A stretch of 62,459 nt of DNA, the filler included, from an uncultured Methanosarcinales archaeon (lineage in GTDB: Archaea > Nanobdellota > Nanobdellia > Woesearchaeales > CAYMBN01), in the NCBI GenBank assembly GCA_964388715.1. It is 7 parts of 7 records of this genome, joined end to end, with 100 filler letters (N's around TTAATTAATTAA, not from the genome) between each part and the next. Parts side by side here need not be neighbours in the genome. Positions count along the whole stretch, not along the records: positions 29,016 to 37,816 come from CAYMBN010000019.1; positions 37,917 to 46,128 come from CAYMBN010000020.1; 5 more parts are not named here. One strand, 5' to 3'. The notes beneath the pieces are model-generated. The model saw nothing but the letters and a program-made list of their open reading frames with translations. It was not told the DNA's origin and ran no database searches. Below, piece after piece: positions 1-62,459 of the stretch. The position numbers were made by a program, and so were the translations under genes. How positions within the stretch are numbered: the first letter of the stretch is position 1; the number at the start of each line of letters is the position of its first letter.

Positions 1-102
1 CCCTTTATAAATCTTTCGCTTTTTAATCACTAACAAGTAACAAAATATCTTCCTCTCGAATATTTCTAAAAATTTTTAAATTAACCCCTTTTTCTTAACA
101 TA

Positions 103-1074
103 ATGTCTAAAAAAGCAAACAAAATCTATCTCCAAAACTTCAAACCAAAAACATGGTTTGGAAGATGTATCTTTCTTAGTTGGTATTGCCACCTTGGAAC
201 ATGTAAATTCTGCTTTAGATCAACAATTAAGCATAAGATAAAACATGCAAAAACAGCAAGAAGATCCCTTCCTTCAATACTTACAGACGCAATCATTGGA
301 AAAAACCTTAATTGGCGCATTGAATTCCTAACAGGCGGCTACAAAATCTTTCCTTTCAAAGATATCCTTAAAATAGCAAAATATGTTTCACAAATATACA
401 ACCAAAAAATCTGGATCAACTTAGGCACATTAAAAAAATCAGAACTTATCAAACTAAAACCATATGTTGAAGGTGTTTGCGCATCAATTGAAACAACCAA
501 TCCAAGTTTACACAATAAATTATGCCCAGACAAACCAATCAAACCATACTCAGACATGTTAAAATTAGCAGATTCATTAGGTTTCAAAAAATCAATCACA
601 ATAGTAATTGGTTTAGGAGAAAAAAAACAAGACTTCCCTCTGCTAAAAAAATTCATCCAAGAACATAAATTAGACAGAATAACTTTCTATGCACTAAAAC
701 CAGTCAAAACAACTATCTTCAAAAAGAGCCCATCAAAAAGTTACTATGCATGGTGGATCTCTCAAACAAGAATAGCTTTCCCAAAACTAGAAATCATTGC
801 AGGTCTTACACCAAAAAAACCAGAATACACAAAAGTAATTCTAAATTCAGGTGCAAATGCAATCACAAAATTCCCAGCAATAAGATTATTCAACTCAAAA
901 AAAGCAAAACTAATTGAAAAACAAGTTAAAGAATCAAACAGAACCTTTGCAAGCACACTAACAAAACTTCCAAACATTGACTGGAACAAAGAAGTTGACA
1001 AATTAAAACTTAGCAAAGATCTAAAACAAAAAACAAAACTAAAATTAAACCAATATCTTGCTAAAATGACTTAA
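103..1074 (+). CDS. Radical SAM protein, biotin-synthase-like (BioB-related) archaeal family
   Basis: 323-aa ORF with an N-terminal Cys cluster CHLGTCKFC (Cx4Cx2C variant) and TIM-barrel-type motifs (SIET, IVIGLGE, GANAI). The substrate cannot be determined from sequence. Confidence 0.75.
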   Translation: MSKKANKIYLQNFKPKTWFGRCIFLSWYCHLGTCKFCFRSTIKHKIKHAKTARRSLPSILTDAIIGKNLNWRIEFLTGGYKIFPFKDILKIAKYVSQIYNQKIWINLGTLKKSELIKLKPYVEGVCASIETTNPSLHNKLCPDKPIKPYSDMLKLADSLGFKKSITIVIGLGEKKQDFPLLKKFIQEHKLDRITFYALKPVKTTIFKKSPSKSYYAWWISQTRIAFPKLEIIAGLTPKKPEYTKVILNSGANAITKFPAIRLFNSKKAKLIEKQVKESNRTFASTLTKLPNIDWNKEVDKLKLSKDLKQKTKLKLNQYLAKMT

Positions 1075-1354
1075 AAAACCAGAAATCTATTATTTTAAAT
1101 TTCTTAAACCCTTTTGACTTTTCCATTTTAATCTTAATTTTATCAACTCTTGCTAAAAAACTCCCTTTTTTACAACATAACAACATTTTATCAACATTTT
1201 TCTTATCACTTTCAAAGACAGCTTCAACACTACCATTCTTTTGATTCTTAACCCAACCATTAATTCCTAGAAATTTTGCCTTTAACCAAATATAAAATCT
1301 AAAGCCAACTCTCTGCACTCTCCCATACATAAAAACATGAACTTGCATTTTCAA
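1061..1354 (-). CDS. acyP: Acylphosphatase
   Basis: Motif GRVQRVGFR...LGINGWVKN..NGSVEAV matches the acylphosphatase signature GRVQGVGFR/GWVRN. An ATG at 1348 is an alternative start. Confidence 0.85.
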   Translation of the reverse strand: MKMQVHVFMYGRVQRVGFRFYIWLKAKFLGINGWVKNQKNGSVEAVFESDKKNVDKMLLCCKKGSFLARVDKIKIKMEKSKGFKKFKIIDFWFFKSF

Positions 1355-2016
1355 TATTTTATCTTATGTTTTTCTTTATACCATAATACAAATATAAATT
1401 CTATTGCTAACAATAAAGCAAACTCACACAAAACACTACCAAATTTAATTTTAAATGCTGGCAAAAATACTAAAAAGATGTGAGTTGGTACGGTAAATAT
1501 AAACATTCCCAACATACCTAAATAAAATAATCTTTTCTCATACTTAGTTTTTGCACTAACTGTTCCAAAATAAAACAAAATAACTGCTCCAACCAAATAC
1601 ATAATATAATACAAGGAGTACAGTTTATTTAGCAAACTAATTCGTTGATACTGTATAAAAATAGTTGAACATACTGCAGGTTGTTTATAATAAAAAATGA
1701 AAAATAAGATAAACATTATTGCAGGAGAATAAATCAAAAGATCCCAATAATATTTTAACTTTTTCCTATACATAATCAATGCATATGAAATCCCTATTGC
1801 AGGTAACAAAGCTGTCACACCCATTGCTAGTATTGTAAAAATACGTACCCCTGTAACACATATCAAAAATTCATTTAATTGATAGAAACCAAGTAGAAAA
1901 GAAACTAATGCAATTATTCTATTTAACTTATCTTTAGGATTCTTTAAAAAGAAAAATATAGCTAACAAAAACTCAATAACAAACGTTGACAATGATACAT
2001 ACGGCGCAAAACACAT
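1351..2016 (-). CDS. Polytopic membrane protein of unknown function (about 7 TM helices)
   Basis: 221-aa ORF with repeated hydrophobic segments, in the same transcriptional direction as its neighbours and closely spaced. Confidence 0.7.
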   Translation of the reverse strand: MCFAPYVSLSTFVIEFLLAIFFFLKNPKDKLNRIIALVSFLLGFYQLNEFLICVTGVRIFTILAMGVTALLPAIGISYALIMYRKKLKYYWDLLIYSPAIMFILFFIFYYKQPAVCSTIFIQYQRISLLNKLYSLYYIMYLVGAVILFYFGTVSAKTKYEKRLFYLGMLGMFIFTVPTHIFLVFLPAFKIKFGSVLCEFALLLAIEFIFVLWYKEKHKIKY

Positions 2017-2038
2017 TTTTATTCAAATTCCTCCAAAT

Positions 2039-2545
2039 TTAACCAAGCCACATTGATATTAAACTACCTACCCAATAGGAAATAATTACTACAAACAAAG
2101 CTAATAAAAGATGTCCAATTATTAATTTTACTGCATTTTCCTTTTTAATTCTAGCAATATAATAATTAAGAGAGATTATCAGAAATATACCCCAACCAAC
2201 TGCAACAAATACAGCAGTCCTTAAAGTAAAAATCAAAATAGGAATCACAAAAGTTAAAATAAAAACAGTTACAAAAAGAAAAGTAAAAATAGTGGATAAC
2301 CAAACTTCTTTGTGACTATGCTTAATTTCGCCTTTTTCAATCTCTGTTTCTTCGGCAACATGAATCCCAGCAGCATCTGCTAAACCATCTGCTATTGCCA
2401 TTATTATAATTCCTGCAACAACTGCCAACTTAGATGAAGTTGCTGCATGTAACCCTACAATCATTCCAAGAGCAGTAATCACTCCCGAAGTTAAACCAAA
2501 CGAAATTCCAGTAATAAATTGATGGGAATATTTCATCTTATTCAT
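2039..2545 (-). CDS. VIT1/CCC1-family membrane transporter-like protein
   Basis: Motifs FGLTSGVITALGMIVG and IIMAIADGLADAAGIHVAEE, with about 5 TM segments, are typical of short prokaryotic VIT1/CCC1 proteins. Confidence 0.75.
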   Translation of the reverse strand: MNKMKYSHQFITGISFGLTSGVITALGMIVGLHAATSSKLAVVAGIIIMAIADGLADAAGIHVAEETEIEKGEIKHSHKEVWLSTIFTFLFVTVFILTFVIPILIFTLRTAVFVAVGWGIFLIISLNYYIARIKKENAVKLIIGHLLLALFVVIISYWVGSLISMWLG

Positions 2546-3755
2546 ACCTCAATGCATCAACAGGTTTTAACTTACTAGCTTGTCTTGCTGGGAAAAACCC
2601 TGAAAACGCTCCAACAAAAAATGCAAACAATAAACAACCAAGTGTTAATTGCCATGGAAATGCAGGTTGTAACATGGTATATCCAGCACCAGCAGCAATT
2701 GCACCACCACCACTTGATATTAAATAACCTAAACCAATTCCAAGCAACCCACCAATAATTCCTAATAAACCAGACTCAAATATAAATATTACCATTATGT
2801 CAGAATTTCTTGCACCAATAGCTTTCATCACACCTATCTCTTGTGTTCTTTCAAGCACAGCAGTGTACATTGTATTCATTATATTCACAGCAGCAACAAC
2901 CATTGAAATTAGTGCAATTAAAACCAATACACCATTTACAATTCCAAATATATTGGTAAACATTTCCATTGCTTGTTCAAATGTTTGAATTGTAAAATCT
3001 TCTTGCCCTTCTTTTTGCCCTTTATACTTCCGGAATTTCTCTTCAGCTCTCTCACCAACTTCAGTTGGGTTAAAATCAGAAGCAACTCGCGCTAAAACCC
3101 ATTGAAATTTATCTTTTGTATCAGGTTCAATAGCTAACAAACCCTCTTCTGTAAAATAAATATTACTATCATCCTGTGGATTACCAATCTGTTCAAAAAA
3201 ACCAACAACTTCAACAGAAACACCATTTACAGTAATTTTATCACCCAACACAAGACGTCTATCAAAAATCTCATTATCAAACAAATAATTATAACCTAAC
3301 ACAACTTTAGATGTATCACCATCTTTTAGAAATCTTCCTTTTTCCAGATCAACTGTCATCATTTCTTTAAATATTTCCTGAGCTTTTCCACCAGTAGGAA
3401 AACTCATTCCAAAAGCATATCTTTTTTGTTTTTTATGTTCAACCTCAGCATTAATAAGATAAGTACCAACAATAGTTTCTATGCCTCTTATTTTACCTAA
3501 AAAATCAACTTCTTCTTTAGCTATGTAAAAGTCAAGGTCAAACCCTGAAGATTGTAAACCTTTTGACATTATCATTAACTTATCAACACCCATTTGTGTT
3601 GAAATATCCTCAACATAAATTGAAAGACCTTGACCAAAACTAACTAACGCATATATTGCAGCAATACCAATTAGAATAGAAATTATTGTAAGCGAACTTC
3701 GCATTCTTCTATGCAATACATTATCCACTGAATATTTCAAATAATCTAATTTCAT
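2538..3755 (-). CDS. ABC transporter permease, MacB/FtsX family
   Basis: N-terminal RSSLTIISILIGI TM, a large extracytoplasmic loop, a C-terminal FtsX domain IMNTMYTAVLERTQEIGVMKAIGA, and the ending PVDALRYE. Confidence 0.92.
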   Translation of the reverse strand: MKLDYLKYSVDNVLHRRMRSSLTIISILIGIAAIYALVSFGQGLSIYVEDISTQMGVDKLMIMSKGLQSSGFDLDFYIAKEEVDFLGKIRGIETIVGTYLINAEVEHKKQKRYAFGMSFPTGGKAQEIFKEMMTVDLEKGRFLKDGDTSKVVLGYNYLFDNEIFDRRLVLGDKITVNGVSVEVVGFFEQIGNPQDDSNIYFTEEGLLAIEPDTKDKFQWVLARVASDFNPTEVGERAEEKFRKYKGQKEGQEDFTIQTFEQAMEMFTNIFGIVNGVLVLIALISMVVAAVNIMNTMYTAVLERTQEIGVMKAIGARNSDIMVIFIFESGLLGIIGGLLGIGLGYLISSGGGAIAAGAGYTMLQPAFPWQLTLGCLLFAFFVGAFSGFFPARQASKLKPVDALRYE

Positions 3756-4972
3756 TTTGAGTAACGCAACGCATCAACAGGATGTAACTTTGATGCTCTT
3801 AATGCAGGAGTTATTCCTGCAATACACCCAACAAGGAATGAAAATGCAAGTGCACCACCTACAAGCCATATTGAAACATGTGCTTGTATCAAACCAGAAC
3901 CTAACTGCATAGCACCAATAAAAGCTAATCCATAAGCTAAACTAACACCAATAATTACACCAATTACTCCACCAGTCATACCTAATAATCCAGACTCAAT
4001 AAAAAATAACAGAAAAATATCACTATTCCTTGCACCAATTGACTTCATTATACCAATCTCTTTTGTTCTTTCAACAACAGCAGTATACATTGTATTTGCT
4101 ATTCCAATCCCACCAACAACTAATGAAATTCCAGCAATAATATAAACAAACAATTGCACTGCAAACAAAGTATCATTAAGTGCACCCAAAGCATCAATTG
4201 CAAGCTCAACCTTAAAATTCTCCTCGCCTTCTTTAACACTTCTTTCTTTTCTTAATAATTTTTCAATATCTTCTTTTACTTGATTTCCATTAGCTCCTTT
4301 ATTCATCTTAACAGCCACAATACTAACTTCATCTGTACCATCAAAAAGATCCCTCAATGGTTCATCATTCATAAGAACAACACCATCAAGAATAAAATTT
4401 CCTGACTTTTTTAGAATACCTACAACTTCAAAAGGTTTATCATTAATCAAAACTCTATCTCCAGAGTTCATACCTTTTCCAAAAGTATCATCATCCAAAA
4501 AATTATTTCCAAGAACAACCTTATTCCTGTCACCATCTTTAAGCATTCTACCTTGTTCAGGCTTAAGTCCTATCATTTCTTCAACAACCTTCCTATGTAC
4601 ACCATCAGGCATACTACCAGCCATGCCAAACGCAAGCTTGTCATTAAATTCCATGGTACCACTTTCTAACAATCTGTTTATAGCATACTTTACACCAGGT
4701 ATTTTAGCAATCTCATCTGCATAACTTTCTTCTAAAGGATCAACAGCACCAGTCCCAGGTGGACCATACTGTAAACCAGAAGCTTGTACAGTAATAATAT
4801 CTGGTCCAAGCATATTAAACTGAGAATTAATAGCATTTCTTAACCCTTCTCCTAATCCAATTAAAGAAACAACAGCAGCAATACCAATAAAAATACCAAT
4901 CATGGTTAGCCAACTACGTAACTTCCTCTTTCTAAGAGTTCCAAAAGCATATTTTACATAATCTTTTAACAT
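3752..4972 (-). CDS. ABC transporter permease, MacB/FtsX family (paralogue)
   Basis: Motifs RSWLTMIGIFIGI, GIANTMYTAVVERTKEIGIMKSIGA and PVDALRY. The start is placed at ATG 4972 (MLKDY) because the 5053 start overlaps the upstream gene. Confidence 0.92.
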   Translation of the reverse strand: MLKDYVKYAFGTLRKRKLRSWLTMIGIFIGIAAVVSLIGLGEGLRNAINSQFNMLGPDIITVQASGLQYGPPGTGAVDPLEESYADEIAKIPGVKYAINRLLESGTMEFNDKLAFGMAGSMPDGVHRKVVEEMIGLKPEQGRMLKDGDRNKVVLGNNFLDDDTFGKGMNSGDRVLINDKPFEVVGILKKSGNFILDGVVLMNDEPLRDLFDGTDEVSIVAVKMNKGANGNQVKEDIEKLLRKERSVKEGEENFKVELAIDALGALNDTLFAVQLFVYIIAGISLVVGGIGIANTMYTAVVERTKEIGIMKSIGARNSDIFLLFFIESGLLGMTGGVIGVIIGVSLAYGLAFIGAMQLGSGLIQAHVSIWLVGGALAFSFLVGCIAGITPALRASKLHPVDALRYSK

Positions 4973-4991
4973 TTTAAAAAAAGAAAAAAAA

Positions 4992-6239
4992 TTACTTTTT
5001 ACCTTTCTTCTTTTTCCACTTTTTCTTGTAATACCAGTATCCACCACCTGCAATCAATAACAAAAAGATTACAGTTCCTGTATAACTCTTCTTTGGAACA
5101 AGGCCATATTTAGTAGCTTCTCTTGAAGAATATGTTTTCAAAGGCAAATCTAGGTTTTGATTATATTCTCTATTATTTGCATCCATAAATGTTATATCTA
5201 ATGGTAAAACAACCTCGCTTGCCTTAGGATTTACATATAAATCAAAATCAGCTGTTTCATAATCATCAGAGTCAACATTACCTAGGTAAACATCCTGTGC
5301 TGAAAGTATTTTATAATCATCACTTTCCCTTAGCTTCACATGTAAAAACTTAACATCACTCACACCTTTGTTAACAAGTTTAACAGATACTTTTCCATAC
5401 TGTCCAGCACTTTTTATTTCTGAATCATCAACAAAAATCACTAAATCTGGGTCAGCTCCAATCATAATTCCAATTACATCCTTAACACTATATTTAGTAT
5501 CAACTTCATCATAGTAAGAGATATTTACCGGAATTTTGTAAAGACCTGAATCAGAATCAGGCAATGCTCTTACCCTGAAGTCCAATTCTTGCTCTTTTCC
5601 AGCTGACAATTTCTTTATTTTTTTCTCTGTCACAGAATCAACAGGTGCAAGAGGTGTTGATGAATCAGATAAATCAAGTCTAAATTTAATGTCATCCATT
5701 GTTGAATCAGCTAAATTTTTTATTTTAACTGTAATCAATCCTAAATTACCTGGCGCAATTACTTCTGGTTTTGTTTCAACACTTGCAACACTTAATGTAG
5801 CATCAATTGACCTTATGTTAATGTCAAAAGGATCAACTTCAATCCATGAACTTCCATCAACACTATATTCCACAGTAATTTCATTTGTACCTTCAACAGC
5901 ACCTTTATCAATTATCACTCTATACTTTACAACAACACCAACATCACCTGTTTGTTGACCTTGTATACTTCCAATATCCTTTTCACTTTTTTCAGATGCA
6001 TACATTGAAAAAGGGTATTCCTCTACAACCCTAAACCTAACATTTCTTGCATTTGATGAACCAAGATTCTCAACTTTGAACCTCAGATCAGCAAAATGAC
6101 CAGGTTCAATAGGGTCAGGATCCTGACTTACCAATGTAACTTTAATCTGTACCCCTTCAAGAGGTTGATCTACACTTATTATTGCCATTACACATTGTAA
6201 TACAAGCAAACTTACCATAAATAAAACTATTTTTTTCAT
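4992..6239 (-). CDS. COG1361 S-layer-family / multi-Ig membrane-anchored protein
   Basis: Signal peptide, QDPDPIEPG..DLRFKVENLG, repeated CARDB-like Ig domains, and a C-terminal TM followed by a Lys-rich tail. This is the usual partner of archaeal MacB-type ABC operons. Confidence 0.8.
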   Translation of the reverse strand: MKKIVLFMVSLLVLQCVMAIISVDQPLEGVQIKVTLVSQDPDPIEPGHFADLRFKVENLGSSNARNVRFRVVEEYPFSMYASEKSEKDIGSIQGQQTGDVGVVVKYRVIIDKGAVEGTNEITVEYSVDGSSWIEVDPFDINIRSIDATLSVASVETKPEVIAPGNLGLITVKIKNLADSTMDDIKFRLDLSDSSTPLAPVDSVTEKKIKKLSAGKEQELDFRVRALPDSDSGLYKIPVNISYYDEVDTKYSVKDVIGIMIGADPDLVIFVDDSEIKSAGQYGKVSVKLVNKGVSDVKFLHVKLRESDDYKILSAQDVYLGNVDSDDYETADFDLYVNPKASEVVLPLDITFMDANNREYNQNLDLPLKTYSSREATKYGLVPKKSYTGTVIFLLLIAGGGYWYYKKKWKKKKGKK

Positions 6240-6243
6240 GTTA

Positions 6244-6942
6244 TCACCTTTTTTTTCTTTTTTCTTTGATTATTTGCCCATCTCTAAGATAAGCAATTCG
6301 TTGAGCATGATTTGCAATATCATCATCATGCGTAACCATAACAATTGTTTTCTTTTCTTTCTTATTTAATCTCATCAAAAATTCAATCACACTTTCTCCT
6401 GTTGCTGAATCAAGATTACCAGTTGGTTCATCAGCAAGAACAACTTCTGGATTATTTGCAAGACTTCTTGCAATTGCAACTCTCTGCTGTTGTCCTCCAC
6501 TTAATTCAGTAGGTTTGTGATGCATTCTATCACCTAATTCTACCATCCTTAGTAATTTCTCACCCCTTCTAATCCTTTCATTATAAGTATATCCTTGAAA
6601 TGTCATTGGCAACATCACATTTTCAAGCGCACTTAAGGTAGGAATTAAATTAAACTGTTGAAAAATAAATCCAATTTTTTTACCTCTTATCTGAGCAAGA
6701 TCACTCTCACTCATCTCAGCAATATTTTCATTATCAAGATATATTGAACCTTGTGAAGGAGTATCAAGACAACCAACCATGTTCATTGCAGTACTTTTTC
6801 CACTTCCAGAAGGACCCATAATAGCAACAAACTCTCCTTCTTTTATTTCCATATCTAATCCACGCAATGCTTTGACTTCTACTTCTCCCATTTTATAAAT
6901 CTTCCATACATTATTTAGTTTAATTATTGTTTTTTTTGTCAT
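6244..6942 (-). CDS. ABC transporter ATP-binding protein (LolD/MacB type)
   Basis: Walker A GPSGSGKS, signature LSGGQQQR, Walker [13 protein letters not shown] and H-loop VTHD. Confidence 0.95.
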
Positions 6943-7355
6943 TTTAATCTTGAAAGTTCGTTTGTTGTATTCTTTAATATTCTTTTAATGTCTTTTTCAT
7001 GTTTGCCTTGTTTTAATTTATTTAACAAATCAGCAAAAACACCAATACCACACTCAAAAACAGAATCAAAAGTCCTTACATTTGAAGCAAGATTATCAAT
7101 AAGTTCATCCTTTTTCTGGTTAAGCTCATTAAAATACTCTTTTCCTTTACTTGTAATAAAATAATTCTTCTTTCTACCATCTTTCTTCACTGTTAAACAT
7201 CCTTCTTTAAGTAATGAATCAAGCAAAGGATACATTGAACCAGGACTAGGTTTCCACCCACTTACTTCCTCAATCCTCTTCATTAACCCATACCCAGAAA
7301 GCGGTTTGTCTAGTAAAGACTTCAGAACAACCAATTTTAAGTGTTTTTGTGCCAT
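6939..7355 (-). CDS. PadR-family transcriptional regulator
   Basis: Motif PLSGYGLMKRIEE..WKPSPGSMYPLL..L..EG...RKKNYFITSKGK. First gene of the ABC operon, with an ATGA overlap to the next gene. Confidence 0.9.
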   Translation of the reverse strand: MAQKHLKLVVLKSLLDKPLSGYGLMKRIEEVSGWKPSPGSMYPLLDSLLKEGCLTVKKDGRKKNYFITSKGKEYFNELNQKKDELIDNLASNVRTFDSVFECGIGVFADLLNKLKQGKHEKDIKRILKNTTNELSRLK

Positions 7356-7363
7356 TATATTGC

Positions 7364-7433
7364 TATCGTTTTCGATATATTGGTGTTGATATATCTATAC
7401 TGTTATATTGTTTATGATATATCGTAAACGATA
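7364..7433 (-). promoter_or_regulatory. Two palindromic operators TATCG-N4-CGATA, probable PadR sites, downstream of a TATA box
   Basis: tatcgttttcgata at 7364-7377 and tatcgtaaacgata at 7420-7433. A minus-strand TATA (TTTATATATAAG) lies at about 7434-7446. Confidence 0.7.
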
Positions 7434-7561
7434 CTTATATATAAACTTTACGGTTTTAAAAAACAAATTATTTTACAAAACATTTAAAAATAAACCTTAA
7501 TTTAAGCCCATCAGAGGCGATAAACAACCTCATTCATTCTGAGGTATATGGAGGAAAAATA

Positions 7562-7900
7562 ATGTTAGAAAAACCAGAAATCTTAATCTTTGCAGAAGAA
7601 GATTTTGCTACTTCATATATTGAAGCAGTAGAAACAGATGAATACAAATGGGATCTTGAACCAAAATTGACAGATACTGTTAGAGCAGAAATCCAACAAA
7701 ATCCTGATAAGTACAAAGCAATAATTATTGATGAATTATATGAAGATATGGTCCCTGAATTAAAACAAATATATAGGGGTCCAATAATTGAAATCTGCTC
7801 AATATTTAAAAAACCAATTGAAGGAGTAACAATGGTCCTAGGAGCAGGATATGATTTTGGTAAACGACTAAAAATAACTTTAGAAAGATTAATCAACTAA
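7562..7900 (+). CDS. Hypothetical protein, possible degenerate CheY-like receiver domain
   Basis: 112 aa with GGAGG upstream. The segments ILIFAEED, AIIIDE and PIIEICS are spaced like receiver beta1, beta3 and beta4. Confidence 0.5.
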   Translation: MLEKPEILIFAEEDFATSYIEAVETDEYKWDLEPKLTDTVRAEIQQNPDKYKAIIIDELYEDMVPELKQIYRGPIIEICSIFKKPIEGVTMVLGAGYDFGKRLKITLERLIN

Positions 7901-7966
7901 TAATTCTTTTTTATCTATTTAAACTTATCACAACATTTAAAAATCACAACAATTTCTCCAAGTAAT

Positions 7967-8548
7967 ATGAGGCGTAGAAAGAAAAAATTCAACTATGGCA
8001 TTGTAATTTCTTTATTTATAGCATTTACAATGATATTCAGTGTCTTCATGTATGGTCTTGGTGATAAGGCTGTTGAAACAGAATTCACATACAATGGCCA
8101 AGAATTCATAAGAACAGAAGATTACTGGCTAACAAGAGTTGGTAATGGCAATTTAAAAACACATTATCATCCATTAGATGTTGAAAATATCAATGTTTCA
8201 GATGAAATCATAAACAAACTCAAAAACACACAAATGTTTTACACAACATTTGATCCAAACCAAGAAACACTATCTTTTATTGATTTAGTACGATTTGATA
8301 TCAAACCAATGTTAGCAATGAAAAACATCTTTTTAGTTGATGGTATACTTGAAAATACATCAAATTACAATTTACCAATCATAACATGCGAAAACACAAC
8401 AGCTTTTGTCCCAGTTATACTTTTCAAAGAAAGTAATCAAACAAAGATATACTTAGAAAACGACTGTATTATTGCAGAATCACCTTATGACTTAAATCAA
8501 GTAAGAATAAAAGACAGATTATTATTCGCAATCTTTAACATTATTTAA
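7967..8548 (+). CDS. Membrane-anchored hypothetical protein (DPANN-type), paralogue of the next gene
   Basis: N-terminal TM, then YNGQEF...ITC...NDCII...DRLLF, motifs shared with 8550-9233. Confidence 0.7.
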   Translation: MRRRKKKFNYGIVISLFIAFTMIFSVFMYGLGDKAVETEFTYNGQEFIRTEDYWLTRVGNGNLKTHYHPLDVENINVSDEIINKLKNTQMFYTTFDPNQETLSFIDLVRFDIKPMLAMKNIFLVDGILENTSNYNLPIITCENTTAFVPVILFKESNQTKIYLENDCIIAESPYDLNQVRIKDRLLFAIFNII

Positions 8549-8549
8549 A

Positions 8550-9233
8550 ATGGAACAGGAAAACAAAGAGGATTTAGCTAAACACGAAAAAAAGACAAAT
8601 AAAGTATTTACATATACAATATTTTTTCTTATCCTTGTATTCATTACACTTTTTGCAGTACGTTTCTGTTCAATGAAAAAAGATCAAGGCCCAGTTACAT
8701 TAGATGACATGGTCACAAAAACAGTAGAAGGTGAAATGACAGAAGATAACTTCTTGTACAATGGCTTTGCATTTGTAAAAGTAGATAATCTATGGTACAC
8801 TCAAATCCAAGTTGGAAAAAAACTATTTGATTTACCACTTCACTTTAATCCTGCAGAAAGCCTAGAAGTCCCAATACAAGGACAAGTTAATGATATATTC
8901 AAAGAAGCAAAAAAAGTATATGTTACATTTGATCCAACAGGTGAAAAATTAGCATTTGTTGCACTTGCAGTAGGAGAACTTGACCTTAGTTTAATTAACA
9001 TAATGCAACTTGAGGTTATTGCAGCCTGTGACAGAAATGAAACAGAGGCATGTGCTGAAAGACCAATAAAAACATGTGAAGATAGTGATGATGCAGTTAT
9101 TTACATTAAACAACAAGAACCTACTCAAGTTACATTAAATAACAACTGTATCATTATCCAAGGAGATGAACGAGAACTTACAAAAGCAACAGACAGATTA
9201 TTATACCATTGGTTAAGTGTAATCCCACCTTAA
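8550..9233 (+). CDS. Membrane-anchored hypothetical protein (DPANN-type), paralogue of the previous gene
   Basis: N-terminal TM, then YNGFAF...TFDP...IKTC...NNCIIIQG...DRLLY. 1-nt gap to the previous gene. Confidence 0.7.
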   Translation: MEQENKEDLAKHEKKTNKVFTYTIFFLILVFITLFAVRFCSMKKDQGPVTLDDMVTKTVEGEMTEDNFLYNGFAFVKVDNLWYTQIQVGKKLFDLPLHFNPAESLEVPIQGQVNDIFKEAKKVYVTFDPTGEKLAFVALAVGELDLSLINIMQLEVIAACDRNETEACAERPIKTCEDSDDAVIYIKQQEPTQVTLNNNCIIIQGDERELTKATDRLLYHWLSVIPP

Positions 9234-9234
9234 T

Positions 9235-9474
9235 TTATTCTTCTTCAAGCCTATCTCCACCAGTTTCTTCTCTAGCTTCTGTTTCAGGCTCTTCATGCTT
9301 AGGCTTATTTGTAAGATCAATATAACCTTCTCTTTTTTTATAGAAATAACCATATAGTGATATAACAAACCCAATTAGAATAAATATAATTCCAAACTTA
9401 CCTACTAAAGTAAATAAGGATAAAATTCCTAATAACAATAATACAATTCCCAAAATAACAAATTTTTTTTCCAT
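9235..9474 (-). CDS. Small two-TM membrane protein
   Basis: 79 aa with two hydrophobic helices and an acidic tail. Confidence 0.6.
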   Translation of the reverse strand: MEKKFVILGIVLLLLGILSLFTLVGKFGIIFILIGFVISLYGYFYKKREGYIDLTNKPKHEEPETEAREETGGDRLEEE

Positions 9475-9503
9475 TTTTAAAAAAGATAAAAAAAATAATT
9501 TAT

Positions 9504-10343
9504 TTAACTTCTTGAACTCTTTCCTAGGAGATACACAACTAACAATACTATAATTACAATTGCAATTATAATATATAATGTCATGTTTCCAGTTTTTAAG
9601 CCGTGTCCTAGATCAATTACTTCTTCAGCATTACAACTTGCTTTTCCTTCAGGACATGCTGGTTCTTCCATCTTAGCTACAAATGGAATTGTTTTGTCAA
9701 GTCTAATTTCTCTGTAATCTGAATCTGTTACTGCTTCAATATACTCAGCATTCATCTTTTGGTAAAGCTTTTTACCTGGAAGAGTTTTTGACACTGTTCT
9801 TGTAACAGGTTCTTGTACAGTTTCAGTAACATTCTTCAATACAGTTACCATTTGTGTTTCATTTTCTCCTGTCTCTTCGTTAAACACAATTTGTTCTTCT
9901 TCTACTTCTACTTCAGTTGTAACTTCTTTTTCTTCCATCTCAGTTACTTCTTCTTCAACTGCTTCACCAGCTTCTTCTTTAAATGGTATATACTTAATTG
10001 TACATCCACTTCTTTTGTCACCAACTGTATCAGCTTCCAATGTTAAACTCATTGACTTTTGACTTGGTCCAACATCAATAGTAAACTTTGGTCCTACATA
10101 TTGAGCAGCACCAGAACCAACACCTTCGGTTCCTGAAACAACTGCATCATCAGGACTTCTACACCATAAGAAACCAGTTATCTTATGATCCATGTCAGTA
10201 TTCACTACATCAAAAATTAACTCTGCTGATTTTTCTTTTGCAATACCAGGATTAGTCCTTTTTAACTGTATGCTTAGACCTGATGCCAAAACAGTACTAG
10301 CTAGAAGAAGACCCATCACGAGCATCACTAAAAATTTTTTCAT
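9504..10343 (-). CDS. Secreted, C-terminally anchored protein with an Ig-like domain and an E/V/T-rich insert
   Basis: Signal peptide MKKFLVMLVMGLLLASTVLA, upstream GGAGGT RBS, and a C-terminal TM helix. Confidence 0.75.
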   Translation of the reverse strand: MKKFLVMLVMGLLLASTVLASGLSIQLKRTNPGIAKEKSAELIFDVVNTDMDHKITGFLWCRSPDDAVVSGTEGVGSGAAQYVGPKFTIDVGPSQKSMSLTLEADTVGDKRSGCTIKYIPFKEEAGEAVEEEVTEMEEKEVTTEVEVEEEQIVFNEETGENETQMVTVLKNVTETVQEPVTRTVSKTLPGKKLYQKMNAEYIEAVTDSDYREIRLDKTIPFVAKMEEPACPEGKASCNAEEVIDLGHGLKTGNMTLYIIIAIVIIVLLVVYLLGKSSRS

Positions 10344-10384
10344 TTTATCAACCTCCTTTAGTTTTATTTACTTATTTTATATAT

Positions 10385-10440
10385 AAACTTTTGGGAAATT
10401 CCATTTTCCAAAAGGTTTAAAAATCTTTTAGATTTTTAAA
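10385..10440. terminator. Two tandem inverted repeats (possible terminator or operator)
   Basis: aaacttttgggaaat/attttccaaaaggttt (10385-10418, imperfect) and tttaaaaatct-ttt-agatttttaaa (10416-10440, perfect 11-bp arms), just after the stop of 10444-11040. Confidence 0.4.
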
Positions 10441-10443
10441 ATT

Positions 10444-11040
10444 TTACTCCCATTCAATTCCTTTAAATTGATATTTGGAAGCAATGAGTATTAAATCAAT
10501 TAACCACCACACACCAAAACCACCAAATGTGATTAATTTTAGTATTCCTAAACCAATATGACCTAATATAAACCTATCAACACCAAAACTACCAAAAAAG
10601 ATAGACATAACAAGCACTAAAACCCAATTAAGTTTTCTTGTTCCACTACTTTTCTTTGCCTGTTCTTTCTTCTTAACATACAAAACACCATCTTCAATCT
10701 TTGCATCACCTTTCTCCATTAGTTTTACAATTCTGACACTAGCACCAGCAGATGTTGCAATAACAAGAAAATATCCTGGAGCAGGATTACGGAAAATACC
10801 AGCCATTACAAATATAACAATAAATCCAACAACAAGATATTTTATACCTTTACCAATTAAACCCAAATAAAAAAAACCTCCACCAGGAAGAATATTTAAT
10901 ATTAAAGTAAGAAATACATTCTTTTTACTAGATTTAGTACTTACCCATTTATCGTCCTTTTTCTTGACAATCTTTGCACCGCAATCAGGACAAAATCCAT
11001 CATCATCATTTAACCTAGCACCACATTTTTGACAATTCAC
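10444..11040 (-). CDS. Zinc-ribbon + TM2-domain (NINE-type) membrane protein
   Basis: N-terminal CQKCG..FCPDCG zinc ribbon and C-terminal TM2 motif SIFFGSFGVDRFILGHIGLGILKLITFGGFGVWWLIDLI. Confidence 0.8.
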   Translation of the reverse strand: MNCQKCGARLNDDDGFCPDCGAKIVKKKDDKWVSTKSSKKNVFLTLILNILPGGGFFYLGLIGKGIKYLVVGFIVIFVMAGIFRNPAPGYFLVIATSAGASVRIVKLMEKGDAKIEDGVLYVKKKEQAKKSSGTRKLNWVLVLVMSIFFGSFGVDRFILGHIGLGILKLITFGGFGVWWLIDLILIASKYQFKGIEWE

Positions 11041-11612
11041 GTTATACCACCCTTAACTTCTGTATTATTTGGAACAACAATATCAACACTTTCATTTTCT
11101 ATCTCAGGTTGTACTTGTTCAACCTTTTCTTTTGTAATATACTGTTCAATATTCATATCATATCCACCTGTATAAATCAAAAGTAACATCAAAACAAGTC
11201 CAACAAAAATAGCAGGCATAAATGGATAAGTTTTTTTTCTTAATATTTTTGAATAAACTATTCTTAGAAGAAATTTATCAATTAATAATACAAAAACAAC
11301 AAAAAGAATTACATGAAACAGTGAAAAAAGAAACACAATTGGCATCATTGCAATTATATCACCATTAGCTAACTTAAAGCCAAGCAGATTAAAGTGAAGC
11401 AATATATACAAAACAACACCAAATCCTACCCTATAGTAAACACTAGGATCACCTTTGTAAAACAAATATCCAAACAAAACTAAAGCAATCAATCCCCAGA
11501 TATAAACAAAAGAAACAGAAGCACTCATCTTTAATAGATCATCAAGTGTAGACACAAGATAAGTTCCCAAGATCAATACCCCAATAATTAAAATTAAATT
11601 TGTACCAAACAT
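11037..11612 (-). CDS. Polytopic membrane protein
   Basis: 191 aa with about 5 hydrophobic segments, abutting both neighbours. Confidence 0.7.
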   Translation of the reverse strand: MFGTNLILIIGVLILGTYLVSTLDDLLKMSASVSFVYIWGLIALVLFGYLFYKGDPSVYYRVGFGVVLYILLHFNLLGFKLANGDIIAMMPIVFLFSLFHVILFVVFVLLIDKFLLRIVYSKILRKKTYPFMPAIFVGLVLMLLLIYTGGYDMNIEQYITKEKVEQVQPEIENESVDIVVPNNTEVKGGIT

Positions 11613-12632
11613 TTAAGCCCTTGCCCCACATTTAGTGCAAAATTTCTTACCTTTTTTTAATTCAGCACCACACTTTCTACAAAACTTAGGTCCTTTCTTT
11701 TTACTAACTTTTTCCTTTTCCTCAAGCTCTTCTAAAAAGTTAAGATACTCTTCTTTGAAAAGTCTATCATCAAAATCAAAACTACCAAGCTTCTTTTTTA
11801 TACGTCTTTTCATACCACCTAATGAAGGTGCACTTTTCTTTGAAGTAATATGATCATCAACAGCATTAATAGCTTTCCTTATTCTATTCCTTTCTCTTCT
11901 TTTAGTTGTATTTTCCTTTTCTTTACTTGCAGCAGCTTTATCACGTCTTGTTTCACGCTCATGTCTCAACTTTTTACCATATATGCTTCCAAGCACTAGT
12001 AAAACAATAATCACAATAATCACAAAAGTCCAGACCACATTAGCCCATTTAACATTCCGTTCATATCCTTGTCCAACAGTTGGGCATATATAAGATGAAT
12101 AAATATTATTATTAGGAATTCCACAATCACTACAACAGTTTTCACTTGTTTCACCTATTTCTGCACTACATTTTTCATCTCCGCAAGAAAGCAATTCAAT
12201 TGTTTTTTCTTCAACCTCAAGTGAATGTGCTGTACCTTGATAAACATATTCTATTTTCGCTGTTAAAGGAACTTCAACAGGATTATTACCTTCAAGATAA
12301 ACAACAATATCTTTTGAACCTTTCTCAGCAAAGTTAACAGTTGCAGTACATGAATAACCAGAACATGATTCAGCACCTTCACCACCTGTAAAAGAAACAC
12401 CAGAACCAACAGTCATAATAATCTGCATTTTATAAGCTTCATCAAGTTTATTAACAACACCAATTGTAACCTTTAACCTCTCACCTACCTCTGCAATCAG
12501 GTTATCAGTTGTAATATCAGCACTTAATGCTTCAAAACATTTTCCATTATAACAAAAATCACTTTCACACTGGAAATCACATGCACAAGGATCATTCAAG
12601 CTTGAACCTTTTATCTTAACACATTTATTCAT
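11613..12632 (-). CDS. C-terminal part of a split Cys-rich surface protein (Ig-like domain, TM, cytoplasmic zinc ribbon)
   Basis: The frame stays open upstream to 12842 with further Cys-rich sequence and has no signal peptide of its own. It ends FCRKCG..FCTKCG. Confidence 0.65.
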   Translation of the reverse strand: MNKCVKIKGSSLNDPCACDFQCESDFCYNGKCFEALSADITTDNLIAEVGERLKVTIGVVNKLDEAYKMQIIMTVGSGVSFTGGEGAESCSGYSCTATVNFAEKGSKDIVVYLEGNNPVEVPLTAKIEYVYQGTAHSLEVEEKTIELLSCGDEKCSAEIGETSENCCSDCGIPNNNIYSSYICPTVGQGYERNVKWANVVWTFVIIVIIVLLVLGSIYGKKLRHERETRRDKAAASKEKENTTKRRERNRIRKAINAVDDHITSKKSAPSLGGMKRRIKKKLGSFDFDDRLFKEEYLNFLEELEEKEKVSKKKGPKFCRKCGAELKKGKKFCTKCGARA

Positions 12633-12791
12633 ATTACCATAACATTCCTTATAACCTTCAGGACAACCACACTTTGTTTCATGACAAAATGTTGGACAAT
12701 CAACTTCCCTAGTTGTAGGAATCTTTGTTCCTTGACAAGTATGTAAATTAACATTACAATCTCCACCAAACTTCTCTCCTTTCTCTGTTAA

Positions 12792-12873
12792 TATTTTATT
12801 GAGTTTTACTTCATGTTTCCCAATATTCTCTTTCTTTTGTGATTAAAGGGCCTAAGAAATAGGTTATTTTATT
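12792..12873. repeat. 9-bp direct repeat TATTTTATT flanking a 64-bp segment that breaks the reading frame
   Basis: Copies at 12792-12800 and 12865-12873. Removing 73 bp fuses the two ORFs in frame. Confidence 0.5.
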
Positions 12874-13581
12874 ATTTTTACAAGTACCTTCTCCAAACCA
12901 ATTTATTGTTTCTTTACAATCTTGATCACTTACACATTCAACACATTTACTTTTAAAACATTTCAAACCAGAACAATCATTATCAGAAACACATTCAACA
13001 CACTGATGACTTGATTTATCACATACTTTACCACTTCCACAACCAGCATCTTCACAACAATTCCATTGACTTTCTCCTGCATCAATCCTTCCATTACCAC
13101 ACAAATCCCGACACTCTCCATTATTACATTCTTGTTTATATTCACACTGCCTTCCACAAGAACCACAATTATATTTGTCAGTATTCATATCAACTGTTCT
13201 ACCATTGCAACAACTATCTGCTTTACACTTTTCATTCCAATCACAAAATCCATCACCGCAGTGATAAGAATCAGCCCTACATACGTTATGTACACAATGA
13301 CCTGATTCACAATCATTACTCCATGTACAAGCACCGCCATTACAACCTTTACAATCTGCTCCACAACTATTACAATCTTCTCCAGCATCACAATAATTAT
13401 CTCCACAATAAGGATTAGAAGCCCTACATATATTATGCACACAATGTCCACTTGTACATCCTGCATTACCTGAACACCAATAACCATCTGGTTTAGCTAA
13501 AGATCGAGTTAAAGTAGCTGAAACAGTGCCAACACAAGTAAGAATAAGCATCAAAACAATGAGATAAGCTATTTTTTTCAT
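12811..13581 (-). CDS. N-terminal part of a split Cys-rich surface protein (signal peptide + Cys-rich repeats)
   Basis: Signal peptide and duplicated C..GHCVHN.CRA...CGD..CD repeats. It ends in an out-of-character tail just before the downstream in-register frame. Confidence 0.65.
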   Translation of the reverse strand: MKKIAYLIVLMLILTCVGTVSATLTRSLAKPDGYWCSGNAGCTSGHCVHNICRASNPYCGDNYCDAGEDCNSCGADCKGCNGGACTWSNDCESGHCVHNVCRADSYHCGDGFCDWNEKCKADSCCNGRTVDMNTDKYNCGSCGRQCEYKQECNNGECRDLCGNGRIDAGESQWNCCEDAGCGSGKVCDKSSHQCVECVSDNDCSGLKCFKSKCVECVSDQDCKETINWFGEGTCKNNKITYFLGPLITKEREYWET

Positions 13582-13810
13582 AGTATCCTCTTTTTAAATA
13601 TTTAAATTATTGTTATTTATAAATGTTTTGACCAAAAATATGTGCATAGTGGCTGTGCCATTTCTTTGTAAAAAATAAGGATTTGGATCATAAGACAATA
13701 GTGTCAAAAACCTTAATTCAAAAAAGCAGGTTTTTGTATTTTTTACAGGCATGCCACTATTCACATTAACCGAAAAAGATATAAATATGTGGCTTATTTC
13801 TAATCCTATT

Positions 13811-13996
13811 ATGGCAATGAAAAAATGCAATTTTTGCGAAAACAAAGTACCAGAAAATGGCCAATGTAACAAATGTGGTTTTATAGATGGTTTAAACAGA
13901 CCACCAAGTGATAACGAATTTAAACAAGCAAGAGATGTTAATACAAAACATAATTATGATCAATTTGAAAACATTGACATGCTATTATTAGATTAA
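13811..13996 (+). CDS. Small zinc-finger protein
   Basis: Motif CNFC...CNKCG. Start chosen at ATG 13811, in frame with the 13751 ORF. Confidence 0.55.
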   Translation: MAMKKCNFCENKVPENGQCNKCGFIDGLNRPPSDNEFKQARDVNTKHNYDQFENIDMLLLD

Positions 13997-14349
13997 ATTT
14001 CTTTCATACCATCTTTAGTTAAAGCTATCAATCTAATACCTAATCCAAGCTTTAACAATGCAGACAACATTGCCATATGTTCTTTACCAGAACCAGAAAC
14101 AAAATTAATAGCAACATCAGTATCTCTTACTTTTCCTTGTAACTGACTTTTAATACTTTCAACCAGTTCTTCTATTCCCATTCTATCATTAATAACAATC
14201 AATTCAATTGGTTTTTCAGAACTAAACTTTTCCCTACCAAACTCATTAGTCACCAAAAAGATCTTTTCCCAATCATGTTCATTAATAAGTCTAGCAACAT
14301 GTCCCCAAGTACCTTTCCCAGTTGACAAACAAGCTATTAACGATGTCAT
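13993..14349 (-). CDS. Stand-alone CARF-like (Rossmann-fold) protein
   Basis: 118 aa. LIACLSTG, IFLVT and VAINFVSGSGKE resemble the CARF beta1, beta2 and N-x-T/S-G-G-x-K motifs. Confidence 0.55.
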   Translation of the reverse strand: MTSLIACLSTGKGTWGHVARLINEHDWEKIFLVTNEFGREKFSSEKPIELIVINDRMGIEELVESIKSQLQGKVRDTDVAINFVSGSGKEHMAMLSALLKLGLGIRLIALTKDGMKEI

Positions 14350-14382
14350 AATAAATAAGAAAACTAACTTTTATTTAAAGTT

Positions 14383-16077
14383 TTATTTTTTAGGTAGAAC
14401 CATTCCAGAACTTTCTCCTGTCATGATTACTTTCTTGTTATTTATGAATATTGAATATACTTTATGACTATGTCCTGTTTCATCACTTTCTCTTAAGTAA
14501 TATCTAAATAAGACTAATTTATAACTATCACCTATCTTAGGAGCTTCAGCATTAGGATCTATTTTAACTGTTTGTTTTTTATAAACCAAATTCTTTTCTT
14601 TTAATTGGTCTTCACCATAAACTTGTTTAAAATATTCAACAAGATTTCCTGCAATTGCACTTTCCATTACTTTAAAGTCAACAACATCAGGATCTCTCCC
14701 TATAGATTCATTATAATCTCTAACATCCTCTTCAGTAAGAACTCTTTCAACAATCATAACATCATCAGTATAGAATCTACTGTCTCCTCTTGCCTCAACA
14801 TCCTTATTTTTGTCAATATGTAACAAAAGATCAGCTAATTCTGTTTTATTTTCATCATATTTAGGAAGACCATACCTCATCATCTCTTTCCACACAGCTT
14901 TAATTTTTTTAGAGTATTCCCCTTTTTGAAGATCCATCAATAAATTACTAATCTTTATCAATGAAAACTCATTTTCTTTTGAATCAGTCTTTTCTTTTAG
15001 CACCATTAAATCACTAACACACTCAGGAACAGAACCAGAAAATTTTATTTCACCTTCATCTACTTTTCCATTTTTTACAAAGGAATACTTAAGCTTGATT
15101 ACTTCTTCCTCCTTTAACAATACAAACTTAACATTAGGATCCTTTAATACATAACTAGCAAAAATAGTCCTTGAGGCTACAACATCTTTATTTTTCTGGA
15201 AAGCATCATGATTAAGTAAAGTTTCCAATATTTTATAGTAATTACTTTTAAGATTGGTTGCTCTTTCAGGAATATAACCCCATAATTCATTTAATATTTG
15301 ATCATATACTTTTTTAAAATTAAAAAAGCTCCCTATAGTATAAATTTGTCCCTCTGCTAATGGAACAAATACTGTTTTATTATCTGTTCCTTGTTTTCTT
15401 TCAAATCCAATTTTAAAATTATATCTTAATCTACAATTTTTTTGTAAAGTTGGTTTGTCATCAATTTTAGTTATTACTTCAACTCCTGGTTCAACTACAT
15501 TATCACCAATATCAACAATTAGTGTACCATGACCAGCATCTGTTACTTTTTCTCCCCCTTGATAAGTAAGCCTTCCCCTACCAACAATTGACATATCTCT
15601 TAAACTATAAACAAGGTCAACAACTGTTTCGTCTTCTGGAATTTCTCTCCATATGTCAAGGGAAAGACTCATATTACCTGGCATGACTGCTGCTTCTATT
15701 ACCATATCATCAAGTTCATTTTTTCCTTCTAAGAATAATCCAAATGCTTCACTATACATACTTTGAGTAGCATTAGATATTGTATTTGCAGTATCACCAA
15801 GTGGCATTGTAAAATCATCATCAATTAAATCAAGAGAATTATAACACACTGGTTTTACAATAGGTTTTATTCCTTGTTCCTGAGCCTTTGTTAAAGAATA
15901 AAAGTTATTCCCAATAAATCTAAACATTAATTTAGGATTTCTTTTAGCCAGATCAAGAACATCCTTATATGCATAGATAGCTGCTTCAGAATCAGCATGT
16001 ATTGGATTTTTATCTCCAACTGCCTTAACAAACTTAAGGATCTTCTCTAATGTTACTATTGTTCTATATTCTGCCAT
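14383..16077 (-). CDS. MaoC-like (hot-dog fold) dehydratase/hydratase-domain protein
   Basis: N-terminal VTLEKILKFVKAVGDKNPIHAD is the MaoC D-x-N-P-I-H motif. A second degenerate hot-dog-like unit (LTEEDVRDYNESIG...KIGDSYKL) lies near the C-terminus. Confidence 0.6.
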   Translation of the reverse strand: MAEYRTIVTLEKILKFVKAVGDKNPIHADSEAAIYAYKDVLDLAKRNPKLMFRFIGNNFYSLTKAQEQGIKPIVKPVCYNSLDLIDDDFTMPLGDTANTISNATQSMYSEAFGLFLEGKNELDDMVIEAAVMPGNMSLSLDIWREIPEDETVVDLVYSLRDMSIVGRGRLTYQGGEKVTDAGHGTLIVDIGDNVVEPGVEVITKIDDKPTLQKNCRLRYNFKIGFERKQGTDNKTVFVPLAEGQIYTIGSFFNFKKVYDQILNELWGYIPERATNLKSNYYKILETLLNHDAFQKNKDVVASRTIFASYVLKDPNVKFVLLKEEEVIKLKYSFVKNGKVDEGEIKFSGSVPECVSDLMVLKEKTDSKENEFSLIKISNLLMDLQKGEYSKKIKAVWKEMMRYGLPKYDENKTELADLLLHIDKNKDVEARGDSRFYTDDVMIVERVLTEEDVRDYNESIGRDPDVVDFKVMESAIAGNLVEYFKQVYGEDQLKEKNLVYKKQTVKIDPNAEAPKIGDSYKLVLFRYYLRESDETGHSHKVYSIFINNKKVIMTGESSGMVLPKK

Positions 16078-16198
16078 ATTAAGCGAAATTCGTGTTTACT
16101 TTTTAAATATTTCTATATTTTTGCCTTATTTCACAAATTAACAAAATTTTTAAAACAGCCCATATTGACACACTAAAAAGAGGTTCTAAAGGCTTAAA

Positions 16199-16687
16199 AT
16201 GCAAAGATTACAAACTTACCAAGAAGATGAACAAAAACTAATAAATTTTGTTAAAGAATTGTCAAATTATAAAGAGCAATTGACTATAAAAGATCCTGTT
16301 TCTGTTCAAGGAAAAGCTGTCTTTAATAGTACTCCTGTTACTGTTACATTTAAACCTGCCACTATCAATCATGGCATTGCATTTTACAAGGATGGATTAA
16401 GAGTAGATGCAAGTATTGACAATGTGGTAAGCACAGACATGTACATCACCCTAGGTTCAAAAACACCATTAAACATAGAATATCTTCTAAGTAATGTTAG
16501 TAATAATTTATTCATGAAAGCTATCGATTTTTCCCTCAAAATTTCACACAAATTATTAGGATTTTACGATCCACATCAGATCAATATTGTTGAACATATT
16601 TTAGCAACTATCTATGGATTAGGAATTGATAATTTGGAAATACACCTAAACAATAATCAATTACCCATATTTAATGATGGTTCTTTA
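16199..16687 (+). CDS. lpxC: UDP-3-O-acyl-N-acetylglucosamine deacetylase (LpxC) homologue, 3'-truncated by the contig end
   Basis: QLTIKDPVSVQG..VTVTFKPA..NHGIAF...IVEHILATIYGLGIDNLEIHL...LPIFNDGS aligns by eye to the LpxC N-terminal half (QRTL..G.GLH..V.L.L.PA..N.G; TVEHL.AAL.GLGIDN...IPIMDGS). Confidence 0.8.
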
Positions 16688-16787
16688 NNNNNNNNNNNNN
16701 NNNNNNNNNNNNNNNNNNNNNNNNNNNNNNNTTAATTAATTAANNNNNNNNNNNNNNNNNNNNNNNNNNNNNNNNNNNNNNNNNNNN
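16688..16787. other. Artificial contig spacer (N44-TTAATTAATTAA-N44)
   Basis: 100-nt linker carrying stop codons in all six frames. Confidence 0.98.
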
Positions 16788-19700
16788 GTTCCACATTGTT
16801 GAGTTAGTTCTTCATCAACTTGATTATCACAATCATTATCAAGTCCATCGCAAACTTCTTCACTTGGATTAATATCTCCATTACATTCTTGCCATATTCC
16901 TTGTTCACAAACTTTAATACCAAATTTACATTGTCCAATGTTAGATATTCCACATTGTTGAGTTAGTTCTTCATCAGTTAAAGTGTCACAATCATTATCA
17001 ATTCCATCGCAAACTTCTTCACTTGGGTTGATATCACCATTACATTCTTGCCATACACCTTGTTCACAAGTTTGGACACCAAATTGACATTGTCCAATTT
17101 TTGAAGTTCCACATTGTTGTATTAATTCTTCATCAATTGAGGAATCACAATCATTGTCTATTCCGTCGCATATCTCTTTACTTGGATCTGTGTTTCCAGA
17201 ACATTGAGACCATTCGCCAAGATTACAGGTTTGAGTACCAAATTTACATTGTCCAATGTTTGAAGTTCCACATTGTTGTGTTAGTTCTTCATCAATTTGT
17301 CCATCACAATCATCATCAACATTATTGCATGTTTCATCTTTTGGAGTTATCTCACCAATGCATTCTTGCCATTTTCCATTTTCACATGTTTGTATGCCTG
17401 TTTGACAAAGACCTTCACTAGATCCACAAACTTGTTTTTGCCCATTTAAACATTCACATTCAATATTATTATCAACTGAGTCATCACAATTATCATCAAT
17501 TCCATTACATGTTTCAATTGAAGGTATAATTTCATCTATACAACCAGACCATTCTCCGTTTTCACATGTTTGAGTACCTTTTTGACAAGAACCTATATTA
17601 GAACCGCATTGTTGAGTAATGTCTTCATCAACAGTACCATCACAATCATTATCAGTTCCATCGCAAACCTCGGTTGAAGCATCTATGTTACCTAAGCATT
17701 CTGACCATATTCCAGCAGCGCAGAATTGTGTTCCAAATTGACATTGTCCTGTGTCAGATGATCCACATTGTTGAATTAATTCTTCGTCAACTTGTTGATC
17801 ACAATCATTATCAAGATTGTCACAAATTTCAGTGTTAGGTTCAACATTACCTGAACATTCTAACCATTGTCCTGCTTCACATGTTTGTAGTCCTAATTTA
17901 CATTCTCCAACATTAGATGTTCCACATTGTTGTGTTAGTGCATCATCAATTGCACCGTCACAATCATTATCAAGGTTGTCACAGATTTCAACACTTGGTT
18001 CAATATCACCAATACATTCTCCCCAATTTCCATTATTGCATGTTTCTGTTCCTAGTTTACATTGACCAACATCACTTACTCCACATGTTTGTGTTAAATC
18101 TTCATCAATTATATTGTCACAATCATTATCAAATCCATCACAAACTTCTGTGCTAGGTTCAATATTACCAGAGCAACCTGACCATTCACCACTGTTACAT
18201 GTTTTAGTGCCAAATTGGCATTGTCCAGTGTCAGATGATCCACATTGTTGTATTAAATCTTCATCAACTTGTTCATCACAATCATTATCAATATTGTCAC
18301 AGATTTCTGTAGAAGCTTCAATTTTACCAATACATTCTCCCCAATTTCCATTACTACATGTTTGTGTACCTAGTTTACATTGTCCAATATTGCTTGTTCC
18401 ACATTGTTGAGTTAAATCTTCATCAATTAAACCATCACAATCATCGTCAATACCATTACATGTTTCATCAATTGGTTTTATTTCACCTATACACTCTTGC
18501 CACAATCCGTTTTCACATGTTTGTGTTCCTGTTTGGCAAGCTCCTGCATCAGATCCACAAGTTTGTTGTTCATTATTTAAACATTCACAATAAATATCCT
18601 CATCAACTTGCTCATTACAATTGTCATCAAGTCCATTACATATTTCTGTTGTTGGGGTTATTTCATTAACACATAATGACCATGCATTATTTTCACATGT
18701 TTGGATTCCTTTTTGGCATATACCAATATTAGAACCGCATTCTTGAGTAATTTCTTCGTCAGTTAAGGTGTCACAATCATTATCAAGTCCATCACAGATT
18801 TCATTATCTGGTTCAATGTTTCCTATGCAATTAGACCATTCACCTTGATTACAAGTTTGAGTACCAAATTGACATTCTCCAGTGTCAGATGAACCACATT
18901 GTTGAATTAATTCTTCGTCAACTTGTTGATCACAATCATTATCAAGATTATCACAGGTTTCAACAATAGGTTCAATGTTACCTATACAACCTGACCATTC
19001 ACCTTGGTTACAGGTTTGAGTACCAAATTGACATTGTCCTGTATTGGATGATCCACATTGTTGAGTAAGATCTTCATCAACTTGTTCATCACAGTCATTA
19101 TCAATATTATCGCAAGTTTCATCAATTGGAGTTATTTCACCAACACATTCTTGCCATAATCCATTTTCACATGTTTGTATACCTGTTTGACATGCTCCAA
19201 TATCAGATCCACAAGCTTGTTGTTGACCATCTAGACATTCACAATATATGTTGTTGTCTACTTTGTCATCACAATCATCGTCAATACCATTACATGTTTC
19301 TGTTGTTGGGATTATTTCATTTACACATAAAGACCAGGCATTATTTGCGCATGTTTGGATTCCTTTTTGGCAAGCACCAATGTTTGATCCACATTCTTGT
19401 GTAATTTCATCATCAATTATATTGTTACAATCATTATCAAGTCCGTCACAGATTTCAACAGATGCTTCTATTTTACCAATGCATTCTCCCCATTCTGCAT
19501 CAACACATGTTTGAGTGCCAAATTGACATTGACCTATGTCGCTTGATCCACATTTTTGAATGAGTTCTTCGTCAACTTGTCCATTGCAATCATTATCAAG
19601 TCCATCACAAAGTTCAACAGAAGCATCAAATTTACCAATACAATCACCCCAATTTCCAAGACTACATGTTTGAGTACCAAATTTGCATTCTCCAATATCA

Positions 19701-20700
19701 GTTGTTCCACATTGTTGTGTTAAATCTTCATCAACTTGATTATCACAATCATTATCAATATTATCACAAACTTCTTTACTGGATGAGATGTTGCCAAAAC
19801 ATTCTGACCATTCTCCACTTACACATGTTTGAGTGCCAAACTCACATTGACCAATGTTAGTTGTTCCACATTGTTGTGTTAATCCTTCATCAATTTGTCC
19901 ATTGCAATCATTATCAAGTCCATCACAAATTTCATCAGTAGGTTCAATGTTACCTATACAACCAGACCATTCACCATTGTTACAGGTTTTTTGTCCATAC
20001 TTGCATTCTCCAGTGTTGCTTGTACCACATTGTTCTGTTAGATTATCATCAATCTCACCATCACAATCATCATCAAGATTATTACATGTTTCATTAATAG
20101 GATTAATATTTGGAATTTCAATTTCCCAGAAACCGTTTATACATTGTTTTGTACCTAGTTTACATTCACCAATACTGGATATACCATATTCTTGTGTTAA
20201 TCCTTCATCAATCTCTGTGTTACAGTTATCATCAAGATTATTACATGTTTCATCTCTTGATTTAATTTCACCTTCGCATTCAGTCCAATTGCCTTTAATA
20301 CATGATTTTATACCAAATGTACAAATTCCAATATCAGATTCACCACAAATTTCTACTAATTCTTCATCAATAGCACCATCACAATCATTATCTAATCCAT
20401 CACAGATTTCTTGGGTAGGGTTAGTGGCTCCTATGCAAACAGACCATTCACCTTCACTACAAGTCATTGTGCCTAGTTCACATTCACCAATGTTTGAGCC
20501 ACATGGTTTAATCAGGCTTTCATCTGTTTCACCATCACAATCATTATCTAAATTATCGCATGAGGTTTCATTAGACTCGTAGTCATTTCCATATTGATTT
20601 GTATCACAACCAAGCCAAATGTTGTCAGTACAAATTTGTTTACTTTCTTCACAAACGCCCTGAGTTAATGGGCAATCTTTTTGTTCATTATCATTACATT
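16788..20700 (-). repeat. Tandem array of >=24 ~53-aa (~159-bp) coding repeats E.CDG.DNDCD..VDE.L.Q.CG.S..G.C..G.Q.C..G.W..C.G
   Basis: 24 DNDC/DDDC/DDNC units counted by eye, resembling the putative metal-binding (Cu-binding MopE-like) motif. The contig breaks inside near-identical terminal copies. Confidence 0.9.
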
Positions 20701-23700
20701 CTGCTGTAATACTTACATTTATTTTGTTAGTGAATAGTACTGAGTATAAATGTTTGAATATTGTGAAAAATTCCCATTCAGTGTTAACTTCTCCTGTTGT
20801 GTTAACAACCCAGTTAATATCACAGTCTTCACCGGGTTTCATATTTTTTAGGCAATCTTCATTACTATAATTAATTGGATTACTTGATGTAAAGAAAGGT
20901 TTTGCAGTTGGTTGTGTTTGAATAATCCCCTTTTTAAATATTTCAATTTGATTTTCTTCCCAGACTGTTTCATTTTCTTGTGCTTCTGGGTGACATGAAA
21001 GGTTATATTCATATATTCCTCCTTTTTCAAACTCAATATTATATTCATAGAGATCTTTTATAGGAAGATAAATCATTTGATGTTCTTGGTTATCTATTAT
21101 TAGAGTGCATTCTCCTGTTATTGTTTCATTATTATAAATATCATAATATTCAGCATAAAATGCGATTGTTTCATTGGCGTACTTTAGTAATGGTTCGTTG
21201 TATGTTATAAGATTAGCATTACCTAATTGTTTAACACCTGTATGTTTTAAATTGTTTAATACATAAATTGGTAAATTACCATCAATGCATCTACCATTTT
21301 CTAATTTTTGTAAAATAGTATCACATTCTTTTCTACATTCTATAATATCAAGACCATCATTTCTTGTGATGTTTGTGTATGATTCTTTTGAAAGTAAACA
21401 ATCCTTAATTTTATATTCATCATTTGCACTACAATCATTACTAATTTCATCAGGATCTTGCACTTCAGCATCCTTAATACAGAATTCATTTGAAACTATA
21501 TTCTCTAGTCTTAATGTTTTTGTACCTTTACACTTTTTGTCTGTTTGTGTTTGGTCTTCACATTTGAAGATTTGTGTTCTGTCAAAACCTTTTTCAGAGA
21601 ATTTGTGTATAGATAAACTAGGTTTTGCGTTTTCATCAATTCCTTTTAATTCAACAATAGGTTTTTTCTTTTTTATCTTGCCTAATGTTTTTGCTTTTTT
21701 ACTAAATATCTGTAATTTGCTTTTAGTTCTTTTTACGTTCTTGTTATCTTCTTTATATCTGATAACTTGTTTACACTGTGCTTCTTCACCTTCTGATCCA
21801 TCAGGGTCATGACAAATTGCATTTTCACAAGCAATACTTATTACAAATTCCCAATCAGTGCAACCACCTTCGCACTTATCAGATCTTGAGTAGACATATC
21901 TGAGTGATTCATTTGAACCACATCTATAATCTATCTCTTTTCTACATTCTTTTTTACATTCAGGTGTATCTTGTTTTTTTATTTTGAATTCTTTACTTAA
22001 TGTGATTAGTTTATTTTTTGAGTTAAAGAATTTTAACTTAACAAGGTATTGACCTCCTTTGACAGTTTTACCACATTTTTTCTGGTTCCAGGTATATGTT
22101 AAATCTTTGTTGGTTTCTATTTTTTCAGGAGCTATACCAAATTTGCAACCATAATCAGGGAAAGCGAAATTGACAACATGTTTTTTGTTATTTTTATTTA
22201 TGTCATATATTATTGTTTCAATAATTTCAATATTTTCTCTTCCGCTATTTATTATATTTATTTTAACTTCTTCACCATGTTCAAATAATTCTTTGATTTG
22301 TAAATATGGTTGAGGTACTTCTGGTTTGATGTGGAATTCTTCTGATTCTATATTGTGTGGGGATATGATAATCTTATATTTTCCAATACCACTTACTAAG
22401 TTTACTTCTTTATCATCTACGCACAATGTTTCGTTTTGATCCCAGGAGATAATCTTTGTTTCATTAGGTTTAAGTGTTAATGGTGCAGGATCACATGTTA
22501 CTCCGCAAGGACATAGCCTTCTTTTAACTTTTTTCCAATCATTATTTTCATACTTATAAATATCATAATCATAGGTTGTTTTTGAGTTGTGGTTACTTTT
22601 AATTATGATTGGAACATTTTCTCCAATTTCATAGTTTTGTTTAGTGGTTGTAATGTTTATTTTTGGTATAACTTGTTCTTTTATTGTAAATTCTTTTCTT
22701 ATTGTATTAAATATTAAACCGTTTTTGTAATAATATATTGGAATGATTAATTCATATTTGCCTGGTGCAAGTTTTTTATCAGTTCCTCTTACATAATTAT
22801 TAGATTCATCTTTTTCACATTGGTATTGGATAGCATTAATAGAAAATTCAAAACGGTTCAGTTTGCTTAAAATATTGTTTTGGTATAATAACCATTTTTC
22901 AAGTAAATCTTTATTGTTGAGTATTTCAGTGATATTGTGTGTTTGGTCGTCATATTTGAAAGAAGAGATACATTCACTATTATCAGTAATAGCATATGGG
23001 TGTTCTTTGTTTTTTAAGATCCATTTAAATTTGCCTTCTGTTGTATAATACTCAACATTAAAATTATTTTTGAGTTTAATTGGGATATTTTGGTTGTAAT
23101 TAAAATTGTTTAGTAATTCTATGTCAGGAATAATTTCTGTGTCAGATAAAATGTTAATATCAATCTTTTCCTCAACAATTTCAATGTTTTTGTAATCAAG
23201 TTTTTTGAAACAATTAGTTCCTTTTTTACATTTATAATATGTTACAGTAAGTTGATATTCTCCTGGCTCAACAGTCGTAGAAATGCTTTCTTGGTATTCT
23301 TTTCCTGCACATGTTTTTGTTATTGTTTCGCAAGTTTCTTGTCTCCAATAACCTTGGATATTGCTTCCTATTTCCCTAAATTTATCTTCTATGTATGATT
23401 TACTTAGGTATGTTTTTATTTCTCCTTCAACACATTTTTTGATAACTCCTTTACAACGAATATCAACTGTTTTTAGTTCATCTGATTCATGTTTTTTAAT
23501 ACTCCACCAATCTCCTTTTATTGCAATGGTTTCATCTGCTGGTTTTTTCAATGTTATTGCTATATTTTTATCTTTTAATATTTTTGTTCTAACTGTAACT
23601 GCGCTTTTCTTAACATCAAATGCTTCTGTTAGTAATTCTAATTTGTCATCTTTATTGTATACTCCAACAACTAATTTATAACTGCCTTCTGATAATTGTT

Positions 23701-25885
23701 CTTGGATTTTTCCTTTGTATGGGACTAATACTATTGTTCCTTTAATGTTTTGATTAATTATTTTTTGACTTTTGCTAATAGGAGAATCTTTACAATCACA
23801 ATCTTCAATGCTTGTTGATACTAACTTATCATCTTTATATAATAACCAAAGATATTTTCCATCTGGTGAATATATTAATTCATTCATTGGATTGATTAGT
23901 TGGAATTCAACTTTCTGGTTTGTGTTGAACTCTTCTTTGATATCAAGGTATTTATTTTCAGAGTAAATGTTAAATTCTCTCTCTAGTTTGATTTGTTGTC
24001 CGTTTTTGTTAAAGCAAATAGTTTCAATTTTGTATAATCCTGCTTTTACTTGTCGTGGGTTAGAAAAGTCTAGATAAGTTATTGCGCCACAAACCTTTTC
24101 TTCAACAGAATAAATCCTTTGATCCCAATAATCTTTTGCATTTAAATTAGTGAGTTTGTAAAGTTCTTGATATAATATCTCTTTGTATGATTCACAATCT
24201 TCTTCACAAGTACAAATATTTTCTTTATCACTACAAATTCCATCTCCGCATGTTTCATCCCAACCATTTACACATATTCCTTTTGAACCATCTTTTGGTG
24301 TAATACAATGTTTACCATCAAAGATAGCATTAGGCATTAGTCCAGCGTTATTGTTACAACATTTAATTGCACCTGATAAGTAAGAAGTGTATACTGTTTC
24401 TCCATCTTGTGCGCATTTTTCACAGTCTTGTTTACATGTTTCAGGTGTTTCTCCTTTATCACAATCACCATCACCACATACTACTGGTTTTATGACTGTT
24501 AATTCTGAGTTTTCTTTAATGATTCTTATTGGTACACTTTGATTAACCTTGTTTACAAAAATGTTAGATATTTTTAAAGGACTTTTTTTACCTGGTTTTC
24601 CAATTCTTTTAAATTTAATATTTGCAATGGTTCCTTTGTTATTAATATCATTAGGTGAAATTAGTGCGATTTTAATAGGATTGCTATTGAGGTTGTATTG
24701 CATAATTGAATTGGTTGTTAGATCTCCTTTTGTAACCTCTTTTGGTGTAAGAATATTAGCGTCGTATAAAATATCAATATCAATGTTTTCAATATCTTCT
24801 GCTTGTGATATTGTGATTGGTAGTATGAATTCATCTTCAGTTGTTGCCCAGTCTGAGGTTTGATTTTTTAATGAAACTTTTGTGTAAGCTGCTTGTTCAA
24901 GACATTTGTAAACATTTATTTCTTGATCTTGTCTAACTAATTTTTTTGCAAGAGGTTGGCAACAATTTCCTGTTGAGAATTCTTCATCTTGTTGTTTGCA
25001 TGTTTCTTGTTGTGGTTCTTCTTCTTCTTCTTCTTCTTCTTCTTCTTCTTCTTCCTCATGTTGTTCATCTTCTGCTAAGCATACATAAGCTTGATCTTGT
25101 TCATCAAGGAGTTCTTTTGTTAATCCTTGGCAGCATTCTTGATCTCCAAAAAAGAGTTCATCTTCTCTAATACAGGATTCTTCTTGTTCTTCTTCTGCAA
25201 CACATAAATAAATAGGGCCATATTCATCTTCATCAATTTGTTCTTTTACTAAATCTCCGCAACATTCTTCATCTTCATAAACAATATCATCTTCTTCATA
25301 ACATGTTGGTTCTTCTTCCTCTTCTTCCTCAGTACAATCTTCATAACAATTGCATTCATCTTCTTGACCAGCACATGTTCCATCACCACAGTTTACATCC
25401 CAGTTGTTAATGCAAGTTCCTAATGAGCCATCTATTGGATCTAAACATATTCCACTGTCAGTGTCTAAATATGCATTTGGTTTGATTCCAGCATTTTCAC
25501 TGCAACATTTTGTTACACCTAGGCTTGAATCTGAATATACTTTTTCACCTTCTTGTGCACAGGAAAGTACTTGTGTTTCAAAACATTTGTATGGAATTGG
25601 TGTAATTCCTCTAGCAGCAACAATTTGATCATAACCTTCACAACATTCACCTTCTGTAAAAGTACCATCTGCATCTGTTTTACATGTTTCATCTTTAACA
25701 CATCTGTGATATGGATTATGTCCTTTACTAGCCATCATTGCTGTATATCCATCACAGCATTCACCTTCTTGGAAACTTTCATCTGCATCTGTTTTACATT
25801 CTTCGGTTTCACCACTAATTGCAGCAGAACATAAAACTAGTAAAATCAACAGTACAGGTATTAGTATACTCTTTTTTTGGTTCAT
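16788..25885 (-). CDS. Giant (>3030 aa) secreted Cys-rich surface protein: small Cys repeats, cohesin-like domain, Ig-like domains, >=24 MopE-like metal-binding repeats; 3'-truncated
   Basis: The start at 25885 (MNQKKSILIPVLLILLVLCSAAISG, signal peptide) overlaps the upstream stop as ATGA. The frame is open to the contig end. Confidence 0.85.
25016..25054 (-). repeat. (GAA)13 microsatellite encoding a poly-Glu linker
   Basis: (TTC)13 on the + strand. With one adjacent GAG codon it gives E14 in the giant protein. Confidence 0.9.
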
Positions 25886-27054
25886 TTGATTTTCTTTTTT
25901 GGTTTTTTTGTTGTTTTTTTCTTTTTTATTCTTAGGAAATAAAATAATCCCACTCCTAAAACAAGAATTGTTATACCAATCAAAATATATTTTTTGATTA
26001 GATTCATACAATCTTTATCTTCTGTTTTTTTACAATCTGGATCACATATTTTATCTTCTAATTTATCACAATAATTATCTTTTGAACCTGCTGGACAATC
26101 TTTTGGACAGTTTAGAACATATTCTTTAACTTCAATATCACATCTATTATTCCCACAAAACTCAACTTCTACATTAAGATCTTTTGTACTAGCAGCAAGT
26201 GATTCACCTATTAAAACTCTTAAACCATTCAAGGAAATTTTATTTTGTAAATTCAATGGTTTTACAGAATATTCAAGTACTTTTGTTTCATCAACATTTA
26301 AATCGACTTGTTTTTCCCATATTAATCTTTCATCATTTCCACCAGATATTATTGTAAATTCTTCTGCTGGTTCTACTGCTTCAAATTCAGTTGGTAAAAA
26401 ATTATCTTCTAATAATATATTTTTAATCTCTTTATCACCAGTATTCTTTACTATAATTTTTACATCAACATCTTGATCAATTCTAGTAACTTTATTAACT
26501 TCTTTTTCAACTTTTAGATAATTACCTAATTCATTCCAACTAACAAAGATTGATGTGAAATACGAATCAGTATCAATCCATTCATAATATAATCTATCAT
26601 CTTCATTACCTTCACCACTATTTTCTGGATTAAATGAAACAAGCTTTTTTATTCCTGTTGGGAAAATGATTTTAGTATATATTTCTCCAATCTTCTCAGT
26701 AAGTTCTTTTCCATCAAACTTAACATTAGGTTCAAATTTTATATTCTTGAAATTATCTTCACTAACTTCTTTTTCATAAACAAAACTCAATGTTTTTTCT
26801 TCATTGCCTTTAAAGTTTAACATTTGTTTTTCATCTGTAGGTGTAAATTCTATTTCAACTGTAGCATCTTGGGCTTGATTATTGATCAAAACATAATTAA
26901 TCTTAATATTAGCTTTTTTCTCTATTGAAACTAAAGCATTCTGTGATTTAATTGAAACAGCTCCAGTATAAAATTCAATTTTTGCATTAACAATACTGAT
27001 ACTAATAATTAACAAAACTATAATCCACTTCCATTTATTTATTTTTAATTTCAT
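25882..27054 (-). CDS. Secreted/anchored protein with DUF11/BatD-like Ig domains, a Cys-rich module and a C-terminal TM
   Basis: Signal peptide, VDVKIIVKNTGDKEIKNILLED (DUF11-like), CGNNRCD..CPKDC, then TM and a Lys tail. ATGA overlaps at both ends. Confidence 0.75.
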   Translation of the reverse strand: MKLKINKWKWIIVLLIISISIVNAKIEFYTGAVSIKSQNALVSIEKKANIKINYVLINNQAQDATVEIEFTPTDEKQMLNFKGNEEKTLSFVYEKEVSEDNFKNIKFEPNVKFDGKELTEKIGEIYTKIIFPTGIKKLVSFNPENSGEGNEDDRLYYEWIDTDSYFTSIFVSWNELGNYLKVEKEVNKVTRIDQDVDVKIIVKNTGDKEIKNILLEDNFLPTEFEAVEPAEEFTIISGGNDERLIWEKQVDLNVDETKVLEYSVKPLNLQNKISLNGLRVLIGESLAASTKDLNVEVEFCGNNRCDIEVKEYVLNCPKDCPAGSKDNYCDKLEDKICDPDCKKTEDKDCMNLIKKYILIGITILVLGVGLFYFLRIKKKKTTKKPKKKIK

Positions 27055-28915
27055 GGGCAAACATCCTCATAATAAGTTTTATCAGTCCAACCACCACTTG
27101 GACATGTTCCTGGAGTTGTTGGATAATTGTGAGTATATCTTGCTGGATTAATAATAGCTGAACCATCTCTTCCAGCATAACTTCCAAATTTATCATTAAA
27201 TAAACCCACTGTTGCATATTTACTACTATATCTTGAAGATCTAAATTTAGAATTAATCTTTGAATTTTGTGGCTCAATTAATCTAAATTTATTTTGGTAA
27301 ACAAATATATTATAAGCATGATTGCTTGAATGTGAACTCCATACACATTCAGGACTAACACCTAATGATCTTAGTAATGCACCAGTTAATATAGAGAAAG
27401 TTGCACAATCACCACAATAATCATTCCAACATCTTGAGGATGTTTGTTCTATTATAAAGCTGGCAGGCATTGCACAATCCCTTGGAACAATTCTATGCTC
27501 TCCCCAAGCAGAAGTATACATCCTTTGAGTAGTACAAAAAGGTAAACTATCAGGCATACCCCTTATTATATCTAAATCCCATCCTTGATAATCCTTTATC
27601 CAATAAGTATGTTTACTTACATAATTAACTACAGCTTCCATATATTCATCACTTGTATCAATTTCACTTATATCCACTCTTTTTTCGTTTGCATATTCTT
27701 TTAACGCTTGTACTGCGGTTTGTTCAACAATTGGATTATCTAAATCATAAATCACACTTCCTTTCCAAACATTATCTTTATTTGTTGTTGTATGTGGTTC
27801 TGCATTAGCAAAACAATCAAAACATTTTAAAGCACAATTTCCACCACAATCAATCCCTCCTTCATCCTCATCTTGATATCCATTTGCACAACAATCTTGA
27901 GTAGGACAAATACCACCAGAATCAATACATACTTCACTAACTCCTTTTATACCATCATCACAATCACAACCATCTCCTATTCCATCTCTAATTTTATTGA
28001 AATATGTGATTGTTAGTTTTGGTATTTTTTCTTTTATTCTGGTTCCAGTTACATCTGTTGAATAAAATTGAACTTTTATTTCATCTCCAGGATTTTCAAC
28101 ATCCTCAACTACTAGTTTAAAAGAAACAAATTCCTTATTTTCTTTTAATGCATTTATTATTGGTTGGGTTAAGTCTACATACATAAGGCCTCCACTATGT
28201 TCAAGACTTATAGTATCAACATAACCAGTTGTATCTCTTAAAGAAGGAATTCCACCTGGCTGACCAACACTACAATCAGTACATGGAGTTGTATCATCCC
28301 AATCATTATTTGGTTCAGGTACTACATAAACTAATTCATCCTCAGTAGAAACATATTCTCCCCCAACAGAAGTAGTTGTTGAATATAAGTATAATCTTAA
28401 TTTAGCTTCTTTAATTTCTTTATCTTCAGGTATTTTTGAGAGATCAAATTTAATATATGACCAAAGACTAGTTAATTTGTTAATACTATTTATATCGCTT
28501 CTTAATATGAGTTTATCATTATTTAACTTTCGGGATACATGCTCTTGTTTACCTGTTGATTTATGTGCTCCGAAACTAACATCAACAATATCATCAGGAC
28601 CTTGTATAATTATTTCTTGTTCTTGCAAAGTATAATCAGAATCCTTTTGATCAGGATTAGCATGATACATACAATTATCACATATATCTCCTACATTATC
28701 TTCATCAGTATCTTCTTGTTCAGAATTACTTATATCAGGACAATTATCACATGCATCAGCTGTGCCATCTCCATCAGTATCTTCTTGATTTTCATTAGCA
28801 GCATTAGGACAATTATCACATGCACTACCTAAACCATCTTGATCAGGGTCCTCTTGATTTGTATTTTGAAAATTAATACAATTATCACATAAATCTCCTA
28901 CATTATCTTCATCAT
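27051..28915 (-). CDS. Thrombospondin type-3 repeat + DNRLRE-like + transglutaminase-like protein, 5'-truncated
   Basis: The frame is open to the contig end with DEDNVGDLCDNC..N..QEDxD.DG.GD.CDNC repeats. SYIKFDLSKIP...EAKLRLY is DNRLRE-like. GDCATFS..LLRSLGV / HAYN / LIEPQ forms a catalytic-type triad. Confidence 0.8.
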
Positions 28916-29015
28916 NNNNNNNNNNNNNNNNNNNNNNNNNNNNNNNNNNNNNNNNNNNNTTAATTAATTAANNNNNNNNNNNNNNNNNNNNNNNNNNNNN
29001 NNNNNNNNNNNNNNN
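28916..29015. other. Artificial contig spacer
   Basis: N44-TTAATTAATTAA-N44. Confidence 0.98.
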
Positions 29016-29300
29016 GTATATTTGGTTGATATCTATTTTTGGATTTTTAGCTTTGGCACGAGTAAGTTCTGTAGCAATATTCTCGTTTTTGTATTCACTA
29101 TAAAATCCTTTGTAGAATCCATAAATGTCTTCACTTACTTTAATTTGAATATTTATTTTTGAAGATAATATGTCATCTATTGTATTAGCATTTGATTTGA
29201 AAGAAGGATTAACAATTTGTGATATAATCAATCCTGAACAAAGTAAATCAATTGAAGCATTTTTTACATCAGTCCAAATACTTTCTGACCTAAATTTCAT
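29016..29300 (-). CDS. Hypothetical protein, 3'-truncated
   Basis: ORF runs into the gap. A minus-strand TATA-like TTTATATA lies at about 29324-29331. Confidence 0.5.
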
Positions 29301-29354
29301 ATACTTTTAAAAAGAAAACAACATATATAAATTTTACTACTTTTTAAGGGTTAT

Positions 29355-32300
29355 TTATTCTTCAGAAGGAGGTTGTGTTTCTTCTGTTTTTTCTTCATCT
29401 TTTTCTGTTTTAGGTATATCACTTGCATACTTTTGACTACAATCAAGACTTCTTTCTCTTAAGTAAATTAATCTTGTTGTTTCTCTTGTTTTATCTTTGT
29501 TATCTTTTACTTCTGCATAGATAGCTAATTGTTTTTTATCATTTTCAAAATATTTTTTTAATGGTTGTTTGTCCCAAACATAACCAACATTACTTATTCC
29601 TGGTTCATGTGATGGTGAATTGTCTGGGAGTAATGGTTCTGGTTCTTCTTGTTCATCTCTGTTAAGATAAACTGTTAATTCTTCTTGATTACAATCATCC
29701 CAAGTATTAACTTCAATTCTTAATGGTTTTTCAGGATTGCAATAAACTTCACTTACTGGTGTGATTATTTCTACTAAAGGTTCTTTTTCACAGTCTATTT
29801 TTTCTTGTTCTACTATTTTGAATTCAATTTCTTCTTTTTGTTCATCTTGTCCATAAGGAATTACCATGTCATCAGGGTCTGGTTTTTCATTATTATCAAG
29901 GTCTTTTATTAGTTTTAAGGTTAGTTTGTATTCTCCTGGTGGGTATTTTGGTTTTTTGTCTAAAGTTTGTTCTTTGTCAATTATAAAATTAAATTTATTT
30001 GTTTGATCTAATCCTTCTTCGTTGTAAGGAATAACATCAACTGAAAAAGGAACTTTATCTTTTGGTGCGTAAGCTTCAACATAAATTTCATCCCAAATCT
30101 GATTTTCTTTGATATTACAATCAGCAGTTTCTCCTTTATAACTGCATGTTTTTCCACCAAATATTATTTTTTTAATAGTGATTCTTTGAGTTGTTGGAGC
30201 GGCAATTTGGAATTTGTCTTTACTGTTTTGTAACTTTGTTTTTTGATCTTCAGATAATTTTATCTTACCAACATAGTATATCTGTTTTTGGTTTGTATCA
30301 TCTTCTCCAATCTTCATTAGATTAACATTCAGTGTTACTTCGTCTTCTTGGCTGAAGAGGTCTTCTGTTTTTGGGGTTGCTACATGGATTAGTTTTTCTG
30401 GTTCTTCTTCGCCTGGTCTTAGGATATCATATGCAATGAAAAAGTATCTGTCTTGGAAATTAGAGTTCTTTAGTTTTAATTTTACTTTAACATCATTGCC
30501 TGCATAGAATTCTGAATTTTTTGGGCTGAGCTTTACTTCGTCTAACTTAATTGAACCATAATGTGATTGTTGCATTGCTCTGCACCAGATCATGTTGTCT
30601 CCAAATGGGTTTGTGTTAATACCGCATGCTTTTACCATACCACCTTTGTGTACAATGTCTGTTGTAAGTATTCTTTCTTTTATCTCAGCACCACTTGAAT
30701 ATGTTAATGTAAGTCTTGCTTTGTTAAACCAATAATTAGCATCTTCGTCATTCCATTCAATGTTTCCAGTTAGTTGTGAATCTGCTCCAATATAACCACT
30801 TTTATTATCACTTACTCTTCTGTTTGGACAGTATTCATCACCATGTGCACCTTTTTCACAATAAAGTTCTAGTTTCCAGTTAATTGGTTGGCCACCACTA
30901 TATACTCCTGGTGTTACACTGTATCTTATTGTTACTGTTCCTTTGAATGGATTGTACCTGTAGACACGTGAGTCAGCCATTAATGGTAAGATTGTTGGTT
31001 CTGCTGGTACTGTTTCAATCATACCAGTGAGTTCATCTTCTAGACCTGTCCAGTCTTCGTTCCAAGCTGCCATACATACTTGTTTTACAACTTGGTCAGT
31101 GCTTAGGCCAAATCTGTTATTGAAAACTCCTTGGTAACGATCACCAAGTTCTTTGTTAACTGCTTGGAATTGTGTTCTTGTGTTGAAACCATCTGCTCTT
31201 TTTTGTGGATTTTTCGGATCTGTTTTTTCTGCATCATATCTTTTGTTTTCAAGAACTTTCATAACACCCCAGGATATAAAGTCGCAAGCATACATTGATA
31301 ATAATCTTTCACAGTATCCACCAGAAACTTCACCTTGTTGTGCTTCTAGTAAACATTTTTTAGCTGCATTGAAAATCTTTTCTAGGTTTTCAAGATGTTT
31401 TGCCATACCACTTATACAAACACAATTTGTGCTTGTCCAGATATCGTCAAATGGATTGACATCTTTCATTCTTCTTTTGTCAAAGATTCCAAGACATTTT
31501 AGATCGTCATATTCAGAAGGACCTGGTAAGTAGCAACCTCGTGGACCAGTTAGTTGTGGTGCTGTTTCTTGATTTTTTAAATCCTTATAAAATTCTTTTT
31601 TAGTGAGTTCTGTACATACAACTGTTTTTCTTGATTCACCTGCAATTAATCCTCCCCAGATTAAATCTTGTTGGCCTGCTGTTGCATCATAGTTATATGT
31701 TTTTTCTTGGATTGTTCTTTCAACTACGTATTGATCAGCAGGGCACATGTTTCTTTCTTTGTAATCATTTCCTGTTTGACCTGTGTGATACAATGACATT
31801 GAACCATCTCTGTATTTATCTGTATATGCGATTTCGTTTTCACCTTTACCTCTTGTTTTGAATTCTAGTTTTGCACATTCAGGAGGAACATATGGGCAAC
31901 CTACTCTGTCACATACAGTAAAAAGTAGTTTTCTTTCTGATTCTGTAAGTGGTGTACGTGAGATATAACCTTTAATATTAAACCATGTTGTTAATAAAAG
32001 ACATCCGCCCATTGTGTACATTGCAGTGTCTCGTACAATTGGTACAATGCTTGATAAAACATCTAGGCTTTTGTTAATGAATTTTAAGAGTGAGTTGATT
32101 GTGTTCATGCTTAACCATGAACCTTCTTCTAATGGCATGTCAACGTCAATTGTTTGTTTGATGTAAACATGTTCCATTGGTTGAGATTCTCCTTCATAAT
32201 CATATTGAATCATAAGTTTAAGTTCAAATTCAATTGGATCAGGGATATCATTAATGTTACCTGACCATTTGTCAAGTTTAAGTTCTGTGTAACCAAAGAT

Positions 32301-34100
32301 TTCTTTTCTGTCTGCATTGTAATGTGCATCTGTTTTTTGTACAGCAATCATATTATTATGTAATATTTGTGCACCTGTTGTTCTTACATCATCTATTCTT
32401 ACGTTTGTGATTTTTTGTGGGTCACGTACAAATCCAACAGGGTTGATTGTAAAAACAAGACCAAGCGGAATACTTATTTTTTTAACTTCTCCTGCAACTA
32501 CATAACCAGGTGATAATGAACTTTCACCCACTCTCCAGAATTCGCTGCCAGGGTCAAACTTAATATCTTTTTTGACTGGAGATATTTCATTACCTGCTTT
32601 GTCTCCTGCCATTATCCATAATGTGTTTCTACCTTGAGAAGTTTTTGTACCAAGTGCTGTGAGAGCAACTTTGATTTCAAAATTACCGTTTGCATCTGTT
32701 TGAACTGTTTTATGATCTTTTGCATATTCAATCTTACCCATCATCTGTTCTAGATTGAATGTGCCACCTATTTTTGTTGAAGTATCAACAGAAGGTGCTG
32801 CACCGCCTTTTATACCTGCACCATAACCTTCATTTACATTTTCAAAACCATATTTGCCTGTTGTCCAGTTAAAATATGGTGGCCAGTTTGAAACATTTGC
32901 TAAGTTAGCTATTCTTACATAACCTGGTTCATTTAATTGTCCTGTTATGGTTGCAATTTGGAAATGAACTTCATCAGGTACATCCATTTTAACAAATGAA
33001 GGTGGTTGGTTATCAAATGATAATGTATGTTTAATTATTTCTTTGTTACCTGCAATGTCAGTTGCTGTAATTGTGATATTATTTTCTCCTTGAGCAAATC
33101 CTGACAGGGTGAGGTTGAAGTTTCCTTCTTTAACTTCTCTAGCTGTTACCTTATTGTTATTTATTGTTGTTTGTAGGTAGATGTTTTTGCTAACAGATGC
33201 AATCAGGTTAAGTGTTGCTTTATTTGTACTTTCAGGAATTTCAATATTAATTTCAGGAGGTGTTGTGTCAAGTGTTATGTTAAGATATTCTGTGTATTTA
33301 TTTTGACTAATATCAATTGCTTTTATTTTAATTTGGTTAAGACCGTTTCTTAGTTCGTAGTCGAGAGTGAATCTTCCTTCTTGATTTGAGTTTGTTAATA
33401 CTGCGTTTGTTTCTGAAAATTCGTATGCAATCACTGTACAGTTTGGTTCTGTTAAACCTGAAATGTTTAATATGTTCTGATTTGTTGCTGCATTTAGTTG
33501 GTCAAGTGTGATAACTGGTGGTGTGATATCAAGTTTTGTTTTAAGGTTTCTTATCCTTGTGTCTTTGTTAATCAAGAAGTAATATGTTGTTTCTTTTTTT
33601 AGGTTGTTGATTATGATAGAATGTTCTGTTGTTTCTAGAGTTTCTGATTGGGATTTGTTAAGTTGGTTAATATCTTCTCCGTATCTTATTAATGAGGTTG
33701 ACGGGTGGTTGGTTATCCATTTGATTATTGCAGAGTCAAGTGTGATGTTTTCAATTGATATATTTGATACTAGGAATGTTGTAAACTTGTCTAGTACTGA
33801 ATCAAACTCGTCTTTAAATGAAGAGGATACTTTATAATAATATTCTTGACCTGGTTCAAGACCTGTTAGGTTTAATGAATGTGTGGTTGTGTTAAGGTTA
33901 CTTGATTTGGTTCTGCTAAGGTCAGGGGTTATACTGTATTCTACCTTTGTATCAGCTGGTTTATCTGTTTCCCATGTGATTTGTTCAGTGTGTTGGTCAA
34001 CTGGTTCTGCCTGTATATTACTTATTGAAACTGCTAATGACATAGGTATCATTATTATTAACATGCATACAAGTATTGCTAGTTGTTTTCTTGTTTTCAT
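29355..34100 (-). CDS. 1581-aa secreted protein: 2 FnIII/purple-acid-phosphatase-N-like domains, Ig-like domains, Cys-rich amphipathic helical domain
   Basis: Signal peptide; ITWETD..ADTKVEY...HSLNLTGLEPGQEYYYKV (FnIII-like, twice); DTTPP/DIAGN Ig-like repeats; central Cys-rich region shared with 42210-45338. Confidence 0.8.
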   Translation of the reverse strand: MKTRKQLAILVCMLIIMIPMSLAVSISNIQAEPVDQHTEQITWETDKPADTKVEYSITPDLSRTKSSNLNTTTHSLNLTGLEPGQEYYYKVSSSFKDEFDSVLDKFTTFLVSNISIENITLDSAIIKWITNHPSTSLIRYGEDINQLNKSQSETLETTEHSIIINNLKKETTYYFLINKDTRIRNLKTKLDITPPVITLDQLNAATNQNILNISGLTEPNCTVIAYEFSETNAVLTNSNQEGRFTLDYELRNGLNQIKIKAIDISQNKYTEYLNITLDTTPPEINIEIPESTNKATLNLIASVSKNIYLQTTINNNKVTAREVKEGNFNLTLSGFAQGENNITITATDIAGNKEIIKHTLSFDNQPPSFVKMDVPDEVHFQIATITGQLNEPGYVRIANLANVSNWPPYFNWTTGKYGFENVNEGYGAGIKGGAAPSVDTSTKIGGTFNLEQMMGKIEYAKDHKTVQTDANGNFEIKVALTALGTKTSQGRNTLWIMAGDKAGNEISPVKKDIKFDPGSEFWRVGESSLSPGYVVAGEVKKISIPLGLVFTINPVGFVRDPQKITNVRIDDVRTTGAQILHNNMIAVQKTDAHYNADRKEIFGYTELKLDKWSGNINDIPDPIEFELKLMIQYDYEGESQPMEHVYIKQTIDVDMPLEEGSWLSMNTINSLLKFINKSLDVLSSIVPIVRDTAMYTMGGCLLLTTWFNIKGYISRTPLTESERKLLFTVCDRVGCPYVPPECAKLEFKTRGKGENEIAYTDKYRDGSMSLYHTGQTGNDYKERNMCPADQYVVERTIQEKTYNYDATAGQQDLIWGGLIAGESRKTVVCTELTKKEFYKDLKNQETAPQLTGPRGCYLPGPSEYDDLKCLGIFDKRRMKDVNPFDDIWTSTNCVCISGMAKHLENLEKIFNAAKKCLLEAQQGEVSGGYCERLLSMYACDFISWGVMKVLENKRYDAEKTDPKNPQKRADGFNTRTQFQAVNKELGDRYQGVFNNRFGLSTDQVVKQVCMAAWNEDWTGLEDELTGMIETVPAEPTILPLMADSRVYRYNPFKGTVTIRYSVTPGVYSGGQPINWKLELYCEKGAHGDEYCPNRRVSDNKSGYIGADSQLTGNIEWNDEDANYWFNKARLTLTYSSGAEIKERILTTDIVHKGGMVKACGINTNPFGDNMIWCRAMQQSHYGSIKLDEVKLSPKNSEFYAGNDVKVKLKLKNSNFQDRYFFIAYDILRPGEEEPEKLIHVATPKTEDLFSQEDEVTLNVNLMKIGEDDTNQKQIYYVGKIKLSEDQKTKLQNSKDKFQIAAPTTQRITIKKIIFGGKTCSYKGETADCNIKENQIWDEIYVEAYAPKDKVPFSVDVIPYNEEGLDQTNKFNFIIDKEQTLDKKPKYPPGEYKLTLKLIKDLDNNEKPDPDDMVIPYGQDEQKEEIEFKIVEQEKIDCEKEPLVEIITPVSEVYCNPEKPLRIEVNTWDDCNQEELTVYLNRDEQEEPEPLLPDNSPSHEPGISNVGYVWDKQPLKKYFENDKKQLAIYAEVKDNKDKTRETTRLIYLRERSLDCSQKYASDIPKTEKDEEKTEETQPPSEE

Positions 34101-35959
34101 TTTATTGAAGGTATGTATCTACTTGATTCTGGAAGTATTGTTGAGTCCCACATTTTTACAAATTCTTCTGTTGTTTTTGGTACAGGTGTTTTTGTTATTA
34201 CTGAAAATTTGAGTTTTTGTGCGTTTTTGATTATGTCATAGTCAGCTTTCCATTTGTTAAGTTGAAGTCCGCCAAAGAGTTTTTCATCTTTACCTAATTT
34301 TATGCTGATTTCATATTCATAATCGCCAAGTTCAATTGTGATATTGTTTTGTAATGGGTAAATGATTGTTTCATCTGTTAATGTTTTGAGATTTTTCATG
34401 CTGAAAATGATTAATTCGCCTTCTTTGAGTTTACGTTTTGTTTTTTGTGGGTATGTTACAATGTTAAAGTCTAGGTTGATTGTTTTTAATGGTGTCATTA
34501 TTATGTTTGTTGAAAGTTCTGTCATTTCTTCTGCTATAGTAACATGTTTTGTTGCGTCTTTGTAACCTGGTTTTTTTGCGATTAGCAGTCCATTAATACA
34601 ATATGGAAACTTTGTTTCAAGTGCTGGTTCTGAACCATAAATTTCAACTCTTGTGCCTGGGTACATTTGTTTTTGGGTTACACCCATGTCACATTTGAAT
34701 TGGACACATTGGAATTCTATGCTTGTGTTTTCAATTGATTCTGCTGTTTCTTTGTCAGAAGCATATACTTTGAATTCGTAAAGTGTATTTAAACAATAAT
34801 CTAAGCTTGTGAATCCTAATGGTACTTGTTCTGGTACAAAAATGTTAAGTTCTCTGTCTGCTTTATTATCACGCATTATTACTGGTGTTGCAAAGTTAAA
34901 TGTGTAACCTGTTTCGTCGTCGGTAAGTTTGAATAAAATTGGAAATTCAATATCATATCTGTGATGGAATATTTTGAAACATGTACCTACAATTGGTACT
35001 TTTGGGTTGATTGGTTTTACAATATCACCACTGTTTGGTCTTACATTGAGTCTTGTTATTCCAAACTTTGCATCGTAGATTGTATCAACTTTAATATCTC
35101 GATAATTTTCACGTGTTAAGTTAATATGATAAAGTTTTCTGTAATATTCATATTCTGGTTCAAGATATTTTGTGTTTTGGAATGTTAAATAATGTAAATT
35201 TCTTCTAAATAGATTTTTTAGTGCTGGTTTAATATCGTTTTCAATTGACCAGGCCATTCCTGAGCATGTTATATCCATTCCTTCATAAGGTAAGCCTGAT
35301 GTTGCAATAATTTCTAATGCACGTTGTTCAAGAAAAGCTTCATTATTTTCCTTTTCCATAATTAATTTTGCTAGGTCATGCATTTTTCCTAGCTTTGTGT
35401 CAATAAAGACTTTGAATTTTGGTAAGTTAAATTTCTTTGTTGTGAATTGATCTTGTACTTTTACTTGATAATTGATGTAAAGGACAATATCTTGTTTATT
35501 GATCTTAGTTGTTATGATTGGTTCTGTGTCATTGATTTGGAACTTATCTTGGAAAGATTGAAAATTGTTAACGCATGTTTTTAGATTATTTGTAACATAT
35601 TCTGAGATTTGTTGGCCTATTTTGATTTTGGTCGGAGTGGTATCTTGTTGATCAATGTACCAGTAAGGTACTTTGAATGTTGAGTTTGGAAGTAATGAAA
35701 CATGTTTAGTTGGATCGTTTAATATTTCAGGTGGAATGTCTATGTAACCTCCTCTTAAACCTAGTTGAATAATTGCGCTTTGTGCATGATCTCTTACACA
35801 GGTTTCAACAAATTGTTTTAAAGGGACAATCTCGTCAGGAATGATTATTTCTTCAATTATTGTTGTACGTTCTTTTATGTAAAAGAAGATTCCTGTTGCA
35901 ATTATAAGTATCAAACCCATAATTACAAAGATTGATATTTGTGACCTCTTTTTTTTCAT
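34097..35959 (-). CDS. Large type-IV-pilin-like protein with class III signal peptide (paralogue of 40124-42223)
   Basis: MKKKRS/QISIFVIMGLILII, plus FVETC..LG.RGGY..VPYW..C motifs shared with its paralogue. Confidence 0.75.
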   Translation of the reverse strand: MKKKRSQISIFVIMGLILIIATGIFFYIKERTTIIEEIIIPDEIVPLKQFVETCVRDHAQSAIIQLGLRGGYIDIPPEILNDPTKHVSLLPNSTFKVPYWYIDQQDTTPTKIKIGQQISEYVTNNLKTCVNNFQSFQDKFQINDTEPIITTKINKQDIVLYINYQVKVQDQFTTKKFNLPKFKVFIDTKLGKMHDLAKLIMEKENNEAFLEQRALEIIATSGLPYEGMDITCSGMAWSIENDIKPALKNLFRRNLHYLTFQNTKYLEPEYEYYRKLYHINLTRENYRDIKVDTIYDAKFGITRLNVRPNSGDIVKPINPKVPIVGTCFKIFHHRYDIEFPILFKLTDDETGYTFNFATPVIMRDNKADRELNIFVPEQVPLGFTSLDYCLNTLYEFKVYASDKETAESIENTSIEFQCVQFKCDMGVTQKQMYPGTRVEIYGSEPALETKFPYCINGLLIAKKPGYKDATKHVTIAEEMTELSTNIIMTPLKTINLDFNIVTYPQKTKRKLKEGELIIFSMKNLKTLTDETIIYPLQNNITIELGDYEYEISIKLGKDEKLFGGLQLNKWKADYDIIKNAQKLKFSVITKTPVPKTTEEFVKMWDSTILPESSRYIPSIK

Positions 35960-35960
35960 T

Positions 35961-36683
35961 TTATTGTTTATATATTAATGTAAAATAATTACGTGACCAT
36001 GCCATGAATACTAGTAAAAAGATTATTGAGATTATTACTTGGATTAATTGTGATGCATTTTTGAAGATTAATGATACAATTGATAGTAGTATGAAGGTTA
36101 TTATGATTAGTATTAGTGTTGGTAGGTATTTTGGAAGTTTTGTTATTGATGTTTTGAATGATTCTGCTAATGTTCTGAATACTTTTTCTTTTAATGTGAA
36201 TGTTATGTTAATGATTAATGTAAGGTATGTGATTATAAGTAGTAAAGGTAGGACTATAGTTGGGGATGTTGGTTGTATTAAGATGAAAAGTATGATTATT
36301 GTTCCAAGCCAAATCAGGTTAAGTGTATAAAATTTGTAAAAATAAGTTAGTTTTAGTTTCTTTTTTAATATTATAGACCAGATAATTCCTTTGAATATTG
36401 TGTAGATTAATACTATAAGTAATATGTAAAATATGTAGAGAAATATTGCTTTGTAAACAAACTGTGATGCAATTGATGTTTGTTGGTAAATTTGTTCAAT
36501 TGGTACATCAATCAGGTTTGTGTTGAATTGCGGAATATTTTGTGATAGGGATAGTAATAGATTAAAGAATGACATTACTATGTAATATAATAATGCGAAC
36601 AGTGCAAAGTCTAATAGGATTGTGATTAGGAATTTCTTGTTAAGGTTTTTTACACTTTCCGCATAGAGTTTTATTGATTTCAT
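35961..36683 (-). CDS. Polytopic membrane protein (about 6 TM)
   Basis: 240 aa, highly hydrophobic, with an ATGA overlap to the upstream gene. Confidence 0.75.
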   Translation of the reverse strand: MKSIKLYAESVKNLNKKFLITILLDFALFALLYYIVMSFFNLLLSLSQNIPQFNTNLIDVPIEQIYQQTSIASQFVYKAIFLYIFYILLIVLIYTIFKGIIWSIILKKKLKLTYFYKFYTLNLIWLGTIIILFILIQPTSPTIVLPLLLIITYLTLIINITFTLKEKVFRTLAESFKTSITKLPKYLPTLILIIITFILLSIVSLIFKNASQLIQVIISIIFLLVFMAWSRNYFTLIYKQ

Positions 36684-39600
36684 ATGTTGTCTGGAATAAG
36701 TGATGTTGGATCACTTGATGTTGATTGTGATGTTGAGGTGGTTTGTTGTTCTGAAGAGACTGGTTGGCCAGAGTGTACTACTACTGGTCTGTCTCCTAAT
36801 GAACCAAAGCTGAATAAGCCTCCTAGGAATGTGTCTATGCTGTCTAGTTCTGAAACATATGATTGTTCGTAGTTAAATTTATTACATTGTTCATCTCCTT
36901 CTAATGTTATTCTTAAGTCATCTGCGTTTGCGAATTTTAAACATAGTTTGTTGTAGTCATTGGATGATATGAATGTTGTTTCATTACCACTTGCAATCAG
37001 TGCTTGGCCTTTGGTTTTTCTGTTGTTTTTGTAAAGATTTTTAGAGGTTGTTCCTTTTTTGAGAATTACATTGAATTCTGGTTGTGCTCCTGAACAGCTT
37101 GGGTCAACCTTGAATGTGACAACGTAAAGATATTCTTGTTGTGTTGTGTCGTCTTTTTTACACATATTGTTTGTACATGTGAAATCATCTGAACAATTAT
37201 TATCGTGTGTACATTCTTTTGGGAATGGACCATATTTTTCTCCTGCAATGTATGAAAAGATGTTGTTGTAATAAGGGCCATATTTATCTCCTTGTAGGAT
37301 TGGAGCTGTTCTTATATAACCGTCACAACCATAACCAATTACAACTGTTTCAGCTGCTTTTTTGATTCTATCTTTACATATGTTTGTTGTGACTGATTCG
37401 ATTCCTCCAAGTACTCCAAAGAGTTCTTCTGTGAGGAACTTTTCAACATCTCTTGCCCATCTTGCTGTGAATTCTGGCATAAGAAGTGTTGATAATCGTT
37501 GTCCAAGGCCAGCTGTTTGGGTTGCTTTATTAACCCAATAGTCCATCTGTGCTCCACTACGTCTTACTTTGTAAATACGGATTTGTTCTGTATATTGTGA
37601 TTTGAGTTCTTGTTCTGCTTTTGTTAATGTGCCTGTTTTTGCTTTAAGTGTTTCTAGGGTATTTTTTTCTGGATCATCATCAAAAATATAATCTGTTGTT
37701 GTTTCTTGACCTTCTTTAATTTCAATAACCTTGCCTGAAATTGGTTTACCATTATCATCTATTTTTAGATGAGATCTTCCTATTTCTTTTTTACCATCTT
37801 CTGAATATTTATGTGTNNNNNNNNNNNNNNNNNNNNNNNNNNNNNNNNNNNNNNNNNNNNTTAATTAATTAANNNNNNNNNNNNNNNNNNNNNNNNNNNN
37901 NNNNNNNNNNNNNNNNTTTTTAGATGAGATCTTCCTATTTCTTTTTTACCATCTTCTGAATATTTATGTGTGATTGTTGTTCGAACACCTGTGAATTTTC
38001 CTGTCTTAGGATCACGTTCTTTGATTACGTCTTTTTTAATTTGACCTTTTTTTGTTTCTATTGTTTGTTGATTATACTTTTTACCATCTATATGTTCAAT
38101 TACAGTTAGTTCTCTTGTTACTTTCTTATCTTTATATCTTTTTTCAGTTGTTGTCTTTTTACTTGTTTTACCATCTTGTTCATAGGTAATAATTCTTTGT
38201 GGTTGTTCTATTTTGTTATTTTTGAAGTTTGATTTAACTTCTGTGTTCCCTTCTTGAACTGTAACTTGGTATTTTGTATTCTTGTTTGAATCTTTAATTG
38301 TGATTATTCCGTTTTTAACTGTTTCATCATCAACCTTACTCTCCTTAATCATAAATTCAACATTACCTTTTTCTGAGAATCTTGTAAATGTTTTCTTGTC
38401 TTTTTCTCCTAATTCAAATGAAACTAAATCATTTTGAATGTTTATTTCTCCTTTTTGACCAGTAAGTTGGATTTTTACATCTTGGGAAGGTATCCATTCT
38501 CCATCTTCATCTTTTTGTTGGGTTTTGACAATTGCACCACCTATAAAATTACCATAAGATGTTTTGGTTTCACTGTCTCCTTCACCTGTTACATAATATT
38601 CAAAAAGGACCCCTCCTTCTCCTGGTTCCTCGTTAAAATCTGTTATTTGTCCAAGCTTAGCTGGTGAGAAAACTTCTGGAATATTAACTTCTTTTCCATC
38701 TGTGCGATGTAATGTTGTTGAGGTTGGTTTGCCATCTTGTCCGTAGTTTATTGTGCCGTGTTCTCCCCCACCAAAGATTTCTGTTTGTTTATCAAATGAT
38801 AAGTCTTGTCCTTGGGCATTTCTTTTTCTAATTAATGTATAAGAACCTGTTCCATCTATTTTGTATGTGTAAACATTTCCATCTTGTTTTTGTAGATGGA
38901 ATAGTTTTTGACTACCTTCAAAAAATACTTTTGAATCTTTAACAAATTCTGCAGGAGGTTTATGTGCTTCCCCAGCATTTCTGTAGATTTTATTAACTGG
39001 ACCTTGCTCTTGTGTAGTTGTTATGTCACTAGGAGCAAAAGGACTTGCTGGAACATCTTGAATTGGTGCTACTTTTATTTTTTGATTGATTTGTGTTGTA
39101 AATTCATCTTTTGAATTAAATGCTGGTTCTATTATCTGTCCAAATCTGTTATCATAATTGTAAGTTTTAACTTCATTATTTTCATCAATAAAACTTATTG
39201 TTTTGAAATCATCATCAGAGTAATATAAAATCTCTTCAGAATCTTTTTTCTTTACAACAGTGAATTTTTCTCCATCACTAAATTCAAAATTTTCAAATTC
39301 TAGTGTTGAATCTTCTTGAGTGATACTTGAATGTAGGTTTTCAACAATATAATGGTTAATTGAATCAGATTGTAATTTTTCAATTGTATAACCTGTAGAT
39401 TTATATTGTCCACCGGTATCCTTTATATAAATTTTCTTGTCCTTGATATAACCTTTTCCTTCTGTTAAAGCTGCCCAGATTGGTTGGAAATCTTTATTTT
39501 CTTTATTTTTGTAGTATTCTAAAAGTTCTTGTGAAGTAGCAGAACCTAAATTTAACTGTTCATTTATATCAATTGGTGTGTATTCTGAAGTTGTTTCTAC

Positions 39601-40131
39601 TTTTGCTGATGCTTCTGTGCCTGAGGTAATTGGTCCATCTCCCCCTCCGCCTGATTCAGTTCCTGTTAAACTTACTACTACTTGACTGGCTGTTTTACCT
39701 TCTGGGATGATTCTTCCTGAACTTGTTATTAATGAACTTCCACGATCAATTCCTTGTAATGAGTAACTATTTAATGTATATGCTTGGTAAGGTTTCCATT
39801 TGCTATTGTCAATTTTATCTTGATATTTTTGTAAGTCACTTGTTCCTGTATTTAATCTTTTAAATGGATCTGTTGCACCATCAAGAGTTGAGATAAGTAT
39901 ATCTTTTATAGTGTCTCCTTGTTTGATGACTGCAACCATTCCAGCGTCTTTATATGCTTTTTCATCATCAGATATTGTGTCATAATATTCAATTGTTTGT
40001 TCAGATGTAACCATACCAGTAACCATTCCAGTCACCTGATTTGAATTAGATTCTGGGAGTAAGTAGACTAGTGTTCCTATCATGATTAGGAAGATCGTTA
40101 CAAGTATCCACATTGTTAGTTTCTTATTCAT
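36680..40131 (-). CDS. ~1098-aa N-terminally anchored surface protein, reconstructed across the assembly gap
   Basis: 37762-37816 is identical to 37917-37971 (55 bp). Removing 155 nt joins the 756-aa and 288-aa ORFs in frame with no stop (…GRSHLKIDDNGKPISG…RRSGAQMDYWVNK…). Confidence 0.85.
37817..37916. other. Artificial contig spacer between two overlapping contigs
   Basis: N44-TTAATTAATTAA-N44, flanked by a 55-bp exact overlap. Confidence 0.97.
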
Positions 40132-42223
40132 TTTTGAGTCTTGGGATTACCTTTGTTCTGTATTTTTGTGAGTATTCTTCTACTCTGCCCATCTCTGACA
40201 TGTCTTCATGAGTTAAACTAGTTGTTTGGCCTGGTGATGCAATTGCATAGAATATTATTGTGTCACTGTTGTCAAGATTGTATGATTTTATGTTTACTTT
40301 GTCTAGTTTTGCGCCACCATATGGGAATGGACTTGGTAAGTTAAGTCTAGGGATGACTATTGTTCTTTTTTTGAAAATTCCTGTTCTAACTTTTCTTGAT
40401 TGTTGTGGGATTACAATGTTTTTGTATAACAATAAGTTGACTTCAAGTGAATATTTGCCTGGGACTAAGTCCATTGTAGGTGTTTCATTGCCTCGCATTA
40501 CTAGGACTTGGTCAATTACTTGTTCTTGGCCAGGGATTGTTTGTTTTAGTAATGATATTGTAGCTTGTTCATCATCTGCTAACTCTCTTGGAATAGGGTT
40601 AAGTGTCCAGCCAAAATCTGTTTTTCTTGTTTCATATACCATTACTTTGACTTTTCTTTCTCTAGGAGGATCAATTTTAATCTCAATGTTTTCATTTTTG
40701 TCAAGTTGTGTTGTCAAGAGTTTTGATTCTGAGTAAAATCCTGGGTTGACTGCCATTAAGACTCCGTTTAAGCAGATAGGTAGTTTGCCTTTAAAGGTTC
40801 CTTGATCATCGGTTATGCCAACATCACAAGCAATATTAGAACAGATATATCTGATTGGACTATCTGGTTCATATGCTTGAGTATGTTTGTTAAATACTTT
40901 TACTGTTATGTTTCCTGAATTTCTTTGTGCTTCATCACATATCATTGTCATGCCTTCAACTTGTTGTGTTAAAGGTGGGTTTGTGGTATTGATCCAATCA
41001 TTACTTCTTATGTTACTCTCAAGTGCAAGATAAAACCTGTAACCTTGTCTGTTGAATGCGTTTGGATCATAGATTTCAATTAAAACAGGATAACTAACAT
41101 CGTAATTGAATTCATAACGTTTTATGCCTAATGGAATGAATGGGATTGGTGAGGAAACTACATCTGGTTTACATAGTTCACCACCACAGTCAAGGTCAAA
41201 GTAGATTGGGAATATTGGTAAGTATGTGAATTCAAGATTTAGGTCATCATATGAATTGTTTAGTGGGAGAATCATATTATCATATATTGTTTGTGAAGTA
41301 TCGTCGTTTGTTATGATTCTTTCATAGTTAGCTGTATTGGTTGCCTGAAGTATATCAACATTGTCTGCTAATCTTTCTTCTATTTTTTGTTTGACTTTTG
41401 TCTTTAGCCAGAACTTGTATGGGCCTAGGTTGAATTCTGCTGCTGAGATTGGAGGAATATCGCTCTCAAGTGAAGCAAAAGCTGTTATGATATTTTTTGT
41501 ATTTGTTTCAAGGTATTTGTGTTTGATTTCAAGATCTGCAACTTCTTTTGCAAGACCGTAAACTTTCATTAAGTTAACAGGTAGCTTTACCCAGAAGTTT
41601 TCTATTGTTGCAGAAGTGTCTGCTTTTTGTGTTTTAACTGGAAGTTCTGTTTGAACTAAAACATCTTGTTGTCTGATAGTGATTTGTGTTTGTGGTTGGC
41701 TAAATACATCAATTGTGAAACCTTGTTTTTTTAGTTCTGTAAAACCATTGAAACAATCTATTAGGTTTTCATTAACATAATCTTGAACTTGTGTTTCAAT
41801 TGAATTCAATGCAGGACCTCTTAATGGAGGAATGTTTTGTTCAAAAACATAACCAAACTTTCCATTGTTAGGACTCTTTAAATGGTGCCAGTATGGAACT
41901 TTTGTTGTATAAAATGTAAGTCCTTGTTTTTCAGTTGGGTTTGTGTTTAACAATGGAATATTAAATTGATCTACTTTTACATATCCTGAATGTTGGCCAA
42001 GTTCAACAACTGCATCTTTAGATGTTTGGGTTAAACAGGTTTGGATAAAGTTTCTTACTGGAAGTAGTGTGTTTGGAACTTGTTCAATGCTTGGATCTGC
42101 AATTGTTTCAAACTTTTGTTCAACAGTACGTGTTCTTACATAATAAAATAATGCAGTGCTAAATACTAGAATGATTCCTATTATTATGAATACTGTTATT
42201 TGTGCTTTTTTAGATTTCACCAC
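40124..42223 (-). CDS. Large type-IV-pilin-like protein with class III signal peptide
   Basis: MVKSKKA/QITVFIIIGIILVF, then FIQTC..LGQHSGY..VPYW..DC..YDVSYPVL..C..CDVG..PICLNG. Confidence 0.75.
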   Translation of the reverse strand: MVKSKKAQITVFIIIGIILVFSTALFYYVRTRTVEQKFETIADPSIEQVPNTLLPVRNFIQTCLTQTSKDAVVELGQHSGYVKVDQFNIPLLNTNPTEKQGLTFYTTKVPYWHHLKSPNNGKFGYVFEQNIPPLRGPALNSIETQVQDYVNENLIDCFNGFTELKKQGFTIDVFSQPQTQITIRQQDVLVQTELPVKTQKADTSATIENFWVKLPVNLMKVYGLAKEVADLEIKHKYLETNTKNIITAFASLESDIPPISAAEFNLGPYKFWLKTKVKQKIEERLADNVDILQATNTANYERIITNDDTSQTIYDNMILPLNNSYDDLNLEFTYLPIFPIYFDLDCGGELCKPDVVSSPIPFIPLGIKRYEFNYDVSYPVLIEIYDPNAFNRQGYRFYLALESNIRSNDWINTTNPPLTQQVEGMTMICDEAQRNSGNITVKVFNKHTQAYEPDSPIRYICSNIACDVGITDDQGTFKGKLPICLNGVLMAVNPGFYSESKLLTTQLDKNENIEIKIDPPRERKVKVMVYETRKTDFGWTLNPIPRELADDEQATISLLKQTIPGQEQVIDQVLVMRGNETPTMDLVPGKYSLEVNLLLYKNIVIPQQSRKVRTGIFKKRTIVIPRLNLPSPFPYGGAKLDKVNIKSYNLDNSDTIIFYAIASPGQTTSLTHEDMSEMGRVEEYSQKYRTKVIPRLKNE

Positions 42224-45200
42224 AAATATCTCCTCCTAGTTCCCATTCTTTGTTTTCAACAAATCTTTGAATATCTTCAAGTGCATCGTTTATTGCTGGT
42301 AATACACTGGTAAGTAAGCAGCCAACGTGTGTAACTCTTGTTTCTGTGTTTAGATGTGTACAGGTTCGACCTAAAACTAATCCAAGTAATCCTAAAGGAC
42401 TTGAGATTGCTGCTTTGAATCTTTGAAGTATGCCATTGAGTAGGTTTGTTAATGGGAATGTGTAAAATAACTGTCCCCAAACATATTTACACAACATGTA
42501 ACCACGTGCTGTTTGACATGCTGCAATAGGTGCACCTGCTTTGACATCATCTTGTAAACATTGGACATATCTACATTCGATTTGTCTTGCTTTTTTAAGA
42601 TTGTAAATAACGCCTGGGATACAGCCAATGCTTAAGCTAAGTATGATAGATTCTTTAAAGTCAATACTGTCTAGAATGCTTTGACTTGTAAAACCTTTAC
42701 CCCATAATTGGTTTGACAATACTGAAGATGTTTTACCTGATTTTAATTTTTGATCAAGTGTTTCTGCCCAATCATCCCAGAAACCTTGTTTACAAGAGAT
42801 ATATTTACAGAAATGGCTTAGTCCTTTAAAGAATCCGTTGTAAGTTACGTGGTATGCTTCATTAGCAGCGCCTTGTGCAACTGCAATTCCTTTAAAAGGT
42901 GTAAAGTCGAGTGGACCAAACAATAATTCAATTGCTTCAAACAGTCTTGCAATGCTACCAAGTACATTTACAAATCTACATATTTGTTCTGCAATGTTTT
43001 GTATTTCAATTAATTGGTCAAGGAATCCATTGCTTAACAACCATGAGCCTTTGACAGCACTGATCTCGTTCTTGACTGCTTTGTCCATTGAACCTCTTGA
43101 TGTGAGTGGAACTTCAATTGTGAAATGTTCTGTTTCCAGTTTAGAAAGTTTTTGCATGTATTGTGATTTTATCTTTAATGAACAGTTGAAGCTTAGGTTT
43201 GTATCTTCTATTGAATCTTCTTGTCTTTCAAAAGGAAATTTGATTATTAAGTCTGTTGCACCTGGGAAACAGTTTAGACATGTTGGACCTTGTTCTGTTA
43301 AGTATTCTGTTGAACCTTGACAATTGCCAAGTGCAATGTCTAGTGTTTTTAATTCTTCTTGGATTAATCCACTTGGTGGAACTAGTTTTATATTACCAAA
43401 GATTCTGTGACTTGTGTATTTCATTGTGTCACTGTTGATTACTTTTGGCATTGGATCTTTTGTGATTGGTGTCCAATAATTTGCATCTGCTTCATCGTTT
43501 TCAAGCACTGTTATTCCTGGATTGTTTACAACTTCATTGCCTACTTTGTCTATGAATGTTAAATATATTGAGGCATTTTTTATGTATCCTGTGACTGGGC
43601 CAAGATTGTTCCAAGTACAAGTGTAAACAGGAGTTTGGTTTGTACAAGATGCTTTTGCTAAGCCTGCAACTCCTACTGAGCTTAGGTTTGCATAGGCTTC
43701 TTTGATACCAGAAACACTGTCTCTTATCTTTGCTTCAATATTAAGATAATCTCCGTGTGAATAATAATCATTTCCAGCTGCTGTTTTTATTTTTGCAGGT
43801 TCTACAAGGTTTACTTTAATATATTTGTTTCCTAGGTCTTTTTCTACTTGTTCTCTAGCAACATAATCTGTGACTGACGAAACTTCATTGTCAACTTTTA
43901 GGATTGCTTCACTTTCTCCTTCAACATATGTTAATGAATCATCAAAGCTTAGGTCTGGTTTTAGATAAACAGGTAAACTTCCTTGTTTTTCAGAAACTTC
44001 AAGATAAGTATAACATTCCCATGTTTGTGAATCTGTTTTATTACAGTGTGTCATTGGTGTTGTTTTTCCACTGTACTTTGAGTTAAGTGCTGATGCGTCT
44101 ATAACAATTCCATGACCTTTGACTGTTGGACTGTAATCATAAACATTATAGAATCCTGATTGTGATTCTGTTATTCTTACTATTATTTTGTTTAATCCTG
44201 GTTTTACAAATTTACCATGTTCGCTGCCAATAAATGTTACTTTTGGTACATCTATATCTATTAGTAAGTTTGATGCTCTTGCTTGTTTTTCTGTGATAAG
44301 ATCATATTGGTCTGTTGCTTTGATTTTTATTGTAGGAATCTTGTTTAATTCAAGTGACATGTCAATCTTGACAAAACAAATGTATTCATCATTTACTTTG
44401 TTACATCCTTTTGCAGCTGTGTTAATGTTTGCTAGTTCATTAGGGTTGTCAATGGTTAGGCTTTTGTATGCTTCTGATAAATGTGCAACAGTTGATAGTG
44501 CAGATGCATCTACTTCTACTTTTGTAAGTTTTGCTTCTTGGATTCTGAACTCAGCTCTGACATCTTTTAGTGTTTGAGTTGAACCATAGATAAGTTGTTT
44601 TCCACCTTGGTATAATCTTAGTTCTTCACTTATTGTTGGAGCTGATGTGTCGACTTCAAATTCATTGGTTTCTGTTTGTGCAAAGTTGTTTACTCCGTCA
44701 AAGACTTGCACTAAAAGTGTTTTTTGACCATTGCCTTGCATGTCTAATTCTTTTATCTCATCATAGGTTTGTTGTTGGTTAACATCAATCTCTTCAATAA
44801 GTTCATCATCTGCAAATATTTTTATTGTTTTTATACCAGAGCCTGGATCAACAGCACTTCCGTCTGATGTTACTAAATGTAATGATGGTTTTTTACCTGG
44901 GGTGACTTGGGCTGTGTCAATAATAGGTTCAACAACATCTGGTACAAGATAACTTTCTTGTTTATCATCTTGTCTAAAGCTTTGATCATAAAGTTTGATA
45001 AAATATTTGACTCTTCCAAGGTCATCTACTAAGTCTGAGAATTGTATTAAGTTAGAGGTGTAATTACATCTGTATGTTGTTCCACTTACTTGTGAACAGC
45101 TGTCAAATGGTTTGTCTGCAGGATAATCATGTGGACCAATCCTTACTTGTTCTTTTTCAACTGTTCCTCCTGATGTTGTTACACTTATTTTAACCTGGTC

Positions 45201-45338
45201 TTCTGGTCTGATCCAGTTTTCAATATTGTCTTGGCCTGTTGATTTTATAGTAAGAATTTCATACTCAACACTAAAGCAAACTGGTAGTGTTAAGATTATT
45301 AAAATCATGAACATTGCAGCTTGTAGTTTTAATTTCAT
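42210..45338 (-). CDS. 1042-aa secreted protein: tandem Ig-like domains + C-terminal Cys-rich amphipathic helical domain
   Basis: Signal peptide; repeated C-x7/8-Y-x-C Ig-like units and D..GN motifs; a C-terminal domain homologous to the central part of 29355-34100. Confidence 0.8.
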   Translation of the reverse strand: MKLKLQAAMFMILIILTLPVCFSVEYEILTIKSTGQDNIENWIRPEDQVKISVTTSGGTVEKEQVRIGPHDYPADKPFDSCSQVSGTTYRCNYTSNLIQFSDLVDDLGRVKYFIKLYDQSFRQDDKQESYLVPDVVEPIIDTAQVTPGKKPSLHLVTSDGSAVDPGSGIKTIKIFADDELIEEIDVNQQQTYDEIKELDMQGNGQKTLLVQVFDGVNNFAQTETNEFEVDTSAPTISEELRLYQGGKQLIYGSTQTLKDVRAEFRIQEAKLTKVEVDASALSTVAHLSEAYKSLTIDNPNELANINTAAKGCNKVNDEYICFVKIDMSLELNKIPTIKIKATDQYDLITEKQARASNLLIDIDVPKVTFIGSEHGKFVKPGLNKIIVRITESQSGFYNVYDYSPTVKGHGIVIDASALNSKYSGKTTPMTHCNKTDSQTWECYTYLEVSEKQGSLPVYLKPDLSFDDSLTYVEGESEAILKVDNEVSSVTDYVAREQVEKDLGNKYIKVNLVEPAKIKTAAGNDYYSHGDYLNIEAKIRDSVSGIKEAYANLSSVGVAGLAKASCTNQTPVYTCTWNNLGPVTGYIKNASIYLTFIDKVGNEVVNNPGITVLENDEADANYWTPITKDPMPKVINSDTMKYTSHRIFGNIKLVPPSGLIQEELKTLDIALGNCQGSTEYLTEQGPTCLNCFPGATDLIIKFPFERQEDSIEDTNLSFNCSLKIKSQYMQKLSKLETEHFTIEVPLTSRGSMDKAVKNEISAVKGSWLLSNGFLDQLIEIQNIAEQICRFVNVLGSIARLFEAIELLFGPLDFTPFKGIAVAQGAANEAYHVTYNGFFKGLSHFCKYISCKQGFWDDWAETLDQKLKSGKTSSVLSNQLWGKGFTSQSILDSIDFKESIILSLSIGCIPGVIYNLKKARQIECRYVQCLQDDVKAGAPIAACQTARGYMLCKYVWGQLFYTFPLTNLLNGILQRFKAAISSPLGLLGLVLGRTCTHLNTETRVTHVGCLLTSVLPAINDALEDIQRFVENKEWELGGDICGEI

Positions 45339-45841
45339 TTTGTTTGTAGTTTTAGGAATTTTGTAATATAATTATTATCATGGATAATGAGGGAGTTTTT
45401 GAGTAAGTCAATAATTTCTTTATCTCCTTCAAGATATTTTGAATCAAAGTCTGACTTTAAGATAGAACCTGGTTGAACTGTTTGAGAAATGTGTGTTAAG
45501 GTGTAAGAGTCTCCTTTTTTTGTATAAAGAACAGCTATAATGTCTTTGTTTTGGATTGATTCATATTCTTGGATAATCTTTTTAGAATTTTTTTGTTGGT
45601 ATATTGTGTCAAGGTCAAATGTTTTTCTTAAAGAAAGTGTGAGGTAATTAGACATATTTGCTTGATAACGTTTATTGATTTGTTTGATTAGGTCTTTTTT
45701 TGTTAAAACTTTTAGGAGATTATATATTTGTGATTTTGAAACTTTTGTGTTTTTAGCAATATCTTTTGTAGAATGAGCTGTAAAACAATTCTGTGTTAGG
45801 AACTTTAACACTTCTAGTTCAGACTTGTTGTTTATGTTCAT
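45335..45841 (-). CDS. Winged-helix transcriptional regulator with a possible degenerate nucleotidyltransferase-like C-terminus
   Basis: HTH motif LEVLKFL...STKDIAKNTKVSKSQIYNLLKVL..KDLI. First gene of the operon (ATGA overlap). Confidence 0.7.
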   Translation of the reverse strand: MNINNKSELEVLKFLTQNCFTAHSTKDIAKNTKVSKSQIYNLLKVLTKKDLIKQINKRYQANMSNYLTLSLRKTFDLDTIYQQKNSKKIIQEYESIQNKDIIAVLYTKKGDSYTLTHISQTVQPGSILKSDFDSKYLEGDKEIIDLLKNSLIIHDNNYITKFLKLQTK

Positions 45842-45843
45842 AT

Positions 45844-46016
45844 TCCAATTAATTGGACTTTTACACCTTTTTTTTGTTTTGTTATTATAATAAATTGGAT
45901 ATTTTTATGTTTTTTGGTTGTTTTGTTTTATTTTTTGATTGTTTTTACATAAAAAAGTGTGTTTTTGTACTTTTTTATTAACTTATTCCAATATAATGGA
46001 ATTCAAACTATATAAA
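45844..46016 (-). promoter_or_regulatory. Promoter with two TCCA-N6-TGGA palindromic operators
   Basis: Perfect 14-bp palindrome tccaattaattgga at 45844-45857, 2 nt from the start codon. attccaatataatggaat at 45985-46002 lies just downstream of a minus-strand TTTATATA at 46009-46016. Confidence 0.65.
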
Positions 46017-46128
46017 TGTTTTGATTTAAAGAATATTGGAAATAAGTCTCTTTTTTTGGAAAAACTGCAAATAATGTTAATTACCCCCTCTTTAGGATAG
46101 GTAAGTAGAAGTAATATATAAAGGTTAA

Positions 46129-46228
46129 NNNNNNNNNNNNNNNNNNNNNNNNNNNNNNNNNNNNNNNNNNNNTTAATTAATTAANNNNNNNNNNNNNNNN
46201 NNNNNNNNNNNNNNNNNNNNNNNNNNNN
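46129..46228. other. Artificial contig spacer
   Basis: N44-TTAATTAATTAA-N44. Confidence 0.98.
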
Positions 46229-46347
46229 AATTTTTATTTTTATAATTCTAATACTTTGAGGCATCCGAGTGATTGGACTTAACCCCTTATAAACTTAAAT
46301 CTCCTGATTTAATGTTTACAAGGCCTGGTGTTGAATAATTCTGAATT

Positions 46348-46593
46348 TCATTTGTAGTTATGTTGAGTTTTGGGTTTTTTGGCTTTACTGGGGTGGTGTT
46401 CTGATAATAATTTCTCAATATCTTTATTTCTTTCACGAAATAACTGAATCAGATCATTGAACTCTCTGTCCATAATCATGTGCTTAAAATACAGACTTTT
46501 TTTAGTATTCACAACAAACTTCATAGTATTATGAAGTCTTAATATTAATAGGAAATCTGTTCCCAATATTTCCATTATTTTTTCTTTATTCAT
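46348..46593 (-). CDS. Small hypothetical protein
   Basis: 81-aa ORF with an archaeal-type RBS GAGGTGA upstream, divergent from the recombinase. Confidence 0.55.
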   Translation of the reverse strand: MNKEKIMEILGTDFLLILRLHNTMKFVVNTKKSLYFKHMIMDREFNDLIQLFRERNKDIEKLLSEHHPSKAKKPKTQHNYK

Positions 46594-46768
46594 TTTATAT
46601 CACCTCAAATGATTTTAAACTACCTACTGAAGGTTTTATGATTATTTGTTTGTACTTCTGCGGAAATAATTAACAAGAAAAACTGATAAAATAAGGAATC
46701 ATAAAGAGGTGATAAGAATAAGGTAAAATATGAAGATTATTGAGAGATTTTTATTATATGACATTTCT

Positions 46769-46867
46769 TGGACACTGGACATTTGAAAAAACATGTCCAC
46801 TGACCTTATATGGCTAAATTCTGGGGTTGTGGTCTGTTTACTTGTTTTCACTGGTCACTGGACATGT
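46769..46867. repeat. Three copies (two direct, one inverted) of GG(A/T)CA(C/G)TGGACAT; possible recombinase core or regulator site
   Basis: tggacactggacat at 46769-46782, acatgtccactgacc at 46791-46805 and ggtcactggacatgt at 46853-46867 (14/15 inverted match between the last two). Confidence 0.7.
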
Positions 46868-46908
46868 GCGTGTGAAACTTATAAAGGATTATTACTATCT
46901 ATATATGT

Positions 46909-47736
46909 ATGCAACCACTCGAACTAATAAAAAAAGAATGCAAAAGAAGAGGCATGAGCAATAGAACTGCTGAAACTTATTGTTTATTTGTAGATAAATT
47001 TCTGGATTTTTGTGGTAAAAGAGATTGTGTTAGAAAGATTACTAAAAGAGATGTTAAGAAATATATTGAACACCTTTGCACAAAAGATAAATGTGGTTCT
47101 ACACTTAATGTTGCTTTGTCTTCTGTTAAGTTTTTTGTTAGTCAGATTTTATATAATACATGGAAATTGAATTATAAATTCTCAAAAATTCCTAAAACAC
47201 TGCCAACTGTATTAACAAAACAAGAAGTTCGGTTGATAATTAATTGTATTGACAATGTTAAACACAAACTAATTGTAAAATTATTGTATTCTTCTGGTTT
47301 AAGAGTTGGTGAACTTGTTAGATTAAAGGTTTGTGATCTAGAAATTGATCAAGGTTTTGGATGGGTCAGATTTGGTAAAGGTAAAAAAGATAGAATGTTT
47401 ATTATTGCTAAAAAGTTGAAAGAAGAATTACGTGATTTTGTCTTATCTAAAGAATTAGATTATAATGATTATGTGTTTAAGGGTAGAAATGGACATCTTA
47501 GCATTGAAACAGTTTATAGAGTTGTTAAAGCTGCTTCTAAAAAAGCAAAAATCAAAAAAAATGTTCACCCACACACTTTTAGACACTCATTTGCAACACA
47601 TTTGATTGAAAATGGCAATCTTTTAAGAGATGTTCAGTTTCTTTTAGGTCATTCTGATATTAAGACAACACAAGTTTATACTCGTATGTCTAGTTATAAA
47701 GTTAGTAATGTTACAAGTCCTTATGATAATTTATGA
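46909..47736 (+). CDS. Tyrosine recombinase, XerA/XerD-like with N-terminal SAM-like domain
   Basis: All catalytic residues are present: SGLR, GKGKKDR, HTFRH, LLGH, TQVY. It lacks the integron-integrase I2 insertion. Confidence 0.92.
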   Translation: MQPLELIKKECKRRGMSNRTAETYCLFVDKFLDFCGKRDCVRKITKRDVKKYIEHLCTKDKCGSTLNVALSSVKFFVSQILYNTWKLNYKFSKIPKTLPTVLTKQEVRLIINCIDNVKHKLIVKLLYSSGLRVGELVRLKVCDLEIDQGFGWVRFGKGKKDRMFIIAKKLKEELRDFVLSKELDYNDYVFKGRNGHLSIETVYRVVKAASKKAKIKKNVHPHTFRHSFATHLIENGNLLRDVQFLLGHSDIKTTQVYTRMSSYKVSNVTSPYDNL

Positions 47737-47772
47737 ATTGGTGATTGTTTTGTTTTAATTGGTGGAACTAAA

Positions 47773-48867
47773 ATGGAAATATTTAAAAAAGCTAAAATAC
47801 TTTCAGAAGCAGGCAAATATGATAGTTGTGGTCCTAAGGCATGCGAAGTTAAAGTGGATTCTGGTTTGGGTGGAATATATCATGCAAAGGCTGAGCATAA
47901 GACGTGTAGATTGTTTAAGACATTGATGTCAAATGAATGTAAATTTGATTGTAAATATTGCCATAATTCTACTTCTTGTAAAAACAAAAGTAAAATAGCT
48001 AAGTATAAACCAGATGAACTTGCAAAGGTTTTTATGAATTTATGTCATACACTCTCGGTGGAGGGGCTTTTCTTGAGCTCTGGTGTAAGTGGAAATGTTG
48101 ATAAGATTACTGAAGAAATGATTGAGAGTGTTAGGTTATTGCGTTTTAAGTATAAGTTTAGGGGTTATATTCATTTTAAGGTTTTGCCAGGCACTAGTTA
48201 TGAATTGGTGAAGCAGGCTTCTGAACTTTCAACTAGAATGAGTATTAATCTTGAAGCACCTAACAAATCTGTTATGAGTGAATTGTCTTCATGCAAGGAT
48301 TATAAGATTGATATACTTCGTAGACAAGCTTGGATATCTAAGATGAAATTAATGGGTGGCCAGACTAGCCAAATGATTGTCACAAACAATTCAACAGACA
48401 AAGACATTCTTAAGATGACTAATTGGGAATATACTCATCTGGAATTAAGAAGAATGTTTTATGCAGCATTCAGGCCTGTCAAAGGCACACCTATGGGTAA
48501 TGATGAGGCTGTTCCTTTGTTACGGCAGAATCGTTTATACAATGTTGATTTTTTAATGAGAAAGTATGGGTATAAATTAAAAGAAATTGACAATGTATTT
48601 GTTGATGATATGCTACCAAGAGGTGATCCAAAGTTGGTGATGGCTCAGCAAACATTTGGTGGCGATGGTATTGATCCAAATGAAGCTTCATATTCTGAAC
48701 TTATTCGTGTCCCTGGTATTGGACCAAAGATAGCTCAGAAGATTGTAAATGGTTATAAGATAAAGAAGCTGCGCGACTTACATGCACTTGGTGGTAGTGT
48801 TCGGAGGGCCAAACCTTTCATTATTGTCAATGGACATAGGCAGAAGATGTTGAGGGAGTTTAGGTAA
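47773..48867 (+). CDS. Putative DNA modification/repair radical SAM protein (TIGR03916-like) with C-terminal helix-hairpin-helix
   Basis: KILSEAGKYD..C, LMSNECKFDCKYC, VEGLFLSSG, GYIHFK, RLYNVDFLMRKYG, and HhH NEASYSELIRVPGIGPK. Confidence 0.85.
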   Translation: MEIFKKAKILSEAGKYDSCGPKACEVKVDSGLGGIYHAKAEHKTCRLFKTLMSNECKFDCKYCHNSTSCKNKSKIAKYKPDELAKVFMNLCHTLSVEGLFLSSGVSGNVDKITEEMIESVRLLRFKYKFRGYIHFKVLPGTSYELVKQASELSTRMSINLEAPNKSVMSELSSCKDYKIDILRRQAWISKMKLMGGQTSQMIVTNNSTDKDILKMTNWEYTHLELRRMFYAAFRPVKGTPMGNDEAVPLLRQNRLYNVDFLMRKYGYKLKEIDNVFVDDMLPRGDPKLVMAQQTFGGDGIDPNEASYSELIRVPGIGPKIAQKIVNGYKIKKLRDLHALGGSVRRAKPFIIVNGHRQKMLREFR

Positions 48868-48870
48868 AAA

Positions 48871-48910
48871 ACCGAAAAGTTTATAAATATCTATTACTAT
48901 TAATAGATAT
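48871..48910 (+). promoter_or_regulatory. BRE/TATA promoter with a perfect 10-bp inverted-repeat operator
   Basis: accgaaaag-tttataaa (48871-48887) followed by atatctatta-ctat-taatagatat (48887-48910), upstream of the TA-like pair. Confidence 0.75.
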
Positions 48911-48927
48911 CATGAGATATCCAAAGG

Positions 48928-49209
48928 TTGATAAAAATATTATTCGAAGATTTGTATTGGAAAGGGAAATTATTAGTGTTTACATGGCACTTTAAAAGAG
49001 AGTTTGATAGTTTGAAAAAACCTTTGGAATTTGTATTAGACATATTAGAAAGTGGAGAACACATATTAATATCAAAGAAACAGAATAAATATAATGTGTT
49101 TTACCATTTTAGAGGAAAATTTTTATGTTTATCCTATGTTGAACATGAGAATATTATCCTGATTCATGTAAAACCTACAACAAAAAAATTAAAGAGGCAA
49201 AGAAAATGA
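48928..49209 (+). CDS. Putative type II toxin (DUF4258/RelE-like small basic protein)
   Basis: 93 aa, basic, with the pattern FTWHF..E.....V..ILE.G...IILIHVK. It overlaps the downstream antitoxin-like gene (ATGA). Confidence 0.55.
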   Translation: MIKILFEDLYWKGKLLVFTWHFKREFDSLKKPLEFVLDILESGEHILISKKQNKYNVFYHFRGKFLCLSYVEHENIILIHVKPTTKKLKRQRK

Positions 49210-49535
49210 AAAGATTCATGAAAAAGTGTTACAAATGCAGAGCAAAAGTTAAAGTTAGTAAATGCAAAAAAGAAGGAATTAATTTGAATTGCATGAAATG
49301 TACAAAATGTGGAGAAGAATATTTTACATCAAGTGAATTATTAAAATTTGATGTTTTAACAGGTAGAAGGAAGATGGTAAGAAAATTCGGTGTTTTAGGT
49401 GATTCAACAATAATGAGATTCCCATCAAAAGTTTTGAAAGATTATGGGATTAAACCAGGAGATTTTGGTGTTTTTGAAGAAAAATCAGAAGGGATCTTGA
49501 TTAAACCTGTTCATGCAAAGGATATAGAGGTTTAA
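49206..49535 (+). CDS. Putative antitoxin: MqsA/YgiT-like zinc ribbon fused to an AbrB/MazE DNA-binding domain
   Basis: CYKC...CTKCGEEYF zinc ribbon and RKFGVLGDSTIMRFPSKVLKDYGIKPGD AbrB-like motif. Confidence 0.7.
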   Translation: MKRFMKKCYKCRAKVKVSKCKKEGINLNCMKCTKCGEEYFTSSELLKFDVLTGRRKMVRKFGVLGDSTIMRFPSKVLKDYGIKPGDFGVFEEKSEGILIKPVHAKDIEV

Positions 49536-49727
49536 ATGAAAAAAAAGAACAAAATACCACATTGTGATTATAATGGTACTTGTAAAAATAAAGCTTATAG
49601 AGAAGTTTTTCCAAGTTTACTAGGTGGAAAACATAAGAATAGAGGATGGAGTTATCTTTGCAGAAAACATTATTATCAGGAACAAAAAAGATTTAAAGGA
49701 AAACTCCCTAATTCAGATCTTGATTAA
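49536..49727 (+). CDS. Small basic C3H zinc-finger-like protein
   Basis: 63 aa with the motif CDYNGTC...WSYLCRKH. It directly abuts the antitoxin gene. Confidence 0.5.
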   Translation: MKKKNKIPHCDYNGTCKNKAYREVFPSLLGGKHKNRGWSYLCRKHYYQEQKRFKGKLPNSDLD

Positions 49728-51469
49728 ACAACCCTCTTAAACTTTTTCTCAAGATCATACTTTGTTAAGTTAATAATAGTGGGACGACCATGCGCACAAG
49801 CATAAGGATCTTTGCATTTGTACAACTTACGTACTAAAGCATACATCTCAGCCATCTCAATCCTGTCTCCTTGCTTGATTGACTTTCTGCAAGCCATTCT
49901 TCTTATGACTTTGTCTTTTATCTGGTCTATGAGCTTTGCTTTGTTTGCATTTAATTCATCTAATATGTCAAGAAGCAATTCTTTTTTCTGTTGTTTATTC
50001 ATTATCACAGGTGTTGACCTTATTAAGAATGTATTTTGACCAAAGTGCTCTACAATGAAGCCATAATTAGTTAATTGTGTTAAGTTTGATTGTAATAATT
50101 GAGAATCTGTTGGACTTAAAGTAATGGTTTCAGGAGAAAGCAATTGTTGTGTTTTTATGCCTTTATCTTCATACTGTTGTTGCAGATTTTCTAGATTAAT
50201 CCTTTCTTCTGCAGCATGCATGTCAATGATCGCAACACCATCAGGAGTTTCAGCTAATATGTAGCAATTATGTGCAAGACCAAGTATGTTTACTTGAGGA
50301 AGTTGTTGTGTTTGTTCACTTGTTGAGACTTGTGTATCTGGTTTTGCCAATGTTTGTTGTGACATTGGTTCAACTACTTTGTTTGCTTTTAGTGCTTCTT
50401 GTTGTTCTGTTATTGGCTTTATTGTTTGGTGGAATGATTTCTGTAATTCTTTGTCAGTTATCTCTCTTTCAGTTACTAAATTATTTTCTTGCAAAGTCTT
50501 TTTTACAGCATCAAACACAATTTGGTAGACTAAACCTTCTTTAGATAATCTGATCTCTTTTTTCGTAGGATGCACATTCACATCTATTGATCTTGCAGGA
50601 ATAGTAATATCTAGAATAACAAACGGATGCCTGTGCAACATTAATAATTCTTTGTAAGAATCATGTATAGCAGAACTAATAATTTTATTCTTCACATACC
50701 TCTTATTAACAAAAACACTTTGCTGTGTTTTATCAGCCCTTGTATAACTAGGTTTAGATATAAACCCTTTTATTTCTATTGAATCAGATGAATAATTAAT
50801 TGGTAAAAGTGTTTTTGCAACATCAGCCCCATATATACTTGCTACATTTGCCAATACATCAGGTGTAAAAGGAGTATTAATAATAATATTTCCATTGCTT
50901 ATTAATTTAAACCCAACCTTGGGATTAATCAAAGAATATCTAATCACAATATCTGTTATGTGTCTTGTTTCATTTTGTATAGATTCTAAATATTTTTTCC
51001 TAGCAGGAGTATTATAAAATAAATTAGAAACCTCGATTACAGTACCAACAGGACAACCAACACTTGCTTTATATTTTATTGTTCCATTTTCCACTTCAAT
51101 AAAAACACCTTCAATTTTTTCTTTAACTCTGGTCGTGATCTTAACGTTACTTACAGCAGCAATTGAAGCCAATGCTTCACCTCTGAAACCCAGTGTATTT
51201 ATGTCAAACAAATCTTGTGTAACAGAAATTTTAGAAGTAGCATGTCTATGAAAACTAAGCATTGCATCTTTTTCATTCATGCCAAAACCATTATCTTGCA
51301 CTTTTATGTAAGACTTACCACCTTCGATTATCTCAACCAATACTTGGTCAGCATATGCGTCTAGTGCATTTTCAATTAATTCTTTTACTACAGAACTAGG
51401 TTTTTCTATCACTTCACCTGCAGCAATCTTATTAATAAGATCTTGAGACAACACCTTTATTTTTGCCAT
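49724..51469 (-). CDS. mutL: DNA mismatch repair endonuclease MutL
   Basis: NKIAAGEVIE, KELIENALDA, GFRGEALASI and DVNVHPTK, plus C-terminal endonuclease motifs DMHAAEERINLE, ACR and CAHGRP. Confidence 0.97.
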   Translation of the reverse strand: MAKIKVLSQDLINKIAAGEVIEKPSSVVKELIENALDAYADQVLVEIIEGGKSYIKVQDNGFGMNEKDAMLSFHRHATSKISVTQDLFDINTLGFRGEALASIAAVSNVKITTRVKEKIEGVFIEVENGTIKYKASVGCPVGTVIEVSNLFYNTPARKKYLESIQNETRHITDIVIRYSLINPKVGFKLISNGNIIINTPFTPDVLANVASIYGADVAKTLLPINYSSDSIEIKGFISKPSYTRADKTQQSVFVNKRYVKNKIISSAIHDSYKELLMLHRHPFVILDITIPARSIDVNVHPTKKEIRLSKEGLVYQIVFDAVKKTLQENNLVTEREITDKELQKSFHQTIKPITEQQEALKANKVVEPMSQQTLAKPDTQVSTSEQTQQLPQVNILGLAHNCYILAETPDGVAIIDMHAAEERINLENLQQQYEDKGIKTQQLLSPETITLSPTDSQLLQSNLTQLTNYGFIVEHFGQNTFLIRSTPVIMNKQQKKELLLDILDELNANKAKLIDQIKDKVIRRMACRKSIKQGDRIEMAEMYALVRKLYKCKDPYACAHGRPTIINLTKYDLEKKFKRVV

Positions 51470-51619
51470 ATTTTTAGGTTAGATGCAAGTGTTTTTATAT
51501 ATTATTATATTTAACCCTATAATAAGTATGTGATTCTTCCGGACCTATATACTCCAGTATATAAATACTTTTATATGATAAAATCAGAGTATATAGTTAA
51601 TATATTTTAGGGGGCATAG

Positions 51620-51808
51620 ATGAAACTAAAAACATTGTTTAGAAGAATGAAAGATGATTTTGAGGTTAAATATAAACACAATGATTTAGAGGTTTTTTCT
51701 TTTGATCTTAAGAATAGGAAAAAAACAAGGATAGACATAAATAAATGCGTAGAATTTGAAAAATACATAAATGGATTAAGAAAAAAGAAAGAATTAATCA
51801 CCAAATAG
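51620..51808 (+). CDS. Small basic hypothetical protein
   Basis: 62-aa ORF with a G-rich upstream segment, divergent from mutL. Confidence 0.4.
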   Translation: MKLKTLFRRMKDDFEVKYKHNDLEVFSFDLKNRKKTRIDINKCVEFEKYINGLRKKKELITK

Positions 51809-51906
51809 TAACAAAAAAGCAAAGATTTATAAATTGCGAAATTTTGAGCTTAGCCCGTGAAAGGGTGGAATCATATGTTTTTATTTTGTGTGAAAAAATT
51901 GTTTCG

Positions 51907-52006
51907 NNNNNNNNNNNNNNNNNNNNNNNNNNNNNNNNNNNNNNNNNNNNTTAATTAATTAANNNNNNNNNNNNNNNNNNNNNNNNNNNNNNNNNNNNNN
52001 NNNNNN
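51907..52006. other. Artificial contig spacer
   Basis: N44-TTAATTAATTAA-N44. Confidence 0.98.
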
Positions 52007-55000
52007 TTATTTAGAATGGGGAATATGGATCGCGATTCTTTTGGTAGTTATGCTAGCAACTCTGTAATTTCCAATATCGCAAGAAGGCCAAGTTAGATCA
52101 AGACTATTATTAGGTGTTATTGATTTTGGAGCTATAAGTTCTTCAGGGGCTGTGGAAGGATATTCTTTATACACTGTAAATGTTCCAGATGAATTCAAAC
52201 TATCATTTCCACCATTACTAGAATTTGCAAACACATTCATCTTAAATCCACTACCAACAGTAGTCGGAGTCACATTCCAAGTTATTTTATCATAAGCTCC
52301 TTGAGTTACATTCCCTAGATACTGTGATTGATTATATATTATCCAACTTGCTGCTGTTGAAGGCTCTGTTGTATTTGCTATTGTCCATGAATCTTGGGAT
52401 TTTGCTTGCCAAGATGTAATTGTTGCATTTACAGAAAAGTTATTATTTTCAAATGCTTGTGTAGGTACTAAAACTCCTGCAGCAGGATAAACATCAATTT
52501 CTGTTGTACAGCCTTGTTTTACAAGTTCAATAGTATAATTTCCATCAGAAGAATTTGTATTATAATTTTCTTCACTGCCATTTATTTCAGCTTTCCATAA
52601 TTGATCTCCACCCACCCATCCTTCACAGACTTCAAATGAGAAATTAAGGACTGCATGCCCTGTTGAATTTGTTGTTGATATTCCAATTATCTTTTCATCA
52701 TTGTCTGGATAGTCTACATGTAAAAGTTTGAATACAACTGTTGCATTTGGACCTGTTACATTGTAACTATCTTTATCTTTGTCATATACTCTTGCAACTA
52801 ATAACTGTGAAGTTTGATTTCTAGTGACATTAGATTCATTACCAGCCCCACCATATGTAATGTTTACATTATCTTTATCAACTGTTATGTAGTTTGTAGT
52901 ACCTGAAGTTGATTCTGTTGTACCGGGGTTGTCCATCTTAAATTGATAGAACCACTGGCCTTGATCTTCATATGTAAAGTTTCTTTCCCAATACATTGAT
53001 TGGCCTGAACAAGTTGAACAATTTAGTGGAGTTTGATTGTAACAACTATATGTAGCATTGCAAACCGTTGTAGGATTAACACCTGTTCCCATATATAACG
53101 TAACATTAATTATGTTATTTGCATCTCCAGAACTTGCAGTAACATTAAATTGCCAATTGGGATTTCCCCAACCTTGTGTTGTAGGATAGGCTGTTGGCGA
53201 ACTTAATTCATATTTAGGTAATAAATAGAAGTAACCTCCAGGAGAGCCGGTATTATTAGTATGATTATCATAATGATATGTTGCATTACTGTTTAAAGTT
53301 AAATTATACCATCCTTCAGGAGTTGTTAAATCAGTTACATAGTTACACCTGAAAGCATTTGCACCAATTAATGATGTATCACTACATGCAAAACTTGAAG
53401 AACTAGCATTTGCATAATAAGTTACATTTGCACTTCCCAAAGAATCACCACAATCATCCCATGTAGAACCTAAGAAACTTATTGTATCTTCTTGTGTTTT
53501 ATTTGCAGTTGTTGGTTCATCAAATAATAGGGTAATATCTCCCCTAGTAGATAAATTAAATTCTTCAGACGCTGTTGTTTTATAACATTCTGCACCTGTT
53601 ACTTCCCCCTTCCAATCTCTATCCCCCACAGTATATTTTGTAGGACTACATGACGCATTAAAATTATAAGCAGAGTAACCAGTACTATTTGTAGAAACAT
53701 TTGTACCAGCATCATAATTAGCAGCATCAAATTTAACTTTAAATGTAATATTAACATTTTCAGGATAAGTTGCATTATCCTGGTCAAATATTCTTAAAAT
53801 AAGCTCATCTAGTTGGTCTCCAGACCTGTTTGCAATACTATTATTACCTGCAGATAGTTGAAGTTCAATGTCATTTTGTTCAATGTCAAAATCATAAGCT
53901 GTTGTAGTAGTGCTATTACTTTCATTATCAATAAGGAAGAATCTATATTGACCGGAGGTTGTGATATTGCTACAAGTGAAGTTGCTTATTGAAAAGTTAT
54001 AAATTCCCCAAGTATCACATGAAGTTAAACAAGTTTCATTTTCAAATGTTTGCCAGCCAGAATCAGTATATACTTGCAAACTCATGTTAAAGGGATTGTT
54101 TTCACTATCACTAGCATTTATAGTAAAATTCCATGTTTCACCCCATCCTGCTGCAGCATCTGTTTGAACCCCATTAACAGTAGTATTTTCAGTATCTGGA
54201 GCACCTTCTACTGCGGCAACAATATTTATTTGAAATGCACAGTCATTTCCCCCATCCACACATTCGTTAGTAGATGAAGCAGAAGCTGTTACATTAGCTT
54301 CTGTAGAATATCCCGTGTCATCTGTAGCATTAAATTTAAATTCCCAATTCCCGACGTCTGCTTCAACAAAAGACACAACCCAAGATAGGGAATCATCATG
54401 GGGTGATTGCGCACTACAGTTTTCACATGATTTATTAGGTGTTTCTTCTGTCCATGTTGCTCCTATTTTTCTAGTCCATAATTTTACTGTTGTATTTGCA
54501 TCGGGATTTGTAACATTAATTGTAAAAGTTAATGATTCTTCCCAAGTTGCACTTTCTGCAGAAACATATGCATCATGAATTATTGGTGTCCAACACCAAG
54601 TATAGTTTATATTAAATACATCTGCTATGACCTGGGTCTTGAATCCATCTGCATAAGCATAAAGTGTTACAATATAACCCCTACCAGATTCATTAAATCC
54701 TTGGTTTGCAGTATTACATGTTGTGGGGCTTGTCCCAATTCCACATTCCCATCTAGGGCCCAATGTTTGAGATATTTCCAATGTTTGATTTAAGTAAGAA
54801 AGATATCTTGTACCGTTTGTAGGTGTATTTGATTCAGTGCTGTTTGCTAATAAAAAGTAACCTTCACCTGCAAGAGCTTCATTCATACTTCCTGCGTTAA
54901 TATATCTTGCAAAACCAAAAATAGAATAAATATCACAAATTTTTGGCCCAGGACAAATATTTCCAATTGTCCAATTAACATCAGTGGACCATGCACCTGT

Positions 55001-55198
55001 ATCTTTTGTAGCTACAATTCCCAAATCTGAAGTAGCATCTTGCTTGATTTCACAAGTTAAATTACCATCATATGTTTGAGCTGATTTTCCAGCCTCAAGA
55101 GAGGAAGAAAATGTAATTACTAATAATAAGGCAATTGCTAGGAAAATCATTATTCCTGCTTTTTCTATCATTGCTCTTTTATTCACTGCGTACACCAT
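52007..55198 (-). CDS. Large secreted glycoprotein/S-layer-like protein with an internal duplication and many N-x-S/T sequons
   Basis: N-terminal hydrophobic helix and two related blocks (GWGETWNFTINAS.. / GWGNPNWQFNVTAS..; STNSTGYS / TTNSTGHA). The stop falls exactly at the contig edge, so the true end is uncertain. Confidence 0.8.
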   Translation of the reverse strand: MVYAVNKRAMIEKAGIMIFLAIALLLVITFSSSLEAGKSAQTYDGNLTCEIKQDATSDLGIVATKDTGAWSTDVNWTIGNICPGPKICDIYSIFGFARYINAGSMNEALAGEGYFLLANSTESNTPTNGTRYLSYLNQTLEISQTLGPRWECGIGTSPTTCNTANQGFNESGRGYIVTLYAYADGFKTQVIADVFNINYTWCWTPIIHDAYVSAESATWEESLTFTINVTNPDANTTVKLWTRKIGATWTEETPNKSCENCSAQSPHDDSLSWVVSFVEADVGNWEFKFNATDDTGYSTEANVTASASSTNECVDGGNDCAFQINIVAAVEGAPDTENTTVNGVQTDAAAGWGETWNFTINASDSENNPFNMSLQVYTDSGWQTFENETCLTSCDTWGIYNFSISNFTCSNITTSGQYRFFLIDNESNSTTTTAYDFDIEQNDIELQLSAGNNSIANRSGDQLDELILRIFDQDNATYPENVNITFKVKFDAANYDAGTNVSTNSTGYSAYNFNASCSPTKYTVGDRDWKGEVTGAECYKTTASEEFNLSTRGDITLLFDEPTTANKTQEDTISFLGSTWDDCGDSLGSANVTYYANASSSSFACSDTSLIGANAFRCNYVTDLTTPEGWYNLTLNSNATYHYDNHTNNTGSPGGYFYLLPKYELSSPTAYPTTQGWGNPNWQFNVTASSGDANNIINVTLYMGTGVNPTTVCNATYSCYNQTPLNCSTCSGQSMYWERNFTYEDQGQWFYQFKMDNPGTTESTSGTTNYITVDKDNVNITYGGAGNESNVTRNQTSQLLVARVYDKDKDSYNVTGPNATVVFKLLHVDYPDNDEKIIGISTTNSTGHAVLNFSFEVCEGWVGGDQLWKAEINGSEENYNTNSSDGNYTIELVKQGCTTEIDVYPAAGVLVPTQAFENNNFSVNATITSWQAKSQDSWTIANTTEPSTAASWIIYNQSQYLGNVTQGAYDKITWNVTPTTVGSGFKMNVFANSSNGGNDSLNSSGTFTVYKEYPSTAPEELIAPKSITPNNSLDLTWPSCDIGNYRVASITTKRIAIHIPHSK

Positions 55199-56130
55199 TT
55201 ATATTTAATTTCAAAAACATCTACAATAGAATATTGAGATGCATGTGTTTTGATCCCATAACAAGAGGCACCGCCATAGTTACCTGTGATTTCTTCCTCA
55301 CACTTTCTGTTTGGGTTTTTGTCACAATAGTTATCTAATTTTACATCTCCCTCTTTCAGGGATTCGTAAGCTAGATATTTTAGATAGACACCTTGTTCAG
55401 GATTATTACATTGTGATTCATTTGGATTTGAAATTTGAATATAACCTTCTCCTTCAACCATTGTTTCAATTGGAATTGGATACAGGAATCTTGCCTTGAC
55501 TTCAATATCTGCTAAAACACAATTATCACATGTTTTGTTAGGATACCAGGAATAGTATTTGATAGATCCCCCCTGTTCCTGACTATATCCACTTGACCAT
55601 AAAATATTTTCATTAAACTCTTGGCAATTAAGCCCTGTTAAAGTTTCTACAGTGTAATTTGCTTTATTTTGAATTTCCATGCTTTCTGTTTTTCCATTTT
55701 CAATAATAATTTCCTTTGAACTTGGATTTAGATATTGAGTAGACGAGCCCTGGAAAATTCCGGATATAGAATAAGTTCCAGGGCTGGTGTTAGGAAGGTC
55801 GAAATTTCTTTCGATGTAACCGTTGGAGTTAGTTTTATCGGTTACTATGAGGTTTGAATCTAAATATAATTTTAATTCTTGATCTTCTAATAAGGTTGAA
55901 TCATCTAAAACAAGTGTTGCTCTTACTAATGACTCTTGTTTTGTAATTTCAATAGATGTATCTGCAAATACTTGAATTTCAATTTCTTTTTCAATAATGT
56001 TTTCAGTTTGTGTTGCAAAACCTGTTAAAGGAAAGTTTGTTATAAGTAGGGTAACTGCTAAAACAGCTAAAGATACAACTGTTACAACTAACAATTCTCT
56101 TCGGTTTTCTTTGGTTTTTCTCTTTTTCAT
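55183..56130 (-). CDS. Membrane-anchored protein with an Ig-like domain and a Cys-containing domain shared with the downstream gene
   Basis: TM ending in TGFA, an Ig-like L.DQELKLYLD....KTNSNGY...PGTY segment, and a C-terminal GEGY..YL.YL..DVF.I.Y.WC domain. Confidence 0.75.
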   Translation of the reverse strand: MKKRKTKENRRELLVVTVVSLAVLAVTLLITNFPLTGFATQTENIIEKEIEIQVFADTSIEITKQESLVRATLVLDDSTLLEDQELKLYLDSNLIVTDKTNSNGYIERNFDLPNTSPGTYSISGIFQGSSTQYLNPSSKEIIIENGKTESMEIQNKANYTVETLTGLNCQEFNENILWSSGYSQEQGGSIKYYSWYPNKTCDNCVLADIEVKARFLYPIPIETMVEGEGYIQISNPNESQCNNPEQGVYLKYLAYESLKEGDVKLDNYCDKNPNRKCEEEITGNYGGASCYGIKTHASQYSIVDVFEIKYKWCTQ

Positions 56131-56131
56131 C

Positions 56132-56755
56132 TTAATAACTTACCAACATTTTTATTTTGTTAATTCCAAGAGATGTTGTGAATGAAGTTTTGATAGTTAT
56201 TTCAGATTCATACCCTTCTTCAGAAACAATTCTTTCAATTGTTTCTTTTTGGTTTCCCTGAACAATTTCAAATCCCCTTGGAAGTTTCCATTCTATTGAG
56301 ATGTCTTTTACATCTTCATTTTCCAAGTTTGAAATTAGTGCTTTCAAAACCATTTCATTTCCTCTTGTTGTTTTTTCATCATATAAAATTTCAATATCAA
56401 GTTTAGGAGGTTGAATCCCCAGAGCACCTTCTAGATCAGATGGCAATTGATCTTCTGGCAACTCTGGGGAAGGTTCTTGTGTCTGGTTAGTCTCATTTAC
56501 TTGGGTTGAGACATTTTCTACAGGCTGTTGAGGGGTTGTATCAATTGTTTCATTTTCAGAAACTTCAATAATCTCTGAAACATTTTCTACAACAAGCGTT
56601 TCATTAACAAGCTCTTCACTAATTCCTTCGAGAGGTTGAGTTTCGTTAGAAGTTTCGTTCTGAGCTGTTAATGGAACTAATATGATTAAGAATATGATTA
56701 GGATTAAGAATATTTTTTGTAGTCTTGCAGATTTATCTTTAATAATTTTTATCAT
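56132..56755 (-). CDS. Secreted protein with an acidic linker and one Ig-like (DUF11/NPCBM-like) domain
   Basis: Signal peptide, an E/N/T-rich linker and ISNL..DVKDISIEWKLPRGF. Confidence 0.7.
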   Translation of the reverse strand: MIKIIKDKSARLQKIFLILIIFLIILVPLTAQNETSNETQPLEGISEELVNETLVVENVSEIIEVSENETIDTTPQQPVENVSTQVNETNQTQEPSPELPEDQLPSDLEGALGIQPPKLDIEILYDEKTTRGNEMVLKALISNLENEDVKDISIEWKLPRGFEIVQGNQKETIERIVSEEGYESEITIKTSFTTSLGINKIKMLVSY

Positions 56756-57015
56756 TTTTTACCTCCCTTATTTTTATCGTCGGAAAATGCATCTTTTTCC
56801 CACCAAATCCAAACACCTTTTCCTGGACCTACAAACTTGCCTTTGATAAGGCTGTCTCCTCGCAACAAAGTTAATCTATACATTAATTTTGTTCTTGTAA
56901 CATTTGAAATAACTTTATTAATTTTCTCTTGAATCTCTTTTGTTTCTAGGGGCTCTGCTGATTCTTCTACTATTTTTAGAATTGCTTTTGCTATGTTATC
57001 TAGCATTAATTTCAA
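56752..57015 (-). CDS. Small winged-helix DNA-binding protein
   Basis: AILKIVEES.EPLETKEI....VTRTKLMYRL..L.G...IKGK.VG..KGVWIWW. It heads the surface-protein operon (ATGA overlap). Confidence 0.7.
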   Translation of the reverse strand: MKLMLDNIAKAILKIVEESAEPLETKEIQEKINKVISNVTRTKLMYRLTLLRGDSLIKGKFVGPGKGVWIWWEKDAFSDDKNKGGKK

Positions 57016-57228
57016 CCTCTCTCCGGAATTATAATTTATAATGAATGTTTATTTATAAATGTATTCATAGATTAATGTATACATTCATAGGTAGATATAG
57101 ATGAACATATAGATGTATAATGTATTGTAATATATATGTTATAAAGAATATATTAGGATATATATGATAAAGGACATAAGAAGTAGTGCCTGCAAAACAT
57201 TTAAATACTAATTTGTAGTACCTAAATC

Positions 57229-57664
57229 ATGGCATTTATTGTTAAGAAAAATATTCATGGAAAAGATTATTATTATCTTAATCAAAGTAAAAGAGAAGGT
57301 GATAAGGTTAGGACAAAGACACTTGCTTATTTAGGAAAAAATAAAAAAGAAGCAGAAAAAAAAGCAAAAAAGATAATAAAAGAGTTGGAAGTTGGGAAAA
57401 AACCTGAAAAAAAAGTTGAGAAAAAACAAATTAAGGCAAAAACAAAATTAGAAAAAAGAGAGCTTTCTATTGAAGAACTAGCAACTTTTTGTAAAAGAAG
57501 AGGTTTTGTTTACCAATCAGGAAATATTTATGGTGGGTTTGCTGGATTTTGGGACTTTGGCCACATTGGATCTGAATTAAAAAATAATATTAAAAATCAA
57601 TGGTGGAATTTTCATGTTAGGCAAAGAGAAGATATGGCTGGAATTGATGGTTCTATTATAACAC
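57229..57664 (+). CDS. glyS: Glycyl-tRNA synthetase (alpha2 type) with an N-terminal extension, 3'-truncated
   Basis: LATFCKRRGFVYQSGNIYGGFAGFWDFGHIGSELKNNIKNQWW is the GlyRS motif-1 region. Confidence 0.9.
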
Positions 57665-57764
57665 NNNNNNNNNNNNNNNNNNNNNNNNNNNNNNNNNNNN
57701 NNNNNNNNTTAATTAATTAANNNNNNNNNNNNNNNNNNNNNNNNNNNNNNNNNNNNNNNNNNNN
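57665..57764. other. Artificial contig spacer
   Basis: N44-TTAATTAATTAA-N44. Confidence 0.98.
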
Positions 57765-60700
57765 GTGGTTTATCTTCTTCTGATTCGCATTTACTATTAT
57801 CAATACATATTCTTGTTTGAAGACTATCAACACATTCATTCCAAATACTGCATTGCCAATCTTCTTCACAATTTATAATTGTTAATATAAATGGTTCTGT
57901 TACATCTTGTGTTCCATCATTGACTATTGCTTTTAGATTATATATTCCTGCATCTTGATTAGTTGTTTGCCATGTAAAAATCTTAGTTTTCAAATCTTCA
58001 ATATAAACATTATCAAATTCAGCAGTTGTTGGTCCACCACTTATTACTATTAGACCAGGTTTACCAACAACATTTACTTTTGCATCAAGAATTAACATTT
58101 GTTCATTGTTAATATAACCTATTAATTGTGATCCATCAGCAACTAGTTTTAGAGTATAAGGTATTTTATAATCTAATTGATAATCTGTATTTTTGTAAAG
58201 CCCAATATTTTCATCTTTTTCAATGTATCCAATAGAGGCGAAATTTTCATCAACAGATATATAAAAATAAGCTTTTTTTGTGAACTTGCCATTAGTATCA
58301 ACATCACCTATTCCTAAGCTAATACCTGCGGAATCACCACGATAACCATCATAAACTTTGACATCTGCTTGAATACTATAATCAGACCAATCATATTCAC
58401 CAGTTGTTAAATAAGCTGCATCTGAGAATTTTGATGTTATGCTTAATTCACCATTTTGTATTTCTGCTTTTGAACCACCTATCTTATCATCACCATTATA
58501 GATAAATTCCCATGCTGGGTTGTTTGTGTAATCATTGTCTGAAAAGTCATCTGTGATTAAGAATCCACTATCTTGTCCATTACTTTGAATAAATCTATCA
58601 TCATCAATAGAATATGTTAGTTCATCATCTTGGTCAAGATCTTCTGCTTTAACTGTTACTTTTACTATATCTTTTTCATTGATTGTAATATCTTGTATTA
58701 GTTCTATTGTTGGATTTCTATTTTGATTATTTATTGTCACTGTTAATTCTTCTGTTTCATCATCTGTCCCATCATCAGCAGTTACTATTATTTCATATAT
58801 TCCAGCATCATAATAATCTGTTGTCCAGGCAAACACATTTGATTGTTCTGTTTGTACAAAATTTTCATTATTAATTGAATATAATAATACATCTTCATCA
58901 GGATCTTGTGCATTAATTGTTATTTCTATGTATTCATTTTCATTGATTGTAATGTCATCTATTGGTTCTATGATTGGTTTTCTGTTTTTATTGTTGATTG
59001 TTAAGGTAAATGGTTCTTCTACTGTTTCTGTGCCATCATTTACTTGGGTTTTGATAGTATATGTTCCTTCGTTATCATAACCAATCTGCCATGTAAATTT
59101 ATTTTCTTGATTTGGATCTTGTATAAAATTAGGATTACTTGTTGAATATGTTAGTACATCATCTTGGTCAGAATCTGTAGCAAGTATTGTTATGGTCACT
59201 GTTTCTCCTTCATCAACTTTTATATTATCAATAGGCTCTATTGTTGGTTTTATGTTTTTGTTTTTTACTATGACTGTAAGTTGTGTTGGTGTTATGTATT
59301 CACCATCACTTGCTGTTACTATAATATCATGTGTTCCTATATCATTCTTATCTGTTTGCCATTCAAATACATTCAATTGTTGCACAAAGTTTTCATTATC
59401 AATAGAATATGTTAATGTATCCTGATCAACATCATTTGCATTTATTGTTATTGTTACAAGTTCATTTTCATTAACTGTTATATCCTCTATTGGTTCAATT
59501 GTAGGTGGTGCATTTATATCATTGATTGTAAGTGGAAAACCATTATTTGTTGTTGTTTGTTCATCACTTACACCTATAAAAACATAGTATGTTCCCATAT
59601 CTTCATAATCTGTTTGCCATGTGAATTTATTTTTTTGATTTGGATCTTGTATAAAATTATCTCTTCTAGGTGCAACTGTTACTGTATATGTTAATTCATC
59701 TTTATCAGGGTCTTGTGCATTTATTATCAATGTTGCTGTGTCTGTTTCATCTATTGTCATAGGTTTCATACCTTCTATTATTGGTGCTCTGTTCTTATCA
59801 TTGACTATGATCTGTACTGTTTTTGTTTCTTGATCTTTACCATCACTTACTGTTATTGTAGGATTGTATGTTCCTTCATCTTCATAATCTGTTTGCCATG
59901 TGAAAATATTTTTATTGTTTTGATCTTGAATAAATCTATCATCATCAATAGAATATATTAATTCATCATTGTCAGGATCATTTGCATTAATAGGAATTGT
60001 GACAAGTTCATTTTCATTGACTGTTATCTCTTCTATTGGATCAATTATTGGTATTCTGTTTGGTAATGTTGATAAACAAACTGGTAATGAATAAGGGTCA
60101 ATGCCATAATTGTTTTTTATAACATCTGTATCATCATCATCCATTGAACCATCCTGATTAAGATCAAATTTAGTATCATATTCAAGAGGAACATTTTCTT
60201 CATAATAATTAACATCTTCTTCATTAATTACAGTGTCAAGATTGATGTCAGGACATGTTTTTGTTTCAATTGTTTTTTCTTTTGGTATAAGATTGTATTT
60301 GATTGATAATTCAGAAAGTTTCATCTTGCCTGGTGTTTCAGAATGAAATGTTATAGGTATTGTACAATAACCAAATTCATCTTCTTCGCAATCTTGAAGT
60401 TGTTTATTGAGTTTCTCTTTTATATCTGTGCCAATATTTGTTTTTTTGTTTACAGTCCCTGAATGTTTTTTAACATATTCATTGTTTACATAAACTGATA
60501 ATTCACTCGGTCTTTCAAGTTTTACATAGAAATCACCAGATGCACCTGAGGCACAATTATTATTACTATCACATGCATATGATTTCCATTCGTGATGTGG
60601 TTCTTCAACACCTAATGTGCTGAATTCACATGATTTTTCTCCGCCTTGCTCTAGATTAGTGCTACAGAATTCCTTTTCATTGCACTGTGTTCCTGACAAT

Positions 60701-62459
60701 CCTTGATTATCACATATAATCATTTTTACATTATCATTATCTAAGTCTTGTATATTTGCAGTGAATGTCACTGTGTTACCTTCTAGTGTTGGATTTTCTT
60801 CTGTTGAATCATCTTGTGTTACTGATTCAAAATGTGCTGCTTTGTTTTGTATTGTAATTATGTTTGAATCTGATGAAATGCCTGCTGTTAAATCATGTTC
60901 ATCAATTGGTTTTTGTCTGCATTTTATATTAACATCTGTTGTGCATTCTTCAATTGCATTACAATCAAGTGTTGATGAATCTTGACCACTAACCAAATCA
61001 TTATTGATAAACCAATAATATCTTTTTACTGAAGTTGAATCCCCATCAGGATCTGAGATAGTTCCTTTTTGACATGTTATTATGCTATTTTTATAATAAG
61101 GTCCGTTTATTACAGGTGCTGATGATGATGGTTTGTGGTTTACATGGAAGCTTCCTGATGCACCATCTTTGCAATTACTATAATCACAAACTCCATTTAC
61201 ACACTTCCTTGAATCATCACATGCATGAGATTTCCATTGGTATGTTGAAGATTGATGATTGTTTGTATTAATTGAACATGATTTTTCTTTTTCTGAGCTG
61301 TCTGATGTTAAACAAATGGTTTCTCCTGCACAGCTTCCTCCAGACCTGCCTGATGAATCACATAAAAATAATATTGTAGAAGCGCTGTCTATATCTGAAA
61401 CTTCTGCTTTGAATATAACTTCTTCACCCATATTAACAGGGTTGCTATTGCTTGATCCTTTACCATCAACATATGTTGCTGTATCAAATATTGGTCTTGC
61501 ACTTGTGATTGTGACTTCTGAACTTGCTTTCCAATTACCCCAACTGTGTCCATCATATAATTGAACTTGGCATTTCCATTTTTCACCTACTTGTGTGTAA
61601 ACATTTGAAATTTCTTTTTGTCCATCAAGATTTGATTGACGATATCCATTTTTATACCAGTAATAATTTTCATCAACTATTGTATCTCCTTCCGGGTCAC
61701 TAGATGGGTTGTAATAACAAATTAATTTTTCCATTGTATCTGGAAATGATGGATGAATATAAGTGGAATGAACTGGCGTAGGTTCGTTTGTTTGTGTGCA
61801 TTCTGTGTTTGCATAGCCATTTTCTGCATCATATGCATAGACTCTCATAAATACTTCTGTTCTATCATCAAATTCAAGCCAATCAAACTTACCAGCATTA
61901 TTAGGTGATTCATCATTATAACAAAAATCATTAAAATTTTCTGAAAAACCATTTTCTATGGAAGTTTTGAATTTCAGTTTTAATCCAGTTCCAGTACCAT
62001 AACAACCAGTATTACAATTATTTTTATTAAATTTATCACATGCTACAGAATTTGGTGCACAATATAGATAATTTGTATTGCTAAGGTGGTCATTATTATT
62101 AAAATCATCACCACTATTAATATCAATGTCAATAAATACTCCTCCATCAGGATCATTTACAAATTTGCTATCTCTTCCTTTACAATATCCTTCATGATTA
62201 GAATACCAATTATCATTAGCATGCCAAAATAATGCAATTCCTCCATCAAAATCATCTTCACTATCATAATCCCATACTCCTGCAGAGTCAAGGAAATTTG
62301 TTATAGGATAATTGACAAATTTATAACATTTATTTTTTTCTTCTGGTAGAATATACCAACCAAGACTTTTACCTATTGAAGATGCTTTTCCTTTATCATA
62401 ATCCTTTCTTGATAAGTCTTCTGGTTTAATAAAGTTTGTGAAGGACAGACCAGGACATG
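57765..62459 (-). CDS. Giant surface protein fragment (>1560 aa): Ig-like domains, dockerin-like EF-hand pair, about 6 cadherin-like repeats, ConA/DUF1080-like lectin domain
   Basis: The frame was read by hand and is open from the window end (62459) to the gap. Repeats follow N..P.I.PI.DITV.E.E.V.I.I.A.D.D.D.L.YS....F.WQT.Y.D.G.Y....VSDG. Confidence 0.85.

Follow-up and report, generated by a model that had tools for sequence, protein, structure and literature searches.

Bacterial LpxC (EC 3.5.1.108; PF03331, TIGR00325) is a much-studied antibiotic target, in which we take Glu78 to be the general base and His265 to be the acid, with Thr191 and Asp246 assisting. Archaea are not known to make lipid A, and no counter-example was found in the literature. 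Nor did we find a description of an archaeal or DPANN LpxC in a literature search that had most subscription journals outside its scope, where an earlier mention may exist. Passages of the published work on the bacterial enzyme give H79, H238 and D242 as its zinc ligands, M195, I198, F212 and V217 as lining its acyl passage, and K143, K239, K262 and H265 as binding the UDP phosphate (PMC10254716); elsewhere, excerpts describe bacterial lpxC as often adjoining or being fused to fabZ (PMC5007114), and use LpxC as a marker of the diderm lipopolysaccharide outer membrane (PMC3603455). The fused forms, found in Elusimicrobia, Omnitrophota-PVC-FCB and other groups, provided the next-best long matches (30-34% identity) to the protein fragment described below. 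Their motifs are canonical and, unlike in the full-length relatives of that fragment, a FabZ hot-dog domain is present at their C terminus.

The gene that we describe lies in a stretch of DNA of 62,459 nucleotides (hereafter, the window) and is represented there by its 5′ part. It shares with bacterial LpxC the domain family and the Glu78-His79 pair, to which its full-length relatives P0001 and P0009 add the remainder of the catalytic set, and P0001, when modelled, the two-domain fold. In contrast to bacterial LpxC, it appears to reside in an archaeon, it carries a predicted helical-hairpin insertion and an N-terminal helical extension, the residue corresponding to His19 is Phe (Leu in P0009), and no lpx or fabZ gene was found among the neighbouring open reading frames (ORFs) scanned; in the relatives, K143, the GGS motif and residues of the acyl passage appear changed as well. 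The reading that we prefer, and that we consider reasonably probable, is that the gene is native to the chromosome of a Woesearchaeota/Nanobdellota-like DPANN archaeon and belongs to a rare insertion-bearing clade; its product would be a zinc deacetylase of the LpxC fold, probably active, whose substrate differs from the canonical one.

An LpxC-family reading frame at a contig terminus

The window is made up of seven contigs (positions 1-16687, 16788-28915, 29016-37816, 37917-46128, 46229-51906, 52007-57664 and 57765-62459) separated by identical N44-TTAATTAATTAA-N44 spacers, and the GC content of all seven falls between 30.5 and 32.9%. The ORF of interest opens with an ATG and proceeds free of stop codons to the terminus of contig 1 [Table 1]. 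A preliminary description, made from the sequence alone, had recognized in it an LpxC N-terminal domain with the catalytic Glu, the first zinc-ligand His and the GLGIDN and PI-DGS motifs. All of these were found, and the Pfam LpxC profile (PF03331) matched the fragment well above its gathering cut-off (E 1.5e-19; 71 bits vs 27). The Pfam match was split into two stretches, which signals an insertion in the window protein. In addition, the fragment matched 28 distinct solved LpxC sequences in a phmmer search (E<=0.01), and alignment with E. coli K-12 LpxC placed E132 and H133 on E78 and H79, two columns that are invariant in all 272 of the 272 aligned family sequences. Against the NCBIfam lpxC equivalog (TIGR00325, EC 3.5.1.108), the fragment scored 52.8 bits for a cut-off of 187.25, a value lowered by the protein being only half present.

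Table 1 Features of the LpxC-family gene, its surroundings and its closest relative. Positions refer to the window, except for the last line
Feature	Position	Strand	Remarks
Divergent neighbour, 564 aa, orphan	14383..16077	-	context only; functional link hypothetical
AT-rich intergenic region, 121 bp	16078..16198	.	common to the gene and its divergent neighbour; presumed promoters
LpxC-family gene, 5′ part, 163 codons	16199..16687	+	open frame, truncated at the contig 1 terminus
N-terminal extension, residues 1-23, charged	16199..16267	+	predicted helix; no signal-peptide character
AVF (residues 40-42) replacing canonical GLH	16316..16324	+	F42 corresponds to E. coli H19 by alignment
Clade-specific insertion, ~residues 88-124	16460..16570	+	approximate borders; between Insert-I sheet and Glu-His helix
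IVEHILA, residues 130-136	16586..16606	+	contains E132 (catalytic Glu) and H133 (first zinc-ligand His)
GLGIDN, residues 140-145	16616..16633	+	G88, I89, D90 and N91 are invariant alignment columns
PIFNDGS, residues 156-162 (canonical P-I-x-DGS)	16664..16684	+	P102 column invariant; contig ends one codon on
P0001 LpxC-like gene	L001 10001-11005	+	stand-alone; alanyl-tRNA synthetase and gyrase B flank on opposite strand

Other particulars of the preliminary description held to varying degrees. The replacement of GLH by AVF was borne out, and the corresponding residue is F34 in P0001 and L19 in P0009. Loss of His19 on its own is a weak and non-diagnostic criterion, however, since 34 of 272 aligned family members are also without this His. 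An N-terminal extension of about 25 residues had been noted; there are 26 residues ahead of the conserved Gln, compared to a family mode of 3, and a shorter extension (18 residues before the same Gln) is present in P0001. An insertion preceding the VEH motif is indeed present, but it is slightly smaller than the 35-40 residues first estimated: the interval exceeds the family mode of 41 by some 32 residues. The HKxxD motif was correctly expected to lie past the end of the contig. A 175-residue protein, P0006, which consists of the window protein plus 12 residues, stops short of this motif as well; its additional residues align with the following LpxC helix. The statement that activity could not be judged therefrom holds for the window copy; it does not extend to P0001 and P0009, full-length relatives in which H238, K239, D242 and H265 are kept. 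With 163 residues visible, the window copy could be broken or shortened beyond the end of the contig, which would speak against our preferred reading.

Host assignment of the gene

Given the position of the gene at the extreme end of a contig, we considered whether this end could stem from bacterial contamination or from a chimeric assembly, an eventuality that the preliminary description had singled out as one that would undo its proposal, naming coverage and tetranucleotide continuity along contig 1 as a check. Composition was continuous to the end of the contig. The GC content remained between 28 and 34% throughout the last 3 kb of contig 1, and the LpxC fragment itself has a GC content of 29.4% and a GC3 of 20.9%, compared to a mean of 18.3 +/- 4.6 for 95 equal-length gene chunks of the window. 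The likelihood of its synonymous codons falls at the 13th percentile of the 95 gene chunks, and the tetranucleotide profile of the last 1 kb correlates with that of the remainder of contig 1 at r = 0.92, where other 1-kb pieces yield values of 0.74-0.94.

The preliminary description had further placed the LpxC homologue on a DPANN-looking contig. In agreement with this, a radical-SAM protein encoded at the opposite end of contig 1 (103-1074) had nearest protein-atlas clusters that were 100%, 100% and 97% archaeal, with Nanobdellota and Candidatus Woesearchaeota as their commonest taxa (scores of 0.98-0.99 in a language-model look-alike search). An archaeal XerA equivalog was found on contig 5 (231.9 vs a cut-off of 220). 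tRNA and Rfam scans revealed no tRNA, rRNA or other Rfam family in the window, and no ribosomal protein gene was found in it. The window thus appears to be archaeal on the strength of the look-alike search, of one XerA equivalog located on another contig, and of the relative P0001. 

Beyond the location of the gene, a contaminant or chimera would be in keeping with an LpxC family that is overwhelmingly bacterial, with named profile matches that, among the matches listed, are bacterial except for P0001, and with an adjoining neighbour that is an orphan devoid of taxonomic signal. Yet the fragment does not depart from the range of contig 1 and of the bin in GC, GC3, codon choice or tetranucleotides, the by far closest relative is archaeal and has the rare insertion in common with the window protein, and this relative sits amid archaeal housekeeping genes on a separate Woesearchaeota contig of 85.9 kb. 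We therefore regard a foreign contig end as extremely improbable.

Relatives carrying the insertion

A full HMMER scan of the window protein against 1.84 billion cluster representatives returned 471 proteins at E<=0.001, of which P0006 and P0001 alone reached E<=1e-10. P0001 is a protein of 334 residues to which NCBI has given the name UDP-3-O-acyl-N-acetylglucosamine deacetylase [Candidatus Woesearchaeota archaeon]. By BLASTP, residues 25-162 of the window protein aligned with residues 17-159 of P0001 (35% identity over 144 columns, E 2e-22), and the alignment continued right through the insertion. The architecture is the same in P0009, a metagenomic protein of 320 residues from a 1.8-kb contig. 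A profile built from P0001 and P0009 scored 670 and 628 bits on these two proteins and 173 bits on the next best (8000 scored candidates, 5.8 billion proteins), with 4514 of the 8000 candidates at E<=1e-10. Among the matches listed (best 120), all named proteins below this drop in score were bacterial. LpxC-FabZ fused forms occurred among the matches of this profile as they did among those of the window fragment. A scan of GTDB species representatives with two peptide patterns yielded 137 matches, of which one, the P0001 locus, was confirmed; the gene was thus not recovered from any other archaeal genome by these patterns.

To place the insertion in the context of the family, 271 family proteins were aligned with E. 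coli LpxC and the fragment from the window (n=273). In 270 of the 273 sequences, 33-48 residues separate the positions equivalent to G36 and E78 of E. coli LpxC (mode, 41). The three exceptions are the window protein, P0001 and P0009, in which the distance is 73, 78 and 80 residues, respectively, and which thus have in common an insertion of 25-47 residues. Pairwise identity among the three is 30-41%. Judged from this alignment, the insertion is a clean shared character of the three proteins. Together with the loss of His19, the helical hairpin that it is predicted to form just ahead of the catalytic Glu-His helix would mark a tiny clade made up of the window protein, one protein of a Woesearchaeota metagenome-assembled genome (P0001) and one metagenomic protein (P0009).

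Quick maximum-likelihood inference from a 60-row alignment stripped of the insertion columns grouped P0001 and P0009 with P0007, P0043 and P0191 at an SH-aLRT of 97, apart from the 55 other rows. Like the insertion-bearing proteins, P0007, P0043 and P0191 are without His19 (F, F and Y, respectively) and without the GGS motif, and keep E78, H79, H238, K239, D242 and H265. In contrast to them, they have no hairpin insertion, have lost K262, and show P-P, T-P or S-P in place of T191-F192. When left free in the quick tree, the window fragment, which fills 35% of the tree-alignment columns, fell among canonical LpxC sequences and away from P0001 and P0009, on an end branch of 1.7. This placement was dropped in view of the few columns filled and because constraining the three insertion-bearing rows to group with one another gave a tree with a log-likelihood 8.77 above that of the free quick tree (p-AU 0.676). 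The sequence data thus somewhat favour, and do not reject, a clade of the window protein, P0001 and P0009. The preliminary description had proposed that the gene was laterally acquired, as it may have been; a bacterial origin is plausible, since the LpxC family is overwhelmingly bacterial.

The 21 kb surrounding the P0001 gene, taken from contig JAHWHG010000008.1 (85.9 kb) of the Woesearchaeota MAG FT2_348, encode FtsZ, DnaJ, DnaK, a pseudouridine synthase and other proteins in addition to the two flanking genes listed in Table 1. Located 3 kb from the P0001 gene is the gene for uS15, whose S13/S15 N-terminal domain is typical of archaea and eukaryotes. As in the window, the LpxC-like gene stands alone; unlike the window gene, that of P0001 is full length and has alanyl-tRNA synthetase and gyrase B as neighbours. 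Matches in the P0001 locus were limited to 2 of the 42 window ORFs, one being the LpxC fragment and the other encoding an Ig-repeat surface protein, and the GC content of this locus is 37% as opposed to 31% for the window, indicating that the two organisms are distant. This distance argues for a long residence of the gene in this group rather than for a recent one-off transfer.

Structure models were obtained with AlphaFold2. The model of P0001 (124-row alignment; pLDDT 93.1, pTM 0.93) displays the complete two-domain beta-alpha-alpha-beta fold of LpxC and superimposed on solved LpxC structures in Foldseek with target-normalised TM scores of 0.81-0.92 (rmsd ~2-3 A). Here, the insertion takes the form of a helical hairpin (helices 84-95 and 102-117, pLDDT 79-91) that lies between the Insert-I sheet, with its three short strands, and the strand and helix bearing E129 and H130. 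The model of the window fragment (pLDDT 79.3) comprises domain I only and matched domain I of solved LpxC with an E value of 5e-7 and query-normalised TM scores of 0.52-0.55. Its insertion was likewise modelled as two helices (93-98 and 104-119), with a pLDDT of 50-69, and its N-terminal extension as a helix spanning residues 2-22 (pLDDT 86-89).

The low pLDDT of the insertion in the window copy, the loss of His19 and the long branch (1.7) are features that one might expect if a transferred bacterial gene had lost its catalytic function or were decaying, at least in the window organism, as is the fact that the N-terminal half alone is visible and that the P0006 version ends at 175 residues. 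Yet the 163 codons of the window gene are uninterrupted by a stop or frameshift, E132, H133, GLGIDN and P..DGS are retained, and the alignment with LpxC carries on into its next helix over the 12 further residues of P0006. Moreover, clade members that are only 30-41% identical have nevertheless kept the motifs, with all catalytic residues present in the two full-length ones, a pattern that fits long-term purifying selection. Decay of the gene is thus unlikely in our estimation.

Active-site residues, pathway partners and candidate substrates

Our preferred reading of a native and probably active deacetylase draws on the C-terminal half of P0001 and P0009. Alignment with E. coli LpxC indicated that both proteins keep H238, K239 and D242 (the HKxxD motif), H265, K262 and F192. 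T191 is conservatively replaced by Ser in both. At D246, P0009 retains the Asp whereas P0001 has Ala, as does a canonical-looking Firestonebacteria LpxC. Other positions appear to have changed: K143 is Glu in both proteins, I198 is Arg or Lys, the GGS motif is I/V-N, and F212 and V217 are altered, the passage residues being mapped from an alignment that is of low identity and interrupted by indels in this region. P0001 scored 187.1 bits against PF03331. On the lpxC equivalog (cut-off 187.25), P0001 and P0009 both fell below the threshold, at 152.2 and 180.1 respectively, and P0191, P0043 and P0007 scored 115.3, 79.4 and 74.3, compared to 351.9 for the canonical bacterial LpxC P0008. Because the relatives stay under the equivalog cut-off, no pathway context was found and the host appears to be archaeal, the window gene, while a member of the Pfam LpxC family, is not filed as LpxC sensu stricto.

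We then looked for partners of a lipid A pathway. No lpxA, lpxD, lpxB, fabZ or acyltransferase gene was found among the 41 ORFs scanned in the window (62 kb), and no lpx, fabZ or acyltransferase gene among the 21 ORFs scanned around P0001 (21 kb), the scans covering ORFs of at least 80-90 residues, a range above that of short genes such as acpP. The 564-residue product of the divergent neighbour had no homologue among 7999 scored candidates in a word-index search, no usable match in the protein atlas and, at best, a chance-level match in the PDB (phmmer, E 0.47). Residues 4-35 of this protein matched Pfam families of MaoC and FAS1 hot-dog dehydratases with sub-threshold scores (17.3 vs 22 and 14.4 vs 27). 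We rejected its identification as a hot-dog dehydratase and keep the match as a lead only, since it lies below the cut-offs, spans some 30 residues, and an hhalign comparison with a FabZ-domain profile derived from 38 fused proteins returned a probability of 0.1-0.4%.

These data bear on whether the gene product could be a true LpxC acting on UDP-3-O-(3-hydroxyacyl)-GlcNAc, be it in the synthesis of an archaeal lipid A-like glycolipid or on precursors from a bacterial partner. The relatives retain the full catalytic set along with F192, K239 and K262; the P0001 model has the Insert-II beta-alpha-beta region; P0009 comes near the equivalog cut-off; and the name given to P0001 by the NCBI pipeline is that of the canonical enzyme. 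The faint hot-dog signal next to the window gene would also be in keeping with a true LpxC, in view of the frequent association of bacterial lpxC with fabZ mentioned in the excerpts cited above. On the other hand, both relatives remain under the equivalog cut-off and appear altered at K143, I198, the GGS motif, F212 and V217, the partner genes lpxA, lpxD, lpxB and fabZ are missing from the 41 + 21 ORFs scanned, the signal in the neighbour is short, below cut-off and assigned a probability of at most 0.4% by the FabZ profile, and lipid A synthesis is not known in archaea. On balance, we hold a canonical LpxC activity to be unlikely.

The preservation of the catalytic core at 30-41% identity, the apparent changes in the pocket, the addition of a new surface element by the active-site flap and a housekeeping context without partners together point to a deacetylase acting on another substrate. 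If complete, the window gene would encode an active amidase that depends on a metal and follows the mechanism of LpxC: a water molecule bound to zinc would be activated by the Glu as general base, with His265 as the acid. The preliminary description had suggested as substrate a UDP-GlcNAc derivative, acylated or otherwise, or metabolites of a host or prey. The enzyme may act in the cytoplasm on a UDP- or lipid-linked N-acetyl-hexosamine other than the canonical lipid A precursor; we favour a non-canonical substrate because residues of the acyl passage and one ligand of the UDP phosphate appear to have changed and because no lipid A gene was found nearby. The most likely candidate would be such a hexosamine employed in making an archaeal surface glycan or glycolipid.

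A bolder variant is that Woesearchaeota-type DPANN archaea keep a remodelled LpxC under selection, possibly together with the orphan bearing the MaoC-like motif, in order to process 3-hydroxyacyl sugar nucleotides, either modifying the lipid A precursors of bacterial partners or building a lipid A-like glycolipid of their own. We consider this very unlikely; were the archaea to build such a glycolipid, it would represent the first lipid A-type chemistry in Archaea.

If our preferred reading is correct, an LpxC-family branch in archaea devoid of an outer membrane would illustrate that evolution can put the LpxC fold to use in a different deacetylation. The surface chemistry and host dependence of DPANN archaea are poorly understood, and identification of the substrate could expose a new sugar or glycolipid modification in these organisms. 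The clade as known comprises three members, one of which, the window copy, is half a gene. For metagenome annotation, an LpxC domain alone should not be taken to mean lipid A synthesis; P0001 already stands in the database under the name of the canonical LpxC enzyme.

The longer copy of the LpxC-like protein and a second divergent group

The protein library holds a longer copy of the LpxC-like protein encoded at window positions 16199-16687: P0006 (175 aa) consists of the window protein plus 12 further residues, and the original contig therefore extends at least 36 nt past the end of contig 1 as presented in the window. The seven separate contigs of the window are joined by synthetic N44-TTAATTAATTAA-N44 spacers, located at 16688-16787 and at five other junctions. 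ORFs spanning these spacers, such as 16199-16735, are artefacts of contig joining. Library proteins P0007, P0043 and P0191 form a second divergent LpxC-like group, which is devoid of the helical-hairpin insertion found in the window protein. The zinc and catalytic residues are kept in all three, proline-containing pairs stand in place of T191-F192 (E. coli LpxC numbering) and K262 is lost; their scores against the NCBIfam lpxC equivalog model range from 74 to 115 bits (cut-off, 187.25).

The divergently transcribed neighbor

No homologue of the 564-aa product of the gene next to the LpxC-like gene [Table] was detected by word-index search among 7999 scored candidates. Its first ~35 residues, which include GDKNPIHAD, yielded sub-threshold matches to two hot-dog dehydratase families, FAS1_DH_region (E 0.0055) and MaoC_dehydratas (E 0.029), and the FabZ profile gave no match to the protein. 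In bacteria, LpxC often occurs as a fusion with the hot-dog dehydratase FabZ or next to it (PMC5007114), which makes this hot-dog signal intriguing.

Other genes of the window

The giant truncated protein consists largely of cysteine-rich repeats with a match to the MopE-type putative metal-binding motif (205 bits) and probably serves as a surface protein or in adhesion. The Ig-repeat families Big_9, Cadherin_4, He_PIG and PKD occur in large proteins of both the window and L001, the 21-kb Woesearchaeota locus around the gene for P0001, a full-length LpxC-like relative. Besides LpxC, the window's Ig-repeat ORF was the only one to match this locus (two of 42 ORFs). Contigs 3, 4 and 6 (29016-45338 and 52007-56755) carry co-directional runs of large ORFs (207-1063 aa) with no Pfam match at E<=1e-4. 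On contig 1, the gene assigned to COG1361 in the preliminary description proved to encode the CARDB protein of the permease operon. The archaeal XerA of contig 5 scored above its equivalog cut-off and adjoins genes for a radical-SAM DNA repair protein and MutL. MutL is unusual in archaea; that of contig 5 is of the bacterial type (541 bits against a cut-off of 180) and may be a further gene derived from bacteria.

Table. Positions of the features in the window and in the Woesearchaeota locus
Feature	Position	Strand	Remarks
Operon: PadR regulator, ABC ATPase, CARDB-domain protein, two MacB/FtsX-type permeases	2538-7355	-	
564-aa protein	14383-16077	-	Divergent relative to LpxC-like gene
Giant protein, at least 3074 aa	16790-26011	-	Truncated; cysteine-rich repeats, cohesin domain
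Pfam-less co-directional ORFs (example runs)	34097-37816; 37918-45338; 52007-56755		
XerA recombinase (archaeal), radical-SAM DNA repair protein, MutL	46909-51469		Contig 5
Large Ig-repeat protein	57766-62457	-	Ig-repeat families common to window and L001
Large Ig-repeat protein	L001 17797-18627	-	Woesearchaeota locus

Follow-up and report, generated by a model that had tools for sequence, protein, structure and literature searches.

Archaea can load large binding proteins with class III signals onto the base of a type IV filament (T4F), an arrangement termed the bindosome; in Sulfolobales, the bindosome proteins (GlcS, AraS, and TreS, with a BasEF base) do not form filaments, are presumed substrates of the prepilin peptidase, and are encoded away from the ATPase and platform genes, according to the accessible part of the source (PMC13705601). 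For most of 2942 Nanobdellati (DPANN) genomes, the same text reports a T4F ATPase, a platform protein, pilins, and a signal peptidase, with pilin genes scattered apart from the ATPase-platform pair, and it places system 1 pilins in 1990 Nanobdellati genomes (PMC13705601). The loci of these clade 1 or system 1 (Epd-type) pili, which have EppA and large DUF2341 "PilY-like" proteins, encode large putative tip adhesins and several minor pilins; for archaeal type IV pilus (T4P) loci, an analogy to PilY1 has been drawn, and large class III or secreted Cys-rich proteins are described as adhesin, minor-pilin, or S-layer-like parts, as far as the accessible text of that study goes (PMC4858521). The arCOG01314-associated putative secretion system, whose function is unknown, combines archaeal membrane proteins with secreted Ig-domain proteins and is defined by a DUF4350 protein, a MoxR-type AAA+ ATPase, and a vWA protein (Makarova 2015; accessible part of PMC5898192).

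In the S-layer of Sulfolobales, a giant secreted beta-rich protein (SlaA) is combined with SlaB, a partner that is anchored in the membrane and contains beta-sandwich domains. Bacterial modular or minor pilins that occur with a tip adhesin include PilB/PilC of Streptococcus sanguinis, GspK, and the minor pilins with PilY1, and they share a concept with the locus described here: a large module grafted onto a pilin-type N terminus, together with an adhesin that is not itself a pilin, is exported by Sec, and is borne by pilin-like partners. Epd pilins have Gln at position +1. No named family or system matched our locus, in keeping with the first-pass annotation, which knew of no named system with this composition, and searches of the DPANN and Woesearchaeota literature on pili, class III signals, surface proteins, and protein families yielded no description of the cluster or of its motif. 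The locus lies in a window of 62,459 nt, by which we mean the whole stretch of DNA analysed (assembly GCA_964388715.1, Woesearchaeales); it consists of seven contigs separated by 100-nt linkers, each made of 44 N, TTAATTAATTAA, and 44 N. Its features are as follows.

45842..46128, minus strand: upstream non-coding region, AT-rich, reaching the contig end
45335..45841, minus strand: g1, 168-aa probable winged-helix regulator, overlapping g2 by 4 nt
42210..45338, minus strand: g2, 1042-aa secreted protein with signal peptide, Ig-like array, and Cys-rich helical domain; 24 Cys
40124..42223, minus strand: g3, 699-aa modular pilin-like protein with GTG start and class III-type N terminus
37917..40131, minus strand: g4, N-terminal part (738 aa), with a hydrophobic anchor or signal at 7-25; cut at the contig end
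37817..37916, no strand: assembly linker (44 N, TTAATTAATTAA, 44 N), an artefact and not biology
37762..37816, no strand: 55-nt contig-end overlap, identical to 37917-37971
36680..37816, minus strand: g4, C-terminal part (378 aa), a conserved Cys-containing domain with 9 Cys
35961..36683, minus strand: g5, 240-aa polytopic membrane protein that lacks Cys; about six hydrophobic segments
34097..35959, minus strand: g6, 620-aa modular pilin-like paralogue of g3, with a leader and KRS/QISIFVIMG
29355..34100, minus strand: g7, 1581-aa secreted protein, a remote paralogue of g2; 26 Cys
29016..29300, minus strand: partial ORF of 95 aa, truncated by the contig end and starting 54 nt past the g7 stop

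The seven genes g1 to g7 occupy the minus strand from 29355 to 45841, and their junctions are overlaps of 4 to 14 nt (4, 14, 8, 4, and 4 nt in the ORF listing) or, once, a 1-nt gap. The interruption in g4, whose two pieces are listed as ORFs 37861-40131 and 36680-37546, is only an assembly linker between overlapping contigs: the 55-nt end overlap is exact and in the same orientation, contigs 29016-37816 and 37917-46128 are the only overlapping pair in the window, and the exact overlap makes them adjacent. The g4 frame continues unbroken across the overlap (2215 + 1137 - 55 nt, giving 1098 codons plus stop). The first-pass annotation had described a minus-strand run with overlaps or a 1-nt gap, a 55-bp contig overlap that joins a split gene, a 6-TM membrane protein (g5), and a set with no enzyme or ATPase; the ORF coordinates and junctions, the 1098-aa reading frame, the hydrophobic segments of g5, and the Pfam and NCBIfam searches of g1 to g7 agree with all of these. 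Against Pfam, NCBIfam, and PDB sequences, nothing accounted for any of the seven proteins except Ig/fn3 domains.

The resemblance to T4F-associated proteins comes from g3 and g6. In the product of g3, a leader and the sequence KKA/QITVFIIIG are followed by an alpha/beta domain spanning about 50-410 and, towards the C terminus, by beta-sandwich domains (about 430-660); its N terminus reads ..SKKA and then QITVFIIIGIILVFSTALFYY, and that of g6 reads MKKKRS and then QISIFVIMGLILIIATGIFFY. Both motifs had been named in the first-pass annotation and are present in the sequence, and no other pilin-like N termini of this kind occur in the whole window. Each protein has a short charged leader ending in [KR]-[G/A/S], followed directly by about 20 hydrophobic residues. 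Across the g3/g6 family, [KR][KR][GAS]-Q-[ILV]-T-[VI]-F-I-I-I-G is near-invariant, and Q-[ILV]-[TS]-[VIL]-F-x-I-x-G is found in 89 of 95 proteins, the remaining six being truncated (three) or near-variants (three). Of the 89 motif-bearing proteins, 49 have G at -1, 34 have A, 5 have S, and 1 has T, and K or R stands at -2 in 80 and at -3 in 79; the family's leaders range from 4 to 76 residues (median 10) ahead of a constant +1 Gln, so that the predicted cleavage-site register is kept while leader length varies. A fixed register behind a leader of free length is predicted by a peptidase site and not by a plain membrane anchor, which favours a class III signal, and we read the motif, on sequence grounds, as the signature of the archaeal class III (prepilin) signal. 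The earlier proposal of class III-type signals thereby gains a family-wide basis in the constant register and +1 Gln and in the G, A, or S at -1 in 88 of 89 proteins.

Like the bindosome proteins, g3 and g6 are large, non-filament proteins with a predicted class III signal, encoded away from ATPase and platform genes; unlike them, they have no solute-binding domain and no adjoining ABC transporter, carry their own +1 Gln motif, and are each paired with a giant secreted partner. In comparison with Epd-type loci, the cluster and its neighbours contain no DUF2341, EppA, ATPase, or TadC, and g3 and g6 (620 to 700 aa) are far larger than the Epd-type minor pilins covered by the accessible text (PMC4858521). 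They show no sequence or fold match to the bacterial modular or minor pilins and have F, not E, at +5, as in the archaeal-type motif, and the partner proteins of the bacterial pilins are unrelated to g2 and g7. The cluster shares a giant secreted beta-rich protein and a membrane-anchored beta-sandwich partner with the SlaA/SlaB S-layer, from which it differs in its two paralogous pairs, its additional genes g4 and g5, and its Cys-rich proteins. Membrane and secreted Ig-domain proteins are likewise common to the cluster and the arCOG01314-associated secretion system, which we rejected as its identity since DUF4350, the MoxR-type ATPase, and vWA are absent from g1 to g7.

The AF2 model of g3 (mean pLDDT, 89.4) has an N-terminal helix (5-39), a low-confidence linker, and then the alpha/beta domain. 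Foldseek found no type IV pilin fold for it in the PDB, and only the beta-sandwich part was matched in the PDB and BFVD (TM-score of 0.14 or less). A PDB sequence-profile search with the family returned just fn3/Ig domain matches or noise, the ESM Atlas gave only unnamed archaeal clusters, and no more than 2 proteins turned up as short homologues of its N-terminal domain, neither of them with a Pfam domain. Two cysteines of the g3 family (C63 and C157) are invariant and two more (C429 and C466) nearly so; the Cys residues conserved in g2, g3, g4, and g7 suggest disulfide bonds outside the cell. The g3/g6 family is very large, with 9607 representatives (50 % identity clusters) at an E value of 1e-3 or less and 7188 at 1e-10 or less, and its named records belong to Woesearchaeota, Nanoarchaeota, or Pacearchaeota.

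The giant partners are more remote from each other than are g3 and g6, which align in BLASTP with an E value of 1e-36 and 24 % identity across 525 aa. BLASTP of g2 against g7 gave nothing significant (best E value, 0.59) and profile methods were needed: hhalign aligned the two over 485 columns (probability, 97.6 %; E value, 3.9e-12), and a g2-family HMM matched g7 alone among the other window ORFs (E value, 1.5e-14). The internal duplication proposed earlier (699/620 and 1042/1581) is borne out by these values; it is real and old. In g7, fn3 and Ig-like domains follow the signal peptide, a Cys-rich helical region occupies the centre, and there are more beta-rich domains. The AF2 model of g2, from a 25-sequence alignment, has a mean pLDDT of 71.4, and Foldseek against the PDB returned generic Ig arrays only. 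PDB sequence profiles of the g2 and g7 families gave fn3/Ig or noise, with no PDB sequence relative for the helical domain, and the ESM Atlas offered nothing usable for the helical domain of g2. Neither g2 nor g7 has a hydrophobic segment past its signal peptide at a threshold of 1.6, which suggests that each needs a partner to stay on the cell. In the g2 family, the C-terminal domain has three or four helices whose hydrophobicity ranges from borderline to the level of membrane helices (Kyte-Doolittle, 1.2 to 1.5 in g2 of the window, reaching 2.58 in orthologues), and, because these are membrane-like in several orthologues, g2 might anchor itself.

With a 15-sequence alignment, 64 related loci were found in Woesearchaeota, Nanoarchaeota, and Pacearchaeota; they were read as stop-to-stop ORFs, and the first start codon of a g4-type gene may fall inside g2 (for example, at locus L021). 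The conserved synteny for which the first-pass annotation had proposed a check was found across many genomes of these three groups, in a form that departs from the window in two respects. The usual order is g3-g2-g4-g5-g6-g7 with the wHTH gene absent (uninterrupted at 4 of the 64 loci), and the seven-gene unit of the earlier description is lineage-specific, g1 having no detectable relative in any of the 64. In addition, g2 followed by g3, the window's order, occurs in 0 of 33 cases in relatives. There, at least 31 of the 43 cases that could be tested have g2 directly after g3, and at least 17 of 26 have g7 directly after g6, both being lower bounds because divergent partners remained unlabelled; the full-length g2 orthologues directly follow g3, and both pairs are frequently linked by 4-nt overlaps.

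The pairing is strict in a tree of 61 proteins, in which it was counted for genes whose downstream gene was identified. A g3-type clade of 36 tips (support, 0.99) holds all 28 g2-followed genes and no g7-followed gene, and a g6-type clade of 23 tips (support, 0.986), into which the window's g6 falls, holds all 20 g7-followed genes and no g2-followed gene. All six cluster genes (g2 to g7) are present and co-oriented in the window, each detected by family HMMs or by phmmer/BLAST against relatives. Genes of both modules occur in the same locus in 20 of 64 cases. One stoichiometric complex, as first proposed, is thus not implied: the two modules may sit apart in the genome, and their separability, together with the differing gene order, weakens the case for a single fixed complex.

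Our preferred reading, to which we give an even chance, is that the operon encodes a cell-surface assembly in which two modular-pilin anchors each hold a giant secreted partner whose exposed Ig arrays attach. Its two old, parallel modules are g3-g2 and g6-g7, each a pilin-like protein (one N-terminal hydrophobic helix, then a globular head and beta-sandwich domains) linked to a giant, and they are accompanied by the N-terminally anchored g4 and the six-helix membrane protein g5. We infer that a class III signal peptidase encoded elsewhere would cut g3 and g6 between [KR][GAS] and the conserved Gln, and that the freed hydrophobic helix would retain them in the membrane; alternatively, type IV filament machinery, also encoded elsewhere, would incorporate them by lifting them into a short stalk or pilus tip, an arrangement like that of the binding proteins of the bindosome and of the modular or minor pilins of bacteria. 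Exported via the Sec pathway, the giants, themselves anchorless, would each be bound and kept at the cell surface by their own pilin-like protein (g3:g2 and g6:g7), and the exposed Ig arrays would then serve for attachment, with a host cell or a surface as the most plausible target; host contact as such we only infer. Peptidase_A24, a VirB11-type ATPase, and TadC were found neither among the 32 other window ORFs, in 62 kb of genome, nor among 98 (26 + 72) neighbour proteins of the related loci, so the filament machinery is assumed rather than seen.

A serious rival, though an unlikely one in our estimate, is a core envelope or S-layer-like scaffold in which g2 and g7 would form an outer canopy over the whole cell on membrane-anchored stalks (g3, g6, and g4), comparable to the support of SlaA by SlaB in Sulfolobales; the pilin-style N terminus would be a processed anchor only, and the role would be structural and non-adhesive. 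In relatives, the cluster is vertically conserved, usually as one set per locus, at a fixed place beside housekeeping genes (ThrRS, MetRS, PTH2, S6e, SRP54, and TruD) in several lineages, and such a stable site is at least as compatible with a core envelope structure as with an adhesin. The very large g3/g6 family would likewise suit near-universal presence in these orders, and Cys-rich "S-layer-like" proteins are described in archaeal T4P loci in the accessible part of one study (PMC4858521). The g2 protein is a long beta-sandwich array whose generic Foldseek matches include EA1 (8opr_A) and SbsB (4aq1_A), and g3 matches SlaB (8qox_B; E value, 2.4e-4). However, the structural matches are at the domain level only (TM-score, 0.09 to 0.21) and common to titin, adhesins, and complement proteins; those to EA1, SbsB, and SlaB are beta-sandwich domains with TM-scores of 0.09 to 0.13 (0.13 for SlaB against g3), and no S-layer model of Pfam or NCBIfam matched. 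The anchor of SlaB is at the end opposite to the N-terminal anchor of g3, and 24 to 26 Cys per giant protein would, to our knowledge, be an uncommon feature among S-layer proteins that form lattices. Nor would a single lattice call for two diverged parallel modules or for a g4 that is hypervariable in length (430 to 1456 aa among relatives).

The hydrophobic helices of the g2 family, and the lack of any PDB sequence relative for their domain, would also fit a membrane-engaging apparatus, in which the Cys-rich helical domains of g2 and g7, presented by the pilin-like proteins, insert into a partner membrane as a pore, bridge, or fusion device; DPANN archaea depend on contact with host cells, according to the accessible text (PMC11291902). 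We nevertheless regard this as very unlikely: the proteins resemble no known pore-former or fusogen, the model of the helical domain is of low confidence (pLDDT, about 45 to 80), its helices may just as well anchor the protein itself or form a buried core, and no host is known. In a more far-reaching form, the cluster would be the core host-interaction machine of Woesearchaeales-type DPANN, with two pilin-like carriers, extended by a filament motor whose genes lie elsewhere, presenting giants whose disulfide-locked helices insert into the host membrane and make a contact site or cytoplasmic bridge for feeding; we consider this improbable, and, if true, it would define a new class of membrane-engaging effector with no PDB or Pfam relative. 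We also regard it as very unlikely that g3 and g6 are ordinary signal-anchored surface proteins, co-transcribed and with a type II anchor unconnected to prepilins or filaments. In favour of this reading, the window proteins match none of the pilin or class III signal models in Pfam and NCBIfam, none of 46 family members matched the curated Pfam models at an E value of 1 or less, filament machinery was not found nearby, and the g3 model begins with a single helix and a linker. A plain anchor leaves unexplained the invariant Gln right where the hydrophobic stretch begins, the small -1 residue, and the K/R at -2 and -3 behind leaders of such varied length.

The cluster is widespread yet unnamed, and the g3/g6 family has no curated model. 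Our analysis newly defines a very large family with a prepilin-type N terminus, in a conserved six-gene cluster with strict pairing of pilin-like and giant proteins. A pilin-anchored assembly would carry the concept of filament-mounted proteins, as in the bindosome and modular pilins of type IV systems, over to DPANN archaea, and a gap would also be filled if the cluster were an envelope scaffold instead. We know of no Woesearchaeota or Pacearchaeota archaeon in culture; the cluster offers well-defined targets that metaproteomics, labelling in cryo-ET, and peptidase assays in vitro could address.

Residues 5-60 of g1 gave sub-threshold Pfam matches to TrmB (24.9 bits; cut-off, 25.6), the MCM_C wHTH, and HTH_36, and weak NCBIfam matches to the Csa3 HTH, Sta1, and Lrs14, from which a winged-helix regulator is probable. 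Past residue 25, the N-terminal part of g4 is a long K/T/E/G-rich stretch without Cys; YD/Rhs-like repeats were considered there and dropped, with three loose motif matches in this part and 0 to 2 in four orthologues. An HMM of the last 380 aa, built from 23 positional counterparts in relatives, has the g4 ORF as its sole window match (E value, 5.8e-21), and BLASTP of the C-terminal part against g2 showed no similarity (best E value, 1.6). Relatives' genes at this position have a signal or anchor at the start and often a 4-nt overlap with the g2 stop. For g5, only 2 database homologues beyond itself were found, and its relatives sit just 5' of g6. The operon ends lie 287 nt and 339 nt from the contig ends, so sequence beyond 29016 or 46128 cannot be assigned as a neighbour; the promoter is presumably in the upstream region 45842..46128, and the partial ORF at 29016..29300, which has no family match, could be an eighth operon gene. 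Tight gene packing is seen elsewhere in the window too, which makes the overlaps within the operon ordinary for this genome.

The best-supported reading of the gene cluster is a surface assembly of two parallel pilin-partner pairs, one formed by the pilin-like gene g3 and the giant secreted protein gene g2, the other by the pilin-like gene g6 and the giant g7. In each pair, a "modular pilin" carrying a class III signal would anchor or present a giant partner that is exported by Sec and lacks its own anchor, and g4 and g5 would supply membrane-side components; we infer the cleavage of the pilin-like proteins, their mounting on a filament, binding within each pair, and an adhesive role. The kind is already known, namely, large proteins with prepilin-type signals together with accessory secreted proteins; here it is borne by a very large uncharacterised family. 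No named system with the composition of g1 to g7 was found in Pfam, NCBIfam, PDB sequences, PDB or BFVD folds, the ESM Atlas, or the literature searched, and none of the seven proteins has an enzyme or ATPase domain, as the first-pass annotation had stated.

When one genome from each GTDB species was scanned for the peptide QITVFIII, the pattern occurred 248 times, and 67 of these occurrences, in 64 loci, were confirmed as relatives; this locus count is no census because the pattern is exact. ORFs of the related loci were labelled by phmmer and family HMMs.

Related loci by record title
Woesearchaeota: 27
Nanoarchaeota / Nanoarchaeia: 9
Pacearchaeota: 3
"archaeon" or "uncultured archaeon": 6
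"uncultured Methanosarcinales" (third-party assemblies; label as titled): 18
"Binatia bacterium" (label as titled): 1

Conserved synteny, on which the view of these genes as one apparatus hinged, was borne out by the recurrence of g3-g2-g4-g5-g6-g7 among the 64 related loci, where the genes frequently overlap by 4 nt. The protein between g2 and g5 is variable (~430 to 1456 aa), starts with a signal or anchor, and is the g4 orthologue; an HMM of the last 380 residues of 23 such orthologues matched only the C-terminal part of g4 in the window (E 5.8e-21). The six-gene order is uninterrupted in four of the loci (L021, L026, L027, and L035) and holds with one or two unlabelled ORFs in six others (L003, L005, L029, L039, L041, and L047). 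In 20/64 loci, genes from the two modules are found together. The cluster can also split: g3-g2-g4(-g5) occurs by itself in L004, L009, L013, L014, L022, L033, and L036 and g6-g7 does so in, e.g., L031, L054, and L056.

Strict adjacency of cluster genes in related loci (lower bounds; divergent members stay unlabelled)
g3 then g2: directly adjacent in 31/43 testable
g2 then g4: directly adjacent in 19/33 testable
g4 then g5: directly adjacent in 11/25 testable
g5 then g6: directly adjacent in 9/20 testable
g6 then g7: directly adjacent in 17/26 testable
g2 then g3: directly adjacent in 0/33 testable

All six conserved genes of the proposed operon are present in the window, but its arrangement, with g2 before g3, is seen in no relative, since g2 was never found directly followed by g3. 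The putative regulator gene g1 (168 aa) is not shared by the cluster in relatives: no relative of it was detectable in the 64 related loci, and it has sub-threshold winged-helix matches only (TrmB at 24.9 bits versus a cut-off of 25.6, with weak Lrs14, Sta1, and Csa3 HTH matches). Upstream of the cluster in relatives lie the housekeeping genes ThrRS, MetRS, PTH2, S6e, SRP54, and TruD, usually separated from it by a gene for an ~300-aa membrane protein that is either bitopic or polytopic. The bitopic form, which is conserved, lies immediately upstream of g3 (~900 nt) in L021, L026, L035, L004, L045, L033, and L020; it combines a cytoplasmic helical N terminus, one membrane helix, and a Big_9 Ig domain in its extracellular part. 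A polytopic protein takes its place in L022, L023, L041, and L001. No homologue of this pre-g3 membrane protein was found in the window, which has g1 there instead.

This fixed housekeeping context, together with the apparent ubiquity of the cluster, favors the main rival explanation, in which the cluster is a core envelope or S-layer-like scaffold. Such a scaffold is harder to reconcile with the lack of any S-layer family match, the many Cys residues, the division into two diverged modules, and the hypervariability of g4, and we favor the two pilin-partner pairs.

Phylogeny supports the pairing. For a FastTree phylogeny (LG+gamma), the related loci contributed 59 pilin-like proteins and the window 2, 61 in all; sequences shorter than 550 aa or lacking the motif in the first 120 residues were omitted, and midpoint rooting gave two clades. 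The g3-type clade (36 tips; support, 0.99) holds all 28 genes followed by g2 as well as g3 of the window, and the g6-type clade (23 tips; support, 0.986) holds all 20 genes followed by g7 as well as g6 of the window; these counts are non-independent owing to relatedness. No gene in either clade precedes the partner of the other clade, the remaining tips having no identified downstream gene. Even with this non-independence, the duplication is old, and each pilin-like gene has kept its own giant neighbor.

Shorter pilin-like relatives (250 to 450 aa), each followed by a 560- to 920-aa protein, occur in loci of the Pacearchaeota type. In L058, from the metagenome-assembled genome "archaeon isolate SI048_bin8," four short pilin-like relatives (254 to 275 aa) lie within 13 kb (474-13803), and three of the four are directly followed by an unannotated 560- to 650-aa protein; the pilin-plus-partner unit is locally expanded in this locus. 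In the Pacearchaeota locus L061, a 666-aa protein (2587-4584, plus strand) that follows a short pilin-like relative has a C-terminal thioredoxin domain (Pfam E 1.1e-11), which suggests that extracellular disulfide chemistry is tied to this protein family.

The proposed paralogy of g3 (699 aa) and g6 (620 aa) is clear by BLASTP (E 1e-36; 24 % identity over 525 aa), and their N termini, KKA/QITVFIIIG and KRS/QISIFVIMG, respectively, are the only class III-like ones in the window. A search with g3 returned 93 homologues at 23-35 % identity, all "hypothetical," the named ones belonging to Woesearchaeota, Nanoarchaeota, or uncultured archaea. The motif Q-[ILV]-[TS]-[VIL]-F-x-I-x-G is present in 89 of 95 proteins (the 93 homologues, g3, and g6); among these 89, the residue at -1 is G in 49, A in 34, S in 5, and T in 1, and K/R stands at -2 in 80 and at -3 in 79. 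The six proteins without the motif comprise three that are N-terminally truncated and three near-variants that retain [KR][GA]Q. Leaders before the motif range from 4 to 76 residues (median, 10), and a constant site behind a leader of free length is as expected of a peptidase recognition site. The pattern accords with the rule for archaeal class III signals and, given its +1 Gln, with the EppA/Epd type.

Curated pilin and class III models matched 0/46 tested family members, a result that speaks against class III membership. The AF2 model of g3 (46 sequences; mean pLDDT, 89.4; pTM, 0.58) places a helix at residues 5-39, followed by a linker, an alpha/beta domain to ~410, and beta-sandwich domains. 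Foldseek against PDB and BFVD matched the beta-sandwich part only (SdrD, Gram-positive pilins, teneurin, SlaB, and phage baseplate or fibre proteins), at TM-scores of <=0.16, and the pilin fold could not be confirmed. The ESM Atlas groups g3 with unnamed archaeal clusters (Woesearchaeota, Nanobdellota) that have no Pfam family. When 1.84 billion cluster representatives were searched with a profile of the g3/g6 alignment, the family numbered 9607 proteins at E <= 1e-3, 7188 at E <= 1e-10, and 2064 at E <= 1e-30; the top 150 of these 9607 matches are full-length (679-888 aa).

Both giant partners, g2 (1042 aa) and g7 (1581 aa), begin with a hydrophobic signal-like segment and have no other segment at the membrane threshold. 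Pfam found fn3/purple-acid-phosphatase-N and Big_13 domains in g7 and no match in g2. The AF2 model of g2 (25 orthologues; mean pLDDT, 71.4) consists of a beta-sandwich array (~27-746) and an all-helical domain of lower confidence (748-1042); Foldseek with this model returned generic Ig arrays only (titin, mastigoneme, S-layer EA1/SbsB, and alpha-2-macroglobulin; TM-scores, 0.09-0.21). The claimed duplication of the two giants is supported by profiles and not by BLASTP, in which they appeared unrelated (best E 0.59, in the Cys-rich helical region). Aligning 25 g2 orthologues with 8 g7 orthologues in hhalign gave a probability of 97.6 % (E 3.9e-12; 485 columns), and the g2-family HMM matched g7 (E 1.5e-14) and, besides g2, no other window ORF, despite other Ig-rich giants there. 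The g2 and g7 HMMs match each other weakly on the Cys-helical motif, and the g7-family HMM in the reverse search did not reach g2 at E 1e-2. The C-terminal helices of the g2 family have Kyte-Doolittle values of 1.24-1.49 in the window protein, which is borderline, and up to 2.58, which is at membrane level, in some orthologues. These helices may anchor the protein itself, form a buried core, or insert into a membrane, and the last reading is the basis of a less likely proposal in which the giant partners would engage the membrane of a host.

As for the membrane-side candidates, g5 has about six hydrophobic segments, and g4 starts with a hydrophobic segment, continues as a long Cys-free K/T/E/G-rich region, and ends in a domain with 9 Cys. 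A 28-nt direct repeat inside g4 (38163-38190 and 38724-38751; 79 % identical) encodes ITYEQDGKT and INYGQDGKP. We rejected a repeat array there: the N-terminal part has three loose Y-x-x-D-G-K-like motifs that form no clear array, and the motif is not common to the orthologues checked.

Neither the 26 + 72 neighbor proteins scanned nor the 32 other window ORFs included a type IV filament ATPase, platform protein, or peptidase. The distance of the cluster from filament machinery matches what is reported for DPANN genomes, in which ATPase and platform genes sit near each other and pilins are scattered (PMC13705601). The bindosome offers a precedent for large class III proteins on a filament base (PMC13705601), and large Cys-rich proteins of archaeal pilus loci, either secreted or with class III signals, are described as adhesins, minor pilins, or S-layer-like components (PMC4858521).

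The window is made up of seven contigs, whose joints are identical 100-nt linkers of 44 N, TTAATTAATTAA, and 44 N:
16688-16787, linker
28916-29015, linker
37817-37916, linker
46129-46228, linker
51907-52006, linker
57665-57764, linker

Listed ORFs that span joints, e.g., 16736-26011, 28968-29300, and 57709-61848, include linker letters. Neighborhood across the linkers is not established, with the sole exception of 37817-37916. There, contigs 29016-37816 and 37917-46128 share an exact 55-nt overlap in the same orientation, the single end overlap in an all-against-all contig-end test. The first-pass annotation was right to merge the split g4 at this overlap, because the reading frame passes through it (2215 nt + 1137 nt - 55 nt = 1098 codons plus a stop). 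The seven minus-strand genes also have the sizes and junctions that it gave, with overlaps of 4, 14, 8, 4, and 4 nt and one 1-nt gap. These overlaps show co-transcription but are unexceptional for this genome; other gene runs of the window are packed similarly. Contig ends close off the operon on both sides, at 339 nt downstream of g7 and 287 nt upstream of g1, and a partial ORF that starts 54 nt past g7 is ended by the contig end. The exact g5 protein is recorded on two contigs in the protein collection, the longest of 36,813 nt, and a more contiguous assembly of the locus probably exists.

Other genes of the window were as follows:
2538-7355, minus strand, packed run of a PadR regulator, an ABC ATPase, a CARDB-domain protein, and two MacB/FtsX-type permeases
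16199-16687, plus strand, contig-end ORF fragment matching N-terminal LpxC, lipid A deacetylase (Pfam E 1.5e-19)
16788-26011, minus strand, giant ORF (3074 aa or more) truncated by a contig end, on a different contig from the operon
46909-47736, plus strand, XerC/D-like tyrosine recombinase of the phage-integrase family
49724-51469, minus strand, full-length MutL
52007-56755, minus strand, large surface-type genes
57765-62457, minus strand, large surface-type genes

The recombinase and MutL contig is placed beside the upstream end of the operon, true adjacency not being established. The giant ORF, which carries a cohesin domain and numerous putative metal-binding repeats of the MopE type (Pfam E 8e-62), encodes another very large surface protein of the source organism. 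Genes at 57765-62457 and 52007-56755 were matched by none of the g2, g3, g7, and g4-C family HMMs; they include a protein, 1361 aa or longer, that carries PKD, Big_9, cadherin-like, and He_PIG domains and a run of co-oriented ORFs of 1063, 315, and 207 aa with no Pfam match. The LpxC-like fragment, unexpected in an archaeon, may come from a deacetylase gained by horizontal transfer or from contamination during binning, and the run at 2538-7355 looks like a MacB-type export or resistance operon.
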